64,000 nt of DNA from Chloroflexota bacterium (GTDB lineage Bacteria; Chloroflexota; Anaerolineae; JACRMK01). A program made the position numbers and the translations under genes. Under the pieces are notes generated by a model. It saw only the letters and a list, made by a program, of their open reading frames with translations, was not told the DNA's origin and ran no database searches. The stretch's first letter is position 1. Every line of letters starts with the position of its first letter. The stretch is taken from positions 24,435 through 88,434 of the forward strand of contig JACRMK010000009.1 in NCBI GenBank assembly GCA_016235055.1, written 5' to 3'. Shown here piece after piece: positions 1 to 64,000 of the stretch.

Positions 1-1313
1 CCAAGAACCTGCACCGCGAATCGACATTCCGGCTCGCCGAGCGCGAAGCGCTGCTCGTAGACGGCATCCTGTGCTGGGAAGACGTGGATGCGTTCCTTCA
101 TTTGAATGAAACACAGGACAACGAAGGCGATCACCGCGCCTTCGTGCAGAGCCTGTCGCAGTGCAGCGTGCCGGTCGTCCTGCTGGCGCACAAGGCGTGG
201 GAGCCGGCGCACGAACTCGGCCACCGCCCATATCTGCGCCTGGAGTTGCCAGATCCGACCTACGCCGAGCGGCGCGGGGTCTGGGCGAACGCACTCGGTG
301 ACGACGCTCCCATCATCGGCGACACGGCGCTGACGGCGCTTACCGGCCGCTTCCGCCTGACGACCGGGCAGATTCACGACGCCGTCGCCCGCGCGCGCAC
401 GCTCGCCTGGGTGCGCGACCCGCTGGGGCGCATCACTGCCGCAGATATCGACAACGCCTGCCGCAACCAGGCCCAGCACCGGCTCTCCAGCCTGGCCCGC
501 AAGCTGAACGTTCGGTACACCTGGGATGACATCGTCCTGCCGCGCCAGCAACTGGCCACGCTGAAGATGATCTGCATGACGATCCGCCAACGGCCGATCG
601 TGTACGGCGACTGGGGCTTCGATCGCAAACTGGCGATGGGCAAGGGGCTGATCTCGCTATTCGCCGGACCGTCCGGCACCGGCAAGACGATGGCGGCCGA
701 GATCATCGCAAACGATCTCGGGCTCGATGTGTTCAAGATCGACCTATCGGCCGTCGTGAGCAAGTATATCGGCGAGACCGAGAAAAACCTGGAGAAGATC
801 TTTAGCGAAGCGCAGGACAGCGACGCCATCCTGTTCTTTGACGAGGCCGACGCGCTCTTCGGCAAACGGTCGGAGGTCAAGGACGCGCACGACCGCTACG
901 CCAACATTGAGACCGCCTATCTGCTGCAGCGCACAGAAGAGTACAATGGGCTCGTGATTCTGGCGAGCAATATCAAGAAGAACATGGACGAGGCGTTCGT
1001 GCGCCGCATTCACTTCATGGTGGACTTCCCGTTCCCCGAGGAGACCGAGCGGTTCGAGATCTGGCGGCGCACTTTCCCCGCGCAGGCGCCGCGCGACGGC
1101 GATATCGACTTCGACTTCCTGGCGCGCAAGTTCAAGATCACCGGCGGCAATATCCGCAACATCGTGCTGGCCTCCGCGTTCCTGGCTGCAGACGAGGGCG
1201 CGCCGATCGCCATGCGCCACCTGGTGCGCGGCGCCAGCTACGAATTCCAGAAGATGGGCAAGTTGGTCGTTCCCAACGATTTCGAGCAGTACTTCGACTA
1301 CGTCAAAGGCTAA
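1..1313 (+). CDS. AAA+ ATPase of contractile-injection-system loci (Afp15/Cis15-like), 5'-truncated by window edge
   Basis: The frame of ORF 84..1313 stays open back to nt 3 (KNLHRESTFRLAEREALLVDGILCWEDV...), so the true N-terminus lies upstream of the window. Walker A GPSGTGKTM. Walker B ILFFDEADALF. CDC48/FtsH-like region ASNIKKNMDEAFVRRI. Same operon as the sheath, tube and baseplate genes. Confidence 0.85.
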   Translation, partial: KNLHRESTFRLAEREALLVDGILCWEDVDAFLHLNETQDNEGDHRAFVQSLSQCSVPVVLLAHKAWEPAHELGHRPYLRLELPDPTYAERRGVWANALGDDAPIIGDTALTALTGRFRLTTGQIHDAVARARTLAWVRDPLGRITAADIDNACRNQAQHRLSSLARKLNVRYTWDDIVLPRQQLATLKMICMTIRQRPIVYGDWGFDRKLAMGKGLISLFAGPSGTGKTMAAEIIANDLGLDVFKIDLSAVVSKYIGETEKNLEKIFSEAQDSDAILFFDEADALFGKRSEVKDAHDRYANIETAYLLQRTEEYNGLVILASNIKKNMDEAFVRRIHFMVDFPFPEETERFEIWRRTFPAQAPRDGDIDFDFLARKFKITGGNIRNIVLASAFLAADEGAPIAMRHLVRGASYEFQKMGKLVVPNDFEQYFDYVKG

Positions 1314-1341
1314 GAGCTAACCACCCACACGAGGCCATACT

Positions 1342-2013
1342 GTGACCGATACGCAGGGTACGCCGGAACCATTCCCCGCCATGGAGCGGGGACTGCGCTT
1401 CGCCCATGTGATGATGTCCGTGATGCAGGACCAGGGCAACGAGGCGATCGCCTACGTGCAGGCGCTGACCGACTTGCTGGTTGAGAAAGGCGTGCTGCAG
1501 GCGGACGAGATCGAGGCCCCGCTCGAACGCGCGCGCGAGGAAGTCGGCAAGGTCGTCGTGCCGCGCGTGCGCCTGGCCGATCTGGGCGACAAGTACGAGT
1601 CGGGCGAGAATATCATCATCGACTGCGCCAGCCTGATACCGCTCTGTCAGGCGCGCTGCTGCACCTTCCGATTCTTCCTGACGAAGCAGGACCTGGACGA
1701 AGGCATCGCGCGCTGGGACTACGGCAACCCGTACTGGATCCGGCAGAATGACGACGGCTACTGCAGCCACAGCCACACGCCGACGCGCGGCTGCACGATC
1801 CACGCGAACCGCCCGCACGTCTGCCGCAATTACGACTGCCGCAAGGACAAGCGCGTCTGGCTCGACTTCGAGAAGCGCATTCCGGCGCCAATGCCGGAAC
1901 TGTCCGGCAACGCGCCCGTTGCCATGGCCGAGGTGGCGCTTCAGAATTCACGCAAGAACGGGAACGAACCGGCCGCCAGCGATGTCGGATTTGCGCCGCG
2001 AGACGCAAGCTAG
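1342..2013 (+). CDS. Cysteine-cluster protein, CxxCxxCC-type putative Zn/Fe-chelating domain (YkgJ/UPF0153-like)
   Basis: GTG start 28 nt after the ATPase stop. The C-terminal half has the Cys pattern DCASLIPLCQARCC ... YCSHSHTPTRGC ... HVCRNYDC. The N-terminal ~90 aa look helical and unassigned. Confidence 0.55.
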   Translation: MTDTQGTPEPFPAMERGLRFAHVMMSVMQDQGNEAIAYVQALTDLLVEKGVLQADEIEAPLERAREEVGKVVVPRVRLADLGDKYESGENIIIDCASLIPLCQARCCTFRFFLTKQDLDEGIARWDYGNPYWIRQNDDGYCSHSHTPTRGCTIHANRPHVCRNYDCRKDKRVWLDFEKRIPAPMPELSGNAPVAMAEVALQNSRKNGNEPAASDVGFAPRDAS

Positions 2014-2017
2014 GCGT

Positions 2018-2066
2018 TTGTCACATCTGACATTTGTCGCTAAACTGTCTGTGACCGATCGATCAC
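2018..2066 (+). promoter_or_regulatory. Candidate sigma70-type promoter with two palindromic operator-like sites upstream of the effector-like module
   Basis: TTGTCA (2018-2023), 17-nt spacer, TAAACT (2041-2046). Inverted repeat TGTCA-N4-TGACA (2019-2032) overlaps the -35. Near-palindrome GTGACCGATCGATCAC (2051-2066, 14/16 symmetric) lies just downstream of the -10. Located in the 78-nt gap before the ATG at 2091. Confidence 0.35.
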
Positions 2067-2090
2067 CTTGCAGGGGGAGCAGCGTGTTCG

Positions 2091-3668
2091 ATGACCAGTG
2101 AACCTGGCTTGCGCCGCCTCAGGCGCAAGCGAAAATCAAACAGTTCCGAGCGCGACTCATTGGCCGTGCGCCGCAGCGAAGCCGCTGCTGCGGAACCCGG
2201 CGAGTCCGTTGTGTCTGAGCCCGCACTGCCGCTAGACAGTGTCGCGTTTGCGCGCGCCGATTCTGCTACGCGCGCCCGTTCCGTGTCGGATTTACAGCAA
2301 GCGCACGGCAATGCGTTCGTTCAGCGCCAAATCGTGCAGCGCCAGCCCGATGCCGAACAAACCGCACGCCGCGCCTTCATCGCGCGCGGTTTGATGCCCA
2401 ATGCAAACGGGCTGGATACCCGCGCGACCACCACGCAGGGCGGCGGATTCAATGCACGGTTTGACCCGTCGAGCGGGGAACTACTGATCCGGCTGAGAGT
2501 CGGCATCAACTTCCTGGATGGCATCAATATTACCGATGCCGCGACCGGCGCCATCGCGCCCGCCACGGCCGACTTTGCCGGTGCGGCCCGAACAATTCGT
2601 ACCCTGCATCCCGACGCGCCCTCGCGGGTGGCCGACGTCACGGCCAACTGGCAGTGGAACGCGGGCGCCAAGACTCAGTGGGCGCGCGATTACGCGACGG
2701 CGGCGCAAACGGCGTGGGGCGGCAAGCACTACTTCCACTCCAGACGCTGGCCCGATCTGAGCGCCAGCGTGCGCGTTGAGATGGACGTGCATGACGGCCA
2801 TCGCGCAACTGATCACTGCAAGGCGACGGTCTACAAGTCGACCAGCGGCTTTTCCGATATGGGCGCTTCAGTGGATTACTCTGGCGCGTCTGGAACGGGC
2901 TACCGGGCGCGCTTTGCCAGTTCGGCCCTGGGTGCTCCGCTCGATTTCCTGAACTACCGCCTCGAATACCCATCCGGGGGCGTCTCCGTCGCACAGGCAA
3001 CCGGCGCAACCTCGCTCGGCGCCGGCGATCCCGGCCCAACCTATCTTAACAAGTTCATCGCCGATTTTCAGCGCGGCCGCGTCGGGGAAGGCGCGCCCGT
3101 GCACCTCATTGGCCATGCCAGCGCCGGCGGCAACCCGGCGGCAAACCAGCGCATCTCCGACCGGCGTGCACAGAACGTCGCCGCCTATCTGCGGTCGAGC
3201 GGGCAGCGGATTGCCGGCAGCCGGATCGACGCATCGGGCGTCGGCGCCGAGGGCGCGACGGCCGCCGACGAGTGGCGGCGGGTGGACATTCAGGTCGGCA
3301 GCGGGCAGGCGCAGGTCACCATGATCCACGAGACCGGGCACATGTTCGGCCTCGGAGACGAGTACGCCTCGCCGGCGGGCGGTTTTGCGCCCGGCGCGGG
3401 AACGCCCGGCACTATCGGGCAGCCGGCCCAACATGGCGCGCTGGCCAGCGCGATGGGCGGCGGCGTGCAGGGCGCAGTTTACGAGAACAACGATAACATC
3501 ATGTCGGTGGGAAACGTGGTTCGCCCGCAACACTACGCGACATTCCTGGAGGCGCTCAACGCGGTCGCCACACCCGAAGCGTTCGAGTACGGCGGCCCCG
3601 GCCGCCGGCCGCTTAGCCCGGTGGACCTCGTGCGTCCGCCTGGTCCTCCGGGTACGGCAGTGGCGTGA
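2091..3668 (+). CDS. Candidate CIS effector: disordered basic N-terminus + OmpA_C-like peptidoglycan-binding module + zincin HExxHxxGxxD metallopeptidase motif
   Basis: OmpA_C-like stretch HLIGHASAGGNPAANQRISDRRAQNVAAYLRSSGQRIAGSRIDASGVGAEG...WRRVDIQV. Zinc motif MIHETGHMFGLGDEY (snapalysin-type spacing), with NIMSVG downstream as a possible Met-turn. The first ~90 aa are basic and low-complexity and end in LQQAHGNAFVQRQIVQRQ, a motif shared with 4111..4833. Confidence 0.6.
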   Translation: MTSEPGLRRLRRKRKSNSSERDSLAVRRSEAAAAEPGESVVSEPALPLDSVAFARADSATRARSVSDLQQAHGNAFVQRQIVQRQPDAEQTARRAFIARGLMPNANGLDTRATTTQGGGFNARFDPSSGELLIRLRVGINFLDGINITDAATGAIAPATADFAGAARTIRTLHPDAPSRVADVTANWQWNAGAKTQWARDYATAAQTAWGGKHYFHSRRWPDLSASVRVEMDVHDGHRATDHCKATVYKSTSGFSDMGASVDYSGASGTGYRARFASSALGAPLDFLNYRLEYPSGGVSVAQATGATSLGAGDPGPTYLNKFIADFQRGRVGEGAPVHLIGHASAGGNPAANQRISDRRAQNVAAYLRSSGQRIAGSRIDASGVGAEGATAADEWRRVDIQVGSGQAQVTMIHETGHMFGLGDEYASPAGGFAPGAGTPGTIGQPAQHGALASAMGGGVQGAVYENNDNIMSVGNVVRPQHYATFLEALNAVATPEAFEYGGPGRRPLSPVDLVRPPGPPGTAVA

Positions 3669-4054
3669 TGAGCGACGACGTGTTGGTCAGCTACACAACA
3701 TATCCGGTCCGAGGACGGTCATCGGCGCTTCGGATCTACGCTGATGGGCGCGTCGAAGATCGAATCGGCGAGCAGGCGTGGAAAGCTGTCACGCGGCTCG
3801 GCCCGCGCCAGATCGCAGACGTGCGCAAGCACCTGCATGCGTCGGGCATCTTTGAGCGCGCGGCGAGCGCCGCAACGCCAGCGGCAACAGCCCACGGCGG
3901 CGTCTGCACCTGGCTGGCGCATGACAACGGGCGACGGGCTGAGGTGACGGTCGAGCCGTGGAACGACGACAATCCCGCGGCCACTCCATTAAGGTTGCTC
4001 GCTTTGCAAATGGATGCAGTGATTGGCGCGGCGCAGGACGGTCGCATCGAGTAG
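3665..4054 (+). CDS. Hypothetical small protein translationally coupled to the zincin gene (candidate inhibitor/immunity or chaperone)
   Basis: GTG 3665 and ATG 3668 overlap the upstream TGA stop (3666-3668). 129 aa with no recognisable motif. Confidence 0.45.
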   Translation: MMSDDVLVSYTTYPVRGRSSALRIYADGRVEDRIGEQAWKAVTRLGPRQIADVRKHLHASGIFERAASAATPAATAHGGVCTWLAHDNGRRAEVTVEPWNDDNPAATPLRLLALQMDAVIGAAQDGRIE

Positions 4055-4110
4055 CAGGCCGATGACGCGAACGCTTGTCCGTTCGCGTGCGGCCAATTCG
4101 GGAGGCCATC

Positions 4111-4833
4111 ATGTCCAACGAATATGATCGAGTGCAGCACGAGCGCGAAGGCGCGCGACAGACCAAACCGGCCGAGTTCCAGGAAGCGCCCGGCGAGACC
4201 GAAGCGGAGGCGATGAGCCGCGCCTTCGTTCAGAACGCGGGCACGCAGCCGGCACAGATTGCCTCGGCGCTGTCGAGCGCCGACGGTTCGATGCGCGCCC
4301 AGGCGCTGAGCCGTCTGCAGCAGGAACGAGGCAATGCATACGTGCAGCGCGTGGTCTCCGAGTCCAAGGGCGCGCCCGGCCGCATGGTCGGCCTGTCGCA
4401 GCCGGACATGGTCGATGAAGTCCTACAGCGCAAAGGCTCCGGCCAGGCGTTGCCCGACACAGCGCGCGCCCCCATGGAGTCGCAATTCGACGCGGATCTG
4501 TCGGACGTGCGGGTGCACACCGATGGCGAGGCCAAGACGCTCAACCGCGAACTCGATGCGCAGGCCTTCACGGTCGGCAAGGACATCTTCTTCTCCGAAG
4601 GCAAATACAACCCGACGAGCAGCGACGGCATGGGCCTGCTGGCCCATGAGATGACGCACGTGGGGCAGCAGGTCGGCTTCGGCGGCGCGGTGCAGCGCGA
4701 GGCGGCTGCGGAGGAGGACGAAGACACGCTCCAGCGCCAGGCCGTGCAGCGAGCGCCCGAAGAAGATGAGATGCCGCCGCGGGCGGCCGCGGAGAACAAG
4801 AAACCAGACGAAGAAGCCGCCGCAGCCACATGA
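4111..4833 (+). CDS. DUF4157 ('eCIS core domain') protein with HExxH motif
   Basis: ESQFDADLSDVRVHTDGEAKTLNRELDAQAFTVGKDIFFSEGKYNP...GLLAHEMTHVGQQ fits the DUF4157 pattern. ATG 4111 is preferred over the ORF-track start 4075 because GGGAGG lies about 6 nt upstream. The N-terminal region carries LQQERGNAYVQRVV. The acidic C-terminus has LQRQAVQR. Confidence 0.75.
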   Translation: MSNEYDRVQHEREGARQTKPAEFQEAPGETEAEAMSRAFVQNAGTQPAQIASALSSADGSMRAQALSRLQQERGNAYVQRVVSESKGAPGRMVGLSQPDMVDEVLQRKGSGQALPDTARAPMESQFDADLSDVRVHTDGEAKTLNRELDAQAFTVGKDIFFSEGKYNPTSSDGMGLLAHEMTHVGQQVGFGGAVQREAAAEEDEDTLQRQAVQRAPEEDEMPPRAAAENKKPDEEAAAAT

Positions 4834-5756
4834 TCAACGACCTGGACGAAACGCTGAAGGCGCTGCTGCTCAAGAAGGCCGCCCTCGACCCGTCCGAAGT
4901 GGATATCAGCTTCGATATCCCGACGCGCGAGTGGTCGACGCCTGTCACGCGCCCGACCGTCAACCTGTACCTGTTCGACATCCGCGAAAACCGGCAGTTG
5001 CGCGAGATGGACTGGGATGTCGAGTCGGGCACCAACGGGCAGGTCACGCGCAAGCGCATTCCGGTGCGTATTGACGTCTCGTACATGATCACCTGCTGGA
5101 CCAGCGCGGCCGAGGACCAGCATCGCCTGCTCTGGCGCGTGCTGGAAACGCTCTTCCGCCACTCGCCGCTGCCGGACGACGTGCTGGTGGGCGACATGCG
5201 CCGATTGCAGCGCCCGGCCCGCACCGAGGTGGCGCAACCCGACGGCATCCTCAAGAACGTATCGGACTTCTGGGGCGCGCTGGAAAACCAGTTGCGCCCG
5301 GCCATCAACCTGGTCGTCACGCTCGAGCTCGACCTGAACCAGGTGACGGTGTCGCCGATGGTCTTCGCGCAGGGCATCAAACTCGGCATGCCGGTCATTC
5401 GCCGCGACAATACCGGTCGCGAATATTACATGTCGGAGTTGCGCCCCGGCTGGGAACTGCTGCCGCTGCGGCTGGCCGGCATTGTGCGCGATCCGAAGGG
5501 ACAGCCTGTGGCCGGAGTCTCCGTGCGCATCGTCGGACAGACGCCGCGCGGCCCGGAGCAGTTCGGGCCCACCGTGGAGACCGACGCCAGCGGTCGCTAT
5601 CTGTTCGGTACGGTGCCGGCCGGCGAATACACGCTCATCGTCGAAGCCGCCGGCCAGGCGCCGAAGAACTACCCCTTTGCTGTGAAGATTGGGGAGCGGG
5701 GACAGATCATGCCCGCCTTCATCCATGAAGTGGAGGTGGCCATGGCCCCATCATGA
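4830..5756 (+). CDS. DUF4255/Pvc16_N-type tail terminator (Afp16/Cis16-like) with C-terminal carboxypeptidase-regulatory-like beta-sandwich
   Basis: ATGA start/stop overlap with the upstream gene (4830-4833). N-terminus MINDLDETLKALLL..VDISFDIPTREW..PTVNLYLFDIRENRQLR. C-terminus GIVRDPKGQPVAGVSVRIVGQ..TDASGRYLFGTVPAGEYTLIV. Confidence 0.8.
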   Translation: MINDLDETLKALLLKKAALDPSEVDISFDIPTREWSTPVTRPTVNLYLFDIRENRQLREMDWDVESGTNGQVTRKRIPVRIDVSYMITCWTSAAEDQHRLLWRVLETLFRHSPLPDDVLVGDMRRLQRPARTEVAQPDGILKNVSDFWGALENQLRPAINLVVTLELDLNQVTVSPMVFAQGIKLGMPVIRRDNTGREYYMSELRPGWELLPLRLAGIVRDPKGQPVAGVSVRIVGQTPRGPEQFGPTVETDASGRYLFGTVPAGEYTLIVEAAGQAPKNYPFAVKIGERGQIMPAFIHEVEVAMAPS

Positions 5757-5827
5757 CCCCGCCACCCTGACCGTGCCGTGACCCAGTACGTAAATCAGAC
5801 CAACCGGAATCCTAAGAAGGAGGATCC

Positions 5828-7438
5828 ATGCCGTTCAACTACAAATCGCCTGGCGTATACGTCGAAGAAGTCGACAAAGGCGCGCGCCCCATCGAGTCGG
5901 CCGGCACATCGGTGCTGGCGCTTGTGGGATTCGTCGCCGATTCGATCAAGGTCGAAAAGCCGGGCCAGGGTACAGTCGTGCAGCCGACGCCGACTGCACC
6001 CACGCTGATTACCAACTGGACCGAATTCACAAACACATACGGTGATTTCGACCAGGCCGTGCCCGGCGGTTATCTGCATCATTCCGTGTTCGGCTATTTC
6101 CTGAATGGCGGCACGGGCATGTTCGTGGTCGGCCTGCCGGTCAAGGGCGCGGGCGGCGCGGTGCCGCAGTTAACGTCCGGCGAGGCGTACCTGTTGAACG
6201 CCGCAGGCCAGCGCCTGCTGCGCGTCGCCACCAGTGGGCCGATGAAGGAAGGTGACAAGATCAGTGTCGAAGCGCAGGCGGCAGCGTCGGATGCGCCAGA
6301 TGGCTCGTTCAACCTCGTCATCACGCGAAGCGGCGCGGCGCCTCAGACGATTGGCAACCTGACGACCGGCAAACCCGCTAAGGGTCAGCGCGCCGTCGCC
6401 GACGCCGTAGCCAAGGACACCGACAACGCGCTGAACGTGGAAATCGTCGAAGGCGCGAGCGGCGTGCCGGCCATCGGCTCGAAAGCAGCGCTGGCTCCGG
6501 CTGCGGCATCGGCCAAGCCGGTCATGGCCGACGCGCTCAAGGCGCAGGGCGCCAACAAGGTGTTCGTTGGCAATGCGGCGCAGCGCACCGGTATCGCCGG
6601 TCTCGAGGCAATCGACGAAGTGACGCTGGTCGCCTGCCCGGACATCATCGCCGCCTTCGAAGCGGGCGCCGCGTCCGAGGACGACGTCAAGGCCGTGCAA
6701 ACCGCCATCCTGAATCACTGCGAGGCGATGAAGGACCGCTTCGCGATTCTGGACATGCCGTCGAAGCTGAACGTGCAGGAAGCGATTGACTGGCGCAAGA
6801 ACCGGATGAATTTCGATTCGAAGTACGGCGCGCTGTATTATCCGTGGATCAAGGTCGCCGGCGCGACGATCCCGTCGAGCGGTTTCGTCGCCGGCGTGTA
6901 TGCGCGCGTGGACGGCGAGCGCGGCGTGCACAAGGCGCCCGCCAACGAAGTGGTGCGCGGCGCGATCGGCCTCGCGAACAACATTTCGCGCAACGAGCAG
7001 GACTTCCTGAACCCGATCGGCGTGAACTGCACTCGGGCATTCCCCGGCCGCGGCATCCGCATCTGGGGCGCGCGCACGCTGTCGAGCGACGCGCAGTGGC
7101 GCTATATCAACGTCCGCCGCCTGTTCGCGAACGTCGAGGAATCGATCCTGCAGGGCACGCAGTGGATCGTCTTCGAGCCGAACGATCAGGTGCTGTGGCG
7201 GCAGATTCGCCGCGACGTGTCGGCGTTCTTGAACGTCGTCTGGCGCAGCGGCGCGCTGTTCGGCGCGACCGCCGAAGAAGCGTTCTACGTCAAGTGCGAT
7301 CTGGAAACCAACCCAAAGGAGCTCCGCGACCTCGGCTATTGTATCGTTGAGGTCGGCATGGCGCCGGTCAAGCCGGCCGAATTTGTCGTCTTCCGCGTCA
7401 GCCAGAAATCCGACGGCGCGGGCTCGGCCAGCGAATAG
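5828..7438 (+). CDS. Contractile tail sheath protein (Cis2/Afp2-like)
   Basis: AAGGAGG RBS. N-terminus MPFNYKSPGVYVEEVD. C-terminal block KYGALYYPWIKV...GVHKAPANE...GVNCTRAFPGRGIRIWGARTL is typical of the phage tail sheath family. Confidence 0.92.
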   Translation: MPFNYKSPGVYVEEVDKGARPIESAGTSVLALVGFVADSIKVEKPGQGTVVQPTPTAPTLITNWTEFTNTYGDFDQAVPGGYLHHSVFGYFLNGGTGMFVVGLPVKGAGGAVPQLTSGEAYLLNAAGQRLLRVATSGPMKEGDKISVEAQAAASDAPDGSFNLVITRSGAAPQTIGNLTTGKPAKGQRAVADAVAKDTDNALNVEIVEGASGVPAIGSKAALAPAAASAKPVMADALKAQGANKVFVGNAAQRTGIAGLEAIDEVTLVACPDIIAAFEAGAASEDDVKAVQTAILNHCEAMKDRFAILDMPSKLNVQEAIDWRKNRMNFDSKYGALYYPWIKVAGATIPSSGFVAGVYARVDGERGVHKAPANEVVRGAIGLANNISRNEQDFLNPIGVNCTRAFPGRGIRIWGARTLSSDAQWRYINVRRLFANVEESILQGTQWIVFEPNDQVLWRQIRRDVSAFLNVVWRSGALFGATAEEAFYVKCDLETNPKELRDLGYCIVEVGMAPVKPAEFVVFRVSQKSDGAGSASE

Positions 7439-7499
7439 TCGCCGCGCAAGCGATTCGGCGCGACCGACCTAACAGCGAACATCACAGGAGGATTTTCCA

Positions 7500-7943
7500 A
7501 TGGCAGGACGCAAAGACCCCTTAATCGCACCACGGTTTGTGGTGAAGTTCGGCGACAAGATGGCGGGCTCGTTCCGCGAGTGCACCGTCGTCTCGGCCGA
7601 GCACGAAGTGGCGGAGTACAAGTTCGCCGACGACAAGGGCAACCCCGGTTACTATGCGGTGCCCGGGCGCATGAAGTTCGGCCGCATCACGCTGAAACGC
7701 GGCCTGACGAACGACATGAGCATGTGGAAATGGCGCAAGATGGTCGAGGACGGCAAGGTGAACGAAGCGCGCACCAACGGCTCGATCCTGATGTGCGACC
7801 AGGACGGTTCGCCGATCGCCGAGTTCAACTTCGAGCAGGCCTGGCCGCTGAAGGTCAGCGGCCCGGCGCCGAACGCGAACTCGAACGAGGTCTCGATGGA
7901 AGAGGTCGAGATCATCTGCGAGCGCGTCTACCGCGCCACGTAG
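7500..7943 (+). CDS. Tail tube protein (T4 gp19-like, Cis1/Afp1-like)
   Basis: AGGAGG RBS. 147 aa. PRFVVKFGDKMAGSFRECTVVSAEHEVAEYK...PGRMKFGRITLKRGL is a T4 gp19/CIS tube pattern. Lies directly after the sheath gene. Confidence 0.85.
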   Translation: MAGRKDPLIAPRFVVKFGDKMAGSFRECTVVSAEHEVAEYKFADDKGNPGYYAVPGRMKFGRITLKRGLTNDMSMWKWRKMVEDGKVNEARTNGSILMCDQDGSPIAEFNFEQAWPLKVSGPAPNANSNEVSMEEVEIICERVYRAT

Positions 7944-7998
7944 GTTCTTGGTTAACCGTTGCGGGGAAGGCGGTCAAGCCGGCCGCCTTCCCCATCCA

Positions 7999-8397
7999 AT
8001 GATGCCGGAGCGCACGATGCCACCAGTCAGCCCGCTGCAGCAGGAATTCGAATTCAGCTTGCCGAAAGGTTACGTGGACGATAACGGCAAGGTCCATAAG
8101 TCCGGCTTGATGCGCCTCTCCACCGCAATGGACGAGATTGCGCCGCTGCGCGACATGCGCGTGCGGAACAACCAGGCGTACCTCACCGTGGCGATCCTGG
8201 CGCGCGTGATCACCCGCCTCGGCGACCTGTCCGAAATCAATACGACGATCATCGAGAAGCTGTTCACCGGCGACTTGGCGTACCTGCAGGATTTCTATCG
8301 CCGGATCAACAGCGACGGCGAGAGCGCCATGAACGTGACGTGCCCGAACTGCGCGCACACGTTCCAGGTGGAGACCAACCCGGCGGGGGGATCGTAG
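7999..8397 (+). CDS. Tail assembly chaperone-like protein (P2 gpE / lambda gpG analog), 0-frame product
   Basis: Occupies the sheath-tube-chaperone position. LPKGYVDDNGKVHKSGLMRLSTAMDEIAPLRDMRVRNNQAYLTVAILARVITRLGDL..IIEKLFTGDLAYLQDFYRRIN resembles gpE-type chaperones. C-terminal CPNC zinc-ribbon-like half site. The start is ambiguous: ATG 7999/8002, or ATG 8017, which has GGAG 6 nt upstream. Confidence 0.6.
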   Translation: MMPERTMPPVSPLQQEFEFSLPKGYVDDNGKVHKSGLMRLSTAMDEIAPLRDMRVRNNQAYLTVAILARVITRLGDLSEINTTIIEKLFTGDLAYLQDFYRRINSDGESAMNVTCPNCAHTFQVETNPAGGS

Positions 8398-15182: not shown

Positions 15183-17234
15183 ATGGCCTTGCCCGTCCCA
15201 AACCTAGACGATCGGAAGTTCCAGGATTTCGTCGATGAAGCCAAGCGGCGTATCCCGCGCTACGCGCCGCAGTGGACCGATCACAACGTCAGCGATCCGG
15301 GCGTCACGCTGATCGAGTTGTTCGCCTGGATGACGGAGCAGATGATCTTCCGGCTCAACCAGGTGCCGGACAAGAACTTCGTCACCTTTCTGGAACTGCT
15401 CGGCGTCGGACTGCAGCCGGCGCAGCCGGCGCGCGGCGATGTCACGTTCATGCTTTCCGCCGCCCCCCGGCCGGACCGCCGCGCTATCATCCCGGCCTGG
15501 ACTGAGACCGCCACGGAACGCACGGAAACACTGGAGGCCGTCGTCTTCACAACCGATACGGATGCCGAGGTGCTGCCCCCGCAAGTGCGCTGGCTGCTGA
15601 CGAGCGCCGACGGCGACGAGTTCCAGGATCAGGCCGCCACGGCGCGCGGCGAAACGGCGCTCGATGTGTGGGCCAACCCGCCGCGTGCGTCCAACGCGAT
15701 GTACCTCGGCTTCGACGCCGATCTGAGCCGTCATGTGCTTGTCCTGCAATTCCAGTGCGACCGGGTGGGCATCGGCATCGATCCCGAGCGCCCGCCGTGG
15801 AAGTGGGAAGTCTGGCGCGGCAACGAGTTCAAGTGGGAAACGGTCGAGGTCGCCTCGGACACGACGCTGGGACTCAACCAGAACGGCGAAGTGCGACTGC
15901 ATCTGCCCTATGCCTGCCAGCCGGCCCGGCCGGACCGCATGCGCGAAGCGCGCACGTGGATTCGCTGCGCACCGCTCGACCAGTTGCCGCCCGGCCGCGC
16001 GCCCTATGCGCGCGCGCCGCGTATCCGCCGCGCGTCGGCGTACACGATCGGCATCACGGTGCCGGTCACGCACGCGCAACCGGTGGGTCCCGAAGTGCTC
16101 GGCTACAGCGCCGGGCAGCCGGCGCAGCGCTTCCGCCTGCAGAATCGCAACATCCTCAAGCCGCAGGGCAGCGATGAGATTGTGGAAGTCGCCGTGACCG
16201 CCAACAACTGGGAGCCGTGGACGATGGTGCCGCACTTCGGCGATTCCGGACCGGAAGACCGGCACTATATGCTCGATTCCATAACGGGCGAGGTCAGCTT
16301 CGGTCCCGCCGTACGCCAGCGCAACGGCGCGGAGCCGCAGTTCGGCGCGATCCCGCCGCAGGCCAGCCAGATTCGTATTCGACGCTACCGCATCGGCGGC
16401 GGCGTGCGCGGCAATGTGGCTGCCGGTCGCGTCAAGGTGCTGAAAACCACGCTCCCCTACGTCGCGTCGGTCACCAACCGTGCCGACATTACCGGCGGCC
16501 TTGAAGCACAGAGCCTCGATGACGCCAAGCTGCGCGCCCCGTCGCTGCTGCGCACCCGCTTCCGCGCGGTCACATCCGAGGACTATGAGTACCTTGCCCG
16601 CGAGGTCGAAGGCGTCGGCCGCGTGCGCTGCCTGCAGCCGCGCCCCGACGATCCCTCGGCGCCGCCGCCCAACACGGTGCAGATCCTCGTCATCCCGGCG
16701 CTGCCGGCGCTGACCGATAGCGAACTGGAGCGACAGATCGAGTTGCATGAGGCGCTGGCGCAGGAGAACCGGCGGGCCGGCATCGAGGGCGTCCTGCAGG
16801 CACAATTACGGCTGACACCGTCCACCGAGTTCCGCCTGCGCGAGTACCTGGACGAGCGGCGTATGTTGACAACGCGCATCCAGATCGGCGAGCCGCAGTA
16901 CGTCTGGGTCACGGTGCAGACCCGCATCCGCGTCGCGCCCAAAGCCGAGCCGGAACGCGTGCGCCGCGACGTGAAGGCGGCGCTCTACCGATTCCTGAAC
17001 CCGATGTATGGCGGCGGCGGTGGCGGCTGGCCCTTCGGCAAACCACTGACGATTGATAAGGTGTATGCGCTGATCCAGGAAGTGCCGGGCGTGGACTACG
17101 CCACGGGCCTCGATCTGTACCCGATCAACCTGACCGATCCGAAGGGCCAGCGACTTGGCAAATCAGAACAGGTCATCAACGTTCCGCCCAACGGCGTGAT
17201 AGTTTCGTACTATCACAACGTCTACTCGGCCTAA
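15183..17234 (+). CDS. Baseplate J-like protein (T4 gp6 / P2 gpJ; Cis11)
   Basis: ATG 15183 has GGAG upstream and follows the gp25 stop. The ORF-track start 15087 overlaps gp25. LDDRKFQDFVDEAKRRIPRYAPQWTDHNVSDPGVTLIELFAWMTE and C-terminal ITGGLEAQSLDDAKLRAP match the Baseplate_J family. Confidence 0.85.
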   Translation: MALPVPNLDDRKFQDFVDEAKRRIPRYAPQWTDHNVSDPGVTLIELFAWMTEQMIFRLNQVPDKNFVTFLELLGVGLQPAQPARGDVTFMLSAAPRPDRRAIIPAWTETATERTETLEAVVFTTDTDAEVLPPQVRWLLTSADGDEFQDQAATARGETALDVWANPPRASNAMYLGFDADLSRHVLVLQFQCDRVGIGIDPERPPWKWEVWRGNEFKWETVEVASDTTLGLNQNGEVRLHLPYACQPARPDRMREARTWIRCAPLDQLPPGRAPYARAPRIRRASAYTIGITVPVTHAQPVGPEVLGYSAGQPAQRFRLQNRNILKPQGSDEIVEVAVTANNWEPWTMVPHFGDSGPEDRHYMLDSITGEVSFGPAVRQRNGAEPQFGAIPPQASQIRIRRYRIGGGVRGNVAAGRVKVLKTTLPYVASVTNRADITGGLEAQSLDDAKLRAPSLLRTRFRAVTSEDYEYLAREVEGVGRVRCLQPRPDDPSAPPPNTVQILVIPALPALTDSELERQIELHEALAQENRRAGIEGVLQAQLRLTPSTEFRLREYLDERRMLTTRIQIGEPQYVWVTVQTRIRVAPKAEPERVRRDVKAALYRFLNPMYGGGGGGWPFGKPLTIDKVYALIQEVPGVDYATGLDLYPINLTDPKGQRLGKSEQVINVPPNGVIVSYYHNVYSA

Positions 17235-17256
17235 CTCGCATGGCAAGGTTACGCTC

Positions 17257-17787
17257 ATGAGTCAGCCAGTGCAGCGATCGGCGCGCAATCCGCTTGTGCC
17301 GCTCTGGGGCAAGCCCAGCCGCTTGATGACGTACTTGCCGTCCTTGTACGCCGACGATCCGTTCCTCGGCAGCTTCCTGAATATCTTTGACGATACGTGG
17401 CAGCCGCTGTCGCAGCAGATCGCGGTGCTGTGGGCGTACTTCGACCCGCGCCTCACGCCACCCGACATGCTGCCGTGGCTCAGCACCTGGGTGGACCTGG
17501 CGCTCGATGAGAACTGGCCCGTCGAGCGGCGCCGGCAGTTGATTCTGCGCGCAGCCGATCTGTATCGCCGGCGTGGCACCCGGAGCGCGCTGCGCGATTA
17601 TCTCGCCATCTACATGGATGCCGAACCTGAGATCAGCGAGGACGCCGTAGACGGCAACCCGTATCACTTCACGGTCGTGTTCCGTCTGCCCGATCCGTCG
17701 ACGATCGACCCGGACCGCGTGCGGCGCATTATCGAAGAAGAAAAGCCCGCTCACACAACGTACACGCTGCGCATCGAAAAGGCGTAA
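17257..17787 (+). CDS. Phage tail protein I-like baseplate protein (P2 gpI N-terminal domain; Cis12)
   Basis: LPSLYADDPFLGSFLNIFDDTWQPLSQQI...DPRLTPPDMLPWLSTWVDLALDENWPVERRRQLILRAADLYRRRGT matches the Tail_P2_I pattern. At 176 aa there is no fibre-binding extension. Confidence 0.8.
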   Translation: MSQPVQRSARNPLVPLWGKPSRLMTYLPSLYADDPFLGSFLNIFDDTWQPLSQQIAVLWAYFDPRLTPPDMLPWLSTWVDLALDENWPVERRRQLILRAADLYRRRGTRSALRDYLAIYMDAEPEISEDAVDGNPYHFTVVFRLPDPSTIDPDRVRRIIEEEKPAHTTYTLRIEKA

Positions 17788-17821
17788 GTCAAGCTCATGC
17801 GAACCGCCAGGTGGTGCACTC

Positions 17822-19936
17822 ATGCCTGATTCAGTGACCCTCAAACTCGACACCGCAGCCGTTCAGGTCAAACCGGGCGCATCGGCCACGGTCCGGCTGA
17901 CCGTCCGCAATCGCACTGAGGAAGTCGGAAACTACACCATCACGATCGAGGGCGTGCCCGCCGGATGGGTATCGGCCTCCCCCGAACAGGTGTCGGCGTT
18001 TCCGATGCAGGACATTCAGGCTGACATTAGCGTGAACCCGCCAGCCGACGCAACCGGCGCCGTGTATCACGTGCAGGTGCGCGCCGCAACGCAAAGCGGA
18101 TCGGGCGGCGTAACGCAACTGGACGTGGACGTGCCGGCGACATTCGTGCCGCCTGCACCGCCGCAGCGATCGGTGCCCCCTCCTCCGCCAACCACCGCGC
18201 CGGAATCGTCGGCGCGGCGCGCGCCGACCGCGTCACCGCCAAAGTCGATGCCCGAGTCCCGTCCGCGGCAGCCATTCACGCCCCCGCCGGCGGCACCGCC
18301 CGCGACCTCGTCGGCGGACAGCAGCGCACAGCGCACGCAGACGGCCGCACAGATTGAAGTCGTCGCCGAGCCAATCAAAGGTGCGCCCCCACCGGCCGTT
18401 CAATGGAAGCTGGCGCTGCACAATGCAGGCACGGTGCTCGATACGTTTGCCTTCAGCATCGCCGGCATCAAACCGGCCTGGGTCAAGTTGCAGCCGGCGC
18501 AGGTCACGCTGAACCCGGATGAGACCGGCAACGCGACATTGACGGTCACACCGCCGCAGGACACGGCGGCCGGTTCGTACCCATTTGTCCTGCGCACATT
18601 CTCTTATCTGAACCTGAACCAGCGCACCGATCTGCCGCTGAAGGTCGACGTCACGACCAGCGCCGGGTTTCAGATGGCGATCGACCCGAAAGATATCGAG
18701 GCGCAGGGACAGCGCGATTTCCGCGTGGTGCTGAGCAGCACGCCGACGAGCAACACGGATTTATGGCTGAACCTGTCGGCCGCCGACCCGGATGGCGCGT
18801 GCGACTATGTGTTCGAGCAAGCGCAGGTGTTCGTGCCGGCCAAGCAAGCCGTGGCGGGCATTTTGCGCGTGCGCCCGCGCGCGGTGCTCAATCCCGGCGA
18901 GCGAAAGATGATCGCCTTCCGTGTCACGGCGACCGAGCGCGACGGCCGCGTGCCGCCGCAAGTCGCCGACGCCCGCCTGACTCAGGTTGGCGCGTCGCCG
19001 CTCCGCGTCGTCCTGCGCCCGCAGGTCAATAGCGCCGAACTGGATGCCAGCTACACCGTGCTGGCCGTCAACCCGTCGGGTGTCGAGACGACGCTGGTCT
19101 TCTCCGGCGAGGATCCGGAACTGGGCTGCGAGTACACGTTCCAGCCGCCGCGCGTGGTGCTGCCGCCAGGCGCAGAGGCACAGGTTACGCTGCGCGCGCG
19201 CGCGCGGGCCAACTTCGAGGGCGAAGGTAGTAAGGAGTATGCGTTCACGGTAAACGCCACGCGCGCCGGTGAACTGGTGCCGGTGGCGACCGCCACGGGC
19301 AAGTTCGTTCAGCAGACGCTCAAGCCGGTCAAGCTGGCGCTGATTCCGGCGCAGATCAGCAGCACCGGCTCGGCGCAGTTCGTCGTGAAAGCCAGTAACC
19401 CGCGCCCAAAGGCGGTCCAGGTCTTGCTGGCGGCGACCGACGAAGCCGACGCGCTGTCGTTCTCGTTCAGCCCGAGCGAGATCAACCTCGCGCCGGGTTC
19501 GGAGGGCAGCGCCACCATCACGGCGAAGCCCAAGGACAGCCTGATGAAGGGCGAGCAACGCCGCGTGCACAAATTCGCGGTGACCGGCACGGTGGAAGGC
19601 GCGGCCGTGCCGCCGGTCGTCAACGGCACGCTTGCGCAGATTCCGGGCGTCGACCTGAGCGGGTTCACCGGCGGCGGCTTTAAGCTCTTCCTTTGGTTCG
19701 CGCGCTGGCTGCTGTTCTTCATCTTCATCTCGTTCCTTGCGACGCTCGTGCTGGCCGGCATCGAAGTGATTGAGAAGCCGCCGGTGCGCAACGAACGCCT
19801 GGTTGCGTTGCTGACTTCGGTGATCAACCCGGCATTTGTCAGAACGCTGATCGAGATCTCGCCGTTTGGCGGCCTGTCGCGCGCCATCGCCGACTTCATG
19901 CGCTATCTCGTCGACCAGGTGTTGTTTCCGCATTAG
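17822..19936 (+). CDS. Tail-anchored membrane protein: five tandem Ig-like (CARDB/NEW3-like by eye) domains, Pro-rich linker, C-terminal TM segment; sits in the fibre position
   Basis: 34-nt gap after the gpI-like gene. No N-terminal signal peptide (MPDSVTLKLDTAAVQVKPGASATVRLTVRN...). About five ~100-aa beta-rich repeats. Hydrophobic FLWFARWLLFFIFISFLATLVLAG near the C-terminus. Architecture is paralogous to 23846..26854. Confidence 0.65.
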   Translation: MPDSVTLKLDTAAVQVKPGASATVRLTVRNRTEEVGNYTITIEGVPAGWVSASPEQVSAFPMQDIQADISVNPPADATGAVYHVQVRAATQSGSGGVTQLDVDVPATFVPPAPPQRSVPPPPPTTAPESSARRAPTASPPKSMPESRPRQPFTPPPAAPPATSSADSSAQRTQTAAQIEVVAEPIKGAPPPAVQWKLALHNAGTVLDTFAFSIAGIKPAWVKLQPAQVTLNPDETGNATLTVTPPQDTAAGSYPFVLRTFSYLNLNQRTDLPLKVDVTTSAGFQMAIDPKDIEAQGQRDFRVVLSSTPTSNTDLWLNLSAADPDGACDYVFEQAQVFVPAKQAVAGILRVRPRAVLNPGERKMIAFRVTATERDGRVPPQVADARLTQVGASPLRVVLRPQVNSAELDASYTVLAVNPSGVETTLVFSGEDPELGCEYTFQPPRVVLPPGAEAQVTLRARARANFEGEGSKEYAFTVNATRAGELVPVATATGKFVQQTLKPVKLALIPAQISSTGSAQFVVKASNPRPKAVQVLLAATDEADALSFSFSPSEINLAPGSEGSATITAKPKDSLMKGEQRRVHKFAVTGTVEGAAVPPVVNGTLAQIPGVDLSGFTGGGFKLFLWFARWLLFFIFISFLATLVLAGIEVIEKPPVRNERLVALLTSVINPAFVRTLIEISPFGGLSRAIADFMRYLVDQVLFPH

Positions 19937-20039
19937 TCACAATTTGATTTGCCGGCACGGCGCCGGACGAGCCTATCGAAGGGCAGTTGCCATGACGGCG
20001 GCCGGATGGATTTCGCGATGACCTGCGGCGTAGGTTCTC

Positions 20040-21326
20040 ATGTTCAACCAACTCGGCACCGCATTGCCTCGCAGCCCAAACATGCGCATGCTCGGCGGCC
20101 TGCTGCTGGCCATCTTCGCCTGCCTGGGCTGCATGCTGGCTTCGTACATAGCCATCGGCCCGCAACCAGCGGCCACGGTCGCGCCGTCGAGCGCGACGCC
20201 GGCCGCCCTGGACAGCGAAACACCGTCGCCCACCAGCACAGACACGCCAGCGCCGACAGCGACGTCGACGCCATCGCCTTCCCCGACGACCACACCGACC
20301 GGGACCCAACCACCGACGGCGACGACCACGGCCACTCCAACCGTCACGCCGACGGCGACCCGCACGCCGACCAGAACGCCGACGAGCACGTGGACGCCGA
20401 CCACCGTGCCCACCGCGTTACCCTACCTGCGCGGTCCGCAGAACCTGGCGGTGTACGCAAAGACGGGCAATGTGTGGGTGACGAACCGGACCGACAACTC
20501 GCTCGCCGAGGTCGATGGCGGCAACGTCTCGCGCGTGCTGACACGGATCGCCAACGTGCCGAGCCCGAACGGTATCGCCATTTATCAGGCGGCCGGCTTG
20601 GCCTACGTAACGAACCGCGATCAATCGACCGTCACGGAGATCGACCTGAATCGAAAGCAGGTGCGGCAGACGTTTGCAGTCGGCAGCCTGCCGTGGGGCA
20701 TCGCCGTGGATGAGAGCCATGGCGCGGTGTATGTCGCCAATTTTGGCTCCAACAGCTACTCGTGCATCCGCCCGGCCACGCGGGACGTGCTGGCGATTGC
20801 CAGCAAGATCACGCAGCCAGCCCATGTGACCTACAACGCGCGGGTCGATGCCATCTACGGTGTCAGCCGCGACGGGCAGGTGGTGCAGTTGACCTGCGGA
20901 AGCAGCCAGATCGTTAAGTCGTTTGCCGATAGCACCCTATTCGACATCGCCTCAAGCGAAAACAGCAACCATGTATTCGTTACCACCAACGGCAGTCAGC
21001 GCGTTCAATGGTTTTTCGTCGGTTCGATGGGGGCCAATAGTTATCCGTTTGCGAACGAACCGTACGCCGTGGAAGCGATCAAGACGTGCGTCGGCGCCGT
21101 CGTGCCGGCCGAAGACAAGCTATACGTGCTCGATCAGTGGCTAAGCGGGGTAGTACGCACGTTCAATCTCGGCAAACAGACGGTGGGCGAAGGCGGCCAG
21201 GGCCTCGCCTACTTTGCGCCGGCCGACACGGTGTACGTGGCCAACTTCGGCGCCAACAGCCTGACGGCGATCAAGAATCCCTGCCCGCCCAATGTCACGC
21301 CGGTCTACGGCACCCCGAAACCGTAG
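20040..21326 (+). CDS. Type II membrane protein: N-terminal TM anchor, Pro/Thr linker, YVTN-family beta-propeller
   Basis: [40 protein letters not shown], then about 80 aa of T/P repeats. Propeller blades carry [31 protein letters not shown] and [15 protein letters not shown] motifs. Confidence 0.7.
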
Positions 21327-21356
21327 AGTTGCTGCACGCGAAATTGACGAGGATCC

Positions 21357-22655
21357 ATGTTCGACCAAATTAGCAACTCGCTGCCCAAAAGCCCGAACAT
21401 GCGCATGCTCGGTGGCTTGCTTATGGCCATCTTCGCATGCATCGTCTGCATGCTGGGATCGTTTCTCGCGCTGGGGCCGCAACCGGCGCCGACTGTGCCC
21501 CCAGCCACCGTGACGCAGTTCGCCGCGGCGGCGGCGACCGAAACGCCGCTACCGACTGACACGCCCATGCCAACGCCGACGTCCACGCCGACCAATACGC
21601 CAACCAATACGCCAACCGGGACGTTGCAGCCCACGCCAACCTTCACGTCGACGCCGACAAACACGCCCACCGCAACACAGACGCCGACGAACACGGCGAC
21701 GCGGACGCCGACCAAAACGCCGACCCAGACGGCCACACCGACCAACACGCCCACCGCGACCCCCTATCTGCGAACGCCGCAGAATATCGCGGTATACGCG
21801 AAAAGCGGCAACGTATGGGTCACAAACCGCATGGACAACTCGGTGGCGGAGGTGGACGGCCGCAACGTGTCGCGCGTGCTGACCCGCATCGCCGACATCC
21901 CCAGCCCGAACGGCATCGCCATCTGGCAGGCGGCCGGGCTGGCATACGTAAGTAACCGCGAGCAGGCGACAGTGACGGAGATTGACCTGAATTCCAAACG
22001 CGTGCGCCGGACCTACGCGGTCGGCGCACTGCCGTGGGGTCTTGCAGTCGACGAAAACAGCGGCGTCGTGTTTGTCGCCAACTTTGGCTCGAATCTGTAC
22101 TCGTGCATTCGGGTCGATACGGGCCAGGTCGCTTCCATCCCGATCGGTTTCGGCCAACCCGCGCACGTGCATTATAATGCGCAGACGGATGCGGTCTACG
22201 GCGTCAGTCGCGACGGGCAGGTGGTGCGCCTGTACTGTGTAGATGGCGGCGGTTCCGATAAGTTCGCCGACGCCAGCCTGTTCGACCTGAGCATGTCCGA
22301 TAATGCGGCTTACGGCTACGTTTCGGCATTGGAGAGCAAACGGGTATACGGGTTTGCGCGCATCGCCGGCCGGAGCTATCCGTTCAGGAACGCGCCGTAT
22401 GGGCTTGAGTACATGGGCCGCTGCGTCGGCGTGATGGTGCCGGCCGAGGATCGTTTGTACGCGCTGGACAACACGCTATCCACGGCCGTACGCTCTTATG
22501 CGGTCGGAAAGCAGTCCGTCGGTGAAGGCGGTCAGGGTATCGCGTACTTTGCGCCGACGGACACCGTATACGTGGCCAACTACGCAGCCAATAGCCTGTC
22601 GGCGATTACGGCGCCATGTCCGGTGTCATTAACGCCAACCTACGTCTTTTACTAG
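21357..22655 (+). CDS. Tandem paralog of 20040..21326 (TM anchor + Pro/Thr linker + YVTN beta-propeller)
   Basis: [40 protein letters not shown]. Same domain order and motifs ([32 protein letters not shown]). 31-nt gap from its paralog. Confidence 0.7.
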
Positions 22656-22706
22656 TTCTGGTGCGCGCCACACGGCGCACCCATCTCGCCGCAAGGATAC
22701 GGTTGC

Positions 22707-23816
22707 ATGGCATCGGTTCTCCTGTCTGCGAATCACGATCGTGTCAGCGTCGCGCCCGGCTCGAGCGTCGAGTTCGTCGTAACCATCCAGAACCTGACGA
22801 CGCTTGTCGATCAGGTGACATTGCGCGTCGAAGGCATCGATAGCCGCTGGGTGCAGATGGTTCCGCCGGTTCTGCCGGTCTTCGCACAAGGCACTGCCTC
22901 GGCACGCGTGATCATCTCGCCACCCGCACACCCGGCCGAGGCGATGGCCGGCAGTTACGGCGTGCAAGTGGCCGGCGTATCGCAGGAACGGCCGGGCGAA
23001 AGCGCCGTGACGAACGTCACGCTCGACGTGCAGTTGGTTGGCGACTATCAGTTGCGTCTCACGACGCCGCAAGCGGGCGACCTGCCGCAGGAGCGGCGTT
23101 ATCCGCTGCGCGTCATCAACGGCGCCAACGCTGTGCTGCTGGTGCACCCGAGCGGCCAGGACCGCAACGGCGATTTCTGGTACAAGTTCGAGCCGTTTCA
23201 GCTTACGGTCCCGCCTGGCGGCGAAGGCACACTCGTCGTCACGGCGCGCGCCAAGCAGATGACCGTCGCCCAGCGCGCGGTCGCCTTCAACGTGGCGACC
23301 ACCGGCACATATACGTTACGCGACGGTAACGCCGTCGACGCGGCGCCGCGCGACGTCGCGGGCCAGTTTGCGCAGGGCGCGCTGGCCACCCTGATCGTCT
23401 CGGTGGCACCGGCCCAAATGCGTGCGCCGCTCACGGGCATATTCCAGGTGCGCGTTGGGAATCCGGGACCGATTCCGGTGAACGCCCGGCTGGCCGTCAG
23501 TGAAGCCGCTGAAGGACTCTCGTTCCGCTTCAATCCGGAGCAGGTCGTGCTGGCGCCGCAGTCCGAGCGCCCCGTGTCGCTGAGCGTACGTGCGGCCGGC
23601 ATGCTGGCCGCCGGCGGCGCAGCGCACAGCTACGATTTTCGGGTTGCGGCCGCCGCGACTGACGGCCTGGCTGAGCCAGGTGCGGCTTCGGCGCAATTCG
23701 TGCAGATTGCGCCAGTCAAGCCGGTACCGTGGGCGCTGATCATCGGCCTGCTCACACTAGCCCTGATTGCATGCTTTGCGTTCGCCATCGTGATTGTCAA
23801 TAACATGCCGCGATAG
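22707..23816 (+). CDS. Tail-anchored membrane protein with three Ig-like domains (short paralog of 17822 and 23846 genes)
   Basis: No signal peptide. The first domain VSVAPGSSVEFVVTIQNLTTLVDQVTLRVEGIDSRWV has the same signature as the larger paralogs. C-terminal TM WALIIGLLTLALIACFAFAIVIV is followed by only NNMPR. Confidence 0.65.
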   Translation: MASVLLSANHDRVSVAPGSSVEFVVTIQNLTTLVDQVTLRVEGIDSRWVQMVPPVLPVFAQGTASARVIISPPAHPAEAMAGSYGVQVAGVSQERPGESAVTNVTLDVQLVGDYQLRLTTPQAGDLPQERRYPLRVINGANAVLLVHPSGQDRNGDFWYKFEPFQLTVPPGGEGTLVVTARAKQMTVAQRAVAFNVATTGTYTLRDGNAVDAAPRDVAGQFAQGALATLIVSVAPAQMRAPLTGIFQVRVGNPGPIPVNARLAVSEAAEGLSFRFNPEQVVLAPQSERPVSLSVRAAGMLAAGGAAHSYDFRVAAAATDGLAEPGAASAQFVQIAPVKPVPWALIIGLLTLALIACFAFAIVIVNNMPR

Positions 23817-23845
23817 CGGATACCCTCCCAAGTTGAGGAAAGTTC

Positions 23846-26800
23846 ATGCCCACTACCGTCGTGACTGTTGATCCGCCCCTCGTCTCCGTGCAGGCAGGCA
23901 GCCAGGCGACTGTACGTGTTGCCGTGGAGAACCGCAGCGATTTTGTCGGCCAGTATCAACTGTCGCTGGCCGGCGCCGATGCCTCGTGGGTCACGTTCGA
24001 GCCGGATCAGGTGGCTGCGTTTCCGGGCAGCACGGCCAACGCCACCATACGCTTGAGTTTGCCCGCCAGCGTCATTCCGGCCACGTACCCGACGGTCGTG
24101 CGCGTGATCAATCAGAGCGACACGTCCGATGAAGCACGCGCGCTGCTGCGCCTCAACGTCACCGCCGCTCCCGGCAGCCAGCCAGGCGGCACGCCAGGTT
24201 TTGTCGCGACGGGCGCAGGCAACCCGCCGCCAACCGGCATGCCCGAGTCGCGCCGGACTGCGCCCCCACCGCCGGTCGCGGCATTCACCGGCGTGCCCGC
24301 CCGGCGCGCGGCCTCGCCGGGTGCCGGCCAGCTCGAATTGTCGATTGACCGCGACAGTATTACCGTCCTGCCCTCCGGCAGCCAGTCGATCAACGTCATC
24401 TGGCGAAACACCGGCGGTACCGCCCTGGCTATCGACGCGGAGCTGCAGGGCCTGCCGCCGGCCTGGATCCGGCTGGAGCCGGCTGCCTTCGATCTGCCAA
24501 AGACGAGCACCGTGCCGGGCCGCGTTACGATCTCACCGCCCTCCGAGGCGCCGACCGGCAGCTACCCGATCACGCTCGTCGGCACCGAGCGCAATACCCC
24601 GGGCATGGCTGCCAACATCGACCTCGTGCTTGAGGTCGGTGAGGCCGGTGGCGTAACGTTGGAAATCGTTCCGCCGCAAGCGGCGGGCCAGGACGGCGCC
24701 ACCTATCGCGTGCGTGCAACGCAGAGCGGCACGACGCCGCTGAATGTGTCGTTCTTTGCCTCCGATCCGGATGCGGCACTCGCATATACATTCAATCCGG
24801 CGACGATCTACGTGCCGCCATCCGGCGACGCAACCAGCGAATTGAGCGTGCGCGCGTCGAAAGGGCTGGTGGGCGTCGAAACGCAGAACTTCCAGTTTAC
24901 TGTCACGGCGACGGCGGCGGAAGGCACGGCCCGCGCCGCGACGGCCTCCGGGCTTTTCGTGCAGCAGCGCACGCCCACGATCGGACTCGTCATCGCCCCG
25001 GCCGAAGTAACCGCGCCCGACAGGGCAACGTACACGATCCGCGTCAAGAATCCGAGCGCCATTCAGACCAATGTGCGGCTCGTGGCCGCCGACGGCAACA
25101 ACGCGTGCCGCTACCTGATCAATCCGCCGGCCGTGGCCGTGCCGGCCGGCGGCGAAGCGCAGGCCAGCCTGCTCGTCACGCCGCAGAAGCTGACGGCCGA
25201 GCCGGGATCGATCATCAACAACTTCACCGTGAGTGCGGAGCCGAGCGGAAGTCTGCTGACCGGCGCGCAGGCCAGCGGGAAGTATGTGCAGACCCAGACC
25301 ATCCTGCCATCCATTCGGCTGGCGCCAGGCAGCCAGTCGTCGACCGGCGCGGCAACGTTTAATGTGCAGGCGACTAACACGCGCCCCACGGCCCTCGATG
25401 TTGAGTTGCGCGCTTTTGATGCCGCCAACCTGGTCGAGCTAAGGCTGAGTACGGCACAGTTGCGGCTGCCGCCGAACGGCTCGGCGCAAGCCAGGGTCAC
25501 AGCGCGCCCAACCACGAAGCTGTTGGCCGGCGAGGCGCGCCGCCCGAACGAGTTTACGGTCGAGCTGCATGTCCCCGGTCTGGAGCAGACCGCGCAGGCC
25601 AAAGGCACGCTCGTGCAGGTCGGCGGGTTCAACTTTGCGCGGCTGATTCCGATCATCCTGCTGCTGGCCGCGCTCGTCGTGTGCGTCGGCGTCGCGGCGC
25701 TCACGCTGCCGACCATTGGCGGCTGGCTATCGGACCGGCAGCGGGAGATCGCAAAGTTTCTGCAGGCGGCGCCCACGCCGCTGCCGCTGGTGACGTTTGC
25801 GCCGTTCACCCCGACGCCGACCATCACGCCGATTCCGACCCCGACGCTGATCCCGGTGCCGTTCGCCATCAAGGGTGTCACGGCGAAAGTGTCGCCAGCG
25901 TCGGCCAATAGCTGCCCCACCACTCTGAGCTTCTCAGCGGAGATCGAAGTTTCACAGGTCGGCAGTATTACGTATGTATGGGAGTTCAGCGACGGATCGA
26001 GCACCACGCCCAGCACCCTGAACTTCGGTGCGGCCGGCAAGCAGACGGTCAACACCTCCAAGTCGTTCAATACCAACGGCGTGGTTGGCGGTCACGTCAA
26101 GATCACCGCGCCGCCATCGCCCGATTCCAACCAGGCATCCGCAACGCTCAACTGTCCGGCCGCCCCCACCGCCGCGCCGGCCGCGCCGACGGCGACGCCG
26201 AAGCCGGCCACCGCGACGCCGATGCCCACACTGCCTCCGGCCATCTTCGTCGCCAACTTCAGCGGTGACTGGACGACGAACTTCGGCAGCATGCATCTTA
26301 ATCAGGGCGGCCCGTCGATCACCGGCACGTATTACAATGGTTTCTTGGGACAGGGCGGCACGATCGCCGGCACAGTGACGGCCAATACGTTTAACGGCAC
26401 CTGGTCGATCTCAGGCGGCACCGGATCGATCCAGTTCAACATGGGCGCCGACGGGGCGTCATTCACGGGTAAGTTCAATGGGACCACCGATTGGTGCGGC
26501 GCAAAGCACACAAGCACCGCCACGCTTCCGCCCGGGTGCGGCTTCTCCGGACCGTGGAGCATTCGCCTGTCGGGCGGCACGCGCACGATGACGCTCGTCC
26601 AACGTGGCGACAACACCGTGAGCGGCACCTATAATAATGGCACCGCGAACGGCACGATAAACGGCACCGTATCGTATCCACCCACCAATGTGGTCCTCAA
26701 CGGCACCTGGACCGTCGGCGGTTCCACAGGTTCGATTCGCTTCTTCCTGAACGACTATAATGCCACCCGATTCCAGGGCAACTACAATACGACCTTCGAG

Positions 26801-26854
26801 TGGTGCGGCTGGCGCGATGGCGGAACGCAGCCAGCACCCTGCCTGCGCAACTAA
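23846..26854 (+). CDS. Bitopic membrane protein: five N-terminal Ig-like domains, central TM helix, Pro/Thr linkers, extracytoplasmic Ig-like domain plus two ~90-aa Gly/Thr/Asn-rich repeat modules
   Basis: No signal peptide (MPTTVVTVDPPLVSVQAGSQATVRVAVENR...). TM LIPIILLLAALVVCVGVAALTL at about aa 595-620. PT linkers. C-terminal duplicated module ...NGTWSISGGTGSIQF...DWCG / ...NGTWTVGGSTGSIRF...EWCG. Confidence 0.65.
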   Translation: MPTTVVTVDPPLVSVQAGSQATVRVAVENRSDFVGQYQLSLAGADASWVTFEPDQVAAFPGSTANATIRLSLPASVIPATYPTVVRVINQSDTSDEARALLRLNVTAAPGSQPGGTPGFVATGAGNPPPTGMPESRRTAPPPPVAAFTGVPARRAASPGAGQLELSIDRDSITVLPSGSQSINVIWRNTGGTALAIDAELQGLPPAWIRLEPAAFDLPKTSTVPGRVTISPPSEAPTGSYPITLVGTERNTPGMAANIDLVLEVGEAGGVTLEIVPPQAAGQDGATYRVRATQSGTTPLNVSFFASDPDAALAYTFNPATIYVPPSGDATSELSVRASKGLVGVETQNFQFTVTATAAEGTARAATASGLFVQQRTPTIGLVIAPAEVTAPDRATYTIRVKNPSAIQTNVRLVAADGNNACRYLINPPAVAVPAGGEAQASLLVTPQKLTAEPGSIINNFTVSAEPSGSLLTGAQASGKYVQTQTILPSIRLAPGSQSSTGAATFNVQATNTRPTALDVELRAFDAANLVELRLSTAQLRLPPNGSAQARVTARPTTKLLAGEARRPNEFTVELHVPGLEQTAQAKGTLVQVGGFNFARLIPIILLLAALVVCVGVAALTLPTIGGWLSDRQREIAKFLQAAPTPLPLVTFAPFTPTPTITPIPTPTLIPVPFAIKGVTAKVSPASANSCPTTLSFSAEIEVSQVGSITYVWEFSDGSSTTPSTLNFGAAGKQTVNTSKSFNTNGVVGGHVKITAPPSPDSNQASATLNCPAAPTAAPAAPTATPKPATATPMPTLPPAIFVANFSGDWTTNFGSMHLNQGGPSITGTYYNGFLGQGGTIAGTVTANTFNGTWSISGGTGSIQFNMGADGASFTGKFNGTTDWCGAKHTSTATLPPGCGFSGPWSIRLSGGTRTMTLVQRGDNTVSGTYNNGTANGTINGTVSYPPTNVVLNGTWTVGGSTGSIRFFLNDYNATRFQGNYNTTFEWCGWRDGGTQPAPCLRN

Positions 26855-26870
26855 CCCGGACAAGCAGGCG

Positions 26871-26911
26871 GCAGGCGGGCGAGGCGCGATGCCTCGCCCG
26901 CCTGCATTTCC
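26871..26911 (+). terminator. Strong hairpin marking the end of the CIS operon (weak U-tract)
   Basis: Perfect 15-bp stem gcaggcgggcgaggc / gcctcgcccgcctgc with loop gcgat (26871-26905), followed by atttcc. Starts 17 nt after the last stop codon. Confidence 0.5.
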
Positions 26912-26964
26912 GCCTGCGGCCGCGCCGCCGCCGCGGCTGGTTCACTTGTTACGGCAACCGTGTT

Positions 26965-26993
26965 TTGACACACGCCGCACTCTTTCATATAAT
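26965..26993 (+). promoter_or_regulatory. Consensus sigma70-type promoter for yceD-rpmF
   Basis: TTGACA (26965-26970), 17-nt spacer, TATAAT (26988-26993). GGAAGGAGG RBS precedes ATG 27025. Confidence 0.6.
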
Positions 26994-27024
26994 AATCAAG
27001 TGCCTGTCGCCGGAAGGAGGTTTC

Positions 27025-27543
27025 ATGCTATTCAATGTCGCTCAACTGATGAAAGAGCACACCGGCGCCGCGCGCAAGCAGTCCATCAGGGTGCCTGCCG
27101 CGGAGCTTGACCGCGAAACCGGCGCCATCGACGACCTGGCAGGGGTTGTCAAGTTGCTGCGCACGGTTGAGGGCGTGCTGGTCACCGGAGCGATGACGAC
27201 GCAGGTGATGCTGACCTGTGACCGCTGCCTGGACGAGTTCGCCCAGGTCGTGGAGTTCGAACTCGAAGACGAGTTCAAGCCGAGCATCGATATTGTCAGC
27301 GGCGCAAGCGTGCCGGTGGATCCCTTTGATCAGGACAACCTGATCGATGACCATCATATACTCGATCTGACCGAAGTTATCCGGCAGCGTATTCTGTTGA
27401 ACCTGCCGTTGCATCCGGTCTGCCGTCCGGCTTGTCGCGGGCTGTGCCCGACCTGCGGCCAGAACCGGAATGAGGGCGCCTGCCGCTGCCGTGTCGAAGG
27501 CACGGATCCGCGCTGGGAGGCCCTGCGTGACCTGCTGCGCTAA
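27025..27543 (+). CDS. yceD: YceD/DUF177 family protein (23S rRNA accumulation protein)
   Basis: ATG 27025 with a strong RBS. The ORF-track N-terminal extension from 26800 is Arg-rich and rejected. C-terminal Cys motif CRPACRGLCPTCGQNRNEGACRC. Conserved position directly upstream of rpmF. Confidence 0.75.
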   Translation: MLFNVAQLMKEHTGAARKQSIRVPAAELDRETGAIDDLAGVVKLLRTVEGVLVTGAMTTQVMLTCDRCLDEFAQVVEFELEDEFKPSIDIVSGASVPVDPFDQDNLIDDHHILDLTEVIRQRILLNLPLHPVCRPACRGLCPTCGQNRNEGACRCRVEGTDPRWEALRDLLR

Positions 27544-27595
27544 ACGCAAATTAACAAAGCGAACGCGAAACACATCGGAAAGGAGTTGATCGCGA

Positions 27596-27790
27596 ATGAC
27601 CCCGCACCCAAAGCGAAAATTATCGCAGGGACGACGCGACCGCCGCCGCAGCCACCTGGCGCTCAAAAGCCCACAGCTTGTGCGCTGCCAGCGCTGCAAT
27701 GAATTCCGGCTGCCGCATCACGTCTGCCTGAATTGCGGCACATATGATGGCGTCGAAGTGCTCGAGATGGAAGAGCAGAAGGCCAAGTAG
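27596..27790 (+). CDS. rpmF: 50S ribosomal protein L32
   Basis: MTPHPKRKLSQGRRDRRRSH... with zinc ribbon CQRC...CLNC. 64 aa. Confidence 0.9.
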   Translation: MTPHPKRKLSQGRRDRRRSHLALKSPQLVRCQRCNEFRLPHHVCLNCGTYDGVEVLEMEEQKAK

Positions 27791-27808
27791 TTTCCGGTCT
27801 GCTGCAAC

Positions 27809-27855
27809 TAAGCCGTGCTTTCATGCAACATGCAGACTGCACGGCTTATTTATTG
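27809..27855 (+). terminator. Candidate intrinsic terminator/attenuator after rpmF
   Basis: 10-bp perfect stem taagccgtgc (27809-27818) / gcacggctta (27839-27848) with a 20-nt loop, followed by tttatt. Confidence 0.4.
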
Positions 27856-27872
27856 ACTCTGGACTCTCGCTC

Positions 27873-28775
27873 ATGACTATTGCGCTGGTATTCCCCGGAC
27901 AAGGCTCGCAGTTTGTCGGCATGGGCAAGGATCTGCTGGCGTTCGACCCGGCGCGGGCGGTGTTCGAAGAGGCTGACCGGATCCTCGGTTTCGCGCTATC
28001 GCGGGTCATGTTTGACGGCCCCAAGGAAGAACTGGACGACACGGTCAATACGCAGCCGGCGTTGTTTGCGATGAGCGCCGCCGTGCTGGCCTGCCTGCCG
28101 GCGCAGTCGCCGGCCTTCGTCGCCGGTCACAGCCTCGGCGAGTACGCTGCGCTATACGCGGCCGGGGCGCTCTCGCTGCCGGATGGCCTGCGGCTCGTTC
28201 GCGAACGCGGGCGGCTGATGAAGGCCGCCGGCGCTTCCAATCCGGGCGGGATGGCGGCCATCATCGGGCTGGACGACGCCGCGATAAACGAACTGTGCGC
28301 GGCAGCCGGCGGGGTGCAGGTCGCCAATTACAACTCACCGGGGCAGGTCGTCATTTCTGGAACCCGCGAGGGCGTGGCGGCGGTGATGACCGCTGCCAAA
28401 CAGCGGAAGGCCAAGCTCGTCACGGCGCTCGATGTCAGCATCGCCGCTCACTCTGAATTGATGCGGCCGGCGGTGGCCGATTTTACCAGCGCCGTGAACG
28501 CCACGCCGTTCCACGCGCCGCGCATACCGGTGGTGGCCAATATCACGGCGCAACCACTCGAAAGCGTCGAGGCTGTGCGCGCGGAACTCGTTGGGCAACT
28601 GACGGCCTCGGTTCAGTGGACGCGCACCATCGAGAGCATGGCCGCCCACGGCGTCGACACGATCGCCGAGGTGGGCGCCGGCAAGGTGCTGAGCGGCCTG
28701 AACAAGCGTATTGCGCGCGGCGCGCGGTTGGTGAACTTCGGAGACCTGGCCAGCATCCAGTCGGCCGGGACATAA
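27873..28775 (+). CDS. fabD: Malonyl CoA-ACP transacylase
   Basis: MTIALVFPGQGSQFVGMG start (ATG 27873; the ORF-track extension is rejected). Active-site GHSLGEYAAL. Confidence 0.9.
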   Translation: MTIALVFPGQGSQFVGMGKDLLAFDPARAVFEEADRILGFALSRVMFDGPKEELDDTVNTQPALFAMSAAVLACLPAQSPAFVAGHSLGEYAALYAAGALSLPDGLRLVRERGRLMKAAGASNPGGMAAIIGLDDAAINELCAAAGGVQVANYNSPGQVVISGTREGVAAVMTAAKQRKAKLVTALDVSIAAHSELMRPAVADFTSAVNATPFHAPRIPVVANITAQPLESVEAVRAELVGQLTASVQWTRTIESMAAHGVDTIAEVGAGKVLSGLNKRIARGARLVNFGDLASIQSAGT

Positions 28776-28798
28776 GTGCCACAGAGGACACGGGACAG

Positions 28799-29548
28799 AT
28801 GATCAACCTGACGGGCAAAGTGGCGCTGGTGACCGGCGGCTCGCGCGGCATCGGGCGCGCGATCGCGATCAAGCTCGGCGCGCTCGGCGCGAAAGTGGTC
28901 GTCAACTTCAATAGCAACGAGTCCGCGGCGCAGGAAGTCGTCGAGACGATCACAGCGGGCGGCGCCGGCGCAGCCGCCGCGGTACGCGGCGATGTGAGCC
29001 GCAGCGACGACGCGGCGCGGGTCGTCAAGTTCACGACCGATACCTTCGGCCGGCTGGACATCCTCGTCAACAACGCCGGCACGACACGCGACAACCTGCT
29101 GGCGCTGATGAAGGAAGAAGATTGGGACTTCATCCTGACGACCAACCTCAAGAGCGTGTTTAACATGTCCAAGGCCGTTTTGCGGCCCATGATGCGGCAG
29201 AAGTTCGGGCGCGTCATCAACATCACGTCGATAGCGGGCGTGTCGGGCAATGCCGGCCAGGCCAACTATTCGGCCGCCAAGGCGGGCATGATCGGTTTCA
29301 CCTACTCGATGGCCAAAGAGTACGGCGCCAAGAACATCACCGTCAATGCGGTCGCGCCGGGCTTCATCCCGACCGACCTGACCAGCACGCTGCCGCCGGA
29401 ATTGAAGGAACAGATGATCAAATTGACGCCGCTGGGGCGCTTCGGCACGGCCGACGATGTGGCCCATGCCGTCGCGTTTCTGGCGTCCGACGAGGCCGGC
29501 TTTATCACCGGGCAGGTGCTGCGCGTCGACGGAGGCATGGCCTTCTAG
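28799..29548 (+). CDS. fabG: 3-oxoacyl-ACP reductase
   Basis: ATG 28799. SDR motifs TGGSRGIGRAIA, NNAG and YSAAKAG. Follows fabD. Confidence 0.9.
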   Translation: MINLTGKVALVTGGSRGIGRAIAIKLGALGAKVVVNFNSNESAAQEVVETITAGGAGAAAAVRGDVSRSDDAARVVKFTTDTFGRLDILVNNAGTTRDNLLALMKEEDWDFILTTNLKSVFNMSKAVLRPMMRQKFGRVINITSIAGVSGNAGQANYSAAKAGMIGFTYSMAKEYGAKNITVNAVAPGFIPTDLTSTLPPELKEQMIKLTPLGRFGTADDVAHAVAFLASDEAGFITGQVLRVDGGMAF

Positions 29549-29570
29549 CACGCCAGCGGGAGCGCGAGGT

Positions 29571-29933
29571 ATGGAAGACAGAAAAGCAGGTACCGTCCGT
29601 ATTGCACCCCAGGTGCTGACCACCGTCGCCGGCGGCGCCGCGTTGGCGGTTCCCGGCGTGCTGCGCGTGAGCGCAACGCGCCCGGTGACCATGGAGCGCT
29701 TGCTGCGGCGTGTTGCGGTCGAGCCGGGCGTGGCGATCGCCATCGACGCCGACGGCGTCGTGGTCGACCTGTACCTGGTGCTTGACCGCAATGTGAACAT
29801 GCTGGAGACGAGCCGCTCGGTGCAGGCCGAGGTGGCGCGCGCCATCCATGACACGGTTGGCATGACCGTGCGCGAAGTGAACGTGCACGTCGAGGATGTC
29901 GGCGACGAGCCGGCGGCGCCACAGGCGCTCTGA
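29571..29933 (+). CDS. Asp23/Gls24 family envelope stress protein
   Basis: ATG 29571. VRIAPQVLTTVAGGAALAVPGVLRV ... VNVHVEDV is typical of Asp23. Conserved pairing with nusB. Confidence 0.75.
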   Translation: MEDRKAGTVRIAPQVLTTVAGGAALAVPGVLRVSATRPVTMERLLRRVAVEPGVAIAIDADGVVVDLYLVLDRNVNMLETSRSVQAEVARAIHDTVGMTVREVNVHVEDVGDEPAAPQAL

Positions 29934-29941
29934 TCTGTTCG

Positions 29942-30376
29942 ATGCAACCACGCCGCCGCGCGCGCATCACGGTCCTGCAGTGCCTGTATGAACTGGATCA
30001 GACCGGGCACGACGCGTTGACCGCGTTCGAGCAGCGCGTGGCCGAAGAGCCGCTGCCGCGGGACGCCGAGGAGTTCGCCCTGGAGTTGCTGGCCGGTGTG
30101 ACGGCGCGCCGGTCGGCGCTGGACGATGTGGTGCAGAAGATTGCACCCGAATGGCCGCTCGACCAGGTCGCCATAGTCGATCGCAACGTATTGCGGCTGG
30201 CCGCCTACGAATTGCTGTACACGTCGGAAACACCCCGAAAAGTTGCCATCAACGAGGCCATCGAGCTGGCCAAGTTGTACGGCGGCGATAACAGCGCCCG
30301 CTTCGTGAACGGCGCACTCGGCACGCTGGTCGAGCACTTCAATGACTTTGCCCAGCGCGCCCAAAGCGAGCGTTAA
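29942..30376 (+). CDS. nusB: Transcription antitermination factor NusB
   Basis: RRRARITVLQCLYELD...DRNVLRLAAYELLY...PRKVAINEAIELAKLYGGDNSARFVNGALG. Confidence 0.9.
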   Translation: MQPRRRARITVLQCLYELDQTGHDALTAFEQRVAEEPLPRDAEEFALELLAGVTARRSALDDVVQKIAPEWPLDQVAIVDRNVLRLAAYELLYTSETPRKVAINEAIELAKLYGGDNSARFVNGALGTLVEHFNDFAQRAQSER

Positions 30377-30385
30377 CTCCCCCTC

Positions 30386-31444
30386 ATGGGCGACATTATC
30401 TCGATAGTCCTGCTGATCTTGCTGGCGATCCTATTGATCGGACCGCGGAAGTTGCCGGAAGGCGTTGAGGCGCTGTGGCTCACCTGGAGCAACTTCCAGC
30501 GCAGCCAGCACGGCGGCGCGCCGATTACGCTGGACCAGGCGCGCCAGCGCTGGCGCAGCGAGCAAAGCCCGTTCTTCAACGGCATCCAGTTGTTGTACGC
30601 CGCGTCGGAGCATCTGCAGGAGATGCGCTCGCGCATGTTCAAGGCGCTGATCGCCGTCGCGATTTGCACGCTGCTCGTTTTTGTCTTTTCCGATAACCTG
30701 TTCCGTTTGCTTTTGCGTCCGCTCGACAACGTCGCGTGCGTGCAGACCGAGACGCTCGTGAGCACGCTGCAGTTGTCACAAGATGTGCCAATCACCACGA
30801 CAGTTCGGATCGGCACGGATAGCACGCCAGTGAGCACGACGGTCATTTTACCCGCTGGCACCATTCTGCCCGTCACGTATCTCAAGCCGTGCGAGAAGCT
30901 GCGTCCAATCTTCACCAAGCCGACCGAGTTGTTTATTACGACCTTCATGGTCGACGTCTACGCGGGACTGGGGCTGGCCATCCCGTTCATCATTTACCAA
31001 TTCGTGGCGTTCCTGATGCCGGCGCTGCTACCGCACGAAAAGCGGTATGTGTATCTACTGCTGCCGGGCATGACATTGTTATTCGTCATTGGCGTCGTCT
31101 TCTGCTACCTGCTGGTTCTGCCGGTGGCCGTCGGGTTCCTGTTTAGCTTCAACCTCGATATCGCGCAGCCGCTGCCGTCGATCAATGACTACATCAACTT
31201 CGTAAGCAGTCTCTTGTTTTGGGTCGGCCTGACCTTTGAGACGCCGCTGATCATCTTTTTCCTGGCCAAGACGCGGGTCGTTAAATTGGCCCAACTCAAA
31301 GCGTTTCGCCGTTTTGCCATTGTGGGCGGCTTCGTGATCGCCGCGCTGATTACGCCGACACCGGACCCGCTGAACCAGGCGATCGTTGCGCTGCCGATCA
31401 TCATCCTGTACGAAGTCGGCGTCTTCCTCGCACGCTTCGCATAG
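30386..31444 (+). CDS. tatC: Twin-arginine translocase subunit TatC with N-terminal TatA/B-like TM-hinge segment and enlarged first extracytoplasmic loop
   Basis: N-terminus IISIVLLILLAILLIGPRKLPEG is a TatA/E-type signature. The TatC core runs from SEHLQEMRSRMFKALIAV to the C-terminus (PFIIYQFVAFLMPALLPHEKRY, FLAKTRVV). An ~60-aa insertion follows LLLRPL. Confidence 0.8.
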   Translation: MGDIISIVLLILLAILLIGPRKLPEGVEALWLTWSNFQRSQHGGAPITLDQARQRWRSEQSPFFNGIQLLYAASEHLQEMRSRMFKALIAVAICTLLVFVFSDNLFRLLLRPLDNVACVQTETLVSTLQLSQDVPITTTVRIGTDSTPVSTTVILPAGTILPVTYLKPCEKLRPIFTKPTELFITTFMVDVYAGLGLAIPFIIYQFVAFLMPALLPHEKRYVYLLLPGMTLLFVIGVVFCYLLVLPVAVGFLFSFNLDIAQPLPSINDYINFVSSLLFWVGLTFETPLIIFFLAKTRVVKLAQLKAFRRFAIVGGFVIAALITPTPDPLNQAIVALPIIILYEVGVFLARFA

Positions 31445-31447
31445 ACT

Positions 31448-32581
31448 ATGGACTTTACGCTCGACGAAACGCAACGACTGTTCCGGCACACGGTACATGA
31501 GTTTTCGGCCATTGAACTCAAGGCGCGCGCCGCCGAAACCGACCGGACCGCACAGTTCAACTGGGCTGCCGTGCGCAAGATGGGGCCGCTTGGACTCCTC
31601 GGCTTGAATGCGCCGGAAGAGTACGGCGGCGCGGGCATTGACGCTGTGAGCGCCGCCATCGCTATCGAGGAGATGGGCTGGGGCTGCGGCAGCACGGCGT
31701 TGGCGATTGCCGCCCACAACGGACTGGCCAGCGCGCCTATCGCGCTGTTTGGAACCCCGGAGCAAAAGGAACGTTTCTTGCGCCCGCTGGCGACGGGCAC
31801 GGGGCGACTGGGCGCGTTGGCGCTGACAGAACCGGGCGCAGGCTCGGACCTTTCCGCAATTTCGACGACCGCCATGCTGGATGGCGACGACTGGATCGTC
31901 GACGGCGCCAAGATGTGGACGACCAATGCGTCGATCGCGGACCTCATCGTCGTGCTGGTTCGGTCGGCGGGACGCGGTGGCTTCAGCCAGATCATCGTGC
32001 CTACTTCGGCAACAGGCATCACGATTGGCCCGGCCGAAGCCAAGATGGGGCTGCGCGGCTCCCCCACACATGCGGTCCGCTTCGATCATGTGCACGTGCC
32101 GCGCGAGAATCTGCTCGGAACCGCCGGGCGCGGCCTGCAGCAGACGCTGGCTGTGCTCGACGGTGGGCGCATCGGCATCGGCGCGTTGTGTGTTGGACTG
32201 GCGCAGGCCGCATACGACGAGGCGCTTTCCTACGCGCGCGAGCGGCATACGTTCGGCACGGCGATTGCCCAGCACCAGGCAATCCAGCACATGCTGGCCG
32301 ACATGGCCACGGACATCGAGGCCGCCAGGCTGCTCGTATACCAGGCCGCCTGGGTGCGCCAGCAGGGTCAGCCGTACACGCGCCAGGCCGCCATTGCCAA
32401 ACTATTCGCCAGCGAAGCATCCGAACGCGTGTGCTACAAAGCGATGCAGATTCACGGCGGGTATGGCTATTCGAGCGCGTATCCCGTAGAGCGCATCTAT
32501 CGCGATCAGCGACTCATGGCGATTGGCGAGGGCACATCCGAAGTGCAACGCATGGTCATCGCTCGCCTGGTATTGCACTAG
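31448..32581 (+). CDS. Acyl-CoA dehydrogenase
   Basis: 377 aa. EEYGGAG, LTEPGAGSD, DGGRIGIGA and QIHGGYGY motifs of the ACAD family. Confidence 0.9.
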   Translation: MDFTLDETQRLFRHTVHEFSAIELKARAAETDRTAQFNWAAVRKMGPLGLLGLNAPEEYGGAGIDAVSAAIAIEEMGWGCGSTALAIAAHNGLASAPIALFGTPEQKERFLRPLATGTGRLGALALTEPGAGSDLSAISTTAMLDGDDWIVDGAKMWTTNASIADLIVVLVRSAGRGGFSQIIVPTSATGITIGPAEAKMGLRGSPTHAVRFDHVHVPRENLLGTAGRGLQQTLAVLDGGRIGIGALCVGLAQAAYDEALSYARERHTFGTAIAQHQAIQHMLADMATDIEAARLLVYQAAWVRQQGQPYTRQAAIAKLFASEASERVCYKAMQIHGGYGYSSAYPVERIYRDQRLMAIGEGTSEVQRMVIARLVLH

Positions 32582-32699
32582 ACACCCGCCGCTCTTTCGT
32601 GATACAATGGGGCCGCGCAGGTCGGTGGGGACACGCTCGCGACCACCGTCTTGCGGCTCGGCCAGGACCGGGCCGCGCGCGAGTCTTCCAGTCCATCAT

Positions 32700-34034
32700 A
32701 TGAAGCCCAGAGCCGGGCTTGGGATGCCAATCAGCGGACGAGAACCGACATCACTGACGAGTATGACGAATCGTTCTCTACAACAGCGCCGCCTGGCTTC
32801 GCAGCTCTATGACGAAGCATCCCGCCAGTTGGCGATCGGCAACTGCGCCGACGCCTACCATAAGTTCGGCCGCGTTCTCGACCTCGCCCCAGATTTCCCC
32901 GGCGCACGCCACAAGTGCGACGCGATTGAGCGACAGCAGCACTTCGAAGCGCAGTATCACGCTGCTATTCAACTGGCACTTTCCGGACGCTTCCGGGAGG
33001 CGCTGCGGGCATTCAGCGTCATCGACCCGGTCAGCGTGTACCACGCGCCCAGTCTCCACTGGGCACGAGTCGGACGCCGCGAACTGGCACATCAGGGCAA
33101 GCAAGCACAGCGTGCGCCATCAATACCGGTGACGCGCGCCACACTGTTGGCCACGCCTACCGTGATTGTTGCCATCTGTATGATTTTGTGGATGGGCACC
33201 AACGCCCTGATGGCCCCGCTGCCTGGCGCATCGCCTACGCCGCCGCACAGGGTCGAAGGCGAGTCGACGGTCCTGCCGTCAAATACGGCGTTCGTCCACG
33301 AAGCTGATCCTGCAGAAGCGCCCGATGATCAGGCCCCGATTGAAGAGCCGGACGACATGGCAGCAACGCCTGCCGGCACCGCGCCAGGAGAACCCGGCAG
33401 CACGCCGGGCGCGCCCACGGCGACCCTGGCGCCCGGCGCACCGACGCGGACCCCCGCACCGACGCGGCGCCCGACGACGACGCCCACCCGCGTCGTTGTT
33501 CAGTTCGTGCCCACACGCACCCCAACTGCGGTGCGTCCGCCAACGGCAACGAGCACCGCCGTCCTGCCGCCGCCAACCGCATCGGCGACGCCGGCGCCAT
33601 CCACGCCGACCATTGTCGCTCCAACGCCAGCCGCCACCAGCACACCCTTACCCACGGCCACCGTGGGCATAGTGATTGCCGCCAACCCGTCGCAAACGCC
33701 CGCCCCGAGCAACACGCCGGTGCCAACGTCCACGCCGGCGCCCGTTACGATTGTCGTTCACGCCTATGAGTATGACTTTAGCCCGGCAGAGATAAGCGTG
33801 ACCGCAGGCGCGCGCGTGCGATTGACGCTCGTCAATGACGGCGACACGACCTTCGACTGGGTGCTGCTCAACCCGAACGGGACCATCGCGGCCAAAGTGA
33901 TGGCGGGCGCCGGGCAAACGGTCACGGGCCAATTCACGGCGCCCACCGCGCCGGGCGCTTACAGCGTCGTCTGCGACATTTCGAACTATGCGCAGCTCGG
34001 CATGAAGGGCGTCGTCAATGTCACCGCCCGTTAG
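32700..34034 (+). CDS. Membrane protein: cytoplasmic TPR-like N-domain, TM helix, Pro/Thr linker, C-terminal cupredoxin-like domain with degenerate copper site
   Basis: The start is uncertain, with candidate Met codons at 32607, 32700, 32724 and 32763. TM TLLATPTVIVAICMILWMGT. C-terminal VVHAYEYDFSPAEISVTAGARVRLTLVNDGDTTFDW...YSVVCDISNYAQLGMKGVVNV. Confidence 0.6.
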   Translation: MKPRAGLGMPISGREPTSLTSMTNRSLQQRRLASQLYDEASRQLAIGNCADAYHKFGRVLDLAPDFPGARHKCDAIERQQHFEAQYHAAIQLALSGRFREALRAFSVIDPVSVYHAPSLHWARVGRRELAHQGKQAQRAPSIPVTRATLLATPTVIVAICMILWMGTNALMAPLPGASPTPPHRVEGESTVLPSNTAFVHEADPAEAPDDQAPIEEPDDMAATPAGTAPGEPGSTPGAPTATLAPGAPTRTPAPTRRPTTTPTRVVVQFVPTRTPTAVRPPTATSTAVLPPPTASATPAPSTPTIVAPTPAATSTPLPTATVGIVIAANPSQTPAPSNTPVPTSTPAPVTIVVHAYEYDFSPAEISVTAGARVRLTLVNDGDTTFDWVLLNPNGTIAAKVMAGAGQTVTGQFTAPTAPGAYSVVCDISNYAQLGMKGVVNVTAR

Positions 34035-34060
34035 CCACGCACGGTCGCGTCAGTCATAGT

Positions 34061-34573
34061 ATGGCGGAGTCGCTGCATGTTTCGCTGGCGCGCGCTGCGG
34101 TGAACGCTCAGGCACGAGCCGAACGCCTGCACATGCCGTTTGACCGTGTGCCGGGCGCACTACAGCAGCCGGCGGCATGTTTCGTCTCCATACACAAACA
34201 TGGTCGCCTGCGCGGCTGCATCGGAACGATTCACCCAACGGAAGCGACCCTCGCGCAGGAAATCGTCCGAAACGCCGTGCTGGCTTCGACGGAAGACCCG
34301 CGATTCATGCCCGTCGGCGCAGACGAATTGCCCGACCTCGACTATTCAGTTGATGTCCTGAGCGAACCCGAACCGATCGCATCGGCCGATCAACTGGATC
34401 CCAAGCGCTATGGCGTCATCGTCCGCTGCGGACGACGGCGCGGGTTGCTCTTGCCCGACCTGGAGGATGTCGATTCGGTCGCGACACAGGTATCCATTGC
34501 GCTGGACAAAGGTGGAATCGGTCACGATGAAGCGTACCAACTGTTTCGCTTTACCGTAAGCCGATTTCATTGA
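34061..34573 (+). CDS. AMMECR1 domain protein
   Basis: ACFVSIHKHGRLRGCIGTIHPTEATLAQEIVRNAVLASTEDPRF..V...EL..L.YSVDVLSEPE. Confidence 0.85.
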   Translation: MAESLHVSLARAAVNAQARAERLHMPFDRVPGALQQPAACFVSIHKHGRLRGCIGTIHPTEATLAQEIVRNAVLASTEDPRFMPVGADELPDLDYSVDVLSEPEPIASADQLDPKRYGVIVRCGRRRGLLLPDLEDVDSVATQVSIALDKGGIGHDEAYQLFRFTVSRFH

Positions 34574-34583
34574 CATACGCTGC

Positions 34584-34620
34584 AAAAAAGGCCCTCGCGT
34601 TCGCGGGGGCCTTCTTGTTC
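34584..34620. terminator. Bidirectional intrinsic terminator between convergent genes
   Basis: aaaaaa + 11-bp stem (aaggccctcgc / gcgggggcctt, one G-U) with loop gttc, 34588-34613, + cttcttgtt. A-run on one side and T-rich run on the other. Confidence 0.7.
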
Positions 34621-34635
34621 GCCACCAGACGGCGA

Positions 34636-35052
34636 CTACTGCGCGGTGATCTTACCCGACATGCCGGCCTCTTTGTGGCCGGCCACGTCGCAGATAAGAT
34701 TGTATGTACCAGCTGCGGGCAGCGTGAACTCGCCGCTGCCGGTCTTTCCCACCGGCACCGTAAACTTGAAGACGACCTTCCCAGACGAATCGGTGACCAC
34801 CCAGTTATGGTCAACCGCGCCACGGTTCGTCATGGTCACCTTGACGCTTTCACCCGCCTTCAGCGCGAAGCTGTTCGGCTCAAACTTGAAGTCGGATGCG
34901 GTCACTTTGATCTCCCGCGAACCGCTTGACCCCCCGGACGGCGCAACCACCCCACCAGACGGCGGCGCATAGTTGCCGCCGCAGGCTGCCAGCGCAAGCG
35001 CGACGGCCAGAGCAAGCGCTGCCCATACTGGCGGCTTGAACCACTTAATCAT
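34636..35052 (-). CDS. Lipoprotein cupredoxin (plastocyanin/azurin-like blue copper protein)
   Basis: Signal peptide with lipobox LALAACGG. Copper ligands are present: DHNW (His) and ICDVAGHKEAGM (Cys-x4-His-x4-Met). Confidence 0.85.
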   Translation of the reverse strand: MIKWFKPPVWAALALAVALALAACGGNYAPPSGGVVAPSGGSSGSREIKVTASDFKFEPNSFALKAGESVKVTMTNRGAVDHNWVVTDSSGKVVFKFTVPVGKTGSGEFTLPAAGTYNLICDVAGHKEAGMSGKITAQ

Positions 35053-35326
35053 CGCAAATCCTCCCCTATGAATTGTGTCGATGTGTGCATTATTGCACTA
35101 GACAAATACATTTTATTATATCATCTTGAATTGGTGAGGTCAAAATTCGGTGCACCATTTTTCGTCCGCTGCCACCCGGCCAACGCGTCTCGATCGTGTT
35201 GACGTGGGTGGCTCAGCGACGGCCCCTCGCTGATGGGAGTCGCCAACGATTTGTGATGGCTGACGTCGGCATGACGGGCTCGCGAATTCCGAAGTTTGAC
35301 GGCACGCCCCACGGCATATACCGTTC

Positions 35327-35355
35327 TTGACAGCCGCAAGCCTTCGTTGTATAAG
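35327..35355 (+). promoter_or_regulatory. Candidate sigma70-type promoter of the first ABC importer operon
   Basis: TTGACA (35327-35332), 17-nt spacer, TATAAG (35350-35355). About 180-nt leader to ATG 35535. Sits in a comparatively AT-rich divergent intergenic region. Confidence 0.5.
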
Positions 35356-35534
35356 GTTGTAACTTCAAATCGGCGTCACGGGCAGCGGTTATCTTCGTAG
35401 AAAGATGTAACGCCGCCCGTTCTGTCTATATGCCGGTTGAACGAAGGAGGTGAGCGCCTGCACGTGTAGCGTAGACCGCCTTTCGCCTATCCATCGATCT
35501 GTAGTGACACATTGCCTCTGGAGGAGGAGATTTC

Positions 35535-37364
35535 ATGTCTGTCAAGAACCACACGTGGCCCGTGCTTGCCGTCATGGCGATGGTGATTGCCCTGTTCACC
35601 GCCTGCGGCGCCCCGACCAACCCGACCACCGCTCCCGCCGCCCCGACGACCGCCGCGCCCGCTACGGGTCCCACGACCACCTCGTCGGCCCCGACGACTG
35701 CCGCGCCGGCTGCCGCGCGCGGTACATGCGGCACGCTGCGCTTGCTCTGGTGGCAGGCGCCGACGATCGCCAACCCTCACCTGGCGACTGGCACCAAGGA
35801 TTATGACGTTTCGCGTGTCGTGTACGAGCCGCTGGCCGGCATGGGCCCCGATGGCGTGCCGGACATCCGCTACGGGCTCGCCGCAGAACTGCCGACACTC
35901 CAGAATGGAGGCGTCAGCGCCGACGGCAAGTCGATCACCTGGAAGCTGAAGCAGGGCGTGAAGTGGCACGACGGCTCGGCGTTCACCGCCGATGACGTCG
36001 TCTTCACTTATCAGTTTGCTTCGGACAAGGCTACGGCGGCCACATCGTCCGCGATGTTCGCTGATATCGACAAGATCGAGAAACTCGACGATTTCACCGT
36101 CAAACTCACCTGGAAAGCGCCAAATGCGACGCCGTATCAGGCATTCGTCGGCTACCTGGGCATGATCATTCAGAAGAAGGCGTTCCAGGACTACATGGGC
36201 GCCAAGGCGAAGGACGCCCCGGGCAACCTGAAGCCGATCGGAACCGGCGCGTACAAGATGCGCGAGTTCAAGCCGAACGATCAGGCCACGTTCGACATGA
36301 ATGAGAACTACCGCGAAGCGGGCAAGCCGTGCTTCAAGGAAGTCATCATGAAGGGCGGCGGCGACGCCACCAGCGCGGCGCGCGCCGTGCTGCAGACGGG
36401 TGACGTGGACTATGCCTGGAACCTGCAGGTGGCGGCCGATGTGCTGAAGGATCTGGCGAAGGGCGGCAAGGGCGACGTCGTCATCAACCTTGGCGCCAGC
36501 GTCGAGCGCATCCAGTTCAACCGCGCCAACCCGGACCCGGCGCTGGGCGACAAGCGCGCCGAGCCGGATCAGCCGAATCTGTTCTTCACCGATCCCAAAG
36601 TTCGCCTGGCGCTCTCTCTGGCGTCTGACCGGAAGACGATCGCCGAACAGTTGTACGGCGGCAAGGATTACACCGGCGGCGAGACCTGCAATATCCTTGT
36701 GTCTCCGGCGCCGATCGTGTCCACGACGAAGTTCGAGGGTTGCGAATTCAATCTCGATAAGGCGAACAAGTTGCTGGACGACGCCGGCTGGGCCAAGGGC
36801 TCGGACGGCCTCCGCCACAAGGTGGTGAACGGCAAAGACGTCAAGATGCAGTTCGTCTACCAGACGAGCGTGAACCCGGTGCGCCAGTCGACCCAGGAGA
36901 TCATCAAGCAGAGCTGGGAAAAGCTGGGCGTCAAGGTCGAGTTGAAGTCGGTGCAAGCGGGGGTGTTCTTCTCCGATGACGTGGCCAACCCGGACACGTA
37001 CCCGCACTTCTTCACCGATGTCCAGATGTACACCAACGGGCCGAGCGCGCCGGACGACATCGCGTATGTGCGCGCGTTTACATGCGAGAAGCGCAACAGC
37101 AAGGCGAACGAGTGGCGCGGCACGAACGTCGAGCGCTACTGCAGCCCGGACTTCGACAAGATCATCGATGCGCTGTCGAAGGAGATCGATCCCGCCAAGC
37201 GCATTGTGCTTTACAAGCAGGTCAATGACCAGTTGATGAACGACACGGTCATGATCCCGCTGGTGCAGCGCAATGGCACGCAGGCCCGCTCGAAGGACCT
37301 CAAGGGCGTCGTTCCCAACACCTGGGACAGCAACCTGTGGAACCTCGCGGACTGGCGCAAGTAG
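35535..37364 (+). CDS. ABC transporter substrate-binding lipoprotein, family 5 (peptide/nickel/opine type)
   Basis: GGAGGAGG RBS. Lipobox ALFTACG followed by a Pro/Thr/Ala linker. SBP_bac_5-like body (WKLKQGVKWHDGSAFTADDVVFTY). Confidence 0.85.
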   Translation: MSVKNHTWPVLAVMAMVIALFTACGAPTNPTTAPAAPTTAAPATGPTTTSSAPTTAAPAAARGTCGTLRLLWWQAPTIANPHLATGTKDYDVSRVVYEPLAGMGPDGVPDIRYGLAAELPTLQNGGVSADGKSITWKLKQGVKWHDGSAFTADDVVFTYQFASDKATAATSSAMFADIDKIEKLDDFTVKLTWKAPNATPYQAFVGYLGMIIQKKAFQDYMGAKAKDAPGNLKPIGTGAYKMREFKPNDQATFDMNENYREAGKPCFKEVIMKGGGDATSAARAVLQTGDVDYAWNLQVAADVLKDLAKGGKGDVVINLGASVERIQFNRANPDPALGDKRAEPDQPNLFFTDPKVRLALSLASDRKTIAEQLYGGKDYTGGETCNILVSPAPIVSTTKFEGCEFNLDKANKLLDDAGWAKGSDGLRHKVVNGKDVKMQFVYQTSVNPVRQSTQEIIKQSWEKLGVKVELKSVQAGVFFSDDVANPDTYPHFFTDVQMYTNGPSAPDDIAYVRAFTCEKRNSKANEWRGTNVERYCSPDFDKIIDALSKEIDPAKRIVLYKQVNDQLMNDTVMIPLVQRNGTQARSKDLKGVVPNTWDSNLWNLADWRK

Positions 37365-37499
37365 CATGACCTGGACATGGGGGCGGCATAGCCGCCCCCA
37401 TGTCTGAGTTTGACGACGATCGCGGTTGCTGGCACAAAGCAACAGGAGCGGTGCGCCGACCGCCGGCGAACCGCTTCGATCCCGCACTCAGGGCATGAC

Positions 37500-38480
37500 A
37501 TGAACCGATACCTGATTCGCCGGCTTTTGTTCGCGCTTCCAACATTGCTTGCAATCAGTTTCATCATCTATGCAATCATATCGCTGGCTCCCGGGGACCC
37601 GCTATCGCAATTTGCCGCCAACCCCGCCGTTCCGCCCGAAGTGCGGGAGAACATTCGCCGCTCGCTGGGCCTTGACAAGCCGTGGTACGAGCGATACTTC
37701 TCGTGGCTGATCTCGCTAGTGACCGAGGGCAACATGGGCTTCTCATTCAGCAGCCGCCTGCCGGTCACGGAGCTCATCTTCAAATATCGGTTGCTGCCCA
37801 GCCTGTGGGTGGTGGGCGTGGCGTACATTCTCAGCGTTTTGCTCGCGATTCCACTCGGTATTCTCTCTGCGGTCAAGCAGTACTCGATCTTTGACCAGTT
37901 CGCCTCGACGCTGTCGTTTATCGGCTTCTCCGTGCCGACATTCTTTACCGGCACGATGGCTATTCTAATATTCGGGGTCAGCCTCAACTGGTTCCCATGG
38001 ATCTTTGATTCGTCGATTGTCGATAACTTCTTCATCAAGGGCGACCTAAGTTACTTTGGGGCCCTCGTAAAGCAGTCGGTATTGCCTGTGATGGTGCTGG
38101 GATTTTTCCAGACCGCCACGTTGATGCGCTACGTGCGCGCCTCTATGCTGGAGAATCTTCCGCTGGATTACGTGCGCACGGCGCGTTCAAAGGGCCTGAG
38201 CGAGCGACTGGTGATCGTGCGTCACGTCATGCGCAATTCGCTTATCCCGGTCGTGACGCTGGTTGCCCTGCAGTTGCCGGCCGTGTTCACGGGCGCCATT
38301 GTGACTGAGCAGATCTTTCGCGTGCCGGGCATCGGCTCCCTGATCGTAAGCGCGGTGGATACCAAAGACACACCCGTGGTTATGGCGGTGACGATCATCT
38401 ACTCGGTGCTGGTCGTTGTGTTCAACCTGCTGGCGGACATGATATACGGATTCCTGGATCCGCGTATCAAATACTCCTGA
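37500..38480 (+). CDS. ABC transporter permease (DppB/OppB-like)
   Basis: ATG 37500 (MNRYLIRRLLFALPTLLAISFIIY). EAA-loop region YVRTARSKGLSERLVIVRHVMRNSLIPVVT. Confidence 0.9.
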   Translation: MNRYLIRRLLFALPTLLAISFIIYAIISLAPGDPLSQFAANPAVPPEVRENIRRSLGLDKPWYERYFSWLISLVTEGNMGFSFSSRLPVTELIFKYRLLPSLWVVGVAYILSVLLAIPLGILSAVKQYSIFDQFASTLSFIGFSVPTFFTGTMAILIFGVSLNWFPWIFDSSIVDNFFIKGDLSYFGALVKQSVLPVMVLGFFQTATLMRYVRASMLENLPLDYVRTARSKGLSERLVIVRHVMRNSLIPVVTLVALQLPAVFTGAIVTEQIFRVPGIGSLIVSAVDTKDTPVVMAVTIIYSVLVVVFNLLADMIYGFLDPRIKYS

Positions 38481-38503
38481 ATGGGGGCCGAAAGCGATCT
38501 TCC

Positions 38504-39445
38504 ATGGCACACGCAGACGTCATCTCGGCCCGCGCCGCGCAGGTATCCACCGAAGGACTGAGCCGCAAGCCGCGCTCCCTCTGGAGCAACGCGTGGCGGC
38601 AGTATCGCTACAACAAGACGGCGATGTTCGGACTGTTTGTGCTGATTGTCATGGTGCTGGCGACGGCGGTTGGCCCGTTCCTGTACACTGAGAACAGCAG
38701 TACCATTGACTTTCAGCGCAAGCGCAACGCGCCGTCGCTTGAGCACCCGTTTGGCACCAACGAGAAGGGGCAGGACCAGCTTGGCCGTGCGCTAAACGGC
38801 GGCCGCATCTCCATCGCCGTCGGATTGGCCGCCATGGTGCTCGCCATTACGCTCGGCACGACGGTTGGGGCGCTGTCCGGCTTCTTTGGCGGCACGCTTG
38901 ATGCGTGGCTGATGCGCATTACGGAGTTGTTCCTGTCGCTGCCGCTGCTTCCGGTCCTGCTCATGACGATCTATCTGTTCAAGGATCCGCTGCGCGAGCT
39001 GTTCGGATTGCAACTCGGCGTGTTCCTGCTCATCGTCGTGTTGATCGGCGGTTTCAACTGGATGGCCGTGGCGCGCATCGTGCGCGCCCAGTTCATGTCC
39101 GTGAAGCAGAAGGAGTTCGTCGAAGCGGCACATTGCGTTGGCACGCGTACAACGGGCATTATTATGCGGCACATTCTGCCCAATGTGCTGTCGCCCGTTA
39201 TTGTGGCGGCGACACTTTCGGTGGGCTCGGCTATTGTGACGGAGTCCACCTTGTCGTTTCTCGGCCTCGGTTTCCCACCCGACTTCCCCACCTGGGGACG
39301 TATGCTATTCGATGCGCAGGACTACCTGACCCTGTCGCCCCACATCGCCTTCTTCCCGGGGCTGATGATCTTTCTCACCGTACTGTCTATCAATTACGTC
39401 GGCGATGGTCTCCGCGATGCACTTGACCCGCGCAAGACGCGCTAG
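38504..39445 (+). CDS. ABC transporter permease (DppC/OppC-like)
   Basis: SRKPRSLWSNAWRQYRYNKTAMFG N-terminus. FVEAAHCVGTRTTGIIMRHILPNVLSPVIV EAA loop. Confidence 0.9.
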   Translation: MAHADVISARAAQVSTEGLSRKPRSLWSNAWRQYRYNKTAMFGLFVLIVMVLATAVGPFLYTENSSTIDFQRKRNAPSLEHPFGTNEKGQDQLGRALNGGRISIAVGLAAMVLAITLGTTVGALSGFFGGTLDAWLMRITELFLSLPLLPVLLMTIYLFKDPLRELFGLQLGVFLLIVVLIGGFNWMAVARIVRAQFMSVKQKEFVEAAHCVGTRTTGIIMRHILPNVLSPVIVAATLSVGSAIVTESTLSFLGLGFPPDFPTWGRMLFDAQDYLTLSPHIAFFPGLMIFLTVLSINYVGDGLRDALDPRKTR

Positions 39446-39559
39446 GCAGCCGCCCGCCGCAATCAGTGCCGGCGGGGTGCGAAAGCGATTTGCGCGATTT
39501 GGAGTTCCAGCGCAGAATACGCGCGTAGGACAAAGTCCATCGCAAAGGAGGTGATTGGC

Positions 39560-39706
39560 ATGCTGTATAACCCGCAAGCGCGTGGACAGGGGCTGGTCGA
39601 GTACGCACTGATCCTGGTGCTGGTGGCGGTCGTGGTCATCGCGATCCTGACGCTGCTGGGCCCGGCGGTCGGCAACGTGTTTAGTGCGATCAAGAACGCG
39701 TTCTAA
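39560..39706 (+). CDS. Flp/Fap-family type IVb pilin (48 aa; below the ORF-track size cut-off)
   Basis: AAAGGAGGTGA RBS 7 nt upstream of ATG 39560. MLYNPQARGQGLVEYALILVLVAVVVIAILTLLGPAVGNVFSAIKNAF. Flp processing motif G/xxxxEY (G9-QGLV-EY) followed by a hydrophobic helix. Terminator follows. Confidence 0.75.
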   Translation: MLYNPQARGQGLVEYALILVLVAVVVIAILTLLGPAVGNVFSAIKNAF

Positions 39707-39741
39707 GTTCATCCCCAAAGTACACGATCTTCTTTATCACC

Positions 39742-39779
39742 CCGGAGTCGCTGCATCGTCGGCGACTCCGGCTTTTTTG
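39742..39779 (+). terminator. Intrinsic terminator after the Flp pilin gene
   Basis: Perfect 10-bp stem ccggagtcgc (39742-39751) / gcgactccgg (39762-39771), then cttttttgt. Confidence 0.75.
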
Positions 39780-39865
39780 TACTCGTCAGCCCGGTCGGCC
39801 ACGCCCCGTCTCTTCCGCCAGGCGCGCGGGGCCCGCCCTGATCAGGCGCCGCCGCGCATGCACGC

Positions 39866-40140
39866 CAGCAATTCTCAATTTGGAGTCGGCTGCCAATATG
39901 CCCCCTCATCCCCTGCCCCTTCTCCCCCGCGCGCGGGGGAGAAGGGGAAAAACTAACGGGGAGGTGCGCGGCGGCTGCGCCGCGGCGCACCTCCCCGTAG
40001 AATCTCTCCCCCTCCCAACTTCGGGGGGAGGGAAGCACTCATTATTCGTCGAATTGGCTTGCGTGATAAGCACCTGAACTCCAGCGCATGACAAGCCGAC
40101 ATTGGAACGTACCCGGCCATAGCCAAATTGGGAATTGCTG
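39866..40140. mobile_element. MITE-like non-autonomous element, copy 1 (275 bp)
   Basis: 18-nt terminal inverted repeats CAGCAATTCTCAATTTGG (39866-39883) / CCAAATTGGGAATTGCTG (40123-40140). Perfect 9-bp flanking direct repeat CATGCACGC (39857-39865 and 40141-40149). Interior holds three GC-rich hairpins plus a ~120-nt conserved tail. No transposase. Confidence 0.8.
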
Positions 40141-40159
40141 CATGCACGCCTGTCGGCAG

Positions 40160-40189
40160 TTGAATGGCCGGCACAGGTTGTGCTAGAAT
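40160..40189 (+). promoter_or_regulatory. Candidate promoter of hsp20
   Basis: TTGAAT (40160-40165), 18-nt spacer, TAGAAT (40184-40189) preceded by TGC (extended -10 like). Lies 20 nt downstream of the MITE end. Confidence 0.45.
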
Positions 40190-40242
40190 AACGCACGAGG
40201 GCAGGGATCGAACCGTCATGAATGAGACGCTAGGAGTACGCG

Positions 40243-40704
40243 ATGCATGATAACCGCAAGCATGTGTTGGGCGAATTTGACCAGATGTTTCGCGATTTCG
40301 ATCGCTTCTTCGACAACTTGACCGGCGCCGGGCGGCTGGTGTCGTCAACCAACCGGGCGTGGTCGCCGCCAACCGACGTCTACGCCACGGATACCAGTGT
40401 CATTGTCAAGATCGAGATCGGCGGCATGCATCGTGAGGACTTCAGCGTCTCGTTTGACCAGGGCGTATTAACCGTCTCCGGCACGCGGCTCGACCCGTCC
40501 GACAAGCTGGCCTACCAGCGCCTGGAAATCGCGTACGGCGACTTCATGACCCAGGTGCACGTGCCATGGCCTGTCGACGACGACAAGATTGGGGCTGAGT
40601 ATAATCACGGCTTTCTATATGTCATGCTTCCCAAGAAAAAGATCGAGACGACTCGCATACCGGTTAAATACACGGATGAGGGCGAAAACGATCTTTCCGA
40701 ATAG
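40243..40704 (+). CDS. Hsp20/alpha-crystallin family small heat-shock protein
   Basis: WSPPTDVYATDTSVIVKIEIGGMHREDFSVSFDQGVLTVSGTR...IAYGDFMTQVHVPWPVDDDKIGAEYNHGFLYVMLPK. Confidence 0.9.
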   Translation: MHDNRKHVLGEFDQMFRDFDRFFDNLTGAGRLVSSTNRAWSPPTDVYATDTSVIVKIEIGGMHREDFSVSFDQGVLTVSGTRLDPSDKLAYQRLEIAYGDFMTQVHVPWPVDDDKIGAEYNHGFLYVMLPKKKIETTRIPVKYTDEGENDLSE

Positions 40705-40750
40705 CCATTAGCGCGGCGACGCCGCCAGACCAGGTCAATTTGGAGTCATA

Positions 40751-43246
40751 ATGCACTTGTTCAACCGTGGCAAGTCCGAGGAACAGAAAGAAGAGACCCC
40801 CTCCGGCGCCAGCACGGCGATACCCGCTGATCTGCCGATTCTGCCGCTGCGCGGTGTGGTGGTATTTCCGCTGACCGTGCTGCCGCTGACGGTCGAGCAG
40901 CCACGCTCAATTCAACTGGTAGACGAGGCTGTGCTGGGCTCCCGCGTGATCGGCCTGCTTACCATTCGCGAGGAGCGTGAAGGGGTTGAGCTGGCCGAGC
41001 CGGGCGACTTCTATCAGGTGGGCTGCGCCGCCCTCATTCACCGTCTGCTAAAGGCGCCGGATGGCACCGTGCGTATTATCGTGCAGGGCCTCGACCGCAT
41101 CCGCGTCCAGCGTTTCCTGCAGACGGAGCCGTACCTGCGCGCCCAGACCGAAGTGCTGACCGATCATGCCGAGAAATCGGTGGAAGTCGAAGCGATCATG
41201 CGTAACACGGTCGATCTCTTCCGCCGGCTCGTCACGCTGGTGCCGCACCTGCCGGATGAGCTGATGATGGCGGTCATGAACGTCGAAGACCCGCGGCAAC
41301 TGGTGTACCTGATCGCAACCTCCATTCGCACGAAGCTGTCCGACGCCCAGGAGATTCTGGAGATCCACGACACCAAAGACAAGCTGACCAAGCTCAACCA
41401 GATCTTGACGCGCGAGCTTGAAGTGCTGGAGCTGGGCCGCAAGATCCAGAACGATGCGCAAAACGAGATCGGCAAGATGCAGCGCGACTATTACCTGCGC
41501 GAGCAGATGAAGGCGATCCAGAAGGAGTTGGGCGAGGAAGACGAGCAGTCCCGCGAAGCGTCCGAGTATCAGAAGAAGATCGAAGCCGCGGGCATGAGCG
41601 ATGAAGCGCGCAAGGTGGCCGATCGCGAACTGGCCCGGCTGCGAGCGATGCCGGCGGCCGCGGCGGAATACTCGGTGATCAAGACTTACCTCGACTGGCT
41701 GGTGGACATGCCGTGGAATCGCTCCACGGAAGATCATCTCGATATCAGCGTCGCGCGCCGCATCCTCGACGAGGACCATTATGACCTCGAGGAGATCAAG
41801 GAGCGCATCCTGGAGTTCCTCGCGGTGCGCAAGCTGCGCCATGAACGCGCCCGCGGCGACGAGGCGAAGTCCCAGCGCGGCGCGATACTTTGTTTCGTGG
41901 GGCCGCCCGGCGTGGGCAAGACATCGCTCGGCCAGTCGATTGCGCGTGCGCTCGGCCGCAAGTTCGTGCGCATGAGCCTGGGCGGCATGCGCGACGAGGC
42001 CGAGATTCGCGGCCACCGGCGTACCTACATCGGGGCGATGCCGGGGCGCATCGTCCAGTCGATCAAGCGCGCGGAGTCCAGGAACCCGCTGATCATGCTC
42101 GACGAGATCGACAAAGTCGGCTCGGATTGGCGCGGCGACCCGTCGTCGGCGCTGCTCGAGGTGCTTGACCCGGCCCAGAACTCAACATTCCGGGACCACT
42201 ACCTCGATGTAGATTGGGACCTGTCGCAGGCGATGTTTATCACAACCGCCAACCAACTGGATCCGATTCCCCCGCCGCTGCGCGATCGCATGGAGATCCT
42301 GATGTTGGACGGTTATATCGAGGAAGAAAAACTGCACATCGCGCAGAAATACCTGGTGCGGCGCCAGTTGAACGAAAACGCCTTGCAGGACGGCGAGTTG
42401 GTCTTCGATGAAAGCGGCCTGCGGCGCATCATCAACGCATACACGCGCGAGGCGGGTGTGCGCGGCCTGGAGCGCATGATCGGGCAGGTCGCGCGCAAGG
42501 TCGCAACGCAGGTGGCCGAGGGCAAGCTCACGCGCGTTGCCGTCACACGCGACAACCTGGAGGAGTTCGTCGGCAAGGAGAAGTTCTACTCGGAGATCAA
42601 GGAACGCACGATGATTCCGGGTGTCGCGACCGGGTTGAGTGTTTCTGAAATGGGCGGCGACATCCTGTTCATCGAGGCGACGCGCTACGAGAGCGAGCAC
42701 AAGGGCGGCGGCCTGATCATCACCGGTCAACTTGGCGACGTCATGAAGGAGTCGGCGCAGATCGCCGTTAGCTATGTGCGCTCGAAGGCGGCGCAACTGG
42801 GGATTGATCCCAAGATGTTTGACGAGTCGAACATCCACATTCACGTACCCGCCGGCGCGATTCCCAAAGATGGGCCGTCGGCCGGCGTGACGCTGACGAC
42901 GGCGATCGCGTCCCTGCTCACCGGGCGGCGCGTGCGTAATGATGTCGGCATGACGGGCGAGGTCACGTTGCGCGGCGCCGTGCTTCCGGTCGGCGGCATC
43001 AAGCAGAAGGTGTTGGCCGCGCACCGGGCCGGGTTGACGCGAGTGGTCCTGCCGCGGCGCAATGCGAAGGACCTGGCCGAACTTCCCGAGCAGGTTCGGC
43101 AGCAGGTCTCTTTTGTCCTGGCCGATCAGGTCATGGATGTGCTGGGCGAGGCGCTGGAGCCGTTGGGCGCACCCGCCGAAGCCGCGGGCAGCCCCCTGCC
43201 AACTGAAGACGGAGCGCGCCTGCCAACCTCGGTGCCAGCGGGCTAG
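40751..43246 (+). CDS. lon: ATP-dependent Lon protease
   Basis: 831 aa. LON N-domain. Walker [10 protein letters not shown]. Catalytic PKDGPSAGV...[14 protein letters not shown]. Confidence 0.95.
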
Positions 43247-43266
43247 GCGGCGACGCGGAGGTCGTA

Positions 43267-44085
43267 ATGCAACGAATCCGGCGAAGTATTGTGATTGGGC
43301 TTGTCGTCAGCGCGCTGTTTGCCGGTGGCCTGCACTCGGCGCTGGCCGACGGCAACATTGTTCACGTGGTCGCGTGGGGCGAGACGCTCTCGGCGTTGAG
43401 CGCGCGGTACGGCGTTGCGGTGGCCGACCTGGTTCGGATCAACCAGATCGGCAAGAACGGTTGGATTTACGCCGGGCAACGCCTGACGATTCCCGCCCTG
43501 ACGGGTGATCCGCTGCCGGATCGACCGGCAGCGGTCAGGCTGTCTGGCGTGCCGCAGAAGCGGCAGGCGCAGTCGCTGACGTGTGAGGAGGCGGCGACAG
43601 CCATGGCGTCACGCGGGCGCATCTCCGAGGCGCAACTCGTGGCGGTCATGCCGCGCAGCGCCAACCCGTTTGAAGGCATCCGGGGTCGCACTAACGCGCG
43701 CACGCTGGGCACGCTGACGGATTACGGCACGTATGCTCAGGGGATCAAACGCGGGCTGGACAGCTTGGGCGTTGCATCCCGTGTCATGGTCGGGCAGCCG
43801 TACAACGCGTTTCGTGCGGCGGTCATCGCCGAGTTGCGCGCCAACCGCCCGGTCGTGTGGTGGACGACGTTCCGGCAGATACGCCAGACACCCGTGCGTG
43901 TGACGCTGCCGGACAAGAAGGTCGTCAAACTAACCCGCTGGGAGCACTCGGTGACGCTGGTGGGATTTAATGACGCGGGCTTTTACTACCACGATCCGTA
44001 TGATGGCAGCGTGCGCTTTGTGGCGAACGCCGATTTCCAGCGCGTTTCGGCCTACTTCGACAACATGGCGCTGGTTGTCGACTGA
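43267..44085 (+). CDS. Secreted LysM domain + peptidase C39-like domain protein
   Basis: Signal peptide IVIGLVVSALFAGGLHSALA. LysM HVVAWGETLSALSARYGVAVADLVRINQI..IYAGQRLTIP. C39-like QAQSLTCEEAA...WEHSVTLVGFND..YYHDPYDG. Confidence 0.7.
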   Translation: MQRIRRSIVIGLVVSALFAGGLHSALADGNIVHVVAWGETLSALSARYGVAVADLVRINQIGKNGWIYAGQRLTIPALTGDPLPDRPAAVRLSGVPQKRQAQSLTCEEAATAMASRGRISEAQLVAVMPRSANPFEGIRGRTNARTLGTLTDYGTYAQGIKRGLDSLGVASRVMVGQPYNAFRAAVIAELRANRPVVWWTTFRQIRQTPVRVTLPDKKVVKLTRWEHSVTLVGFNDAGFYYHDPYDGSVRFVANADFQRVSAYFDNMALVVD

Positions 44086-44111
44086 GCGCGCAGAACCCTG
44101 CGAGCGGCACG

Positions 44112-44609
44112 ATGCACTTCTCCGTAGGCATTCTAACGGTGAGCGACCGGGCTGCGCGCGGCGAGCGCGCGGACGCATCGGGCCCGGTGCTCGCACAACT
44201 GGTTCGCGACCATCTGCCCGGCGCTGTGCTGTCGCACGCCGCGGTGGTGCCGGACGAAGCCGACGACATCGCGCGCACCATTCTTGCGTGGTGTGCGGAC
44301 GGCGCGCATCTGATACTCACGACGGGCGGCACCGGCTTTGCGCCGCGCGATGTCACACCAGAGGCCGTTGCGCCGCTTCTGGAGCGGCAAGCGCCCGGAA
44401 TTGTGCAGGCCATCCTGCAATCTTCGCTCCGAGAAACGCCGCATGCCATGCTGTCGCGGCCGGTTGCCGGCATGCGCGGGCGGACGCTGATCATCACCTT
44501 TCCCGGCAGCCCCAAGGCATGCCGGGAGAGCTTCGAGGCAGTGCAGCCGGCCCTGCGGCACGGGCTGGAGCTTCTGAACGAGGTGTCCGGAGCGGACACA
44601 CGCCACTAG
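44112..44609 (+). CDS. MogA/MoaB family molybdenum cofactor biosynthesis protein
   Basis: VGILTVSDRAARGERADASGPVL...ILTTGGTGFAPRDVTPEA...GMRGRTLIITFPGSPKAC. Confidence 0.85.
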   Translation: MHFSVGILTVSDRAARGERADASGPVLAQLVRDHLPGAVLSHAAVVPDEADDIARTILAWCADGAHLILTTGGTGFAPRDVTPEAVAPLLERQAPGIVQAILQSSLRETPHAMLSRPVAGMRGRTLIITFPGSPKACRESFEAVQPALRHGLELLNEVSGADTRH

Positions 44610-44855
44610 CAAGCGAGTGGGCGGAAGGAAACGGCGATCTGCGACAGCCAAGAGCGTTTGCATAAACATCGCGCACGCCATGCGGTTCGCCGCGTGGGGG
44701 CAGGTCGTTGACACCCAAAGGATGCGACCCCTCGCCTGCCCGTCGGACAGGCCAAAGGCCTGTGCCTACATGCGGCGCGCAGCCCTGCGCGGAACAATTC
44801 GGACGATTTCGCATACCGCTCTGGCCGCCGCATCGCGGCAGCGCTCCGGCCGAAA

Positions 44856-45116
44856 CTATTTCGGTTTGCGCGCAAGATCGCGCTGGTGCGCCTGCTCCGC
44901 GCGCGCAATATCCTCGTTTGACGCCATGCGCAGTCGCAGCAGAACCTCGGCCAACGTGACGTTCTCCCCGCTTTCGGCCAGATGCAGTTGATACAGCAGC
45001 GCCGCATCCAATTGATCGAGCGTGAGCGTGCCCTGGTCAACCAGATAGCCGCCGACGAACCCCACCACGTGCGCGTGTGAAGACGGCCGCGCTGGCCTGC
45101 GATCCGCTTTGGTCAT
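44856..45116 (-). CDS. Hypothetical small protein (possible MshEN/T2SSE_N-like helical domain)
   Basis: 86 aa. YLVDQGTLTLDQLDAALLYQLHLAESGENVTLAEVLLRLRMASNEDIARAEQ resembles the GspE N-terminal-type helical repeat. Weak by-eye call. Confidence 0.35.
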   Translation of the reverse strand: MTKADRRPARPSSHAHVVGFVGGYLVDQGTLTLDQLDAALLYQLHLAESGENVTLAEVLLRLRMASNEDIARAEQAHQRDLARKPK

Positions 45117-45210
45117 CGTAACGCTCCCGTATCGTCTGGCACTGCGCGGGCGAGCATACCGGTGGACATGGCGCGTATGATAGGCGACCGCAAGTCATTT
45201 GTCAACGAGG

Positions 45211-45427
45211 CAGCAATTCTGACAGCAATTCTCATTTTGGAGCCGGCCGCCAGGTTGCCCTCTCATCCCCTGGCCCCCTGCGCCCGCGGGGGCGCAGGGG
45301 AAAAGCTAACGGGGAGGGCAACGCCGCTTTCTTGTCGAGCCAGCTTGCGTCACAAGCACCAGGGGGGCCAGTTCATAGCAAGCCGGCATTGGAAAGTACC
45401 CGTCCAAAGCCAAAATGAGAATTGCTG
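45211..45427. mobile_element. MITE-like element, copy 2 (217 bp, short diverged variant)
   Basis: Right TIR CCAAAATGAGAATTGCTG (45410-45427). The left end CAGCAATTCTGA is followed by CAGCAATTCTCATTTTGG (45211-45240), a 12-nt internal duplication of the TIR start. Flanking 9-mers TCAACGAGG (45202-45210) and TCAACGTGG (45428-45436) match 8/9. Only one GC hairpin inside. Confidence 0.7.
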
Positions 45428-45534
45428 TCAACGTGGGTGCGCGTCGGGCAGATTGCGCACAAGTACGCGTGCAGTTACAGGCCACGCCGACTTGAGCGCA
45501 TTGTCGTACCTTTCCCTGCCGGGAGAAATACAAC

Positions 45535-45559
45535 GACGCCGCAGTATCCATGCGGCGTC
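45535..45559 (-). terminator. Candidate terminator hairpin downstream of the minus-strand ABC operon
   Basis: Perfect 9-bp stem gacgccgca / tgcggcgtc with loop gtatcca. On the minus strand it is followed by GTTGTATTTCTCCC, a weak U-tract. Lies about 50 nt after the permease stop. Confidence 0.35.
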
Positions 45560-45608
45560 ATGGTCCGGCGTCCCGTACCCGTCGATCGTGGGTGCGCGCG
45601 TCAGCGCG

Positions 45609-46556
45609 TCAGCGCGTCTTGCGCGGGTCCAGCGCGTCGCGCAGTCCGTCGCCGACATAGTTGATCGAGACCACGGCAAGGAAGATCATGAACCCCGGGA
45701 AGATCGCCATATGCGGCGCCACTTCGAGGAAGTTTTGCGCATCGTTCAGCAGGCGGCCCCAGGACGGCACGTCCGGCGGAAAGCCGAGGCCGAGGAAGGA
45801 GAGCGCCGATTCCGTAATGATCGCGCCGCCGACACCGACCGTGGCCGCGACGATCACCGGCGACAGCACGTTGGGCAGGATGTGCTTGACGATGATGCTG
45901 GGGGTGCGTACGCCAACCGAATGCGCCGCCTCGACAAACTCCTTCTGCTTGAGCGACAGGAACGACGCGCGCACCAGCCGCGCCACGGGCATCCAGGTCG
46001 TCACACCAATAACGCCGACGATCATTAGGAAGATGCCAAGTTCGGGCCCAAATACTCCGCGCAACGACTCGCGGAAGAGGTAGATGACCATGAGCAGGAA
46101 CGGCAACTGAGGCAGCGCCAGAAACAGATCGGTGACACGCATCAAGCCACTATCCAGCATGCCGCCGAAATAGCCCGATAGGGCGCCGATCGTCATGCCG
46201 ATCAGCAGCGACGTAATGACCGAACTGACGCCAACGGAGATCGAGATGCGGCCGCCCCACAGCAAGCGCGCCAGCACATCGCGGCCGACATCATCCGTGC
46301 CAAACCAGTGGTCGGCCGACGGCCCCTGCGACGAGTTGGCAAAATCGATGCCATCGATGCGCCTGGTGTAGACCAGCGGGCCAAGCATGGTGCACAGCAC
46401 CAGCGCGATGATGACCACCATGCCCGCCATCGCCAGCCGGTGGTACTGAAACTGCCGCCACGCGTTGCTCCAGAGCGAACGCGGCTTGCGGCTCATTACG
46501 ATGTCGTCCGCGCTGGCTTTAACCACGGCGAACGGTGGTACTTGCGTTTGGGCCAT
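45609..46556 (-). CDS. ABC transporter permease (DppC/OppC-like), paralog of 38504..39445
   Basis: Start moved to ATG 46556 (MAQTQVPP...) by alignment with the paralog and to avoid overlap with the upstream permease. SRKPRSLWSNAWRQFQYHRLAMAG. FVEAAHSVGVRTPSIIVKHILPNVLSPVIV. Confidence 0.85.
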   Translation of the reverse strand: MAQTQVPPFAVVKASADDIVMSRKPRSLWSNAWRQFQYHRLAMAGMVVIIALVLCTMLGPLVYTRRIDGIDFANSSQGPSADHWFGTDDVGRDVLARLLWGGRISISVGVSSVITSLLIGMTIGALSGYFGGMLDSGLMRVTDLFLALPQLPFLLMVIYLFRESLRGVFGPELGIFLMIVGVIGVTTWMPVARLVRASFLSLKQKEFVEAAHSVGVRTPSIIVKHILPNVLSPVIVAATVGVGGAIITESALSFLGLGFPPDVPSWGRLLNDAQNFLEVAPHMAIFPGFMIFLAVVSINYVGDGLRDALDPRKTR

Positions 46557-46575
46557 ATGCACGTCCTCTTGCGGG

Positions 46576-47538
46576 CTAGGCGTACTTGATCCGTGGATCG
46601 AGGAAGCCATAAACGATATCGGCGATCAAGTTGAACACGACGACTAGCACCCCATAGATGAACGTTACGCCCATGATGACCGGCGTATCGCTAGTTTCCA
46701 GCGACGCCACCAGCAGCGATCCGATGCCGGGCACGCGGAAGATCTGCTCGGTGATCAGGGCGCCGCCGAAGACGCCCGGCACGCCCAGCGCCACCAGCGT
46801 GACGACCGGAATCAAGGAGTTACGGAATGCATGGCGCATAACCACAAAACGCTCGCGCAGCCCTTTCGCCCGGGCGGTGCGTACATAGTCCTGCGGCAGG
46901 TTCTCCAGCATGGACGCGCGGGTATAGCGCGCCAGCGTCGCGGTCTCAAAGAGCCCGAGCACCATGATCGGCATGGCCGACTGCTTTACCAGCCTGATAA
47001 GGGAGTCGAAATCTGTGACCACCAGGGTGGAATCATAGATGAAGGGCAGCCAGTGCAGGCGCACGCTGAAAATAAGGATCAGAATCACTCCCGTGAAAAA
47101 TGTCGGCACGGAGAAACCGATAAAGGCAAACGCCGAAACGAGATTGTCGAAGATCGAGTACTGCTTGATTGCCGACACAATCCCGATCGGAATAGCCAGC
47201 AGCACGCTTATCAGGTATGCGGTGCCCAGCACCCAGAGCGTCGTGGGAAGCCGCATCGCCAGCAGCGTAGTCACCGGAAGGCGGCTTGCGAAGGAGTAGC
47301 CCATGTTGCCTTCGCTGACCATGGCCCACAGCCACTTGACGTACCGCTCCGGCCACGGGCGATCGAGGCCCAGCGAACGCCGGATGTTTTCCCGCACCTC
47401 GATCGGCACGGCCGGATTGGCGGCGAACTGCGACATCGGGTCGTTCGGCGCCAGGCTCAGCACCGCAAAGATCACGAAACTGATGCCGATAATTGTCGGG
47501 ATCGCAATCAGGAGCGAGCGAATGATATAGCGATTCAT
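46576..47538 (-). CDS. ABC transporter permease (DppB/OppB-like), paralog of 37500..38480
   Basis: MNRYIIRSLLIAIPTIIGISFVIF. YVRTARAKGLRERFVVMRHAFRNSLIPVVT. High by-eye similarity to the other copy. Confidence 0.9.
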   Translation of the reverse strand: MNRYIIRSLLIAIPTIIGISFVIFAVLSLAPNDPMSQFAANPAVPIEVRENIRRSLGLDRPWPERYVKWLWAMVSEGNMGYSFASRLPVTTLLAMRLPTTLWVLGTAYLISVLLAIPIGIVSAIKQYSIFDNLVSAFAFIGFSVPTFFTGVILILIFSVRLHWLPFIYDSTLVVTDFDSLIRLVKQSAMPIMVLGLFETATLARYTRASMLENLPQDYVRTARAKGLRERFVVMRHAFRNSLIPVVTLVALGVPGVFGGALITEQIFRVPGIGSLLVASLETSDTPVIMGVTFIYGVLVVVFNLIADIVYGFLDPRIKYA

Positions 47539-47643
47539 CGGGTCACCTGGGTCTCGGCCGGAATGTGTGCGCCAATTTCACGTTGAGCGGTTGTACGACA
47601 CGGTGGGGCAGAGTTGCCTCTGCCCCACCGCCGAGCGAATGGT

Positions 47644-49473
47644 CTACTTCGACCAGTCCGCAATGTTCCACATCTCCGAGTCCCAGCCGCCGTTCATGTC
47701 AACACCCTTCAGCGACTTCGCGATACCGGTGACCGACTTGCGGGCCACCAGCGGGATCACCACCACATCGTTGACGAGCATGTCCTGCATCTTGATCGCC
47801 AGCGCGTCGCGAGCGGCCGCGCCGGTTTCCTTCGTGAACTGGTCGAACAGCGCGTCGTACTCCTTGCTGCACCAGCGCTCGTAGTTCGAACCGCTCCACT
47901 TCTGCGCCTTGGTCTTGATCTCACCGCAGGTCCAGCCGCGCAGGTAGTTCGTCGGGTCGGGCGAGGCGGAGCCGTTGGTGAACATCTCGATGTCGGTCCA
48001 GAACTTGGCCGCCGTATCCGGGTTGGCTTCGTCGCTCGAGAAGAAGACGCCCGACTGCACCGACTTCAACTCGGTGCTGACGCCGATCTTCGACCACGCG
48101 TCCTTCACAAACGCCTGCTCCTTTTGGCGCAGCGCGTTGACGGTCGTCTGGTAAACGATGTTCATCTTCACATCTTTACCGTTGACCGTCTTGTGGCGGA
48201 TGCCGTCCGAGCCCTTCACCCAGCCTGCGTCGTCCAGCAACTTGTTCGCCGCCGCAAATGCCGCGTCATCGGCCTTCGAGCAGGTGATGTTCTTAGAGAT
48301 GAGGTTGGCCGGCGAGTTGAGCACGACGCATGTGCCGTCGCCTGCCGGGCCGTAGAGCTGCTTGGACATTTCGGTCGTATTGATGACCATCGCCAGCGCC
48401 TTGCGCACGTTCAGGTCGGCCAGGAACGGATGCGGCTGGTCCGGCTCGCCGCGCTTGTCGCCCAGCGCCGCGTCGGGGTTCGTGCGGTTGACCAGCAAGC
48501 GCTCCAGATTCGGGCCGGTCGAAGTCACCAGGTTGCCCTTCGAGTCTGCCGCGCTCACCATCGGAGTGAGCACAGCCGCTTCGACCTGCAGGTTCCAGGC
48601 GTAGTCGGTTTCGGCCGTCTGGAAGACCGCCTTCGCGGCCGACGGCGCGTCGCCGCCGCCCTTGAACGTGACCGTCTTGAAGCACGGCTTGCCCTTGGCG
48701 AAATCCCGATAGTTCGGGTTCATCTCGTACGTCACGACGTCGTTCGGCTTCATGTCGGTGACGACGTACGGGCCTGTGCCGATCGGCTTCAGGTTCGGGC
48801 CGTCCTTGGCCTTGGCGCCCATGAACGGTTCCCACTGCTTCTTCTGCAGAATATAACCCTGGTAGCTCGTAAACGCTTCCAGCGTGTTCGCGTTCGGGGC
48901 ATTCCAGGTGATCTTGACCGTGTACTTGTCCGGCGCTTCGATTGTCTTGATGTTGGCAACCGTCACGGCCGTCACGGCAGCCGTATCCTTATCCGCCGCG
49001 AACTTGTACGTGAAGAGCACGTCGTCGGCGTTGAAGTCCGAGCCGTCCGACCACTTCACGCCCTGCTTCAGCTTCCAGGTGACCGACGAGAAGTCTTTGG
49101 CGACATCGCCATTCTCAACGGTCGGGACGCGCTCGGCCAGGATCGGCACGGCCGCGCCGCGCGGGTCGATCGCGGCCAATGGCTCCTGCACCAACCGGCC
49201 GGCGTCCTGGTCCTTCGTACCCTGGGCAAAGTGCGTGTTCAGAATCGTCGGCGCCTGCCAGTACAGAATGCGCAGGTTGCCGCAGTCGCCGGCTTTCTTG
49301 CCGGTGGGGGCCGCCGTAGCGGGTGCGCCGGTGGCCGCGGCGGCGGCGGGTTTGGTTGCCGCGGCGGGCGCAGTGGTCGCCGCCGGCGTCGCGGTTGCGC
49401 CGCATGCGGCCAGCAGGGCCATCAGGCCAAGCAAGCCGGCGAGCACAAGAGCCTTTGTGTTTTTGATTGACAT
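47644..49473 (-). CDS. ABC transporter substrate-binding lipoprotein, family 5
   Basis: ATG at 49473 (MSIKNTKALVLAGLLGLMALLAACG lipobox) with GGAGGAGGAG RBS. Paralogous to 35535..37364. Confidence 0.85.
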   Translation of the reverse strand: MSIKNTKALVLAGLLGLMALLAACGATATPAATTAPAAATKPAAAAATGAPATAAPTGKKAGDCGNLRILYWQAPTILNTHFAQGTKDQDAGRLVQEPLAAIDPRGAAVPILAERVPTVENGDVAKDFSSVTWKLKQGVKWSDGSDFNADDVLFTYKFAADKDTAAVTAVTVANIKTIEAPDKYTVKITWNAPNANTLEAFTSYQGYILQKKQWEPFMGAKAKDGPNLKPIGTGPYVVTDMKPNDVVTYEMNPNYRDFAKGKPCFKTVTFKGGGDAPSAAKAVFQTAETDYAWNLQVEAAVLTPMVSAADSKGNLVTSTGPNLERLLVNRTNPDAALGDKRGEPDQPHPFLADLNVRKALAMVINTTEMSKQLYGPAGDGTCVVLNSPANLISKNITCSKADDAAFAAANKLLDDAGWVKGSDGIRHKTVNGKDVKMNIVYQTTVNALRQKEQAFVKDAWSKIGVSTELKSVQSGVFFSSDEANPDTAAKFWTDIEMFTNGSASPDPTNYLRGWTCGEIKTKAQKWSGSNYERWCSKEYDALFDQFTKETGAAARDALAIKMQDMLVNDVVVIPLVARKSVTGIAKSLKGVDMNGGWDSEMWNIADWSK

Positions 49474-49693
49474 GCGAATTCTCCTCCTCCTGAGGACAAA
49501 CATGGCAGTATGGTTAAGCAGTTAATCCGCTACGTTATCATTCTGCTGCAGGGCCTCACCCCCTTTGAGTTTCGCGAGTGAAATAGGGAATTCGGGTGAC
49601 GATCCATTATATCGCGGATGGCGACCACCCGAAATGCGGGGTTGAGACAGAACTTTACAATGAAGGGAAGTTACTGTCAAAAACAGTATCGAT

Positions 49694-51613
49694 TCAGTTC
49701 AGGCGCCGCCAGTCGGCGACATTCCACAATTCCGAGTCCCAAACGCCATTCAGGTCGACGCCGCCGAGCGTGCGGCTCTGAGCCGCAACTGTATTTCGCA
49801 CAAACAATGGAGACCAGAACAGATCGCTTAGCAGGATCTCCTGGAGCTGCGAGGCGAGGACCGCGCGCCAGCCCGGCTCCCCTTCCCTGACCAAATGACC
49901 GAACAGCCGGTCATACTCGCGCGTGCAAGCGCGCTCATAGTTGTTGCCGCTCCAGTACTGCAAACGCGTGCGAATCTCTGCGCAGGTCCACGTCTTCAGG
50001 AAACTCGCGGGGTCGGGCGAATCCGGGCCGCCGCCAAGCATCTGCACATCGGCGTAGAATCGCCCGGCCGCGGACGCGTTGAACTCCGGGTTGGCGAAGA
50101 ACACGGCAGCCGGGACTGCACGGATCCGGGTATCGATCCCGATGCGCTCCCAGGCTGCCTTGATATATGCGGCGGCGCGTTCGCGCAGCGGGTTTGCGCT
50201 CGTCTGGAACAGCACCTGCATGCGTATATCCTGACCACGAACAATCTTATGCCGCACGCCATCGCTGCCGGCATACCAGCCGGCATCCGCCAGCAGCGTG
50301 GTCGCCGACAGGAACGTCGTGTCGGTCACCGGAGGACATGCGGCCATGGCTGTCACAAGCGCGGCTACGCCGTTCAGCGCCAAACAGGTTGGCGTCGCGG
50401 CGTGTCCGTAAACTTGAGCGACCAACGCCGTCCGGTCGATCACCATCGCCATGGCGCGCCGGACGCGCAGGTCCGAGAGAAACGGGTGCGCCGCACCGCC
50501 GCGTTCGGTTAGTTCGGAGCGGTAATCGCCCAATGCGGGGTCGGGGTTCGTGCGATTGAACAGCAAACGCTCGACCCCGGCGCCGGGACGTGTTATGAGG
50601 ATCCCTCGGGCGTCGGCCACTGCGGCCAGTTTGTCAAGCATGGCCGAATCGACCGGCAGTACCGATGCATAGTCTGCCTGGCCGGTCACCAGTGCAGCAC
50701 GTGCCGCCGTGACCGGGTCGGGTGCGCCCTCCAGCTCAACTTCGCCAAAGCACGGCTTGCCCCGCGCGCGCTCGCGGTATAGCGGGTTAACCGCATAGAC
50801 AATCCTGTCGCCCGCCCGTGCCTCACGAACAATGTATGGGCCCGTCCCTACGGGCGCCAGGTTCGGGCCGCCACGCGAGTTGCCGCCGCTGAAACGCTCA
50901 AACTGTCTACGCTGTAGGATTTGGCCGCTGGTTCCGGTGAAGCCTTCCAGCGGCTGCTGCGACGCTTCGCGCCAGCGAATGCGCACCGTGTAGCGATCCG
51001 GCGCGCTGATCGTCAGGATGTTGTCAAACGCCGTCCGATCGACGGCGCCGGTTTGTGGATCACTGACATACCGATAGGTGAACAGCACATCGTCGGCCGT
51101 GAAGTCGCTCCCGTCCGACCAGACGACGCCCGTCTTCAGCTTCCACGTAACCGTCAGAAAATCAGTCGTGACCCCGCTGTTGGCGATCGTCGGGATTTCG
51201 GCCGCCAGCACCGGGATCGCCTCGCCCCGTGGGCTGTATGCCGCAAGCGGTTCGAGCACGAGGCGCGCGGCATCGATATCTTGAACGCCCAACGCCAGAT
51301 GCGAGTTGAGTGTCGTTGGCGGCCTGCCATACGACAGTCTGAGCATGCCGCACGCGCCGGCCATTCCGGGTGGTATGGTCGGCGTGGGCGTCGCGGTCGC
51401 GTTGTGGGTAGCTGGCGCCGGCGCGCCAGATGCGCGCGGCGACGGCGTTGACGTGAGGGACGGGGTTGGCGTCGTCGCCGGTGCACGCAAAGGCGTGGAC
51501 GTCGGAGCAACCGCTACGGGCGCGCGGGGCGCCGCCGGCCGCGGCGCGCAGCCCGCCGACAAAATGCCGGCGGCAAGCACCAGCACCGCCGCATGCAGAT
51601 AGCGCAGCATCAC
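49694..51613 (-). CDS. Second ABC transporter substrate-binding lipoprotein, family 5
   Basis: MMLRYLHAAVLVLAAGILSAGC lipobox. Pro/Thr/Ala linker. SBP_bac_5-like body (WKLKTGVVWSDGSDFTADDVLFTY). Confidence 0.85.
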   Translation of the reverse strand: MMLRYLHAAVLVLAAGILSAGCAPRPAAPRAPVAVAPTSTPLRAPATTPTPSLTSTPSPRASGAPAPATHNATATPTPTIPPGMAGACGMLRLSYGRPPTTLNSHLALGVQDIDAARLVLEPLAAYSPRGEAIPVLAAEIPTIANSGVTTDFLTVTWKLKTGVVWSDGSDFTADDVLFTYRYVSDPQTGAVDRTAFDNILTISAPDRYTVRIRWREASQQPLEGFTGTSGQILQRRQFERFSGGNSRGGPNLAPVGTGPYIVREARAGDRIVYAVNPLYRERARGKPCFGEVELEGAPDPVTAARAALVTGQADYASVLPVDSAMLDKLAAVADARGILITRPGAGVERLLFNRTNPDPALGDYRSELTERGGAAHPFLSDLRVRRAMAMVIDRTALVAQVYGHAATPTCLALNGVAALVTAMAACPPVTDTTFLSATTLLADAGWYAGSDGVRHKIVRGQDIRMQVLFQTSANPLRERAAAYIKAAWERIGIDTRIRAVPAAVFFANPEFNASAAGRFYADVQMLGGGPDSPDPASFLKTWTCAEIRTRLQYWSGNNYERACTREYDRLFGHLVREGEPGWRAVLASQLQEILLSDLFWSPLFVRNTVAAQSRTLGGVDLNGVWDSELWNVADWRRLN

Positions 51614-51616
51614 GAC

Positions 51617-51919
51617 TCAGGCCGGCAGTTCGACTTGCCGTTTCGTCGTGTCGGCCTGCTGGCGATAGAAGATCACTACGTGGCCAATGATCTGCACCAG
51701 TTCGCTGCTCGTTTGCGCGGCCAGCGCCGCCGCAATTTCACGCTTGTCTTCCTTGAAGCCGATGAAGCGCACCTTGGCCAGCTCGTGTGCTGAGAGCACC
51801 TGGTCGAGACTGGCGCGGACGGATTCGGTGGCCCCGGCTTTGCCGATCTGGACGCTCGGCTTCAGATGGTGAGCGAGTTGCTTAAGGTACTTCCGTTGTG
51901 TATTGGTCAGTGTGGTCAT
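51617..51919 (-). CDS. yhbY: YhbY/CRM-domain RNA-binding protein (ribosome assembly)
   Basis: Start taken at ATG 51919 (MTTLTNTQRKYLKQLAHHLKPSVQIGKAG.T..V...LDQ.L..HEL.KV). Typical ~100-aa CRS1_YhbY domain. Confidence 0.8.
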   Translation of the reverse strand: MTTLTNTQRKYLKQLAHHLKPSVQIGKAGATESVRASLDQVLSAHELAKVRFIGFKEDKREIAAALAAQTSSELVQIIGHVVIFYRQQADTTKRQVELPA

Positions 51920-52121
51920 AGGCGTGCCCAGTTCACGGCACGCTGGCATTATACACTGATTCGCCGGGCCGCGGGTATGCGCAAGCTATACTATAATCAA
52001 TGCGTATGCGCGCAGGCTTGGCCGATGCCGGGTTACGGCACGCCGGTGCGCTGCGGGCTTTGGCGGTGCCGCCGTTGGCAGCGTCGATGCCCAGCGACCA
52101 CTCGACAGGATCACCGCTATC

Positions 52122-53981
52122 ATGGCTCGTCGCTCAATGAAGGAACGTTTCGGCGGCATGCAGCAGTTGCCGCGCCTCTTTTCGTTCGTCAGGCCATACC
52201 GCCTGCACCTGACCATCGCATTGGCCGGCATCGTCGTCGGCAGCCTGCTCGGCCTGGCCGGGCCATACGCGCTGCAATTCCTCGTGGACGCGGTCTTCAA
52301 GCAGAACGATGCGGCGATGCTGAACCAAATTGCGATCGCATTGGTTGCCATCTTTGCCCTGCAAAGCATTGTGTATTTCGTACGCGGCTATTTGCTGGCG
52401 TACGTCGGCGAGCGGATCATGGCGGATATGCGCGTCCGGCTGTTTGCGCATCTTGAATCGCTGTCGCTCAACTTCTTCAATAACCGGCGCACCGGCGAAC
52501 TGGTCAGCCGGCTCACCAACGACGTCGCCAGCGCACGCAACGTGCTGACGAGCGACATCGCTACGGCGCTATCGCAGGTGCTGACGTTCATCGGTGCGCT
52601 CATTCTGATTGTTGCTACCAACTGGCGGCTGACCCTGTTCATGTTCGCGCTGGTGCCGGTCATAGTGGTCGCCGGCGCTCTGCTGGGGCGGCGGTTGCGC
52701 ATCATTTCGGCGGCGGTGCAGGATCAACTGGCCGTCGCCACGACGGTGCTGGAAGAGTCGGTCAGCGGCATCCGTATCGTGCAGTCGTTCACCCGCGAGC
52801 CATACGAGCTCGACCGCTACCGCTCCAGCATCGAGCGCACGGTGGCATTGGCCATGCAGCGCATTCGCCTCTCGTCCGCCTTCGGGCCGTTCGTGTCGTT
52901 CCTCGGCTTCGGCGCGGTCACGTCGATCTTCTGGTTTGGCGGGCAGGAGGTGCTTGCCGGGCGTCTCAGCGCCGGCCAGTTATTCATGTTTCTGGTGTTG
53001 ACTATGACGATCGCCGGTTCGCTCGGTCAGTTTTCCGGCCTGTGGACCAGCCTGCAGGAGACGCTCGGCGCCACCAAGCGCGTTTTCGAACTGCTGGACA
53101 CGCCGGCCGAAATCCGCGATGCAGCCGGCGCGACCGCCGTTCCGCGCATCGAAGGACTCATCGAGCTGAATCACGTGAGCTTCGCCTACCGCGACAACCC
53201 GGGCACGCCGATCCTGCGCGACATCTCGTTTGCCGTGCGACCGGGTGAGGTGCTGGCACTGGTCGGCCCCAGCGGCGCCGGCAAAACCACGCTCGTCAAC
53301 CTGATCCCGCGATTCTTTGACCCGGCGGCCGGGGCGATCTGCGTTGACGGGCGCGACCTGCGCGACGTGACAGTGGCCAGTCTGCGCGCGCAGGTCGGCC
53401 TGGTACCGCAGGACACCCTGCTGTTTGGCGGCACCGTGCGCGAGAACATCCTGTATGGGCGGCTCGGCGCGTCCGAGGCCGCGATGATTGAGGCCGCTCA
53501 AGCCGCCAACGCGCATGACTTCATCGTGCAGCTTGCGCACGGGTACGACACACTCATCGGCGAGCGCGGTGTCAAGCTGAGCGGCGGACAGCGCCAGCGC
53601 GTGGCGATCGCTCGCGCGATCCTTAAAGACCCGCGCATCCTGCTGCTCGACGAGGCGACCTCCGCGCTGGACAGCGAGAGCGAAGGGCTGGTGCAGGAAG
53701 CATTGGAGCGACTGATGCAAGGCCGCACGTCCATCGTGATCGCGCACCGGCTGTCCACAATTCAGAACGCCAGCCGGATCGCAGTGCTGGAGGGCGGCCG
53801 TCTCGTCGAGTTCGGCACACACGCCGAGCTGCTGGCACTTGACGGGTTGTATGCCCGGCTGCACCGGATGCAGTTCCGCGACGAGGAGCCGACGGCGGCG
53901 CAGGCGGCGGAGCCTGAGGCGACGCCTGAAACGAAGCCACGCTCGCGCAGTCTGTTCGCCGGCTTTCGCGGCGACGCTTAG
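52122..53981 (+). CDS. ABC exporter, fused permease/ATPase (MsbA/ABCB-type)
   Basis: Six-TM N-domain. Walker A GPSGAGKTT. Signature LSGGQRQRVAIARA. Walker B ILLLDEATSALD. Confidence 0.9.
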   Translation: MARRSMKERFGGMQQLPRLFSFVRPYRLHLTIALAGIVVGSLLGLAGPYALQFLVDAVFKQNDAAMLNQIAIALVAIFALQSIVYFVRGYLLAYVGERIMADMRVRLFAHLESLSLNFFNNRRTGELVSRLTNDVASARNVLTSDIATALSQVLTFIGALILIVATNWRLTLFMFALVPVIVVAGALLGRRLRIISAAVQDQLAVATTVLEESVSGIRIVQSFTREPYELDRYRSSIERTVALAMQRIRLSSAFGPFVSFLGFGAVTSIFWFGGQEVLAGRLSAGQLFMFLVLTMTIAGSLGQFSGLWTSLQETLGATKRVFELLDTPAEIRDAAGATAVPRIEGLIELNHVSFAYRDNPGTPILRDISFAVRPGEVLALVGPSGAGKTTLVNLIPRFFDPAAGAICVDGRDLRDVTVASLRAQVGLVPQDTLLFGGTVRENILYGRLGASEAAMIEAAQAANAHDFIVQLAHGYDTLIGERGVKLSGGQRQRVAIARAILKDPRILLLDEATSALDSESEGLVQEALERLMQGRTSIVIAHRLSTIQNASRIAVLEGGRLVEFGTHAELLALDGLYARLHRMQFRDEEPTAAQAAEPEATPETKPRSRSLFAGFRGDA

Positions 53982-53997
53982 CGGCTACTGAAACAGC

Positions 53998-54032
53998 AAA
54001 CGCCCCCGATGCGCTCGGGGGCGTTTTGTTTC
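53998..54032. terminator. Bidirectional intrinsic terminator between convergent exporter and lyase genes
   Basis: Perfect 12-bp stem aaacgcccccga / tcgggggcgttt with loop tgcgc (53998-54026), followed by tgtttcc. The A-run in the left arm serves the opposite strand. Confidence 0.75.
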
Positions 54033-54068
54033 CAGCATCGCCTGGCGGCGGGGCCAGGGCCCGTTGCT

Positions 54069-55256
54069 CTACGCTGTGACTTCGGTCGGCTGGACCTTTT
54101 CGAGCGCACCGACCATGCGATGCAGGCCGTCCATGAGCTGCGCGCGCGTTGTGCCGAAATTGAGGCGCACAAACTTTTCACCACCGGCGCCAAATGTGGG
54201 GCCGTCGTTGAACGCCACCTTCGCTTCGCTGAGGAAGAAGTCGTACGGGCTGCCCTCAATGGCGGTTCCGCTGCAGTCGAGCCAGGCCAGGTACGTCGAG
54301 TTCGGAACGCTCGTATGGATCTCCGGCATCTTTTCCATAATGAACTTGTTCATGATATCGCGATTAGCGGTCAGGTATGCCAGCATCTGCACCAACCACG
54401 GGTCACCGTACTGGTAGGCCGCCTCCGCCGCGATATAGCCCATCGCGTTCACGTGCGGCACAATACCCATCTCCGCTTTCTTCACCTTCTCGCGCAGTTC
54501 GTGATTCTGCACGATCGCGAAAGAGCAGCCCAGCCCCGCCAGGTTGAACGTCTTGCTGGGCGCCATCAGGGTGATCGTGCGCTGCGCGACCTCCGGCGAA
54601 AGCGCTGCCATCGGCACATGCTTGGCGCCGCCCAGCATCAACTCGCAATGGATCTCGTCCGAGCAGATGACCAGATTGTGCTTCGCGCATGCTTCGGCCA
54701 TGTTCATCAGTTCCGCGCGCGTCCACTCCTGCCCGATCGGGTTGTGCGGATGGCAGAGCATGAACAGTTTGGTACGGGGCGTGATCGCCTTCGCAAACGC
54801 GTCGAGGTCGATCTCGTAATGGAATGTCTGGCCGTGATCCACGCGTACGAGTTCCGTCTTGTCGGCCGTCATGCCATGGTTGGCGGGCGCGGCCAGGAAC
54901 GGCGGATAGACCGGCGTCGTCATTAACACGCCATCGCCCGGCTGCCCGACCGCACGGCAGGCAACGTTCAGGCCGCTGACCAGGCCCGGCAGGTAAACGA
55001 TATCCTCGGGCTTGATGTGCCAGTTGTAGCGCTTCGCCATCCGCTCGCAGATCAGGTTGCTCAGCTTATCCGTCGGCCCCTCGTAGCCGAACACGCCGTG
55101 CTCCACTTTGCGGCGCAGCGCGTCCAGCACCTCGTCGGGCGACTTGAAATCCATGTCAGCAACATACATGGGCAATACATCGGCGTCATAGCGATTCCAC
55201 TTGTAGCTGGCGCTGGCCTGGCGCCGTTCGATGATGGTATCAAAGTTGTAGGTCAC
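54069..55256 (-). CDS. PLP-dependent C-S lyase, MalY/PatB family (cystathionine beta-lyase-like aminotransferase)
   Basis: MTYNFDTIIERRQASASYKWNRYD..DVLPMYVADMDF...LMAPSKTFNLAGL is a class I/II aminotransferase fold with the PatB-type N-terminus. Confidence 0.85.
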   Translation of the reverse strand: MTYNFDTIIERRQASASYKWNRYDADVLPMYVADMDFKSPDEVLDALRRKVEHGVFGYEGPTDKLSNLICERMAKRYNWHIKPEDIVYLPGLVSGLNVACRAVGQPGDGVLMTTPVYPPFLAAPANHGMTADKTELVRVDHGQTFHYEIDLDAFAKAITPRTKLFMLCHPHNPIGQEWTRAELMNMAEACAKHNLVICSDEIHCELMLGGAKHVPMAALSPEVAQRTITLMAPSKTFNLAGLGCSFAIVQNHELREKVKKAEMGIVPHVNAMGYIAAEAAYQYGDPWLVQMLAYLTANRDIMNKFIMEKMPEIHTSVPNSTYLAWLDCSGTAIEGSPYDFFLSEAKVAFNDGPTFGAGGEKFVRLNFGTTRAQLMDGLHRMVGALEKVQPTEVTA

Positions 55257-55368
55257 AGTACGCTCCTCCTCAGGATTGGGTTATGCTTGCCGGGCTTGAC
55301 GTGGAGATTATCTCACAAAGCGGCGGCATAGATCAAATACGCAGCCCGCCCACTCGGCTGGCTGCGCG

Positions 55369-57003
55369 TCAGAACGCGGAAATCTTCGTCTCCTTCATCG
55401 TGATGAACTCCAGCAGAACCGGCACGCCCGCCTGCGTTTGCGCGATACCGCGCCGGATGGCCGGCACGATCTCATCCGGCGTGGTGACGCGTTCGCCGTA
55501 GCCGCCGAACGCGCGCGCCATATCCGCGTAGCGGCCGGAAATGTCGGTGCTGCGGTATTTTTCGGTTGAGACCGGCATGATCGGCAGTTCGATCGCCATC
55601 GAGAAGTTGTTGAAAAGAACCGACATGATCGGGATCCGCTCGCGCACCGTCGTTTCGAAGTCCATGCCGGTGAACCCAATGGCCGCATCGCCCCACACGT
55701 TGATACACAGCTTGTCGGGCCGCGCCAGCTTGGCGCCCATGGCCAGGCCAAGCCCATAGCCCAGTTGTGTTGTTTTGCCCCAGCCGATATACGACAACGG
55801 CTCGGCGGCCACCCAAAACGGCGACAACTGGTCGCGCGGCGATCCCGCATCATGGGTGATGATCGTGTTGGTTCCATCCACCGTGCGCAGCAAGTCGCGG
55901 ATGACCCGGTACGGCGACAGTGGCGTCGCGTCGCTGTCCAGTTTCGCCCGCCAGGCGTTCAGCCACGGCTCGCGCACCGATGCGATTTCCGCCGCGACCG
56001 CCGCGCTCCGGCCGCGCGGTTTCCCGCCGAGGCGCGCGCTCAGCTCCGCCAGCAGTGCGTCGAGGGTCAACGCCGCATCGCCGACCAGTCCAACCTCCGC
56101 CGGAATCTCCTTGTCGATGTCGGCGGCGTCCAGCGTGGCATGCACATAGCGCTTTGTCTTGGGCAGCTTCGTGCCGAAGTTTGTCGTGGTAAACGAGCAG
56201 CCGATACCGAAGATGACGTCGGACGCTTGCACGAAATGGTGCACCGCCTGCGGCATCGCACGGCCGCCGGCGCCCAGCGCCAGGGGGTGATTCTCCGGGA
56301 ACGCGCTCTTGCCGCCGAGGCTGGTCGTCACCGGCGCTTCGAGCAGTTCGGCCAACGCCCGCAGTTGCGGCCACGCCTTTGCGTAGTGGACGCCCTGCCC
56401 GGCATAGATCACGGGCCGCTGCGCGGCCACCAGCAGCTCAGCCGCGCGGCGCACATCCGCCGGATCCGGCCCGCTGCGCTTGGCGCGCACGGGTTGGTAG
56501 GCCAGCGGCTCCGGCACCTCCTCGTTCCAGACATCGTTCGGGATCTCGACCAGCGCCGGTCGCGGCCGCCCACTGCGCACGGCGGCGAACGCCCGACGCA
56601 TCGCGTCCACGACCAGACTGCCGTGCACGACCTGCTCGCAGCTCTTGGTGACGTGCTGGAAATTCAGATAGGCGCTGAAGTTTGGCTGCAACTGCGCCTG
56701 CGCGCGCGGGTATCCGCCCGGCAGCACGATGATAGGCGCCGATTCGCCGTACGCTTGCGCGACGCCGCCGAACGCGTTCTCCGTGCCCGGCCCGTACTGC
56801 ATGCAGAACACGCCGATCTGCTCGCCCGAGTTGATCCGGCTAAATGCATCGGCCATGTGCAACCCGATCCGTTCCTGCCGCACGATAATCGGCCGGATGT
56901 CCACCCGCGCTGCCGCCTCGATCAGCGGGTTCACGGGATACGCGAACAGGTATTCGACGCCTTCCGCCTTCAGGATATGGGCTATCGCATCGACAACCTT
57001 CAT
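55369..57003 (-). CDS. Thiamine pyrophosphate-dependent enzyme (acetolactate synthase large-subunit-like family)
   Basis: ATG 57003 with AAGGAG RBS (MKVVDAIAHILKAEGVEYLFAYP). TPP-binding GWGKTTQLGYGLGLAMGAKLA...NVWGDAAIGFTGMDFET. Confidence 0.8.
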   Translation of the reverse strand: MKVVDAIAHILKAEGVEYLFAYPVNPLIEAAARVDIRPIIVRQERIGLHMADAFSRINSGEQIGVFCMQYGPGTENAFGGVAQAYGESAPIIVLPGGYPRAQAQLQPNFSAYLNFQHVTKSCEQVVHGSLVVDAMRRAFAAVRSGRPRPALVEIPNDVWNEEVPEPLAYQPVRAKRSGPDPADVRRAAELLVAAQRPVIYAGQGVHYAKAWPQLRALAELLEAPVTTSLGGKSAFPENHPLALGAGGRAMPQAVHHFVQASDVIFGIGCSFTTTNFGTKLPKTKRYVHATLDAADIDKEIPAEVGLVGDAALTLDALLAELSARLGGKPRGRSAAVAAEIASVREPWLNAWRAKLDSDATPLSPYRVIRDLLRTVDGTNTIITHDAGSPRDQLSPFWVAAEPLSYIGWGKTTQLGYGLGLAMGAKLARPDKLCINVWGDAAIGFTGMDFETTVRERIPIMSVLFNNFSMAIELPIMPVSTEKYRSTDISGRYADMARAFGGYGERVTTPDEIVPAIRRGIAQTQAGVPVLLEFITMKETKISAF

Positions 57004-57028
57004 GTCAGGCTCCTTCACGACGCCGCGT

Positions 57029-58561
57029 CTAGCGAGTCGGTGGATACAGGTCGGCGTACTTCGCGGCCAGATACGCCAGGTACGGCCCGGTCGCCAGCCC
57101 CTGCCCGGTGGCGCGCTGCAGAATTTCGTTGGCACTGAAGGCGCGCCCGTGGCGGTACATGTTGTCGGTCAGCCACGCCAGCAGCGGGGCGTAGTCGCCC
57201 TGCGCCAGCGCAGCATCCAGCCCGGCCACCGAACGTCGAGCCGCTTCGAACAACTGCACCGACATGATGTTGCCGATTGTGTAGGTGCAGAACGAGCCGT
57301 ACGAGCCCGACGACCAGTGTACGTCCTGCAGTGCGCCGCGCGCGTCGTCGGCGGGCACGACGCCCAGGTACTCTTTCATTTTGGCGCGCCAGTACGCCGC
57401 CACGTCGTTCACGGCAACTGTGCCGTCCAGCATCGCCATCTCAATCTCGACACGCAGCATGATATGGTAATTGTAGGTCACTTCGTCGGCTTCGACGCGG
57501 ATCTCGCTCGGCCGCACGCGATTGATGGCGCGGAAGAACGTCTCGGCATCGACATCGGCCAGTTGTGACGGAAAGACCTCGCGCAGGCCGGCGAAGTGGT
57601 GTCGCCAGAAGGTCCGGCTGCGCCCGACGAGATTCTCCCACAACCGCGACTGCGACTCGTGGGCGCCGTACGATGTGCCGCCGACGGCATACTGGCCGAG
57701 GAAGTCGGTGGTCAGCGCCGTGCGCGTCAACGACGGGTCCACACCCTGCTCGTACAAACCGTGCCCGGTCTCATGGAACAGGCCGAAGATCGCCGCTGGC
57801 AGGAAGTTCCGTTTATAACGGGTGGTGATGCGCACATCTTCGCGCGTGAACGAGACTTCGAAGGGATGCGCCGCGATATCGAGTCGCCCCCGGCGCAAGT
57901 CGTAGCCGAAGGCCTGCGCGATCGCCAGGCCAAACGCGCGCTGGCGGTCCTCGGCATAGTCGCGCTCCAGGAAATCAGTGCGCGGCGCGGGCGAGACGGC
58001 CGCGCGATCGATAATCGGCTGCAAGCCGGCGCGCAACTCGGCAAACAACACCTTCAGGCGTGCCGCCGTCATACCCGGCTCGTACTTGAGCAGCAGCGCA
58101 TCGTACGGGTGCGCCTGGTACCCGATGGCGTCCGCCAGCTTGCGCTGCATCGCCACCATGCGCGACAGGTACGGCGCAAACAGCGGGAAATTGCTCGTCC
58201 GGCGCGCCTCGCCCCAGACCGACTGCGCCACCGGCTCGTACTCGGCCATGTCAGCGGCCAGCGCCGACGGGATGCGGCGCGCGACTTCATAGGCTTCGCG
58301 TGTCTGCCGGACTGCGCGCACTTCGTACGAGTCCGGGCTGGCGCCGCTCAGCGCCGCTTCGGCCGCATCCAGCAACCGCGCCGTGGTATCGCCGGCGAAA
58401 CGATCCTGGGCAATTTCGGCCAGCGTCGCCAGTTGCGACGCGCGCGTCTGCGCGCCGCCGGGCGGCATCTGCGTGCGCGCATCCCAGTTCAGAATGTTGA
58501 TCGTGTTAAACAGATCGTTGATGCTGGCAATATGACGCTGGAACTGCTCGTAATCGTTCAT
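57029..58561 (-). CDS. Carboxypeptidase Taq-like metallopeptidase (M32 family)
   Basis: ATG 58561 (MNDYEQFQRHI...). HETGHGLYEQG zinc motif. HESQSRLWEN and DVHWSSGSYGSFCTYTIGN are conserved M32 blocks. Confidence 0.9.
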   Translation of the reverse strand: MNDYEQFQRHIASINDLFNTINILNWDARTQMPPGGAQTRASQLATLAEIAQDRFAGDTTARLLDAAEAALSGASPDSYEVRAVRQTREAYEVARRIPSALAADMAEYEPVAQSVWGEARRTSNFPLFAPYLSRMVAMQRKLADAIGYQAHPYDALLLKYEPGMTAARLKVLFAELRAGLQPIIDRAAVSPAPRTDFLERDYAEDRQRAFGLAIAQAFGYDLRRGRLDIAAHPFEVSFTREDVRITTRYKRNFLPAAIFGLFHETGHGLYEQGVDPSLTRTALTTDFLGQYAVGGTSYGAHESQSRLWENLVGRSRTFWRHHFAGLREVFPSQLADVDAETFFRAINRVRPSEIRVEADEVTYNYHIMLRVEIEMAMLDGTVAVNDVAAYWRAKMKEYLGVVPADDARGALQDVHWSSGSYGSFCTYTIGNIMSVQLFEAARRSVAGLDAALAQGDYAPLLAWLTDNMYRHGRAFSANEILQRATGQGLATGPYLAYLAAKYADLYPPTR

Positions 58562-58580
58562 GCGAACCTCTGAGGGTGGA

Positions 58581-60290
58581 TTAGGCAGCAAGCAGCGCAA
58601 GCGCTTCGCGCAGCGCAAACATCAGCGCATTATTGCTGCGCGTCAGCCGCGTCTGCAAGAAACGATAGGCGCTGAGATCCGACGCCAACCCGGCCAGTTT
58701 GCGCGCATCCTGGATGCCGGGCAAGTGCGGGATGGCCCAGGCCGGGTCGTGATCGAACGGGCCAGCTTGCGTATACGTTATCGGAATCAGTATCCGGCTG
58801 AGCGCCATCATCTGCCTGTTGAGCGCCGGCACGTCAGCGGGCGCAGCGTTCACGAGTCGCTGATGCCACCGCTCCACTGCGCGGGTCAGTTGCTCGGCGC
58901 GCGCCAGCGTGGCGGTCAGATCCAGGTGCGCGCCGGCCGCCGCCTGTACCGCCTTCAACTCCGTCACGATGTCCGCCGCCACCGGACGGAAGTCCATCGG
59001 CAGAAGTGACTGCGTGCAGAGTTGCCACAACGTGCTGACGTAGATGCGCGTGTCCAGTTCGAGCACGTCGAGGTCCACTTTGTCGATGGTATCGCCGTCC
59101 GTGTGCCACCACCACGGCATCTTGCCGCCGATCATGGCGCTGAATGATGCCGATACGCCATCCTCATTCGCGCTGGTGACCGGCACCTGGCTCAGCGTCA
59201 TGAACAGCGAGGGAATGCCGATGCCGTTGAACGACATGTCGCCGGCACGGCTCATGCGCTTGGCCTCGGGTGCCTGCCCGGTGTGCTGCTGGACAATCGC
59301 CGCGCCGAGCGGACCGAGTTCCTTGTTGACGCCAAAGCTCCCGTAGTACGTCGCGCCGCGCGCGCCGGTTGAATCGACGTTGACGTGCGCGACGCAGTGG
59401 TCGCGCAGCTCTTCCCAGTGGTGGTCGGCGTACCAGGTTGAGCCGGAGTAGCGTGCATGGCTGTGTCCGCTCCAGAAGATGACGCGCAGGCCCCGCACCA
59501 ACTGCTGGCGGTGCAGCGACAGCAGGCGCGCCACCTCCAGCATCGTGGCGTTGGCGCTGCCGTTATCCATCGCGCCTTCGTGCCATGAGTCCTGGTGGCC
59601 GCTGAACATCACGAACTCGTCACTGAACGTGCCGGAAATCTCGCCCACCAGTATCGGCGTCGTCTGCCATTGCATGAACACACGTGACAGCATGCGCACA
59701 CGCACCGGGCCGGCTGCCAGCCGCCGGCGCAAATCGGCGCCGTCCAAGGCGACGATCGAGACCGCCGGGTGCTTTGGAATACGCACCGCCGATTCCGGCG
59801 TCGGCGTGCCCCAGATGGTGCTGACGACCATATTGTGCAGGTGATCGTCGTTGACAAAGATCTCGCCGGCGGCACCCGCGCGCTCGGCATCGTACACCGG
59901 CACCGGTCCGGCCAACCCGTTGACCAGCACGATCTTGCCGCGCACGTCGTTGGCGGCGTAGTCGGCGGGCGTGCCATTGCCCAGATCGACGACCTCGGCT
60001 TCCAGTCCTTCCGTGCTGGCCGTATACGCGTGTCCGAGGCATCGGTAGCGGCAGGCGGCGCTACCCAGCACGTCGAGGCTGCTTTCCAGCGGGTATGACA
60101 CCAGCGCCGGATGATCAATGATGGAAGTCGTGAGGCCGTAGCCGTCCAGCACACCGCGCAAATACTGCACCGCTTCGCGCTCCGCCGGGCTGCCGGACAG
60201 GCGCACCCACTGCGCGATACGGCTGTTCGTATCCCAGAGTTTCGTGCGCGAGATTTGGCTGATGAGTTCAGGTTCAGTCACTGGGGACAT
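58581..60290 (-). CDS. M28-family metallopeptidase with PA domain and C-terminal helical (transferrin-receptor-like) domain
   Basis: PA-like insert VVDLGNGTPADYAANDVRGKIVLVNG. M28 metal-site blocks FSGHQDSWHEGAMDNGSANATMLEVARL and VIFWSGHSHARYSGSTWY. Cytoplasmic, with no signal peptide seen. Confidence 0.7.
   Translation of the reverse strand: MSPVTEPELISQISRTKLWDTNSRIAQWVRLSGSPAEREAVQYLRGVLDGYGLTTSIIDHPALVSYPLESSLDVLGSAACRYRCLGHAYTASTEGLEAEVVDLGNGTPADYAANDVRGKIVLVNGLAGPVPVYDAERAGAAGEIFVNDDHLHNMVVSTIWGTPTPESAVRIPKHPAVSIVALDGADLRRRLAAGPVRVRMLSRVFMQWQTTPILVGEISGTFSDEFVMFSGHQDSWHEGAMDNGSANATMLEVARLLSLHRQQLVRGLRVIFWSGHSHARYSGSTWYADHHWEELRDHCVAHVNVDSTGARGATYYGSFGVNKELGPLGAAIVQQHTGQAPEAKRMSRAGDMSFNGIGIPSLFMTLSQVPVTSANEDGVSASFSAMIGGKMPWWWHTDGDTIDKVDLDVLELDTRIYVSTLWQLCTQSLLPMDFRPVAADIVTELKAVQAAAGAHLDLTATLARAEQLTRAVERWHQRLVNAAPADVPALNRQMMALSRILIPITYTQAGPFDHDPAWAIPHLPGIQDARKLAGLASDLSAYRFLQTRLTRSNNALMFALREALALLAA

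Positions 60291-64000: not shown

Follow-up and report, generated by a model that had tools for sequence, protein, structure and literature searches.

A predicted five-gene membrane module occupies the tail-fibre slot of a Chloroflexota contractile injection system cluster of the Streptomyces cytoplasmic type

What kind of contractile injection system (CIS) is encoded in the window, by which we mean the whole 64,000-nucleotide stretch of Chloroflexota DNA analyzed here, and what occupies the slot of its tail fibres? A first-pass annotation of the sequence had described a CIS operon on a single strand, and Pfam confirmed nearly every one of its gene calls. Pfam scans and open reading frames delineate one tightly packed cluster at positions 3–26854, with every gene on the + strand (Table 1). 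The cluster thus reaches almost as far as first proposed (1–26911), but the earlier gene list stopped at gpI (17787) and left the genes of 17822–26854 undescribed. By homology, we assign the locus to a chromosomal CIS gene cluster of subtype IId, the Streptomyces cytoplasmic CIS lineage. Subtype IId is already known in Chloroflexota, where it was described in 2026.

The 5' end of the cluster lies outside the window, and the ATPase is cut at its edge, its reading frame being open from nt 3 as noted before. The sequence L087 adds 578 nt upstream and lengthens the ATPase to 629 aa with WHD and AAA domains, still open; as the orthologue in L068 has 737 aa, the full protein is probably a WHD plus AAA ATPase of ~730 aa. 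At the other end, we place the boundary at 26854 because a perfect promoter opens the next, housekeeping operon, which encodes YceD, FabD, FabG, NusB, and TatC. Matches to the sigma70-type consensus numbered 8 in the window, where 0.62 were expected, and the one in front of yceD has no mismatch.

Table 1. Features of the cluster and of its 3' flank, in window positions
Feature	Position	Strand	Evidence
Cis15/Afp15-type AAA+ ATPase, C-terminal 436 aa	3-1313	+	Pfam AAA 1.1e-26
CxxCxxCC protein, 223 aa, putative Zn/Fe-chelating	1342-2013	+	Pfam PF03692 6.7e-5
Cargo (effector) candidate, 525 aa (L084 call: 502 aa)	2091-3668	+	Pfam OmpA 5.5e-7
128/129-aa protein	3665-4054	+	Start overlaps stop of 525-aa cargo gene (GTGATGA)
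DUF4157/eCIS_core protein, 252 aa (L084 call: 240 aa), candidate cargo	4075-4833	+	Pfam eCIS_core 2.4e-30
Cap/tail terminator Cis16/Afp16	4830-5756	+	Pfam Pvc16_N (DUF4255) 4.7e-31
Contractile sheath Cis2	5828-7438	+	Pfam Phage_sheath_1 plus 1C
Inner tube Cis1a/Afp1	7500-7943	+	Pfam Phage_T4_gp19 1.7e-32
Conserved small protein, up to 149 aa	7948-8397	+	tblastn conservation
DUF6760 small protein	8340-8609	+	Pfam DUF6760 3.4e-16
Ala/Pro-rich protein, ~90 aa	8587-8859	+	Translation
Second tube paralogue, Cis1b/Afp5-type tube initiator layer	8862-9305	+	Pfam Phage_T4_gp19 8.3e-43
716-aa DUF4157/eCIS_core protein	9334-11484	+	Pfam eCIS_core 8.9e-17
Gap	11485-12002		519 nt, without convincing coding potential
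Tube initiator/LysM protein Cis7/Afp7	12003-12947	+	Pfam CIS_tube 1.3e-29 plus LysM
VgrG-like spike Cis8	12960-14747	+	Pfam Phage_base_V 5.2e-29 and GPD
gp25-like sheath initiator Cis9	14765-15166	+	Pfam GPW_gp25 3.1e-22
Baseplate wedge Cis11 (Baseplate_J), 683 aa	15184-17234	+	Pfam Baseplate_J 1.8e-15
Small baseplate wedge Cis12, Tail_P2_I type, 176 aa	17257-17787	+	Pfam Tail_P2_I 9.5e-16
Ig704, bitopic membrane protein	17822-19936	+	AF2 pLDDT 82, synteny
NHL428	20040-21326	+	Pfam NHL 3.8e-12, TM scan
NHL432, tandem paralogue of NHL428	21357-22655	+	62% identity, BLASTP 5e-156; Pfam NHL
Ig369, short paralogue	22707-23816	+	BLASTP vs Ig1002 2e-28
Ig1002, long paralogue	23846-26854	+	BLASTP vs Ig704 1e-70 over 660 columns
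sigma70-type promoter	26965-26993	+	TTGACA-17-TATAAT, 0 mismatches, in front of yceD

By homology, the cluster encodes a full sheath–tube–baseplate particle, made of Cis16, Cis2, Cis1a, and Cis1b together with Cis7, Cis8, Cis9, Cis11, and the small Cis12, with an AAA+ ATPase encoded alongside. The Pfam HMM scan supported the earlier calls of cap, sheath, tube, second tube paralogue, long DUF4157 protein, LysM protein, VgrG-like spike, gp25, gpJ, and gpI, as well as those of the AAA+ ATPase and the Cys-cluster protein. Among the structural proteins searched against the PDB, every one with a match hit chains of the S. coelicolor cytoplasmic CIS best (8bky, 9gts, 9gtp, 9gtr); this was so for the sheath, the cap, Cis7, VgrG, Cis11, and Cis12. 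The sheath matched 8bky/8bl4 over its full length (E 1.7e-139), its nearest relatives being sheaths of Chloroflexota MAGs (60–74% identity). Residues 1–166 of the cap matched S. coelicolor Cis16 (9gts_0A, 2.3e-28), and the protein carries an extra C-terminal CarboxypepD_reg beta-sandwich domain (Pfam 4.5e-14). Cis7, with a Pro/Gly-rich N-terminal extension, matched 9gtp_P (2.9e-29), the spike 9gtr_q (9.1e-59), and Cis12 the 190-aa chain 9gtp_E (2.6e-19). For Cis11, the alignment to 9gtp_1K (2e-149) begins at residue 33 of the longest ORF, and we read its true start as the ATG at 15184.

Structures of Afp, PVC, AlgoCIS, and tCIS scored far below those of the S. coelicolor CIS, in agreement with the earlier view of an eCIS-type locus, distinct from prophage tails and T6SS, that looks more like Streptomyces-type cytoplasmic CIS than like Afp or PVC. 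Gene order is kept across 80 related loci, mainly from Chloroflexota and Actinomycetota. Judged by the nearest CIS homologues, the host is most likely an uncultured Chloroflexota bacterium with ties to Anaerolineae, although the CIS lineage of subtype IId is known to move horizontally. That sheath, tube, baseplate, and VgrG are phage-tail homologues could also point to the decayed tail of a prophage or to an R-type tailocin that only recently arose from a phage. We consider this extremely improbable, however. The cluster has the Pvc16_N cap, AAA+ ATPase, and DUF4157 hallmarks of eCIS, as first annotated, along with CIS_tube; the sheaths of pyocin and T4 match only very remotely (3e-15 and 1e-5); there is no tRNA gene; and Pfam scans of the 64-kb window found no capsid, portal, terminase, integrase, lysis (holin, endolysin), or T6SS genes, just as the first reading had reported. 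Upstream of the ATPase, the two relatives checked (L068, L005) have no phage or T6SS genes, and the genes found there in relatives encode a BTAD regulator or an ABC transporter.

Between the two tube genes, where a chaperone pair had been proposed, we found three small ORFs instead, and the chaperone role was left without support. The 149-aa protein is among the best-conserved genes of the lineage (40–70% identity, mostly 50–66%, over Chloroflexota and Actinomycetota loci). Its alignments start near residue 25 and it has a C-terminal CxxC...zinc-ribbon-like end; it had no significant Pfam or NCBIfam match and no PDB match. The DUF6760 protein, whose true start is probably near 8400, has equivalents called at the same position in L081–L083. 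The ~90-aa Ala/Pro-rich protein has homologues in L068, L006, and L028, and carries the C-terminal motif VYELMRRDL, which is similar to the C-terminus of the 716-aa DUF4157 protein. The latter is largely of low complexity, has a HELAH motif, and occupies the tape-measure position just 5' of the baseplate genes, which makes it the positional equivalent of Tme, the tape-measure-related effector of S. davawensis (PMC11126660). In the gap that follows it, the sole ORF (11562–11891) has no family match and an implausible composition, and a terminator-like hairpin with a T-rich tail lies at 11625–11640. The gap may be the boundary between two transcription units.

The 5' part of the cluster contains the cargo slot, whose proteins, by homology, carry DUF4157 and HExxH motifs and have an N-terminal motif in common. 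The 525-aa cargo candidate combines the N-terminal 'LQQAHGNAFVQRQ' motif with an OmpA-like peptidoglycan-binding domain and a HETGHMFGLGDEY metallopeptidase motif, and has weak NCBIfam matches to OmpA anchors, an M6 domain, and snapalysin. The 252-aa DUF4157 protein has the corresponding N-terminal motif 'LQQERGNAYVQR' and a HEMTH motif. Motif enrichment is further evidence for the 525-aa candidate. The 128/129-aa protein encoded between them had no family match in Pfam or NCBIfam and no tblastn match at E 1e-5 in loci of other species; it may act as an immunity or chaperone partner. Of the two ATGA overlaps annotated earlier, the one at 4830 is exact, whereas at 3665 the sequence reads GTGATGA, with the stop at 3666–3668 and the start at either GTG 3665 or ATG 3668. 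The CxxCxxCC protein is no known CIS core part, and its conservation is patchy (35–76% identity in some related loci by tblastn).

Apart from the five conserved membrane-protein genes in its tail-fibre slot, the cluster is an ordinary member of the Streptomyces/Chloroflexota type. The first-pass annotation was right that conventional fibres are lacking, but the slot is filled by Ig704, NHL428, NHL432, Ig369, and Ig1002. Ig704 has no signal peptide and comprises five Ig-like beta-sandwich domains, predicted to be cytoplasmic, a Pro-rich linker, a TM segment at ~615–651, and a short helical C-tail; Foldseek matches of its AF2 model are ASH-type ciliary Ig arrays. Ig369, whose position is conserved in five loci (L081, L083, L088, L089, L090), likewise lacks a signal peptide and ends its Ig-like domains with a TM helix at the extreme C-terminus (tail-anchored). 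In Ig1002, also devoid of a signal peptide, an Ig array collinear with that of Ig704 (residues 1–588) is followed by a TM segment (589–626), a Pro/Thr linker, and a ~340-aa ectodomain. This ectodomain, modeled with pLDDT 85.5 by AF2, has one Ig-like domain and two ~90-aa beta repeats ending in WCG[AW]R, and no PDB fold matched it at an E cutoff of 1e-3 to hint at a binding partner. NHL428 is predicted to have a short cytoplasmic N-tail, a TM anchor, a Thr/Pro-rich linker, and an extracytoplasmic NHL beta-propeller. The ectodomain proteins show fibre-like modularity, with a conserved N-tail and TM segment and exchangeable ectodomains (NHL, LGFP plus CarboxypepD_reg, or unknown).

Could these genes be an unrelated cell-surface or signaling operon adjoining a fibre-less, adaptor-less cytoplasmic particle? 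The Ig-array family is indeed broad, with 4526 representatives under an E cutoff of 1e-3; it is not CIS-specific, most of it has no known CIS link, and kinases and FHA domains occur as fusion partners in some members. We nevertheless find this explanation improbable. The first Ig gene lies directly 3' of Tail_P2_I in 6/6 independent contexts (homologues 42–57% identical), with the Ig trio retained. What lies past the module changes from one context to the next (yceD/fab, transglutaminase/DUF58, DegV, integrases, or BTAD regulators). As the module also lies on the strand of the baseplate genes with gaps of 30–104 nt, short spacing and synteny despite differing flanks suggest that it belongs to the CIS cluster. 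Moreover, Ig704 has only ~18 strong homologues among 5.8 billion proteins, and all those examined are within CIS clusters. Matches to an HMM of the N-terminal Ig domain adjoin related clusters in Actinoplanes and Chloroflexia loci and lie directly 3' of Tail_P2_I in Dactylosporangium; one Pfam-scanned protein among them has an Ig-TM-PASTA architecture.

Several features predict that the Ig arrays of the trio are cytoplasmic. The Ig ORFs begin at the first possible start codon and their N-termini are not hydrophobic. In 16 homologues, a positive-inside count gave 36 K+R and few acidic residues on the N-side of the TM segment, and 24 K+R with more acidic residues on the C-side. Among the 147 top family representatives, 87 are Ig-first with a later TM segment and no signal-like segment, and only 4 have a signal-like N-terminus. 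In relatives where the Ig domains are fused after a Ser/Thr kinase and FHA domain, no TM segment was detected in between. This topology bears on whether the locus is a classical Afp/PVC-like eCIS, with lysis-released particles that bind other cells and the Ig/NHL proteins as unusual fibres or receptor-binding proteins. Its core gene set is the eCIS set, fibres are encoded after the Tail_P2_I adaptor in ~90% of eCIS loci, and eCIS fibres often contain Ig-like and beta-propeller domains (PMC12923769). However, all five proteins have TM helices, and an N-terminal TM segment would put the propellers across the membrane from the baseplate. In addition, Pfam scans gave no match to the eBAP5 fibre anchor DUF6519 (Pfam has no models for the other eBAP anchor domains), a lysis cassette was not found in the cluster, and the lineage members studied by experiment are intracellular, so that we regard a classical eCIS as quite unlikely.

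We also weighed a permanently anchored, T6SS-like machine, in which the Ig/TM trio and the ectodomain proteins would form a trans-membrane complex that holds the baseplate perpendicular to the membrane, and the tube would be fired outwards across the envelope into neighbours, as in the haloarchaeal T6SS. A conserved membrane-protein module does adjoin the baseplate genes, and exchangeable ectodomains fit components exposed to the outside. Among solved sheaths, the best match after the two Streptomyces CIS sheaths is that of the Halogeometricum T6SS (9ezm, 2e-97), a membrane-anchored machine with which a lineage-specific membrane protein is associated. Even so, this arrangement appears unlikely to us: Pfam and NCBIfam scans did not find TssJ/L/M, TssA, TssK, or ClpV homologues, obvious toxin–immunity pairs of the T6SS kind were not found, and the closest characterized relatives (Streptomyces, Roseiflexus) behave otherwise. 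The spike also lacks PAAR, as first noted. VgrG and gp25 are 17 nt apart and a relative's PAAR protein found no match in the 64 kb (best E 3.4), although PAAR is present in at least 30 related loci.

The best explanation, which we hold to be probable, is a subtype IId intracellular CIS that, we infer, is docked to the membrane by the 17822–26854 module. A cytoplasmic location has been published for members of the lineage from Streptomyces (PMC10066040, PMC12237407) and from Roseiflexus and Deinococcota (PMC12998442), but the Roseiflexus and Deinococcota particles were seen free-floating, unattached to membrane, which speaks against docking. By analogy with the lineage, the particle would assemble and remain in the producer's cytoplasm, and would fire at the membrane of the cell that made it, or towards it, instead of leaving that cell to bind prey through fibres. 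From synteny and topology, we propose a link between Ig proteins and baseplate, in which the cytoplasmic Ig arrays and single TM helices of Ig704, Ig369, and Ig1002 would connect the Cis11/Cis12 wedge to the cytoplasmic membrane. The ectodomain of Ig1002 would face the cell wall, as would both membrane-anchored NHL propellers, and all three could position the machine or relay a triggering envelope signal.

Lineage-specific membrane anchors have precedents: the cyanobacterial tCIS has a TM-bearing Cis13, and the haloarchaeal T6SS has an anchor with 6 TM segments. In Streptomyces, the membrane protein CisA, needed for firing, is encoded where the window has the Ig/NHL module; its cytoplasmic N-terminus is disordered, however, and has no Ig array, the likeness being one of position and topology only. 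The module may be the functional counterpart of CisA, of Cis13, and of the haloarchaeal anchor. Because one cargo candidate combines a peptidoglycan-binding OmpA-like domain with a metallopeptidase motif, the likely target of the cargo would be the cell envelope.

The 23 or 24 genes of the cluster all lie on the forward strand between positions 3 and 26854 of the window (G+C content ~64%), and are separated by short or overlapping junctions. Gene identities were taken from Pfam scans. The sheath, tube and baseplate calls of the first-pass annotation matched their families, and its reading of the locus as a phage-tail-like contractile injection system (CIS) operon is borne out by the parts list. 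In Afp-like nomenclature, the core eCIS set comprises the sheath, the tube, an Afp5-like tube, the Afp7 LysM initiator (Cis7), the Afp8 VgrG, the Afp9 gp25, the Afp11 Baseplate_J protein (Cis11), an Afp12-type wedge partner (Cis12), the Afp15 AAA+ ATPase and the Afp16 DUF4255 cap. Except for the LysM part of Cis7, all of these genes scored above the Pfam curated cut-offs. As judged by homology, the cluster encodes a complete particle of sheath, tube and baseplate, including its cap and spike, together with an ATPase.

Features of the CIS cluster and its downstream flank (window positions)
Feature	Position	Strand	Basis or remark
AAA+ ATPase	3-1313	+	Pfam; ORF open at window edge
CxxCxxCC (YkgJ-like) metal-binding protein	1342-2013	+	Pfam; between ATPase and cargo genes
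525-aa protein with OmpA-like domain	2091-3668	+	Pfam
128/129-aa ORF	3665-4054	+	No family match; start overlaps preceding gene
DUF4157/eCIS_core protein, 252 aa	4075-4833	+	Pfam
Pvc16_N (DUF4255) cap with added CarboxypepD_reg domain	4830-5756	+	Pfam
Sheath	5828-7438	+	Pfam
gp19-type tube	7500-7943	+	Pfam
Three small ORFs (conserved 149-aa, DUF6760, Ala/Pro-rich ~90-aa)	7948-8859	+	149-aa protein at 7948-8397; 90-aa protein at 8587-8859
Second tube paralogue	8862-9305	+	Pfam
716-aa, mostly low-complexity protein with eCIS_core domain	9334-11484	+	Pfam
Gap, 519 nt	11485-12002
109-aa ORF, rejected as a gene	11562-11891
Hairpin with T-rich tail	11625-11640
CIS_tube + LysM (Cis7)	12003-12947	+	Pfam
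VgrG	12960-14747	+	Pfam
gp25	14765-15166	+	Pfam
Baseplate_J (Cis11)	15184-17234	+	Pfam; start fixed from PDB alignment and sequence
Tail_P2_I (Cis12), 176 aa	17257-17787	+	Pfam
Five membrane-protein genes	17822-26854	+	Absent from the first-pass description
Ig704	17822-19936	+	Ig array, TM
Ig369	22707-23816	+	Ig array, TM
Ig1002	23846-26854	+	Ig array, TM, ectodomain; beta repeats at 25766-26854
Sigma70 consensus promoter	26965-26993		TTGACA-17-TATAAT, 12/12
Peptide/nickel-type ABC transporter sets	35535-39445; 46576-51613
Lon protease	40751-43246
LysM + Peptidase_C39_2 protein	43267-44085

For each of the searched structural proteins that had a PDB match, a Streptomyces (S. coelicolor or S. 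venezuelae) CIS ranked first by a wide margin. The sheath matched 8bky/8bl4 over its full length (E 1.7e-139), Cis11 matched 9gtp_1K (E 2e-149), Cis12 the 190-aa chain 9gtp_E (E 2.6e-19), the cap 9gts_0A (E 2.3e-28), Cis7 9gtp_P (E 2.9e-29) and VgrG 9gtr_q (E 9.1e-59). Third among sheaths, behind the two Streptomyces CIS, was that of the haloarchaeal type VI secretion system (T6SS) of Halogeometricum borinquense (9ezm, E 2e-97). Matches to Afp, PVC, AlgoCIS and the Anabaena tCIS were much weaker (Afp/PVC sheaths, E 1e-40 to 5e-47), and the pyocin and T4 sheaths were remote. The grouping with the Streptomyces CIS is made on the rank order and E-values of these PDB matches, and it agrees with the resemblance to actinobacterial cytoplasmic CIS that the first-pass annotation had suggested. 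A scan of one genome per species returned 295 stretches with related sheaths. The closest belong to Chloroflexota MAGs (Anaerolineae, Ardenticatenales and 'Chloroflexi bacterium'; 60-74% identity), followed by Dehalococcoidia (~50%) and by Actinoplanes and other Actinomycetota (46-48%); the window is less close to the Chloroflexia loci L061-L066, whose sheath is enlarged, than to its nearest Chloroflexota relatives. When all window proteins were compared by tblastn with the related loci, the core gene order was the same throughout. The wedge gene pair consists of Cis11 and a small Tail_P2_I-type Cis12, with no large Afp12. The structural order of sheath, tube, small ORFs, second tube, Cis7, VgrG, gp25, Cis11 and small Cis12 presumably resembles that of the S. 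coelicolor cluster, our direct comparisons of synteny being confined to the other related loci.

We therefore assign the cluster to subtype IId, the literature name of this lineage, with very little doubt. Members of the subtype form cytoplasmic particles in Streptomyces and there bring about cell death under stress and influence development (PMC10066040; PMC10020575), and the lineage was extended in 2026 to Roseiflexus, other Chloroflexota and Deinococcota (PMC12998442). Cytoplasmic retention and action on the producer are known only for the Streptomyces, Roseiflexus and Deinococcota members. The machine is thus a further member of an already known, recently characterised lineage, and what appears to be new relative to that lineage is the conserved membrane module in the fibre/cisA slot, not the CIS itself.

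The limits of the cluster could be narrowed down on both sides. A short contig of the same organism (L087) adds 578 nt upstream; with these the ATPase reaches 629 aa and has both a WHD and an AAA domain, and the ORF is still open. In L068, the closest syntenic relative inspected upstream, the ATPase has 737 aa and is preceded by a small ORF, a BTAD (SARP-like) regulator and a DUF4832 protein; in a second relative, L005, it is preceded by an ABC transporter and an extra Pvc16_N gene. These upstream genes and the length of the L068 ATPase suggest that the ATPase is probably the first gene of the cluster, with its start roughly 0.9 kb before the window. BTAD/SARP-like activator genes adjoin three related clusters (L068, 1463-2401; L089, 14758-15819; L090, 17000-18091) and may regulate them; the window, whose sequence starts inside the ATPase gene, shows no such gene. 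On the other side, a perfect sigma70 consensus promoter lies 111 nt past the last CIS gene and before yceD, in a window with eight near-consensus sigma70 sites (two mismatches or fewer) against 0.62 expected. Downstream follow the housekeeping genes yceD, fabD, fabG, nusB, tatC, an acyl-CoA dehydrogenase, peptide ABC transporters and lon. Two sets of peptide/nickel-type ABC transporter genes include three SBP_bac_5 paralogues, and a LysM + Peptidase_C39_2 gene lies next to that of Lon; these genes are ordinary chromosomal context. No tRNA gene or Rfam family was found in the 64-kb window by tRNA and Rfam scans. Within the cluster, the 519-nt gap between the 716-aa DUF4157 gene and Cis7 lacks convincing coding potential. 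A 109-aa ORF inside it has no family match and an implausible composition, and the gap was accordingly treated as non-coding. It contains a hairpin (CATGCCATGCGGCATG) followed by a T-rich tail, which may be an internal terminator or attenuator dividing the cluster into two transcription units.

Pfam scans of the 64-kb window detected no capsid, portal, terminase, integrase, lysis or replication genes, as had been noted from the sequence, and the relatives L068 and L005 also lack phage genes upstream. A prophage tail or tailocin would have the sheath and tube in common with this cluster, but it is effectively excluded within the sequence at hand by the missing lysis, integrase and fibre-chaperone genes (none of the latter was found in the window), by the presence of eCIS hallmark genes and by the remoteness of the pyocin and T4 sheaths. 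Likewise, neither Pfam nor NCBIfam gave a match in the window to TssJ/L/M, TssA, TssK/F/G or ClpV, confirming that the T6SS membrane complex and its ATPase are missing; the ATPase of the cluster, with one AAA domain behind an N-terminal WHD, is not of the two-domain Clp type. The absence of PAAR was also upheld. A tblastn search with a relative's PAAR protein found nothing similar in the 64 kb (best E 3.4), and VgrG and gp25, which flank a PAAR gene in at least 30 related loci (for example L082, 6647-6916), are separated here by 17 nt (14747-14765). PAAR is also lacking from the related locus L083, so that part of the lineage either does without it or has replaced it. The published S. coelicolor particle model contains no PAAR.

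The 149-aa protein encoded behind the first tube gene is among the best-conserved proteins of the lineage, with mostly 50-66% and up to 70% identity from Chloroflexota to Actinoplanes. It gave no significant Pfam or NCBIfam match and no PDB match (Zn_ribbon_4 was seen in Pfam only below threshold), ends in a CPNC... zinc-ribbon-like motif, and is apparently a conserved part of subtype IId clusters that has no name yet. The CarboxypepD_reg beta-sandwich of the cap (residues 215-289) is a C-terminal extra of the window protein that the Streptomyces CIS does not have: the S. coelicolor Cis16 chain (225 aa) and Actinoplanes caps align only with its N-terminal 166-185 residues, whereas the alignment with Chloroflexia caps (L063, L066) reaches residue 275. 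Similar amphipathic C-terminal motifs occur in the 90-aa protein (...ADRVYELMRRDLLVHQER...) and in the 716-aa protein (...AQDVYELLKTRLRGELTRH...), and could be a docking element common to both. The CxxCxxCC protein is kept in some related clusters (35-76% identity) and missing from others; we know of no role for it in CIS biology.

The 525-aa protein and the two DUF4157 proteins (252 and 716 aa) are the cargo candidates. The gene of the first lies between those of the ATPase and the cap; the protein contains an OmpA-like peptidoglycan-binding domain and a HETGHMFGLGDEY motif, and the stretch with this motif has weak NCBIfam matches to snapalysin and an M6 metalloprotease domain. HEMTH is present in the 252-aa protein and HELAH in the 716-aa protein. 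An N-terminal 'LQxxxGNAxVQR' motif is common to the 525-aa and 252-aa proteins, and its core GN-x-x-x-[QAGS]-[RQ] was found in 39 ORFs of 29 related loci, compared with 2 in shuffled ORFs. In the loci inspected, the motif-bearing ORFs are several adjacent genes that lie upstream of the cap. The form 'LQxxxGNxxVQR(L)' recurs in the cargo regions of L002, L004, L006 and L012, including four adjacent genes of L002, and may be a loading signal. Streptomyces effectors are described as having 'a highly similar N terminus', DUF4157 is viewed as a core domain of CIS cargo, and Tme, a DUF4157 protein at the tape-measure position, is an ejected cargo in S. davawensis (PMC11126660); the common N-terminal motif and the DUF4157 proteins fit both the published effector N termini and Tme. 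We infer that the proteins of the cargo slot are loaded and that the envelope is their target. The cargo itself differs from that of the Streptomyces CIS, which has Sco4256-4258, TM proteins with ricin domains, in place of the OmpA/HExxH and DUF4157 proteins, and a further difference from the S. coelicolor / S. venezuelae CIS is the 716-aa DUF4157 protein at the tape-measure position.

In conventional eCIS, the position after Tail_P2_I encodes the tail fibres (PMC12923769). The first-pass annotation had described the operon as lacking a fibre. This holds in so far as no gene after Cis12 matches a conventional fibre family or DUF6519 in Pfam, but the slot is not empty: it is filled by the five membrane-protein genes. 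Three of these encode paralogues with an array of Ig domains and a TM helix (Ig704, Ig369 and Ig1002, hereafter the Ig trio), and two encode TM-anchored NHL propellers (NHL428 and NHL432). Ig704 and Ig1002 are collinear through the TM helix (E 1e-70), and Ig369 is related to Ig1002 with E 2e-28. The ORFs of the trio start at the first possible codon, have no hydrophobic N-terminus, and contain one TM segment each, at or close to the C-terminus of the Ig array. Ig704 had no sequence match to solved structures. Its AF2 model (16-sequence alignment, pLDDT 82) shows five Ig-like beta-sandwiches followed by a disordered Pro-rich linker, a long TM helix (615-651) and a short helical tail. A fold search with this model returns generic Ig arrays and is informative only through its top matches, the cytoplasmic ASH-type Ig arrays of ciliary central-apparatus proteins. 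In 16 homologues, the N-side flanks of the TM segment contain 36 K+R and few acidic residues, compared with 24 K+R and more acidic residues on the C-side. This excess on the N-side indicates an N-in topology, with the Ig arrays predicted to be cytoplasmic.

NHL428 and NHL432 are 62% identical. Both start with a short basic N-tail and a TM anchor, from which a Thr/Pro linker leads to an NHL beta-propeller, a layout in which the propellers would face the wall. The ectodomain of Ig1002 (~340 aa; AF2 pLDDT 85.5) contains one Ig-like domain and two beta repeats of ~90 aa each that end in WCG[AW]R (pLDDT >93). No PDB fold matched it at E 1e-3, and a hemophore or CARDB reading was rejected because these top matches were too weak. 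Other proteins carry the repeat module alongside Big_9 and PF16158 domains.

Word-indexed searches found ~20 close homologues each for Ig369 and Ig704, including ~18 strong Ig704 homologues with 42-57% identity; the broader family was reached only by an exhaustive HMM search, whose matches carry no genomic context. That profile search collected 4526 representatives at E <=1e-3. Among the best 147, 87 begin with Ig, have no signal-like segment and contain a later TM segment, and 4 have a signal-like N-terminus. Five family members (P0079, P0083, P0085, P0089 and P0086) carry a Ser/Thr kinase with FHA, or FHA alone, before the Ig array and TM, and in several members no TM segment was detected between the kinase with FHA and the Ig array. 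Like the rarity of signal-like N-termini, this speaks for a cytoplasmic location of the Ig arrays. By analogy, these fusions recall the kinase/FHA control of some T6SS. Next to the CIS cluster of L032, an ORF (2665-5835) has an N-terminus that looks FHA-like by eye.

Six genomic contexts of the module were examined: the window, L081/L082 (counted as one), L083, L088, L089 and L090. In all six, the first Ig gene directly follows Tail_P2_I and the trio is kept, with lengths of roughly 680, 370 and 630-1010 aa. Zero to two genes for N-anchored ectodomain proteins are inserted between the first and second Ig genes. These proteins share a conserved N-tail/TM region ('LPxSPxxRxLxGL...C..CM') and differ in their ectodomains, which are an NHL propeller, LGFP with CarboxypepD_reg, or unmatched. 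As in fibres, a constant attachment end is combined with a variable business end. The five genes might instead be an unrelated operon that happens to adjoin the CIS; we disfavour this explanation, as the arrangement is syntenic in six of six contexts while the genes beyond the module differ in every one of them. In L088, the next genes after the Ig module (12824-14857) encode two tyrosine recombinases (Phage_integrase), a hint that a mobile element can carry the cluster as a whole.

Outside these contexts, the Ig-domain HMM matched eight Actinoplanes loci, in a divergent upstream gene, and the three Actinoplanes proteins that we read have two Ig domains, a TM segment and a C-terminal domain. 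Four Chloroflexia loci were also matched; in L061, L063 and L066 the Ig-TM gene is divergent and lies upstream of the ATPase, not as a trio after Cis12. In Dactylosporangium loci the match lies directly after Tail_P2_I, and the one protein scanned with Pfam is Ig-TM-PASTA. The slot protein of the Chloroflexi locus L074, which has a TM segment at about residue 133 and a PD40 propeller, was not among the matches of the HMM.

We found no description of this conserved membrane module of the fibre/cisA slot in the CIS literature searched. The window and the Streptomyces CIS have in common a small Tail_P2_I Cis12, the lack of conventional fibre genes and of PAAR, and membrane-protein genes in the fibre slot; they differ in host phylum, in sheath sequence (~46-48% identity to the actinomycete relatives sampled) and in the content of the slot, five genes here and the single CisA in Streptomyces. 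CisA is a bitopic membrane protein, encoded at the fibre position, that is required for contraction and function in Streptomyces. Its position and N-in/TM/C-out topology resemble those of the Ig proteins, but by its published description it has a disordered cytoplasmic N-terminus and a periplasmic SBP-like C-terminal domain, whereas the cytoplasmic part of the window proteins is an ordered Ig array. The Roseiflexus or Chloroflexota-Deinococcota clade has phylum and subtype in common with the window. Its particles are intracellular, those of Roseiflexus and Deinococcota were seen unattached to the membrane, and close cisA homologues are absent from Roseiflexus, where the mechanism may differ (PMC12998442). 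The main text of that study contains neither 'transmembrane' nor 'tail fib...' and describes no such module.

Two further systems offer parallels. The Anabaena tCIS (PDB 7b5h) is held at the thylakoid by the fibre-slot protein Cis13, whose N-terminus sits on the baseplate and whose C-terminal helix spans the membrane, the topology predicted for the Ig trio. Cis13 is, however, a trimeric helical protein of ~150 aa and not an Ig array, and the tCIS belongs to another lineage (sheath 1.2e-51, VgrG 1.2e-42, Cis7 2.2e-13). In the PDB search the window Cis11 matched only the Streptomyces protein, with no match to the tCIS Cis11/cage domain, and Cis12 is extended in the tCIS and small here. The haloarchaeal T6SS is eCIS-derived and membrane-bound, and a lineage-specific membrane protein adjoins its cluster, the anchor candidate Hbor_38620 with six TM segments and a cytoplasmic domain of ~150 residues (PMC11566945). 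Its architecture is unrelated to the Ig trio and its host is an archaeon enveloped by an S-layer; this T6SS has been shown to kill in a contact-dependent way, whereas the window system is known from its genes alone. The lineage-specific membrane adaptors of these three eCIS-derived systems (CisA, Cis13 and Hbor_38620) are precedents for a docking module. An outward-firing, T6SS-like machine is a possible variant of such membrane docking, against which stands the lack of T6SS parts. By contrast, we disfavour a classical eCIS that is released from the cell. The core parts list and the hallmark domains (Pvc16_N cap, AAA+ ATPase, DUF4157-type cargo and LysM tube initiator) are shared with Afp, PVC and AlgoCIS, but in those released particles the wedge protein is large and of the Afp12 type, the fibres are trimeric and attach through baseplate anchor domains, and PAAR and a tape measure are usual. 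The slot proteins described here bear TM anchors, with the propellers predicted on the opposite side of the membrane, and are accompanied by neither a Pfam fibre family nor a lysis cassette.

Taken together, we lean towards the module being a functional part of the CIS that acts at the membrane, although with modest confidence. From its lineage, the particle would assemble and act inside the producer. From the anatomy of the slot proteins, the Ig trio would tie the wedge of Cis11 and Cis12 to the cytoplasmic membrane, the propellers and the Ig1002 ectodomain on the wall side could position the machine or relay an envelope signal, and firing would deliver envelope-directed cargo. A more specific proposal, which we regard as tentative and rather doubtful, is that the Ig trio and the exchangeable ectodomain proteins form a baseplate-membrane docking and trigger complex of subtype IId CIS. 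In such a complex, the cytoplasmic Ig arrays would hold the Cis11/Cis12 wedge, the TM helices would pair with the conserved anchors of the propeller and LGFP proteins, and the wall-facing ectodomains would sense envelope damage or contact and license firing. Against docking speak the breadth of the Ig family, which is not specific to CIS, the unattached Roseiflexus and Deinococcota particles and the disordered cytoplasmic part of CisA.

Before the Streptomyces-type CIS, no phage-tail machine had been shown to act within the cell that makes it; these CIS do so in regulated cell death and in development. Their membrane access and firing trigger are only partly understood, CisA being needed in Streptomyces. 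If its role is not confirmed, the locus described here is one more member of a known lineage. As it stands, the module is a concrete candidate for the missing Chloroflexota part, made of cytoplasmic Ig arrays and exchangeable wall-facing domains, and thereby a candidate answer to how at least one Chloroflexota clade without CisA reaches the membrane. If docking by the Ig trio is true, the Ig proteins of Actinoplanes, Chloroflexia and Dactylosporangium, in some of which the TM segment was checked, would make up a widespread adaptor family, which the kinase/FHA fusions would tie to Ser/Thr-kinase signalling. Different CIS lineages would then have solved attachment with unrelated membrane adaptors, and the NHL, LGFP and PASTA sensor domains would hint at the signal for firing.

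Follow-up and report, generated by a model that had tools for sequence, protein, structure and literature searches.

What do five genes for membrane proteins do directly behind the baseplate genes of a CIS operon? The window, i.e., the whole stretch of 64,000 nucleotides analysed here (Chloroflexota bacterium, GCA_016235055.1 JACRMK010000009.1:24435-88434), carries on its plus strand a CIS operon whose larger part (84..17234, assigned with Pfam) encodes an AAA ATPase, a CxxCxxCC protein, an OmpA-like/HExxH protein, eCIS_core proteins, a Pvc16_N cap, the sheath, two gp19-type tube proteins, a CIS_tube+LysM protein, the VgrG spike, gp25 and gpJ. The gene of a gpI-like baseplate wedge protein, the Cis12 equivalent, follows (17257..17787, plus strand; Pfam Tail_P2_I, E 9.5e-16), and 34 nt further on begin five co-oriented genes of the same strand, named here by the length of their products: A704 (704 aa, 17822-19936), B428 (428 aa, 20040-21326), C432 (432 aa, 21357-22655), D369 (369 aa, 22707-23816) and E1002 (1002 aa, 23846-26854). 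The first-pass annotation had these coordinates, lengths and the gap behind gpI exactly right; the gaps inside the module are 103, 30, 51 and 29 nt. The 15-bp hairpin reported behind E1002 was recovered as a perfect stem (26871-26885 / 26891-26905) with 7 outer pairs, and the whole structure on the plus strand (26864-26917; dG -55.9 kcal/mol, z -4.2 against shuffles) forms the terminal hairpin of the operon. A perfect TTGACA-17-TATAAT just 3' of it (26965-26993) is the consensus promoter of the next, unrelated gene. The internal gaps of the module held no RNA structure beyond shuffles, and a scan for promoter- or terminator-like sites between 17.2 and 26.85 kb detected none, so no transcript boundary was found that would split 17822 onward from the baseplate genes. 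Our results support that the five genes and the baseplate genes are one unit.

The solved-structure matches assign the CIS of the window to the Streptomyces-like lineage. The best match of the sheath was 8bky (E 1.7e-139), with 9gtp as a further entry, and gpI had a sole solved match (E 2.6e-19), namely to chain E of the S. coelicolor CIS baseplate (9gtp_E). The best matches of the sheath in plasmid tblastn, 44-49% identical over the full length, were plasmid sheaths of Streptomyces, Kitasatospora and Deinococcus. By the best sheath and gpI matches and plasmid tblastn, the module appears to be encoded inside a lineage IId CIS cluster. For the Streptomyces-like CIS lineage, cytoplasmic particles are documented (PMC12998442).

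A704, D369 and E1002 have the predicted layout of 5, 3 and 5 Ig-like domains, respectively, followed by a single TM helix, and they lack a signal peptide. No hydrophobic N-terminal segment was found in these three proteins (maximal 19-residue Kyte-Doolittle mean within the first 40 residues, 0.41-1.02), and a single strongly hydrophobic segment comes in the later part of each. Five beta-sandwiches make up the modelled array of A704 (AF2, pLDDT 82), at residues 1-105, 175-278, 283-390, 395-498 and 504-606, with a disordered Pro-rich linker (109-174) behind the Ig head (1-105), and the array is followed by the TM helix (615-651) and three short helices (658-701). The model of E1002 also has five beta-sandwiches before the TM helix (597-618), namely an Ig head (1-106) and, behind a disordered linker (111-151), four further sandwiches (153-592); beyond the helix it continues with a Pro/Thr linker, a PKD-like sandwich (675-768) and a beta-rich region (773-1002) with 6 Cys and low model confidence. 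D369 consists of three Ig modules and a hydrophobic stretch from about residue 334 to the C-terminus, and only 5 residues (NNMPR) lie past the helix, as first noted, which makes it a tail-anchored protein. The predicted outside parts are accordingly about 50 helical residues in A704, none in D369, and the PKD-like and low-confidence regions in E1002. The Ig arrays matched Cep192_D3, FixG_C, NPCBM_assoc and ASH in Pfam, and their best Foldseek matches were ASH-type Ig arrays of the ciliary central apparatus (e.g., 7sqc), whose proteins are located within the cilium. The signature that had been described as shared by the first modules is real, in that hhalign recovers a conserved head domain common to the wider family, but part of it is common to NEW3/CARDB-type sandwiches in general (NPCBM_assoc, E 1.7e-10).

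B428 and its paralogue C432 are N-in signal-anchored propeller proteins of identical layout, the inverse of the Ig proteins as previously noted: a short N-terminus with basic n-region residues (R11/R16 in B428, K11/R16 in C432), one N-terminal hydrophobic segment at residues about 14-43 (with the TM of B428 at about 17-41), a Pro/Thr-rich linker (about 90 aa in B428) and a YVTN/NHL beta-propeller (TIGR02276 beta_rpt_yvtn, E 8e-12; Pfam NHL, E 4e-12). The N-terminal motif LPxSPxxR of B428 and the TM segment are kept in the middle genes of 7 loci, and the ectodomains differ. This conserved N-terminus and TM across loci argues that proteins of the B/C type belong to the module.

On which side of the membrane do the Ig arrays lie? 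Several independent supports, made up of hydropathy and indirect arguments, point to an N-in/C-out topology of A704, D369 and E1002 with cytoplasmic arrays, as first suggested. Besides the tail anchor of D369, cysteines cluster past the TM helices, with 3 in the 1,549 residues before the TM (A704, D369 and E1002) versus 14 in the 1,160 residues after it (B428, C432 and E1002). The combination of no N-terminal hydrophobic segment and a later TM was found in 129 of the 149 best family representatives. Some relatives are fused as Pkinase-FHA-Ig array-TM, and because the Pkinase-FHA part is fused before the array with no TM ahead of it, this type of Ig domain would be cytoplasmic. In the membrane glycoproteome, SCO4256, to which we return below, is modified with an O-glycan at Ser317, on the C-terminal side of its TM helix.

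The co-occurrence with CIS genes was addressed by a neighbourhood survey. The gpJ-gpI pair lies directly upstream in all nine distinct A704-orthologue loci having upstream DNA (9/9), and D and then E follow in all eight having downstream DNA (8/8), the downstream neighbours of the module being different. The 17 strong relatives of A704 (P0002-P0018, two of them fragments) share 42-69% identity across 62-100% of the query, and all come from metagenomes or Chloroflexi MAGs. The synteny is kept at 42-57% protein identity despite differing flanking genes. The D369 orthologues (loci L001, L003, L004, L005, L010, L014, L015 and L083) are 362-373 aa long and all end at the TM, and those of E1002 are always the last gene of the module, with varying post-TM parts and, in four loci, with the head and linker absent. 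The head is conserved and the distal parts are variable. A family of shorter relatives with two Ig domains was surveyed in metagenomes, where 9 of the 10 close members (at least 37% identity) whose upstream DNA extends over at least 7 kb are preceded by gpJ/gpI; the close members are arranged as 1 to 6 tandem copies. In a distant locus (L006), the gpI gene itself carries an N-terminal segment matching the head-domain profile.

The site behind gpI is the usual one of fibre genes, and surface proteins often contain Ig-like repeats and propellers, which would suit a released eCIS with ordinary extracellular fibres or adhesins, or a cluster of unrelated surface proteins that happens to adjoin the CIS. 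The Afp13/Pvc13-type fibres of eCIS are likewise encoded downstream of Tail_P2_I / Afp11-12 homologues, with several fibre genes per locus, and have a conserved N-terminal attachment part (eBAP) and a variable distal part (PMC12923769). However, those fibres are soluble, trimeric and located outside the cell on released particles, and have neither a TM helix nor such an Ig array. The missing signal peptides, the conserved TM helices and the tail anchor of D369 speak against fibres or adhesins, and so do the kinase-FHA fusions, which put such arrays in the cytoplasm, and the synteny conserved at this identity while the flanks differ. No fibre-related Pfam family and no solved fibre structure was matched, and no CIS or fibre structure was among the best 50 Foldseek matches. 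We consider this explanation very improbable.

The first-pass annotation did not recognise the gene set from described systems, and here it has to be revised, because profile comparisons revealed that A704, D369 and E1002 are homologous to the published Sco4256-4258 family. In hhalign, the A704 family matched the two-Ig family with a probability of 99.9% (E 1e-33), the two-Ig family matched the Kitasatospora protein WP_331730337 with 99.3% (E 3e-20), and the A704 family matched the latter directly with 96.7% (E 4e-10). WP_331730337 is encoded after gpI and a CisA-like gene in Kitasatospora, and on S. cattleya pSCATT an ORF in the vicinity of the CIS genes is similar to it (E 8e-49); Vladimirov et al. 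listed a pSCATT protein, AEW99800.1, as a Sco4256 homologue in their Data 4 (PMC10020575). The three proteins are thereby assigned to the Sco4256-4258 family by profile similarity, through the Kitasatospora and pSCATT members rather than the Sco4256 sequence itself. Homologues of Sco4256-4258 were already listed for Roseiflexus (PMC10020575, PMC10066040). The published architecture of Sco4256 comprises Ig domains (2-215), a TM helix (about 219-255) and a lectin-like C-terminus, and its published HHpred templates, i.e., PapD-type chaperones, 7PTB Cep192 and 7SQC FAP47, are of the type matched by A704, D369 and E1002.

In both sets, PapD/ASH-like Ig domains lie at the N-terminus, there is no signal peptide and the TM helix is single, and the C-terminal part apparently varies among the members; both have several paralogues per cluster (three in S. 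coelicolor and three here), and both are confined to lineage IId CIS clusters, the more distant relatives excepted. In contrast to the 2 Ig domains of Sco4256-4258, there are 5, 3 and 5 here, with a linker behind the head in A704 and E1002; D369 is tail-anchored and has no outside domain; a Pfam search of the five proteins gave no ricin or lectin profile match; and the genes immediately follow gpI instead of lying at another site of the cluster, and are accompanied by partners of the B/C type. New in this locus are the enlarged Ig arrays, the tail-anchored member, the fibre position without a CisA homologue, and the partners with a conserved N-terminus and TM and swappable ectodomains.

The family has been published under the names of "CIS-associated effectors" (Casu et al. 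2023, PMC10066040) and, as associated with the particle, "putative toxin" (Vladimirov et al. 2023, PMC10020575). For the homologues, it has been shown that they are located in the membrane with the C-terminal part outside, co-purify with particles (purified particles contained Sco4256) and are required for CIS-dependent cell death. Read as effectors, the proteins would be membrane-targeting toxic proteins that are associated with or loaded into the particle via the conserved N-terminal domain and damage the envelope on firing. The sco4256-4258 triple mutant indeed assembles particles and phenocopies CIS loss (PMC10066040), and its tube lumens were about 85% empty versus about 97% filled in the wild type; Sco4256, Sco4257 and Sco4258 are each toxic when over-expressed in E. 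coli, and Casu et al. read this toxicity, together with the lumens, as effector behaviour (PMC10066040). Some homologues have C-terminal domains resembling pore-forming or hemolytic lectins, and polymorphic toxins, too, combine a conserved N-terminus with variable C-termini. On the other side, growing cells contain SCO4256 as a resident, O-glycosylated protein of the membrane and not as stored cytoplasmic cargo, and D369 and its orthologues have nothing beyond Ig modules and a TM tail. The rigid arrays of about 600 residues and the structured N-termini of A704 and E1002 would probably be hard to fit into the tube lumen. Over-expressed TM proteins are toxic to E. coli in a non-specific way; full-length CisA, too, is toxic there although it does not count as an effector. 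The operon holds other candidate cargo in its eCIS_core/DUF4157 proteins, and the post-gpI position and the gpI-head fusion suggest a structural role. The effector explanation is a serious rival, which we hold to be less likely than an anchor.

Membrane-anchored proteins in the fibre position are also known from other systems, namely Cis13 of the tCIS and CisA. Cis13 (All3316), of the thylakoid-anchored CIS of Anabaena, is encoded in the fibre position and has a C-terminal TM helix; its N-terminus binds the baseplate, the TM anchors the particle to the internal face of the membrane, and deletion of the TM frees the particles (PMC8894136). It differs from the present proteins in being a short trimeric helical protein with the thylakoid membrane as its target, and no resemblance in sequence or fold to Cis13 (PDB 7B5H/7B5I) turned up, as A704 and E1002 hit no CIS component when all PDB chains were searched by sequence and the best 50 Foldseek matches had none either. 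CisA (Sco4242) is a membrane protein that the S. coelicolor CIS needs in order to fire (PMC12237407). Like the gene of A704, which starts 34 nt past gpI, the CisA gene directly follows the baseplate wedge genes; CisA is bitopic with an N-in/C-out orientation, as predicted here, has a sugar-binding type domain outside and is proposed to link the particle to the cytoplasmic membrane through Cis11 (PMC12237407). On the other hand, CisA is unrelated in sequence, combining zinc ribbons and an acidic, unstructured N-terminal region with an NADase-type discoidin domain. No CisA homologue was found in the window when all its ORFs were searched by phmmer with the Kitasatospora CisA-like protein (E up to 0.1), and none of the five proteins has a CisA-type Pfam or NCBIfam domain. 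In Kitasatospora, both CisA-like and Sco4256-like genes follow gpI. For Roseiflexus, a 2026 study found no close cisA homologues and considered that the membrane mechanism may differ.

We propose, with about an even chance of being right, that A704, D369 and E1002 are enlarged bitopic proteins of the Sco4256-4258 type that act as inverted fibres, i.e., as the anchor and trigger of a cytoplasmic CIS. Our analysis shows gene linkage, homology and domain architecture, and the fibre-like logic follows from the post-gpI position, the conserved head with variable distal parts and the gpI-head fusion of the distant locus. The presence of Sco4256 in purified particles and the CIS-loss phenotype of the triple mutant also count in its favour. 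The Ig arrays would lie in the cytoplasm, the TM helices in the cytoplasmic membrane and the post-helix parts outside. The conserved Ig head may bind the periphery of the baseplate wedge (gpI/gpJ), with gpI as the likely docking partner, and the rod of Ig domains, together with the flexible linker, would bridge the distance to the membrane, where the TM helices would tether the particle to the inner face. B428 and C432 might join through their conserved N-terminal stub and TM, partner with the Ig proteins and add exchangeable outside domains that bind or sense a component of the cell envelope or of the environment. Docking, or a signal through the complex, would then allow the sheath to contract against the membrane of the producer itself. 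As this lineage is without a CisA homologue, the role of CisA would fall to the module.

Beyond the lumen and toxicity results, several observations count against such an anchor. Cryo-ET of Streptomyces, Roseiflexus and Deinococcota found particles mostly free-floating and not docked, and the solved CISSc baseplate is without fibre-like density. More distant family members occur in non-CIS contexts. The family genes of S. coelicolor and pSCATT are not in the fibre position, and because they lie elsewhere, the fibre-position argument is valid for some lineages only. The free-floating particles of related organisms would rather suit a membrane-side regulator or assembly platform, which, instead of anchoring for firing, might for instance hold or nucleate baseplates at the membrane or keep particles inactive, and beside which the propeller proteins would have an unrelated envelope function. 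The strict linkage with the baseplate genes and the kinase-FHA fusions, which suggest that the Ig array is able to serve as a cytoplasmic scaffold within signalling proteins, are in line with such a platform; but Streptomyces mutants without the family still assemble particles, and the N-terminus and TM conserved in B/C-type proteins across loci tie the propellers to the module. We regard a platform as improbable.

Taken more broadly, the anchor/trigger reading suggests that Sco4256-type proteins are the missing membrane adaptors of lineage IId CIS, with heads inside and receptor-binding-type domains outside, and that in this Chloroflexota/Anaerolineae lineage, with exchangeable propeller, LGFP or Ig ectodomain partners, they would form a trans-membrane device coupling an extracellular or envelope cue to firing; this wider idea is offered tentatively, as the odds are somewhat against it. 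If the effector reading is true, we see here no more than the ordinary expansion of a known family in one lineage. CisA is needed in Streptomyces, and its contact with the particle is proposed only; the module described here offers concrete candidates for the membrane engagement and trigger of cytoplasmic CIS, including those of Chloroflexota without a close cisA homologue. The fibre position, the gpI-head fusion, the published glycosylation site showing membrane residence and the tail-anchored D369 without a possible toxic domain are reasons to re-examine the Sco4256-4258 "effectors" as structural membrane adaptors. Swappable ectodomains on a conserved N-terminus and TM would be a new way to diversify the input side of a contractile machine.

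The + strand of the window carries a complete contractile injection system (CIS) operon, whose last baseplate gene is followed by five membrane-protein genes, A704, B428, C432, D369 and E1002 (A to E; 17822-26854, +). As assigned by Pfam, the + strand operon comprises an AAA ATPase (84-1313), an eCIS_core/DUF4157 protein (4075-4833), a Pvc16_N cap protein (4830-5756), the sheath (5828-7438), two gp19-type tube proteins (7500-7943 and 8862-9305), another eCIS_core/DUF4157 protein of 716 aa (9334-11484), a CIS_tube+LysM protein (12003-12947), a VgrG-like spike (12960-14747), and the baseplate genes gp25 (14765-15166), gpJ and gpI (17257-17787); the listed gpJ ORF (15087-17234) overlaps gp25 and its true start is probably later than 15087. 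Early in the operon, a + strand gene (2091-3668) encodes a 525-aa protein that combines an OmpA-family domain at aa 335-388 with an HExxH-type motif (HETGHMFGLGDEY) near the C-terminus and may be a cargo or envelope-acting protein. Two small ORFs lie between a 149-aa gene and the second tube gene (8340-8859); the first sits where related loci have the DUF6760 gene, and the second (8587-8859) has a C-terminal end resembling that of the 716-aa eCIS_core protein (DRVYELMRRDL... and QDVYELLKTRL...). In five homologous loci (L001, L002, L004, L005 and L015) a small gene of 89-101 aa, annotated with a PAAR_motif domain in L002, is located between VgrG and gp25; the gap here (14747-14765) is only 17 nt and this gene is therefore absent.

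The five genes were found at exactly the coordinates given by the first-pass annotation, and their protein layouts, checked by hydropathy, Pfam and AlphaFold2, proved correct in all particulars. The gaps from gpI through E1002 are 34, 103, 30, 51 and 29 nt, and a consensus scan of the + strand from gpI to the end of E1002 gave no promoter-like or terminator-like site. An internal transcript boundary in the 103-nt A-B gap was considered and rejected, since this gap folds no better than shuffled sequence, as is the case for the other internal gaps of the module. The 15-bp hairpin reported after the last gene is present at 26864-26917, its perfect stem being extended by 7 further pairs (dG -55.9 kcal/mol, z -4.2). 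Directly past it, a perfect sigma-70 consensus (TTGACA-17-TATAAT, 26965-26993) heads the next, unrelated block, which has a FabD-type acyltransferase gene (Acyl_transf_1, 27744-28775).

The linkage of the module to the CIS, already proposed in that annotation, was borne out in other genomes. A704 is rare: 5.8 billion clustered proteins include 17 strong relatives (P0002-P0018, two of them fragments), which align with 62-100% of the query at 42-69% identity and all derive from metagenomes or Chloroflexi MAGs. Scanning one genome per species (185,579 species) yielded three A704-type loci, all in Chloroflexi or Anaerolineae MAGs, a count that was obtained with narrow patterns and does not imply absence from other taxa. 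The order gp25, gpJ, gpI, A-like, variable middle, D-like, E-like was kept at every readable locus: gpJ-gpI lay directly upstream of the A orthologue in nine of nine distinct loci with upstream DNA, D and then E lay downstream in all eight with downstream DNA, and the genes past E differed at each locus. L005 has the minimal form, A-D-E. The ectodomains of the middle genes are an NHL/YVTN propeller, LGFP repeats with CarboxypepD_reg, N_BRCA1_IG, or a region matching no profile, and the N-terminal motif LPxSPxx[RK] and the adjoining transmembrane (TM) helix are common to all. For the gpI of this clade, 138 close relatives were found, which come without exception from metagenomes or Chloroflexota/Anaerolineae MAGs; all three divergent ones that were re-examined carry Ig-TM genes immediately 3' of gpI. 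In the metagenomic CIS locus L035 (3416-14630), gpI is followed by six tandem Ig-TM paralogues with two to four Ig domains, some with several TM segments. A sub-group of related CIS loci has a gene of ~385-410 aa between gpI and the Ig-TM genes, which Pfam confirmed as DUF4159 in L006 (2535-3689) and L046 (5908-7071) and which was assigned as DUF4159-like by a similar N-terminal sequence (KDIIKFQLKRVNPF...) in L052 (8733-9956), L058 (8721-9944), L063 (8356-9582) and L069 (7118-8278).

The first 40 residues of A704, D369 and E1002 contain no hydrophobic segment; a single strong one lies late in each of the three proteins, and D369 ends five residues beyond it. The AlphaFold2 model of A704, built on the family alignment (pLDDT 82), has five beta-sandwiches with a disordered Pro-rich linker between the first, or head, and the second; the array is followed by a long TM helix at 615-651, and three short helices close the chain. 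E1002, modelled in the same way, also has five sandwiches and a head-plus-linker start like that of A704; its TM helix (597-618) leads through a Pro/Thr linker to a PKD-like sandwich that was modelled with confidence (675-768) and then to a beta-rich C-terminus. Model confidence is low in the last 230 residues, where profiles give just weak GH43_C and PKD matches. The Ig-like Pfam families FixG_C, NPCBM_assoc/NEW3, fn3_5, Cep192_D3 and ASH were matched by A704, D369 and E1002, and a PDB sequence search with A704 and E1002 gave no useful match. B428 and C432 each consist of a 16-residue N-terminus, a hydrophobic segment, a Pro/Thr-rich linker of ~90 residues and a propeller matching the TIGR02276 YVTN repeat, Pfam NHL and YncE-like proteins. 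As read from the sequence, their hydrophobic segment exceeds the length of a cleaved signal peptide and has no AxA-type site.

Five lines of evidence support the cytoplasmic location of the Ig arrays, as the first reading had it. Translocation of a large N-terminal domain requires a signal, and A, D and E have no signal peptide, D369 being tail-anchored. The 1,549 residues that precede the TM helices of A, D and E contain only 3 cysteines, and cysteines occur in even numbers after the TM helices of B, C and E (4, 4 and 6). In relatives, kinase and FHA domains, which are necessarily cytoplasmic, share the membrane side of the Ig array. The best structural neighbours are not surface adhesins but the ASH-type Ig arrays of ciliary central-apparatus proteins, located within the cilium. 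Pmt-type O-mannosylation acts at the outer face of the membrane. A glycoproteome study of S. coelicolor detected SCO4256 among membrane-fraction proteins, carrying a trihexose at Ser317, a residue C-terminal to the TM helix (PMC6593405), which again points to the Ig side being inside. The charges flanking the TM helices of A704 and E1002 are mixed, and the positive-inside rule was left out of the argument. Set beside this topology and the gene linkage, the reading of the module as extracellular fibres, or as a cluster unrelated to the CIS, appears highly improbable.

An exhaustive HMMER search with the A-family profile (A704-type Ig-array proteins) returned 149 cluster representatives at E <=1e-30 and 1,415 at E <=1e-10. 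Among the best 149, 129 had no N-terminal hydrophobic segment and a TM helix later in the chain, and five had a signal-like N-terminus; the remainder were mostly fragments. Sub-families include A-, D- and E-like proteins and a large two-Ig group, whose members have their TM helix around residues 222-250, a variable C-terminus and the N-terminus MSALIRV.... In another, a Ser/Thr kinase with an FHA domain (P0172, P0183, P0191, P0205, also P0206, P0221, P0233, P0253, P0266 and P0268), FHA alone (P0210, P0227) or a zinc ribbon (P0230, P0257) precedes the Ig array, and the first TM helix comes only C-terminal to it (E up to 1e-30 to the A-family profile); these form a class of cytoplasmic signalling proteins that are tethered to the membrane and use the same Ig module. 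P0020, a weak match in a MoxR/DUF58 cluster, was set aside as a generic Ig-repeat protein. Surveying JGI metagenome contigs with the two-Ig profile gave 79 loci, and linkage was scored with >=7 kb upstream. Nine of ten close relatives (>=37% identity) lay behind gpJ/gpI in 1-6 tandem copies, sometimes with a DUF4159-like gene intervening, whereas only 6 of 19 distant ones did. Seven distant members (L071, L073, L076, L082, L088, L090, L094; match at ~10001 in most) share a conserved non-CIS context; they are 520-557 aa long with 24-29% identity and the N-terminus MSFTVQL..., and a purH-like gene directly 3' and, further downstream, a small gene and mreB/mreC/mreD-like genes were read from N-terminal sequences only. 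A word-indexed protein search with the two-Ig profile found 14 short metagenomic proteins and none from a named organism such as Roseiflexus. With close relatives mostly CIS-linked and distant ones often not, the Ig-array-plus-TM proteins form a broader class of cytoplasmic-side membrane proteins, of which certain sub-families, A, D and E among them, go together with CIS baseplate genes.

The first-pass annotation did not recognise the gene set among described systems. That it is undescribed was not supported, because the family and its CIS association, Chloroflexi included, are published (PMC10020575, PMC10066040). [quoted passage not shown] Such proteins were rare outside CIS regions, and the homologues listed are from Roseiflexus castenholzii, Roseiflexus sp. 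RS-1, cyanobacteria and other actinomycetes, including a protein of S. cattleya pSCATT (PMC10020575). We traced the link to Sco4256 indirectly, through plasmid-borne actinobacterial CIS loci (Kitasatospora, pSCATT). On the Kitasatospora plasmid (L095 33036-36506), one operon carries gpI, a CisA-like gene whose product has zinc ribbons and an NADase-type discoidin domain, and the gene of a Sco4256-like protein of 476 residues, in which two Ig domains are followed by a TM helix (215-249) and a C-terminal domain; both kinds of gene can therefore share the fibre position. The 476-residue protein matched the two-Ig profile (99.3% probability, E 3e-20), the A-family profile (96.7%, E 4e-10) and an ORF near the CIS genes of pSCATT (E 8e-49). 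We infer that this ORF is AEW99800.1, the pSCATT record being unannotated. The A-family and two-Ig profiles match each other (99.9% probability, E 1e-33), the A head aligning with the first domain and the third A sandwich with the second. Pairwise BLASTP of D369 against the Kitasatospora protein was not significant, so that the relationship is visible only to HMM/profile methods. From this chain of profiles we conclude that A704, D369 and E1002 are enlarged members of the Sco4256-4258 family. The arrays of three to five domains, a member that is tail-anchored, the strict A-(partners)-D-E order at the fibre position in a lineage lacking CisA, and the partner proteins with conserved N-terminus and TM helix and exchangeable ectodomains appear to be undescribed, as our literature search found no paper mentioning them.

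The sheath had its best solved match in 8bky (further entry 9gtp; E 1.7e-139, full length), and the sole solved match of gpI was chain E of 9GTP, the S. coelicolor baseplate. The best plasmid matches were from Streptomyces, Kitasatospora and Deinococcus, and the Deinococcus grandis plasmid locus differs in organisation. Gaisin et al. placed the CIS of Chloroflexota and Deinococcota in lineage IId and showed free-floating intracellular particles in Roseiflexus, stating also that it lacks close cisA homologues and that its mechanism at the membrane may differ (PMC12998442). In the 64-kb window, A, D and E were the only Ig-TM family members, and a CisA homologue was not found.

What A, D and E do may be considered against the published work on the family. 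Casu et al. described three paralogues, Sco4256, Sco4257 and Sco4258, which closely resemble each other at the N-terminus, have a single TM domain and a C-terminal domain that is ricin-type in two of them, and are toxic in E. coli; their triple deletion phenocopies CIS loss with most tube lumens empty, and they were named CIS-associated effectors (PMC10066040). Linkage, homology and architecture are what our analysis shows for the module; for Sco4256-4258, the literature shows that they reside in the membrane, associate with the particle and are needed for function. That A, D and E are likewise effectors is the main rival reading, which we consider possible though rather unlikely: the empty lumens favour it and an anchor view cannot explain that phenotype away, but D369 has no conceivable toxic domain, the Ig arrays are large folded structures, SCO4256 is a resident membrane protein, and little weight attaches to toxicity when TM proteins are over-expressed, full-length CisA being toxic in E. 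coli too. A role in regulation or assembly seems improbable.

In phage tails and eCIS, fibre genes directly follow the genes of the wedge proteins. In two non-canonical CIS a membrane-anchored protein, Cis13 in Anabaena and CisA in Streptomyces, takes the fibre place, which here is occupied by Sco4256-type proteins with a conserved Ig head, a flexible linker, an Ig rod, a TM helix and variable outside parts. The gpI of L006 (1459-2532), a distant locus, has Tail_P2_I at aa 180-347 behind an N-terminal extension of ~170 residues, in which residues 97-152 match the Ig-TM head-domain profile (E 2e-12 against that single protein); a 60-aa ORF lies upstream, and a frameshift may obscure the true start. 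From the fibre position, the Cis13 and CisA precedents and this head-like segment, a docking resembling an inverted fibre is therefore proposed. The Ig heads would bind the wedge periphery, the TM helices would tether the particle beneath the membrane, the outside parts and B/C-type partners would provide binding or sensing, and docking would permit firing. We give this anchor and trigger model roughly even chances; signalling, and a partnership of B and C with A, D and E, may be supposed with it. The module is no new kind of system, and it gives specific candidates and arguments on how cytoplasmic CIS meet the membrane.
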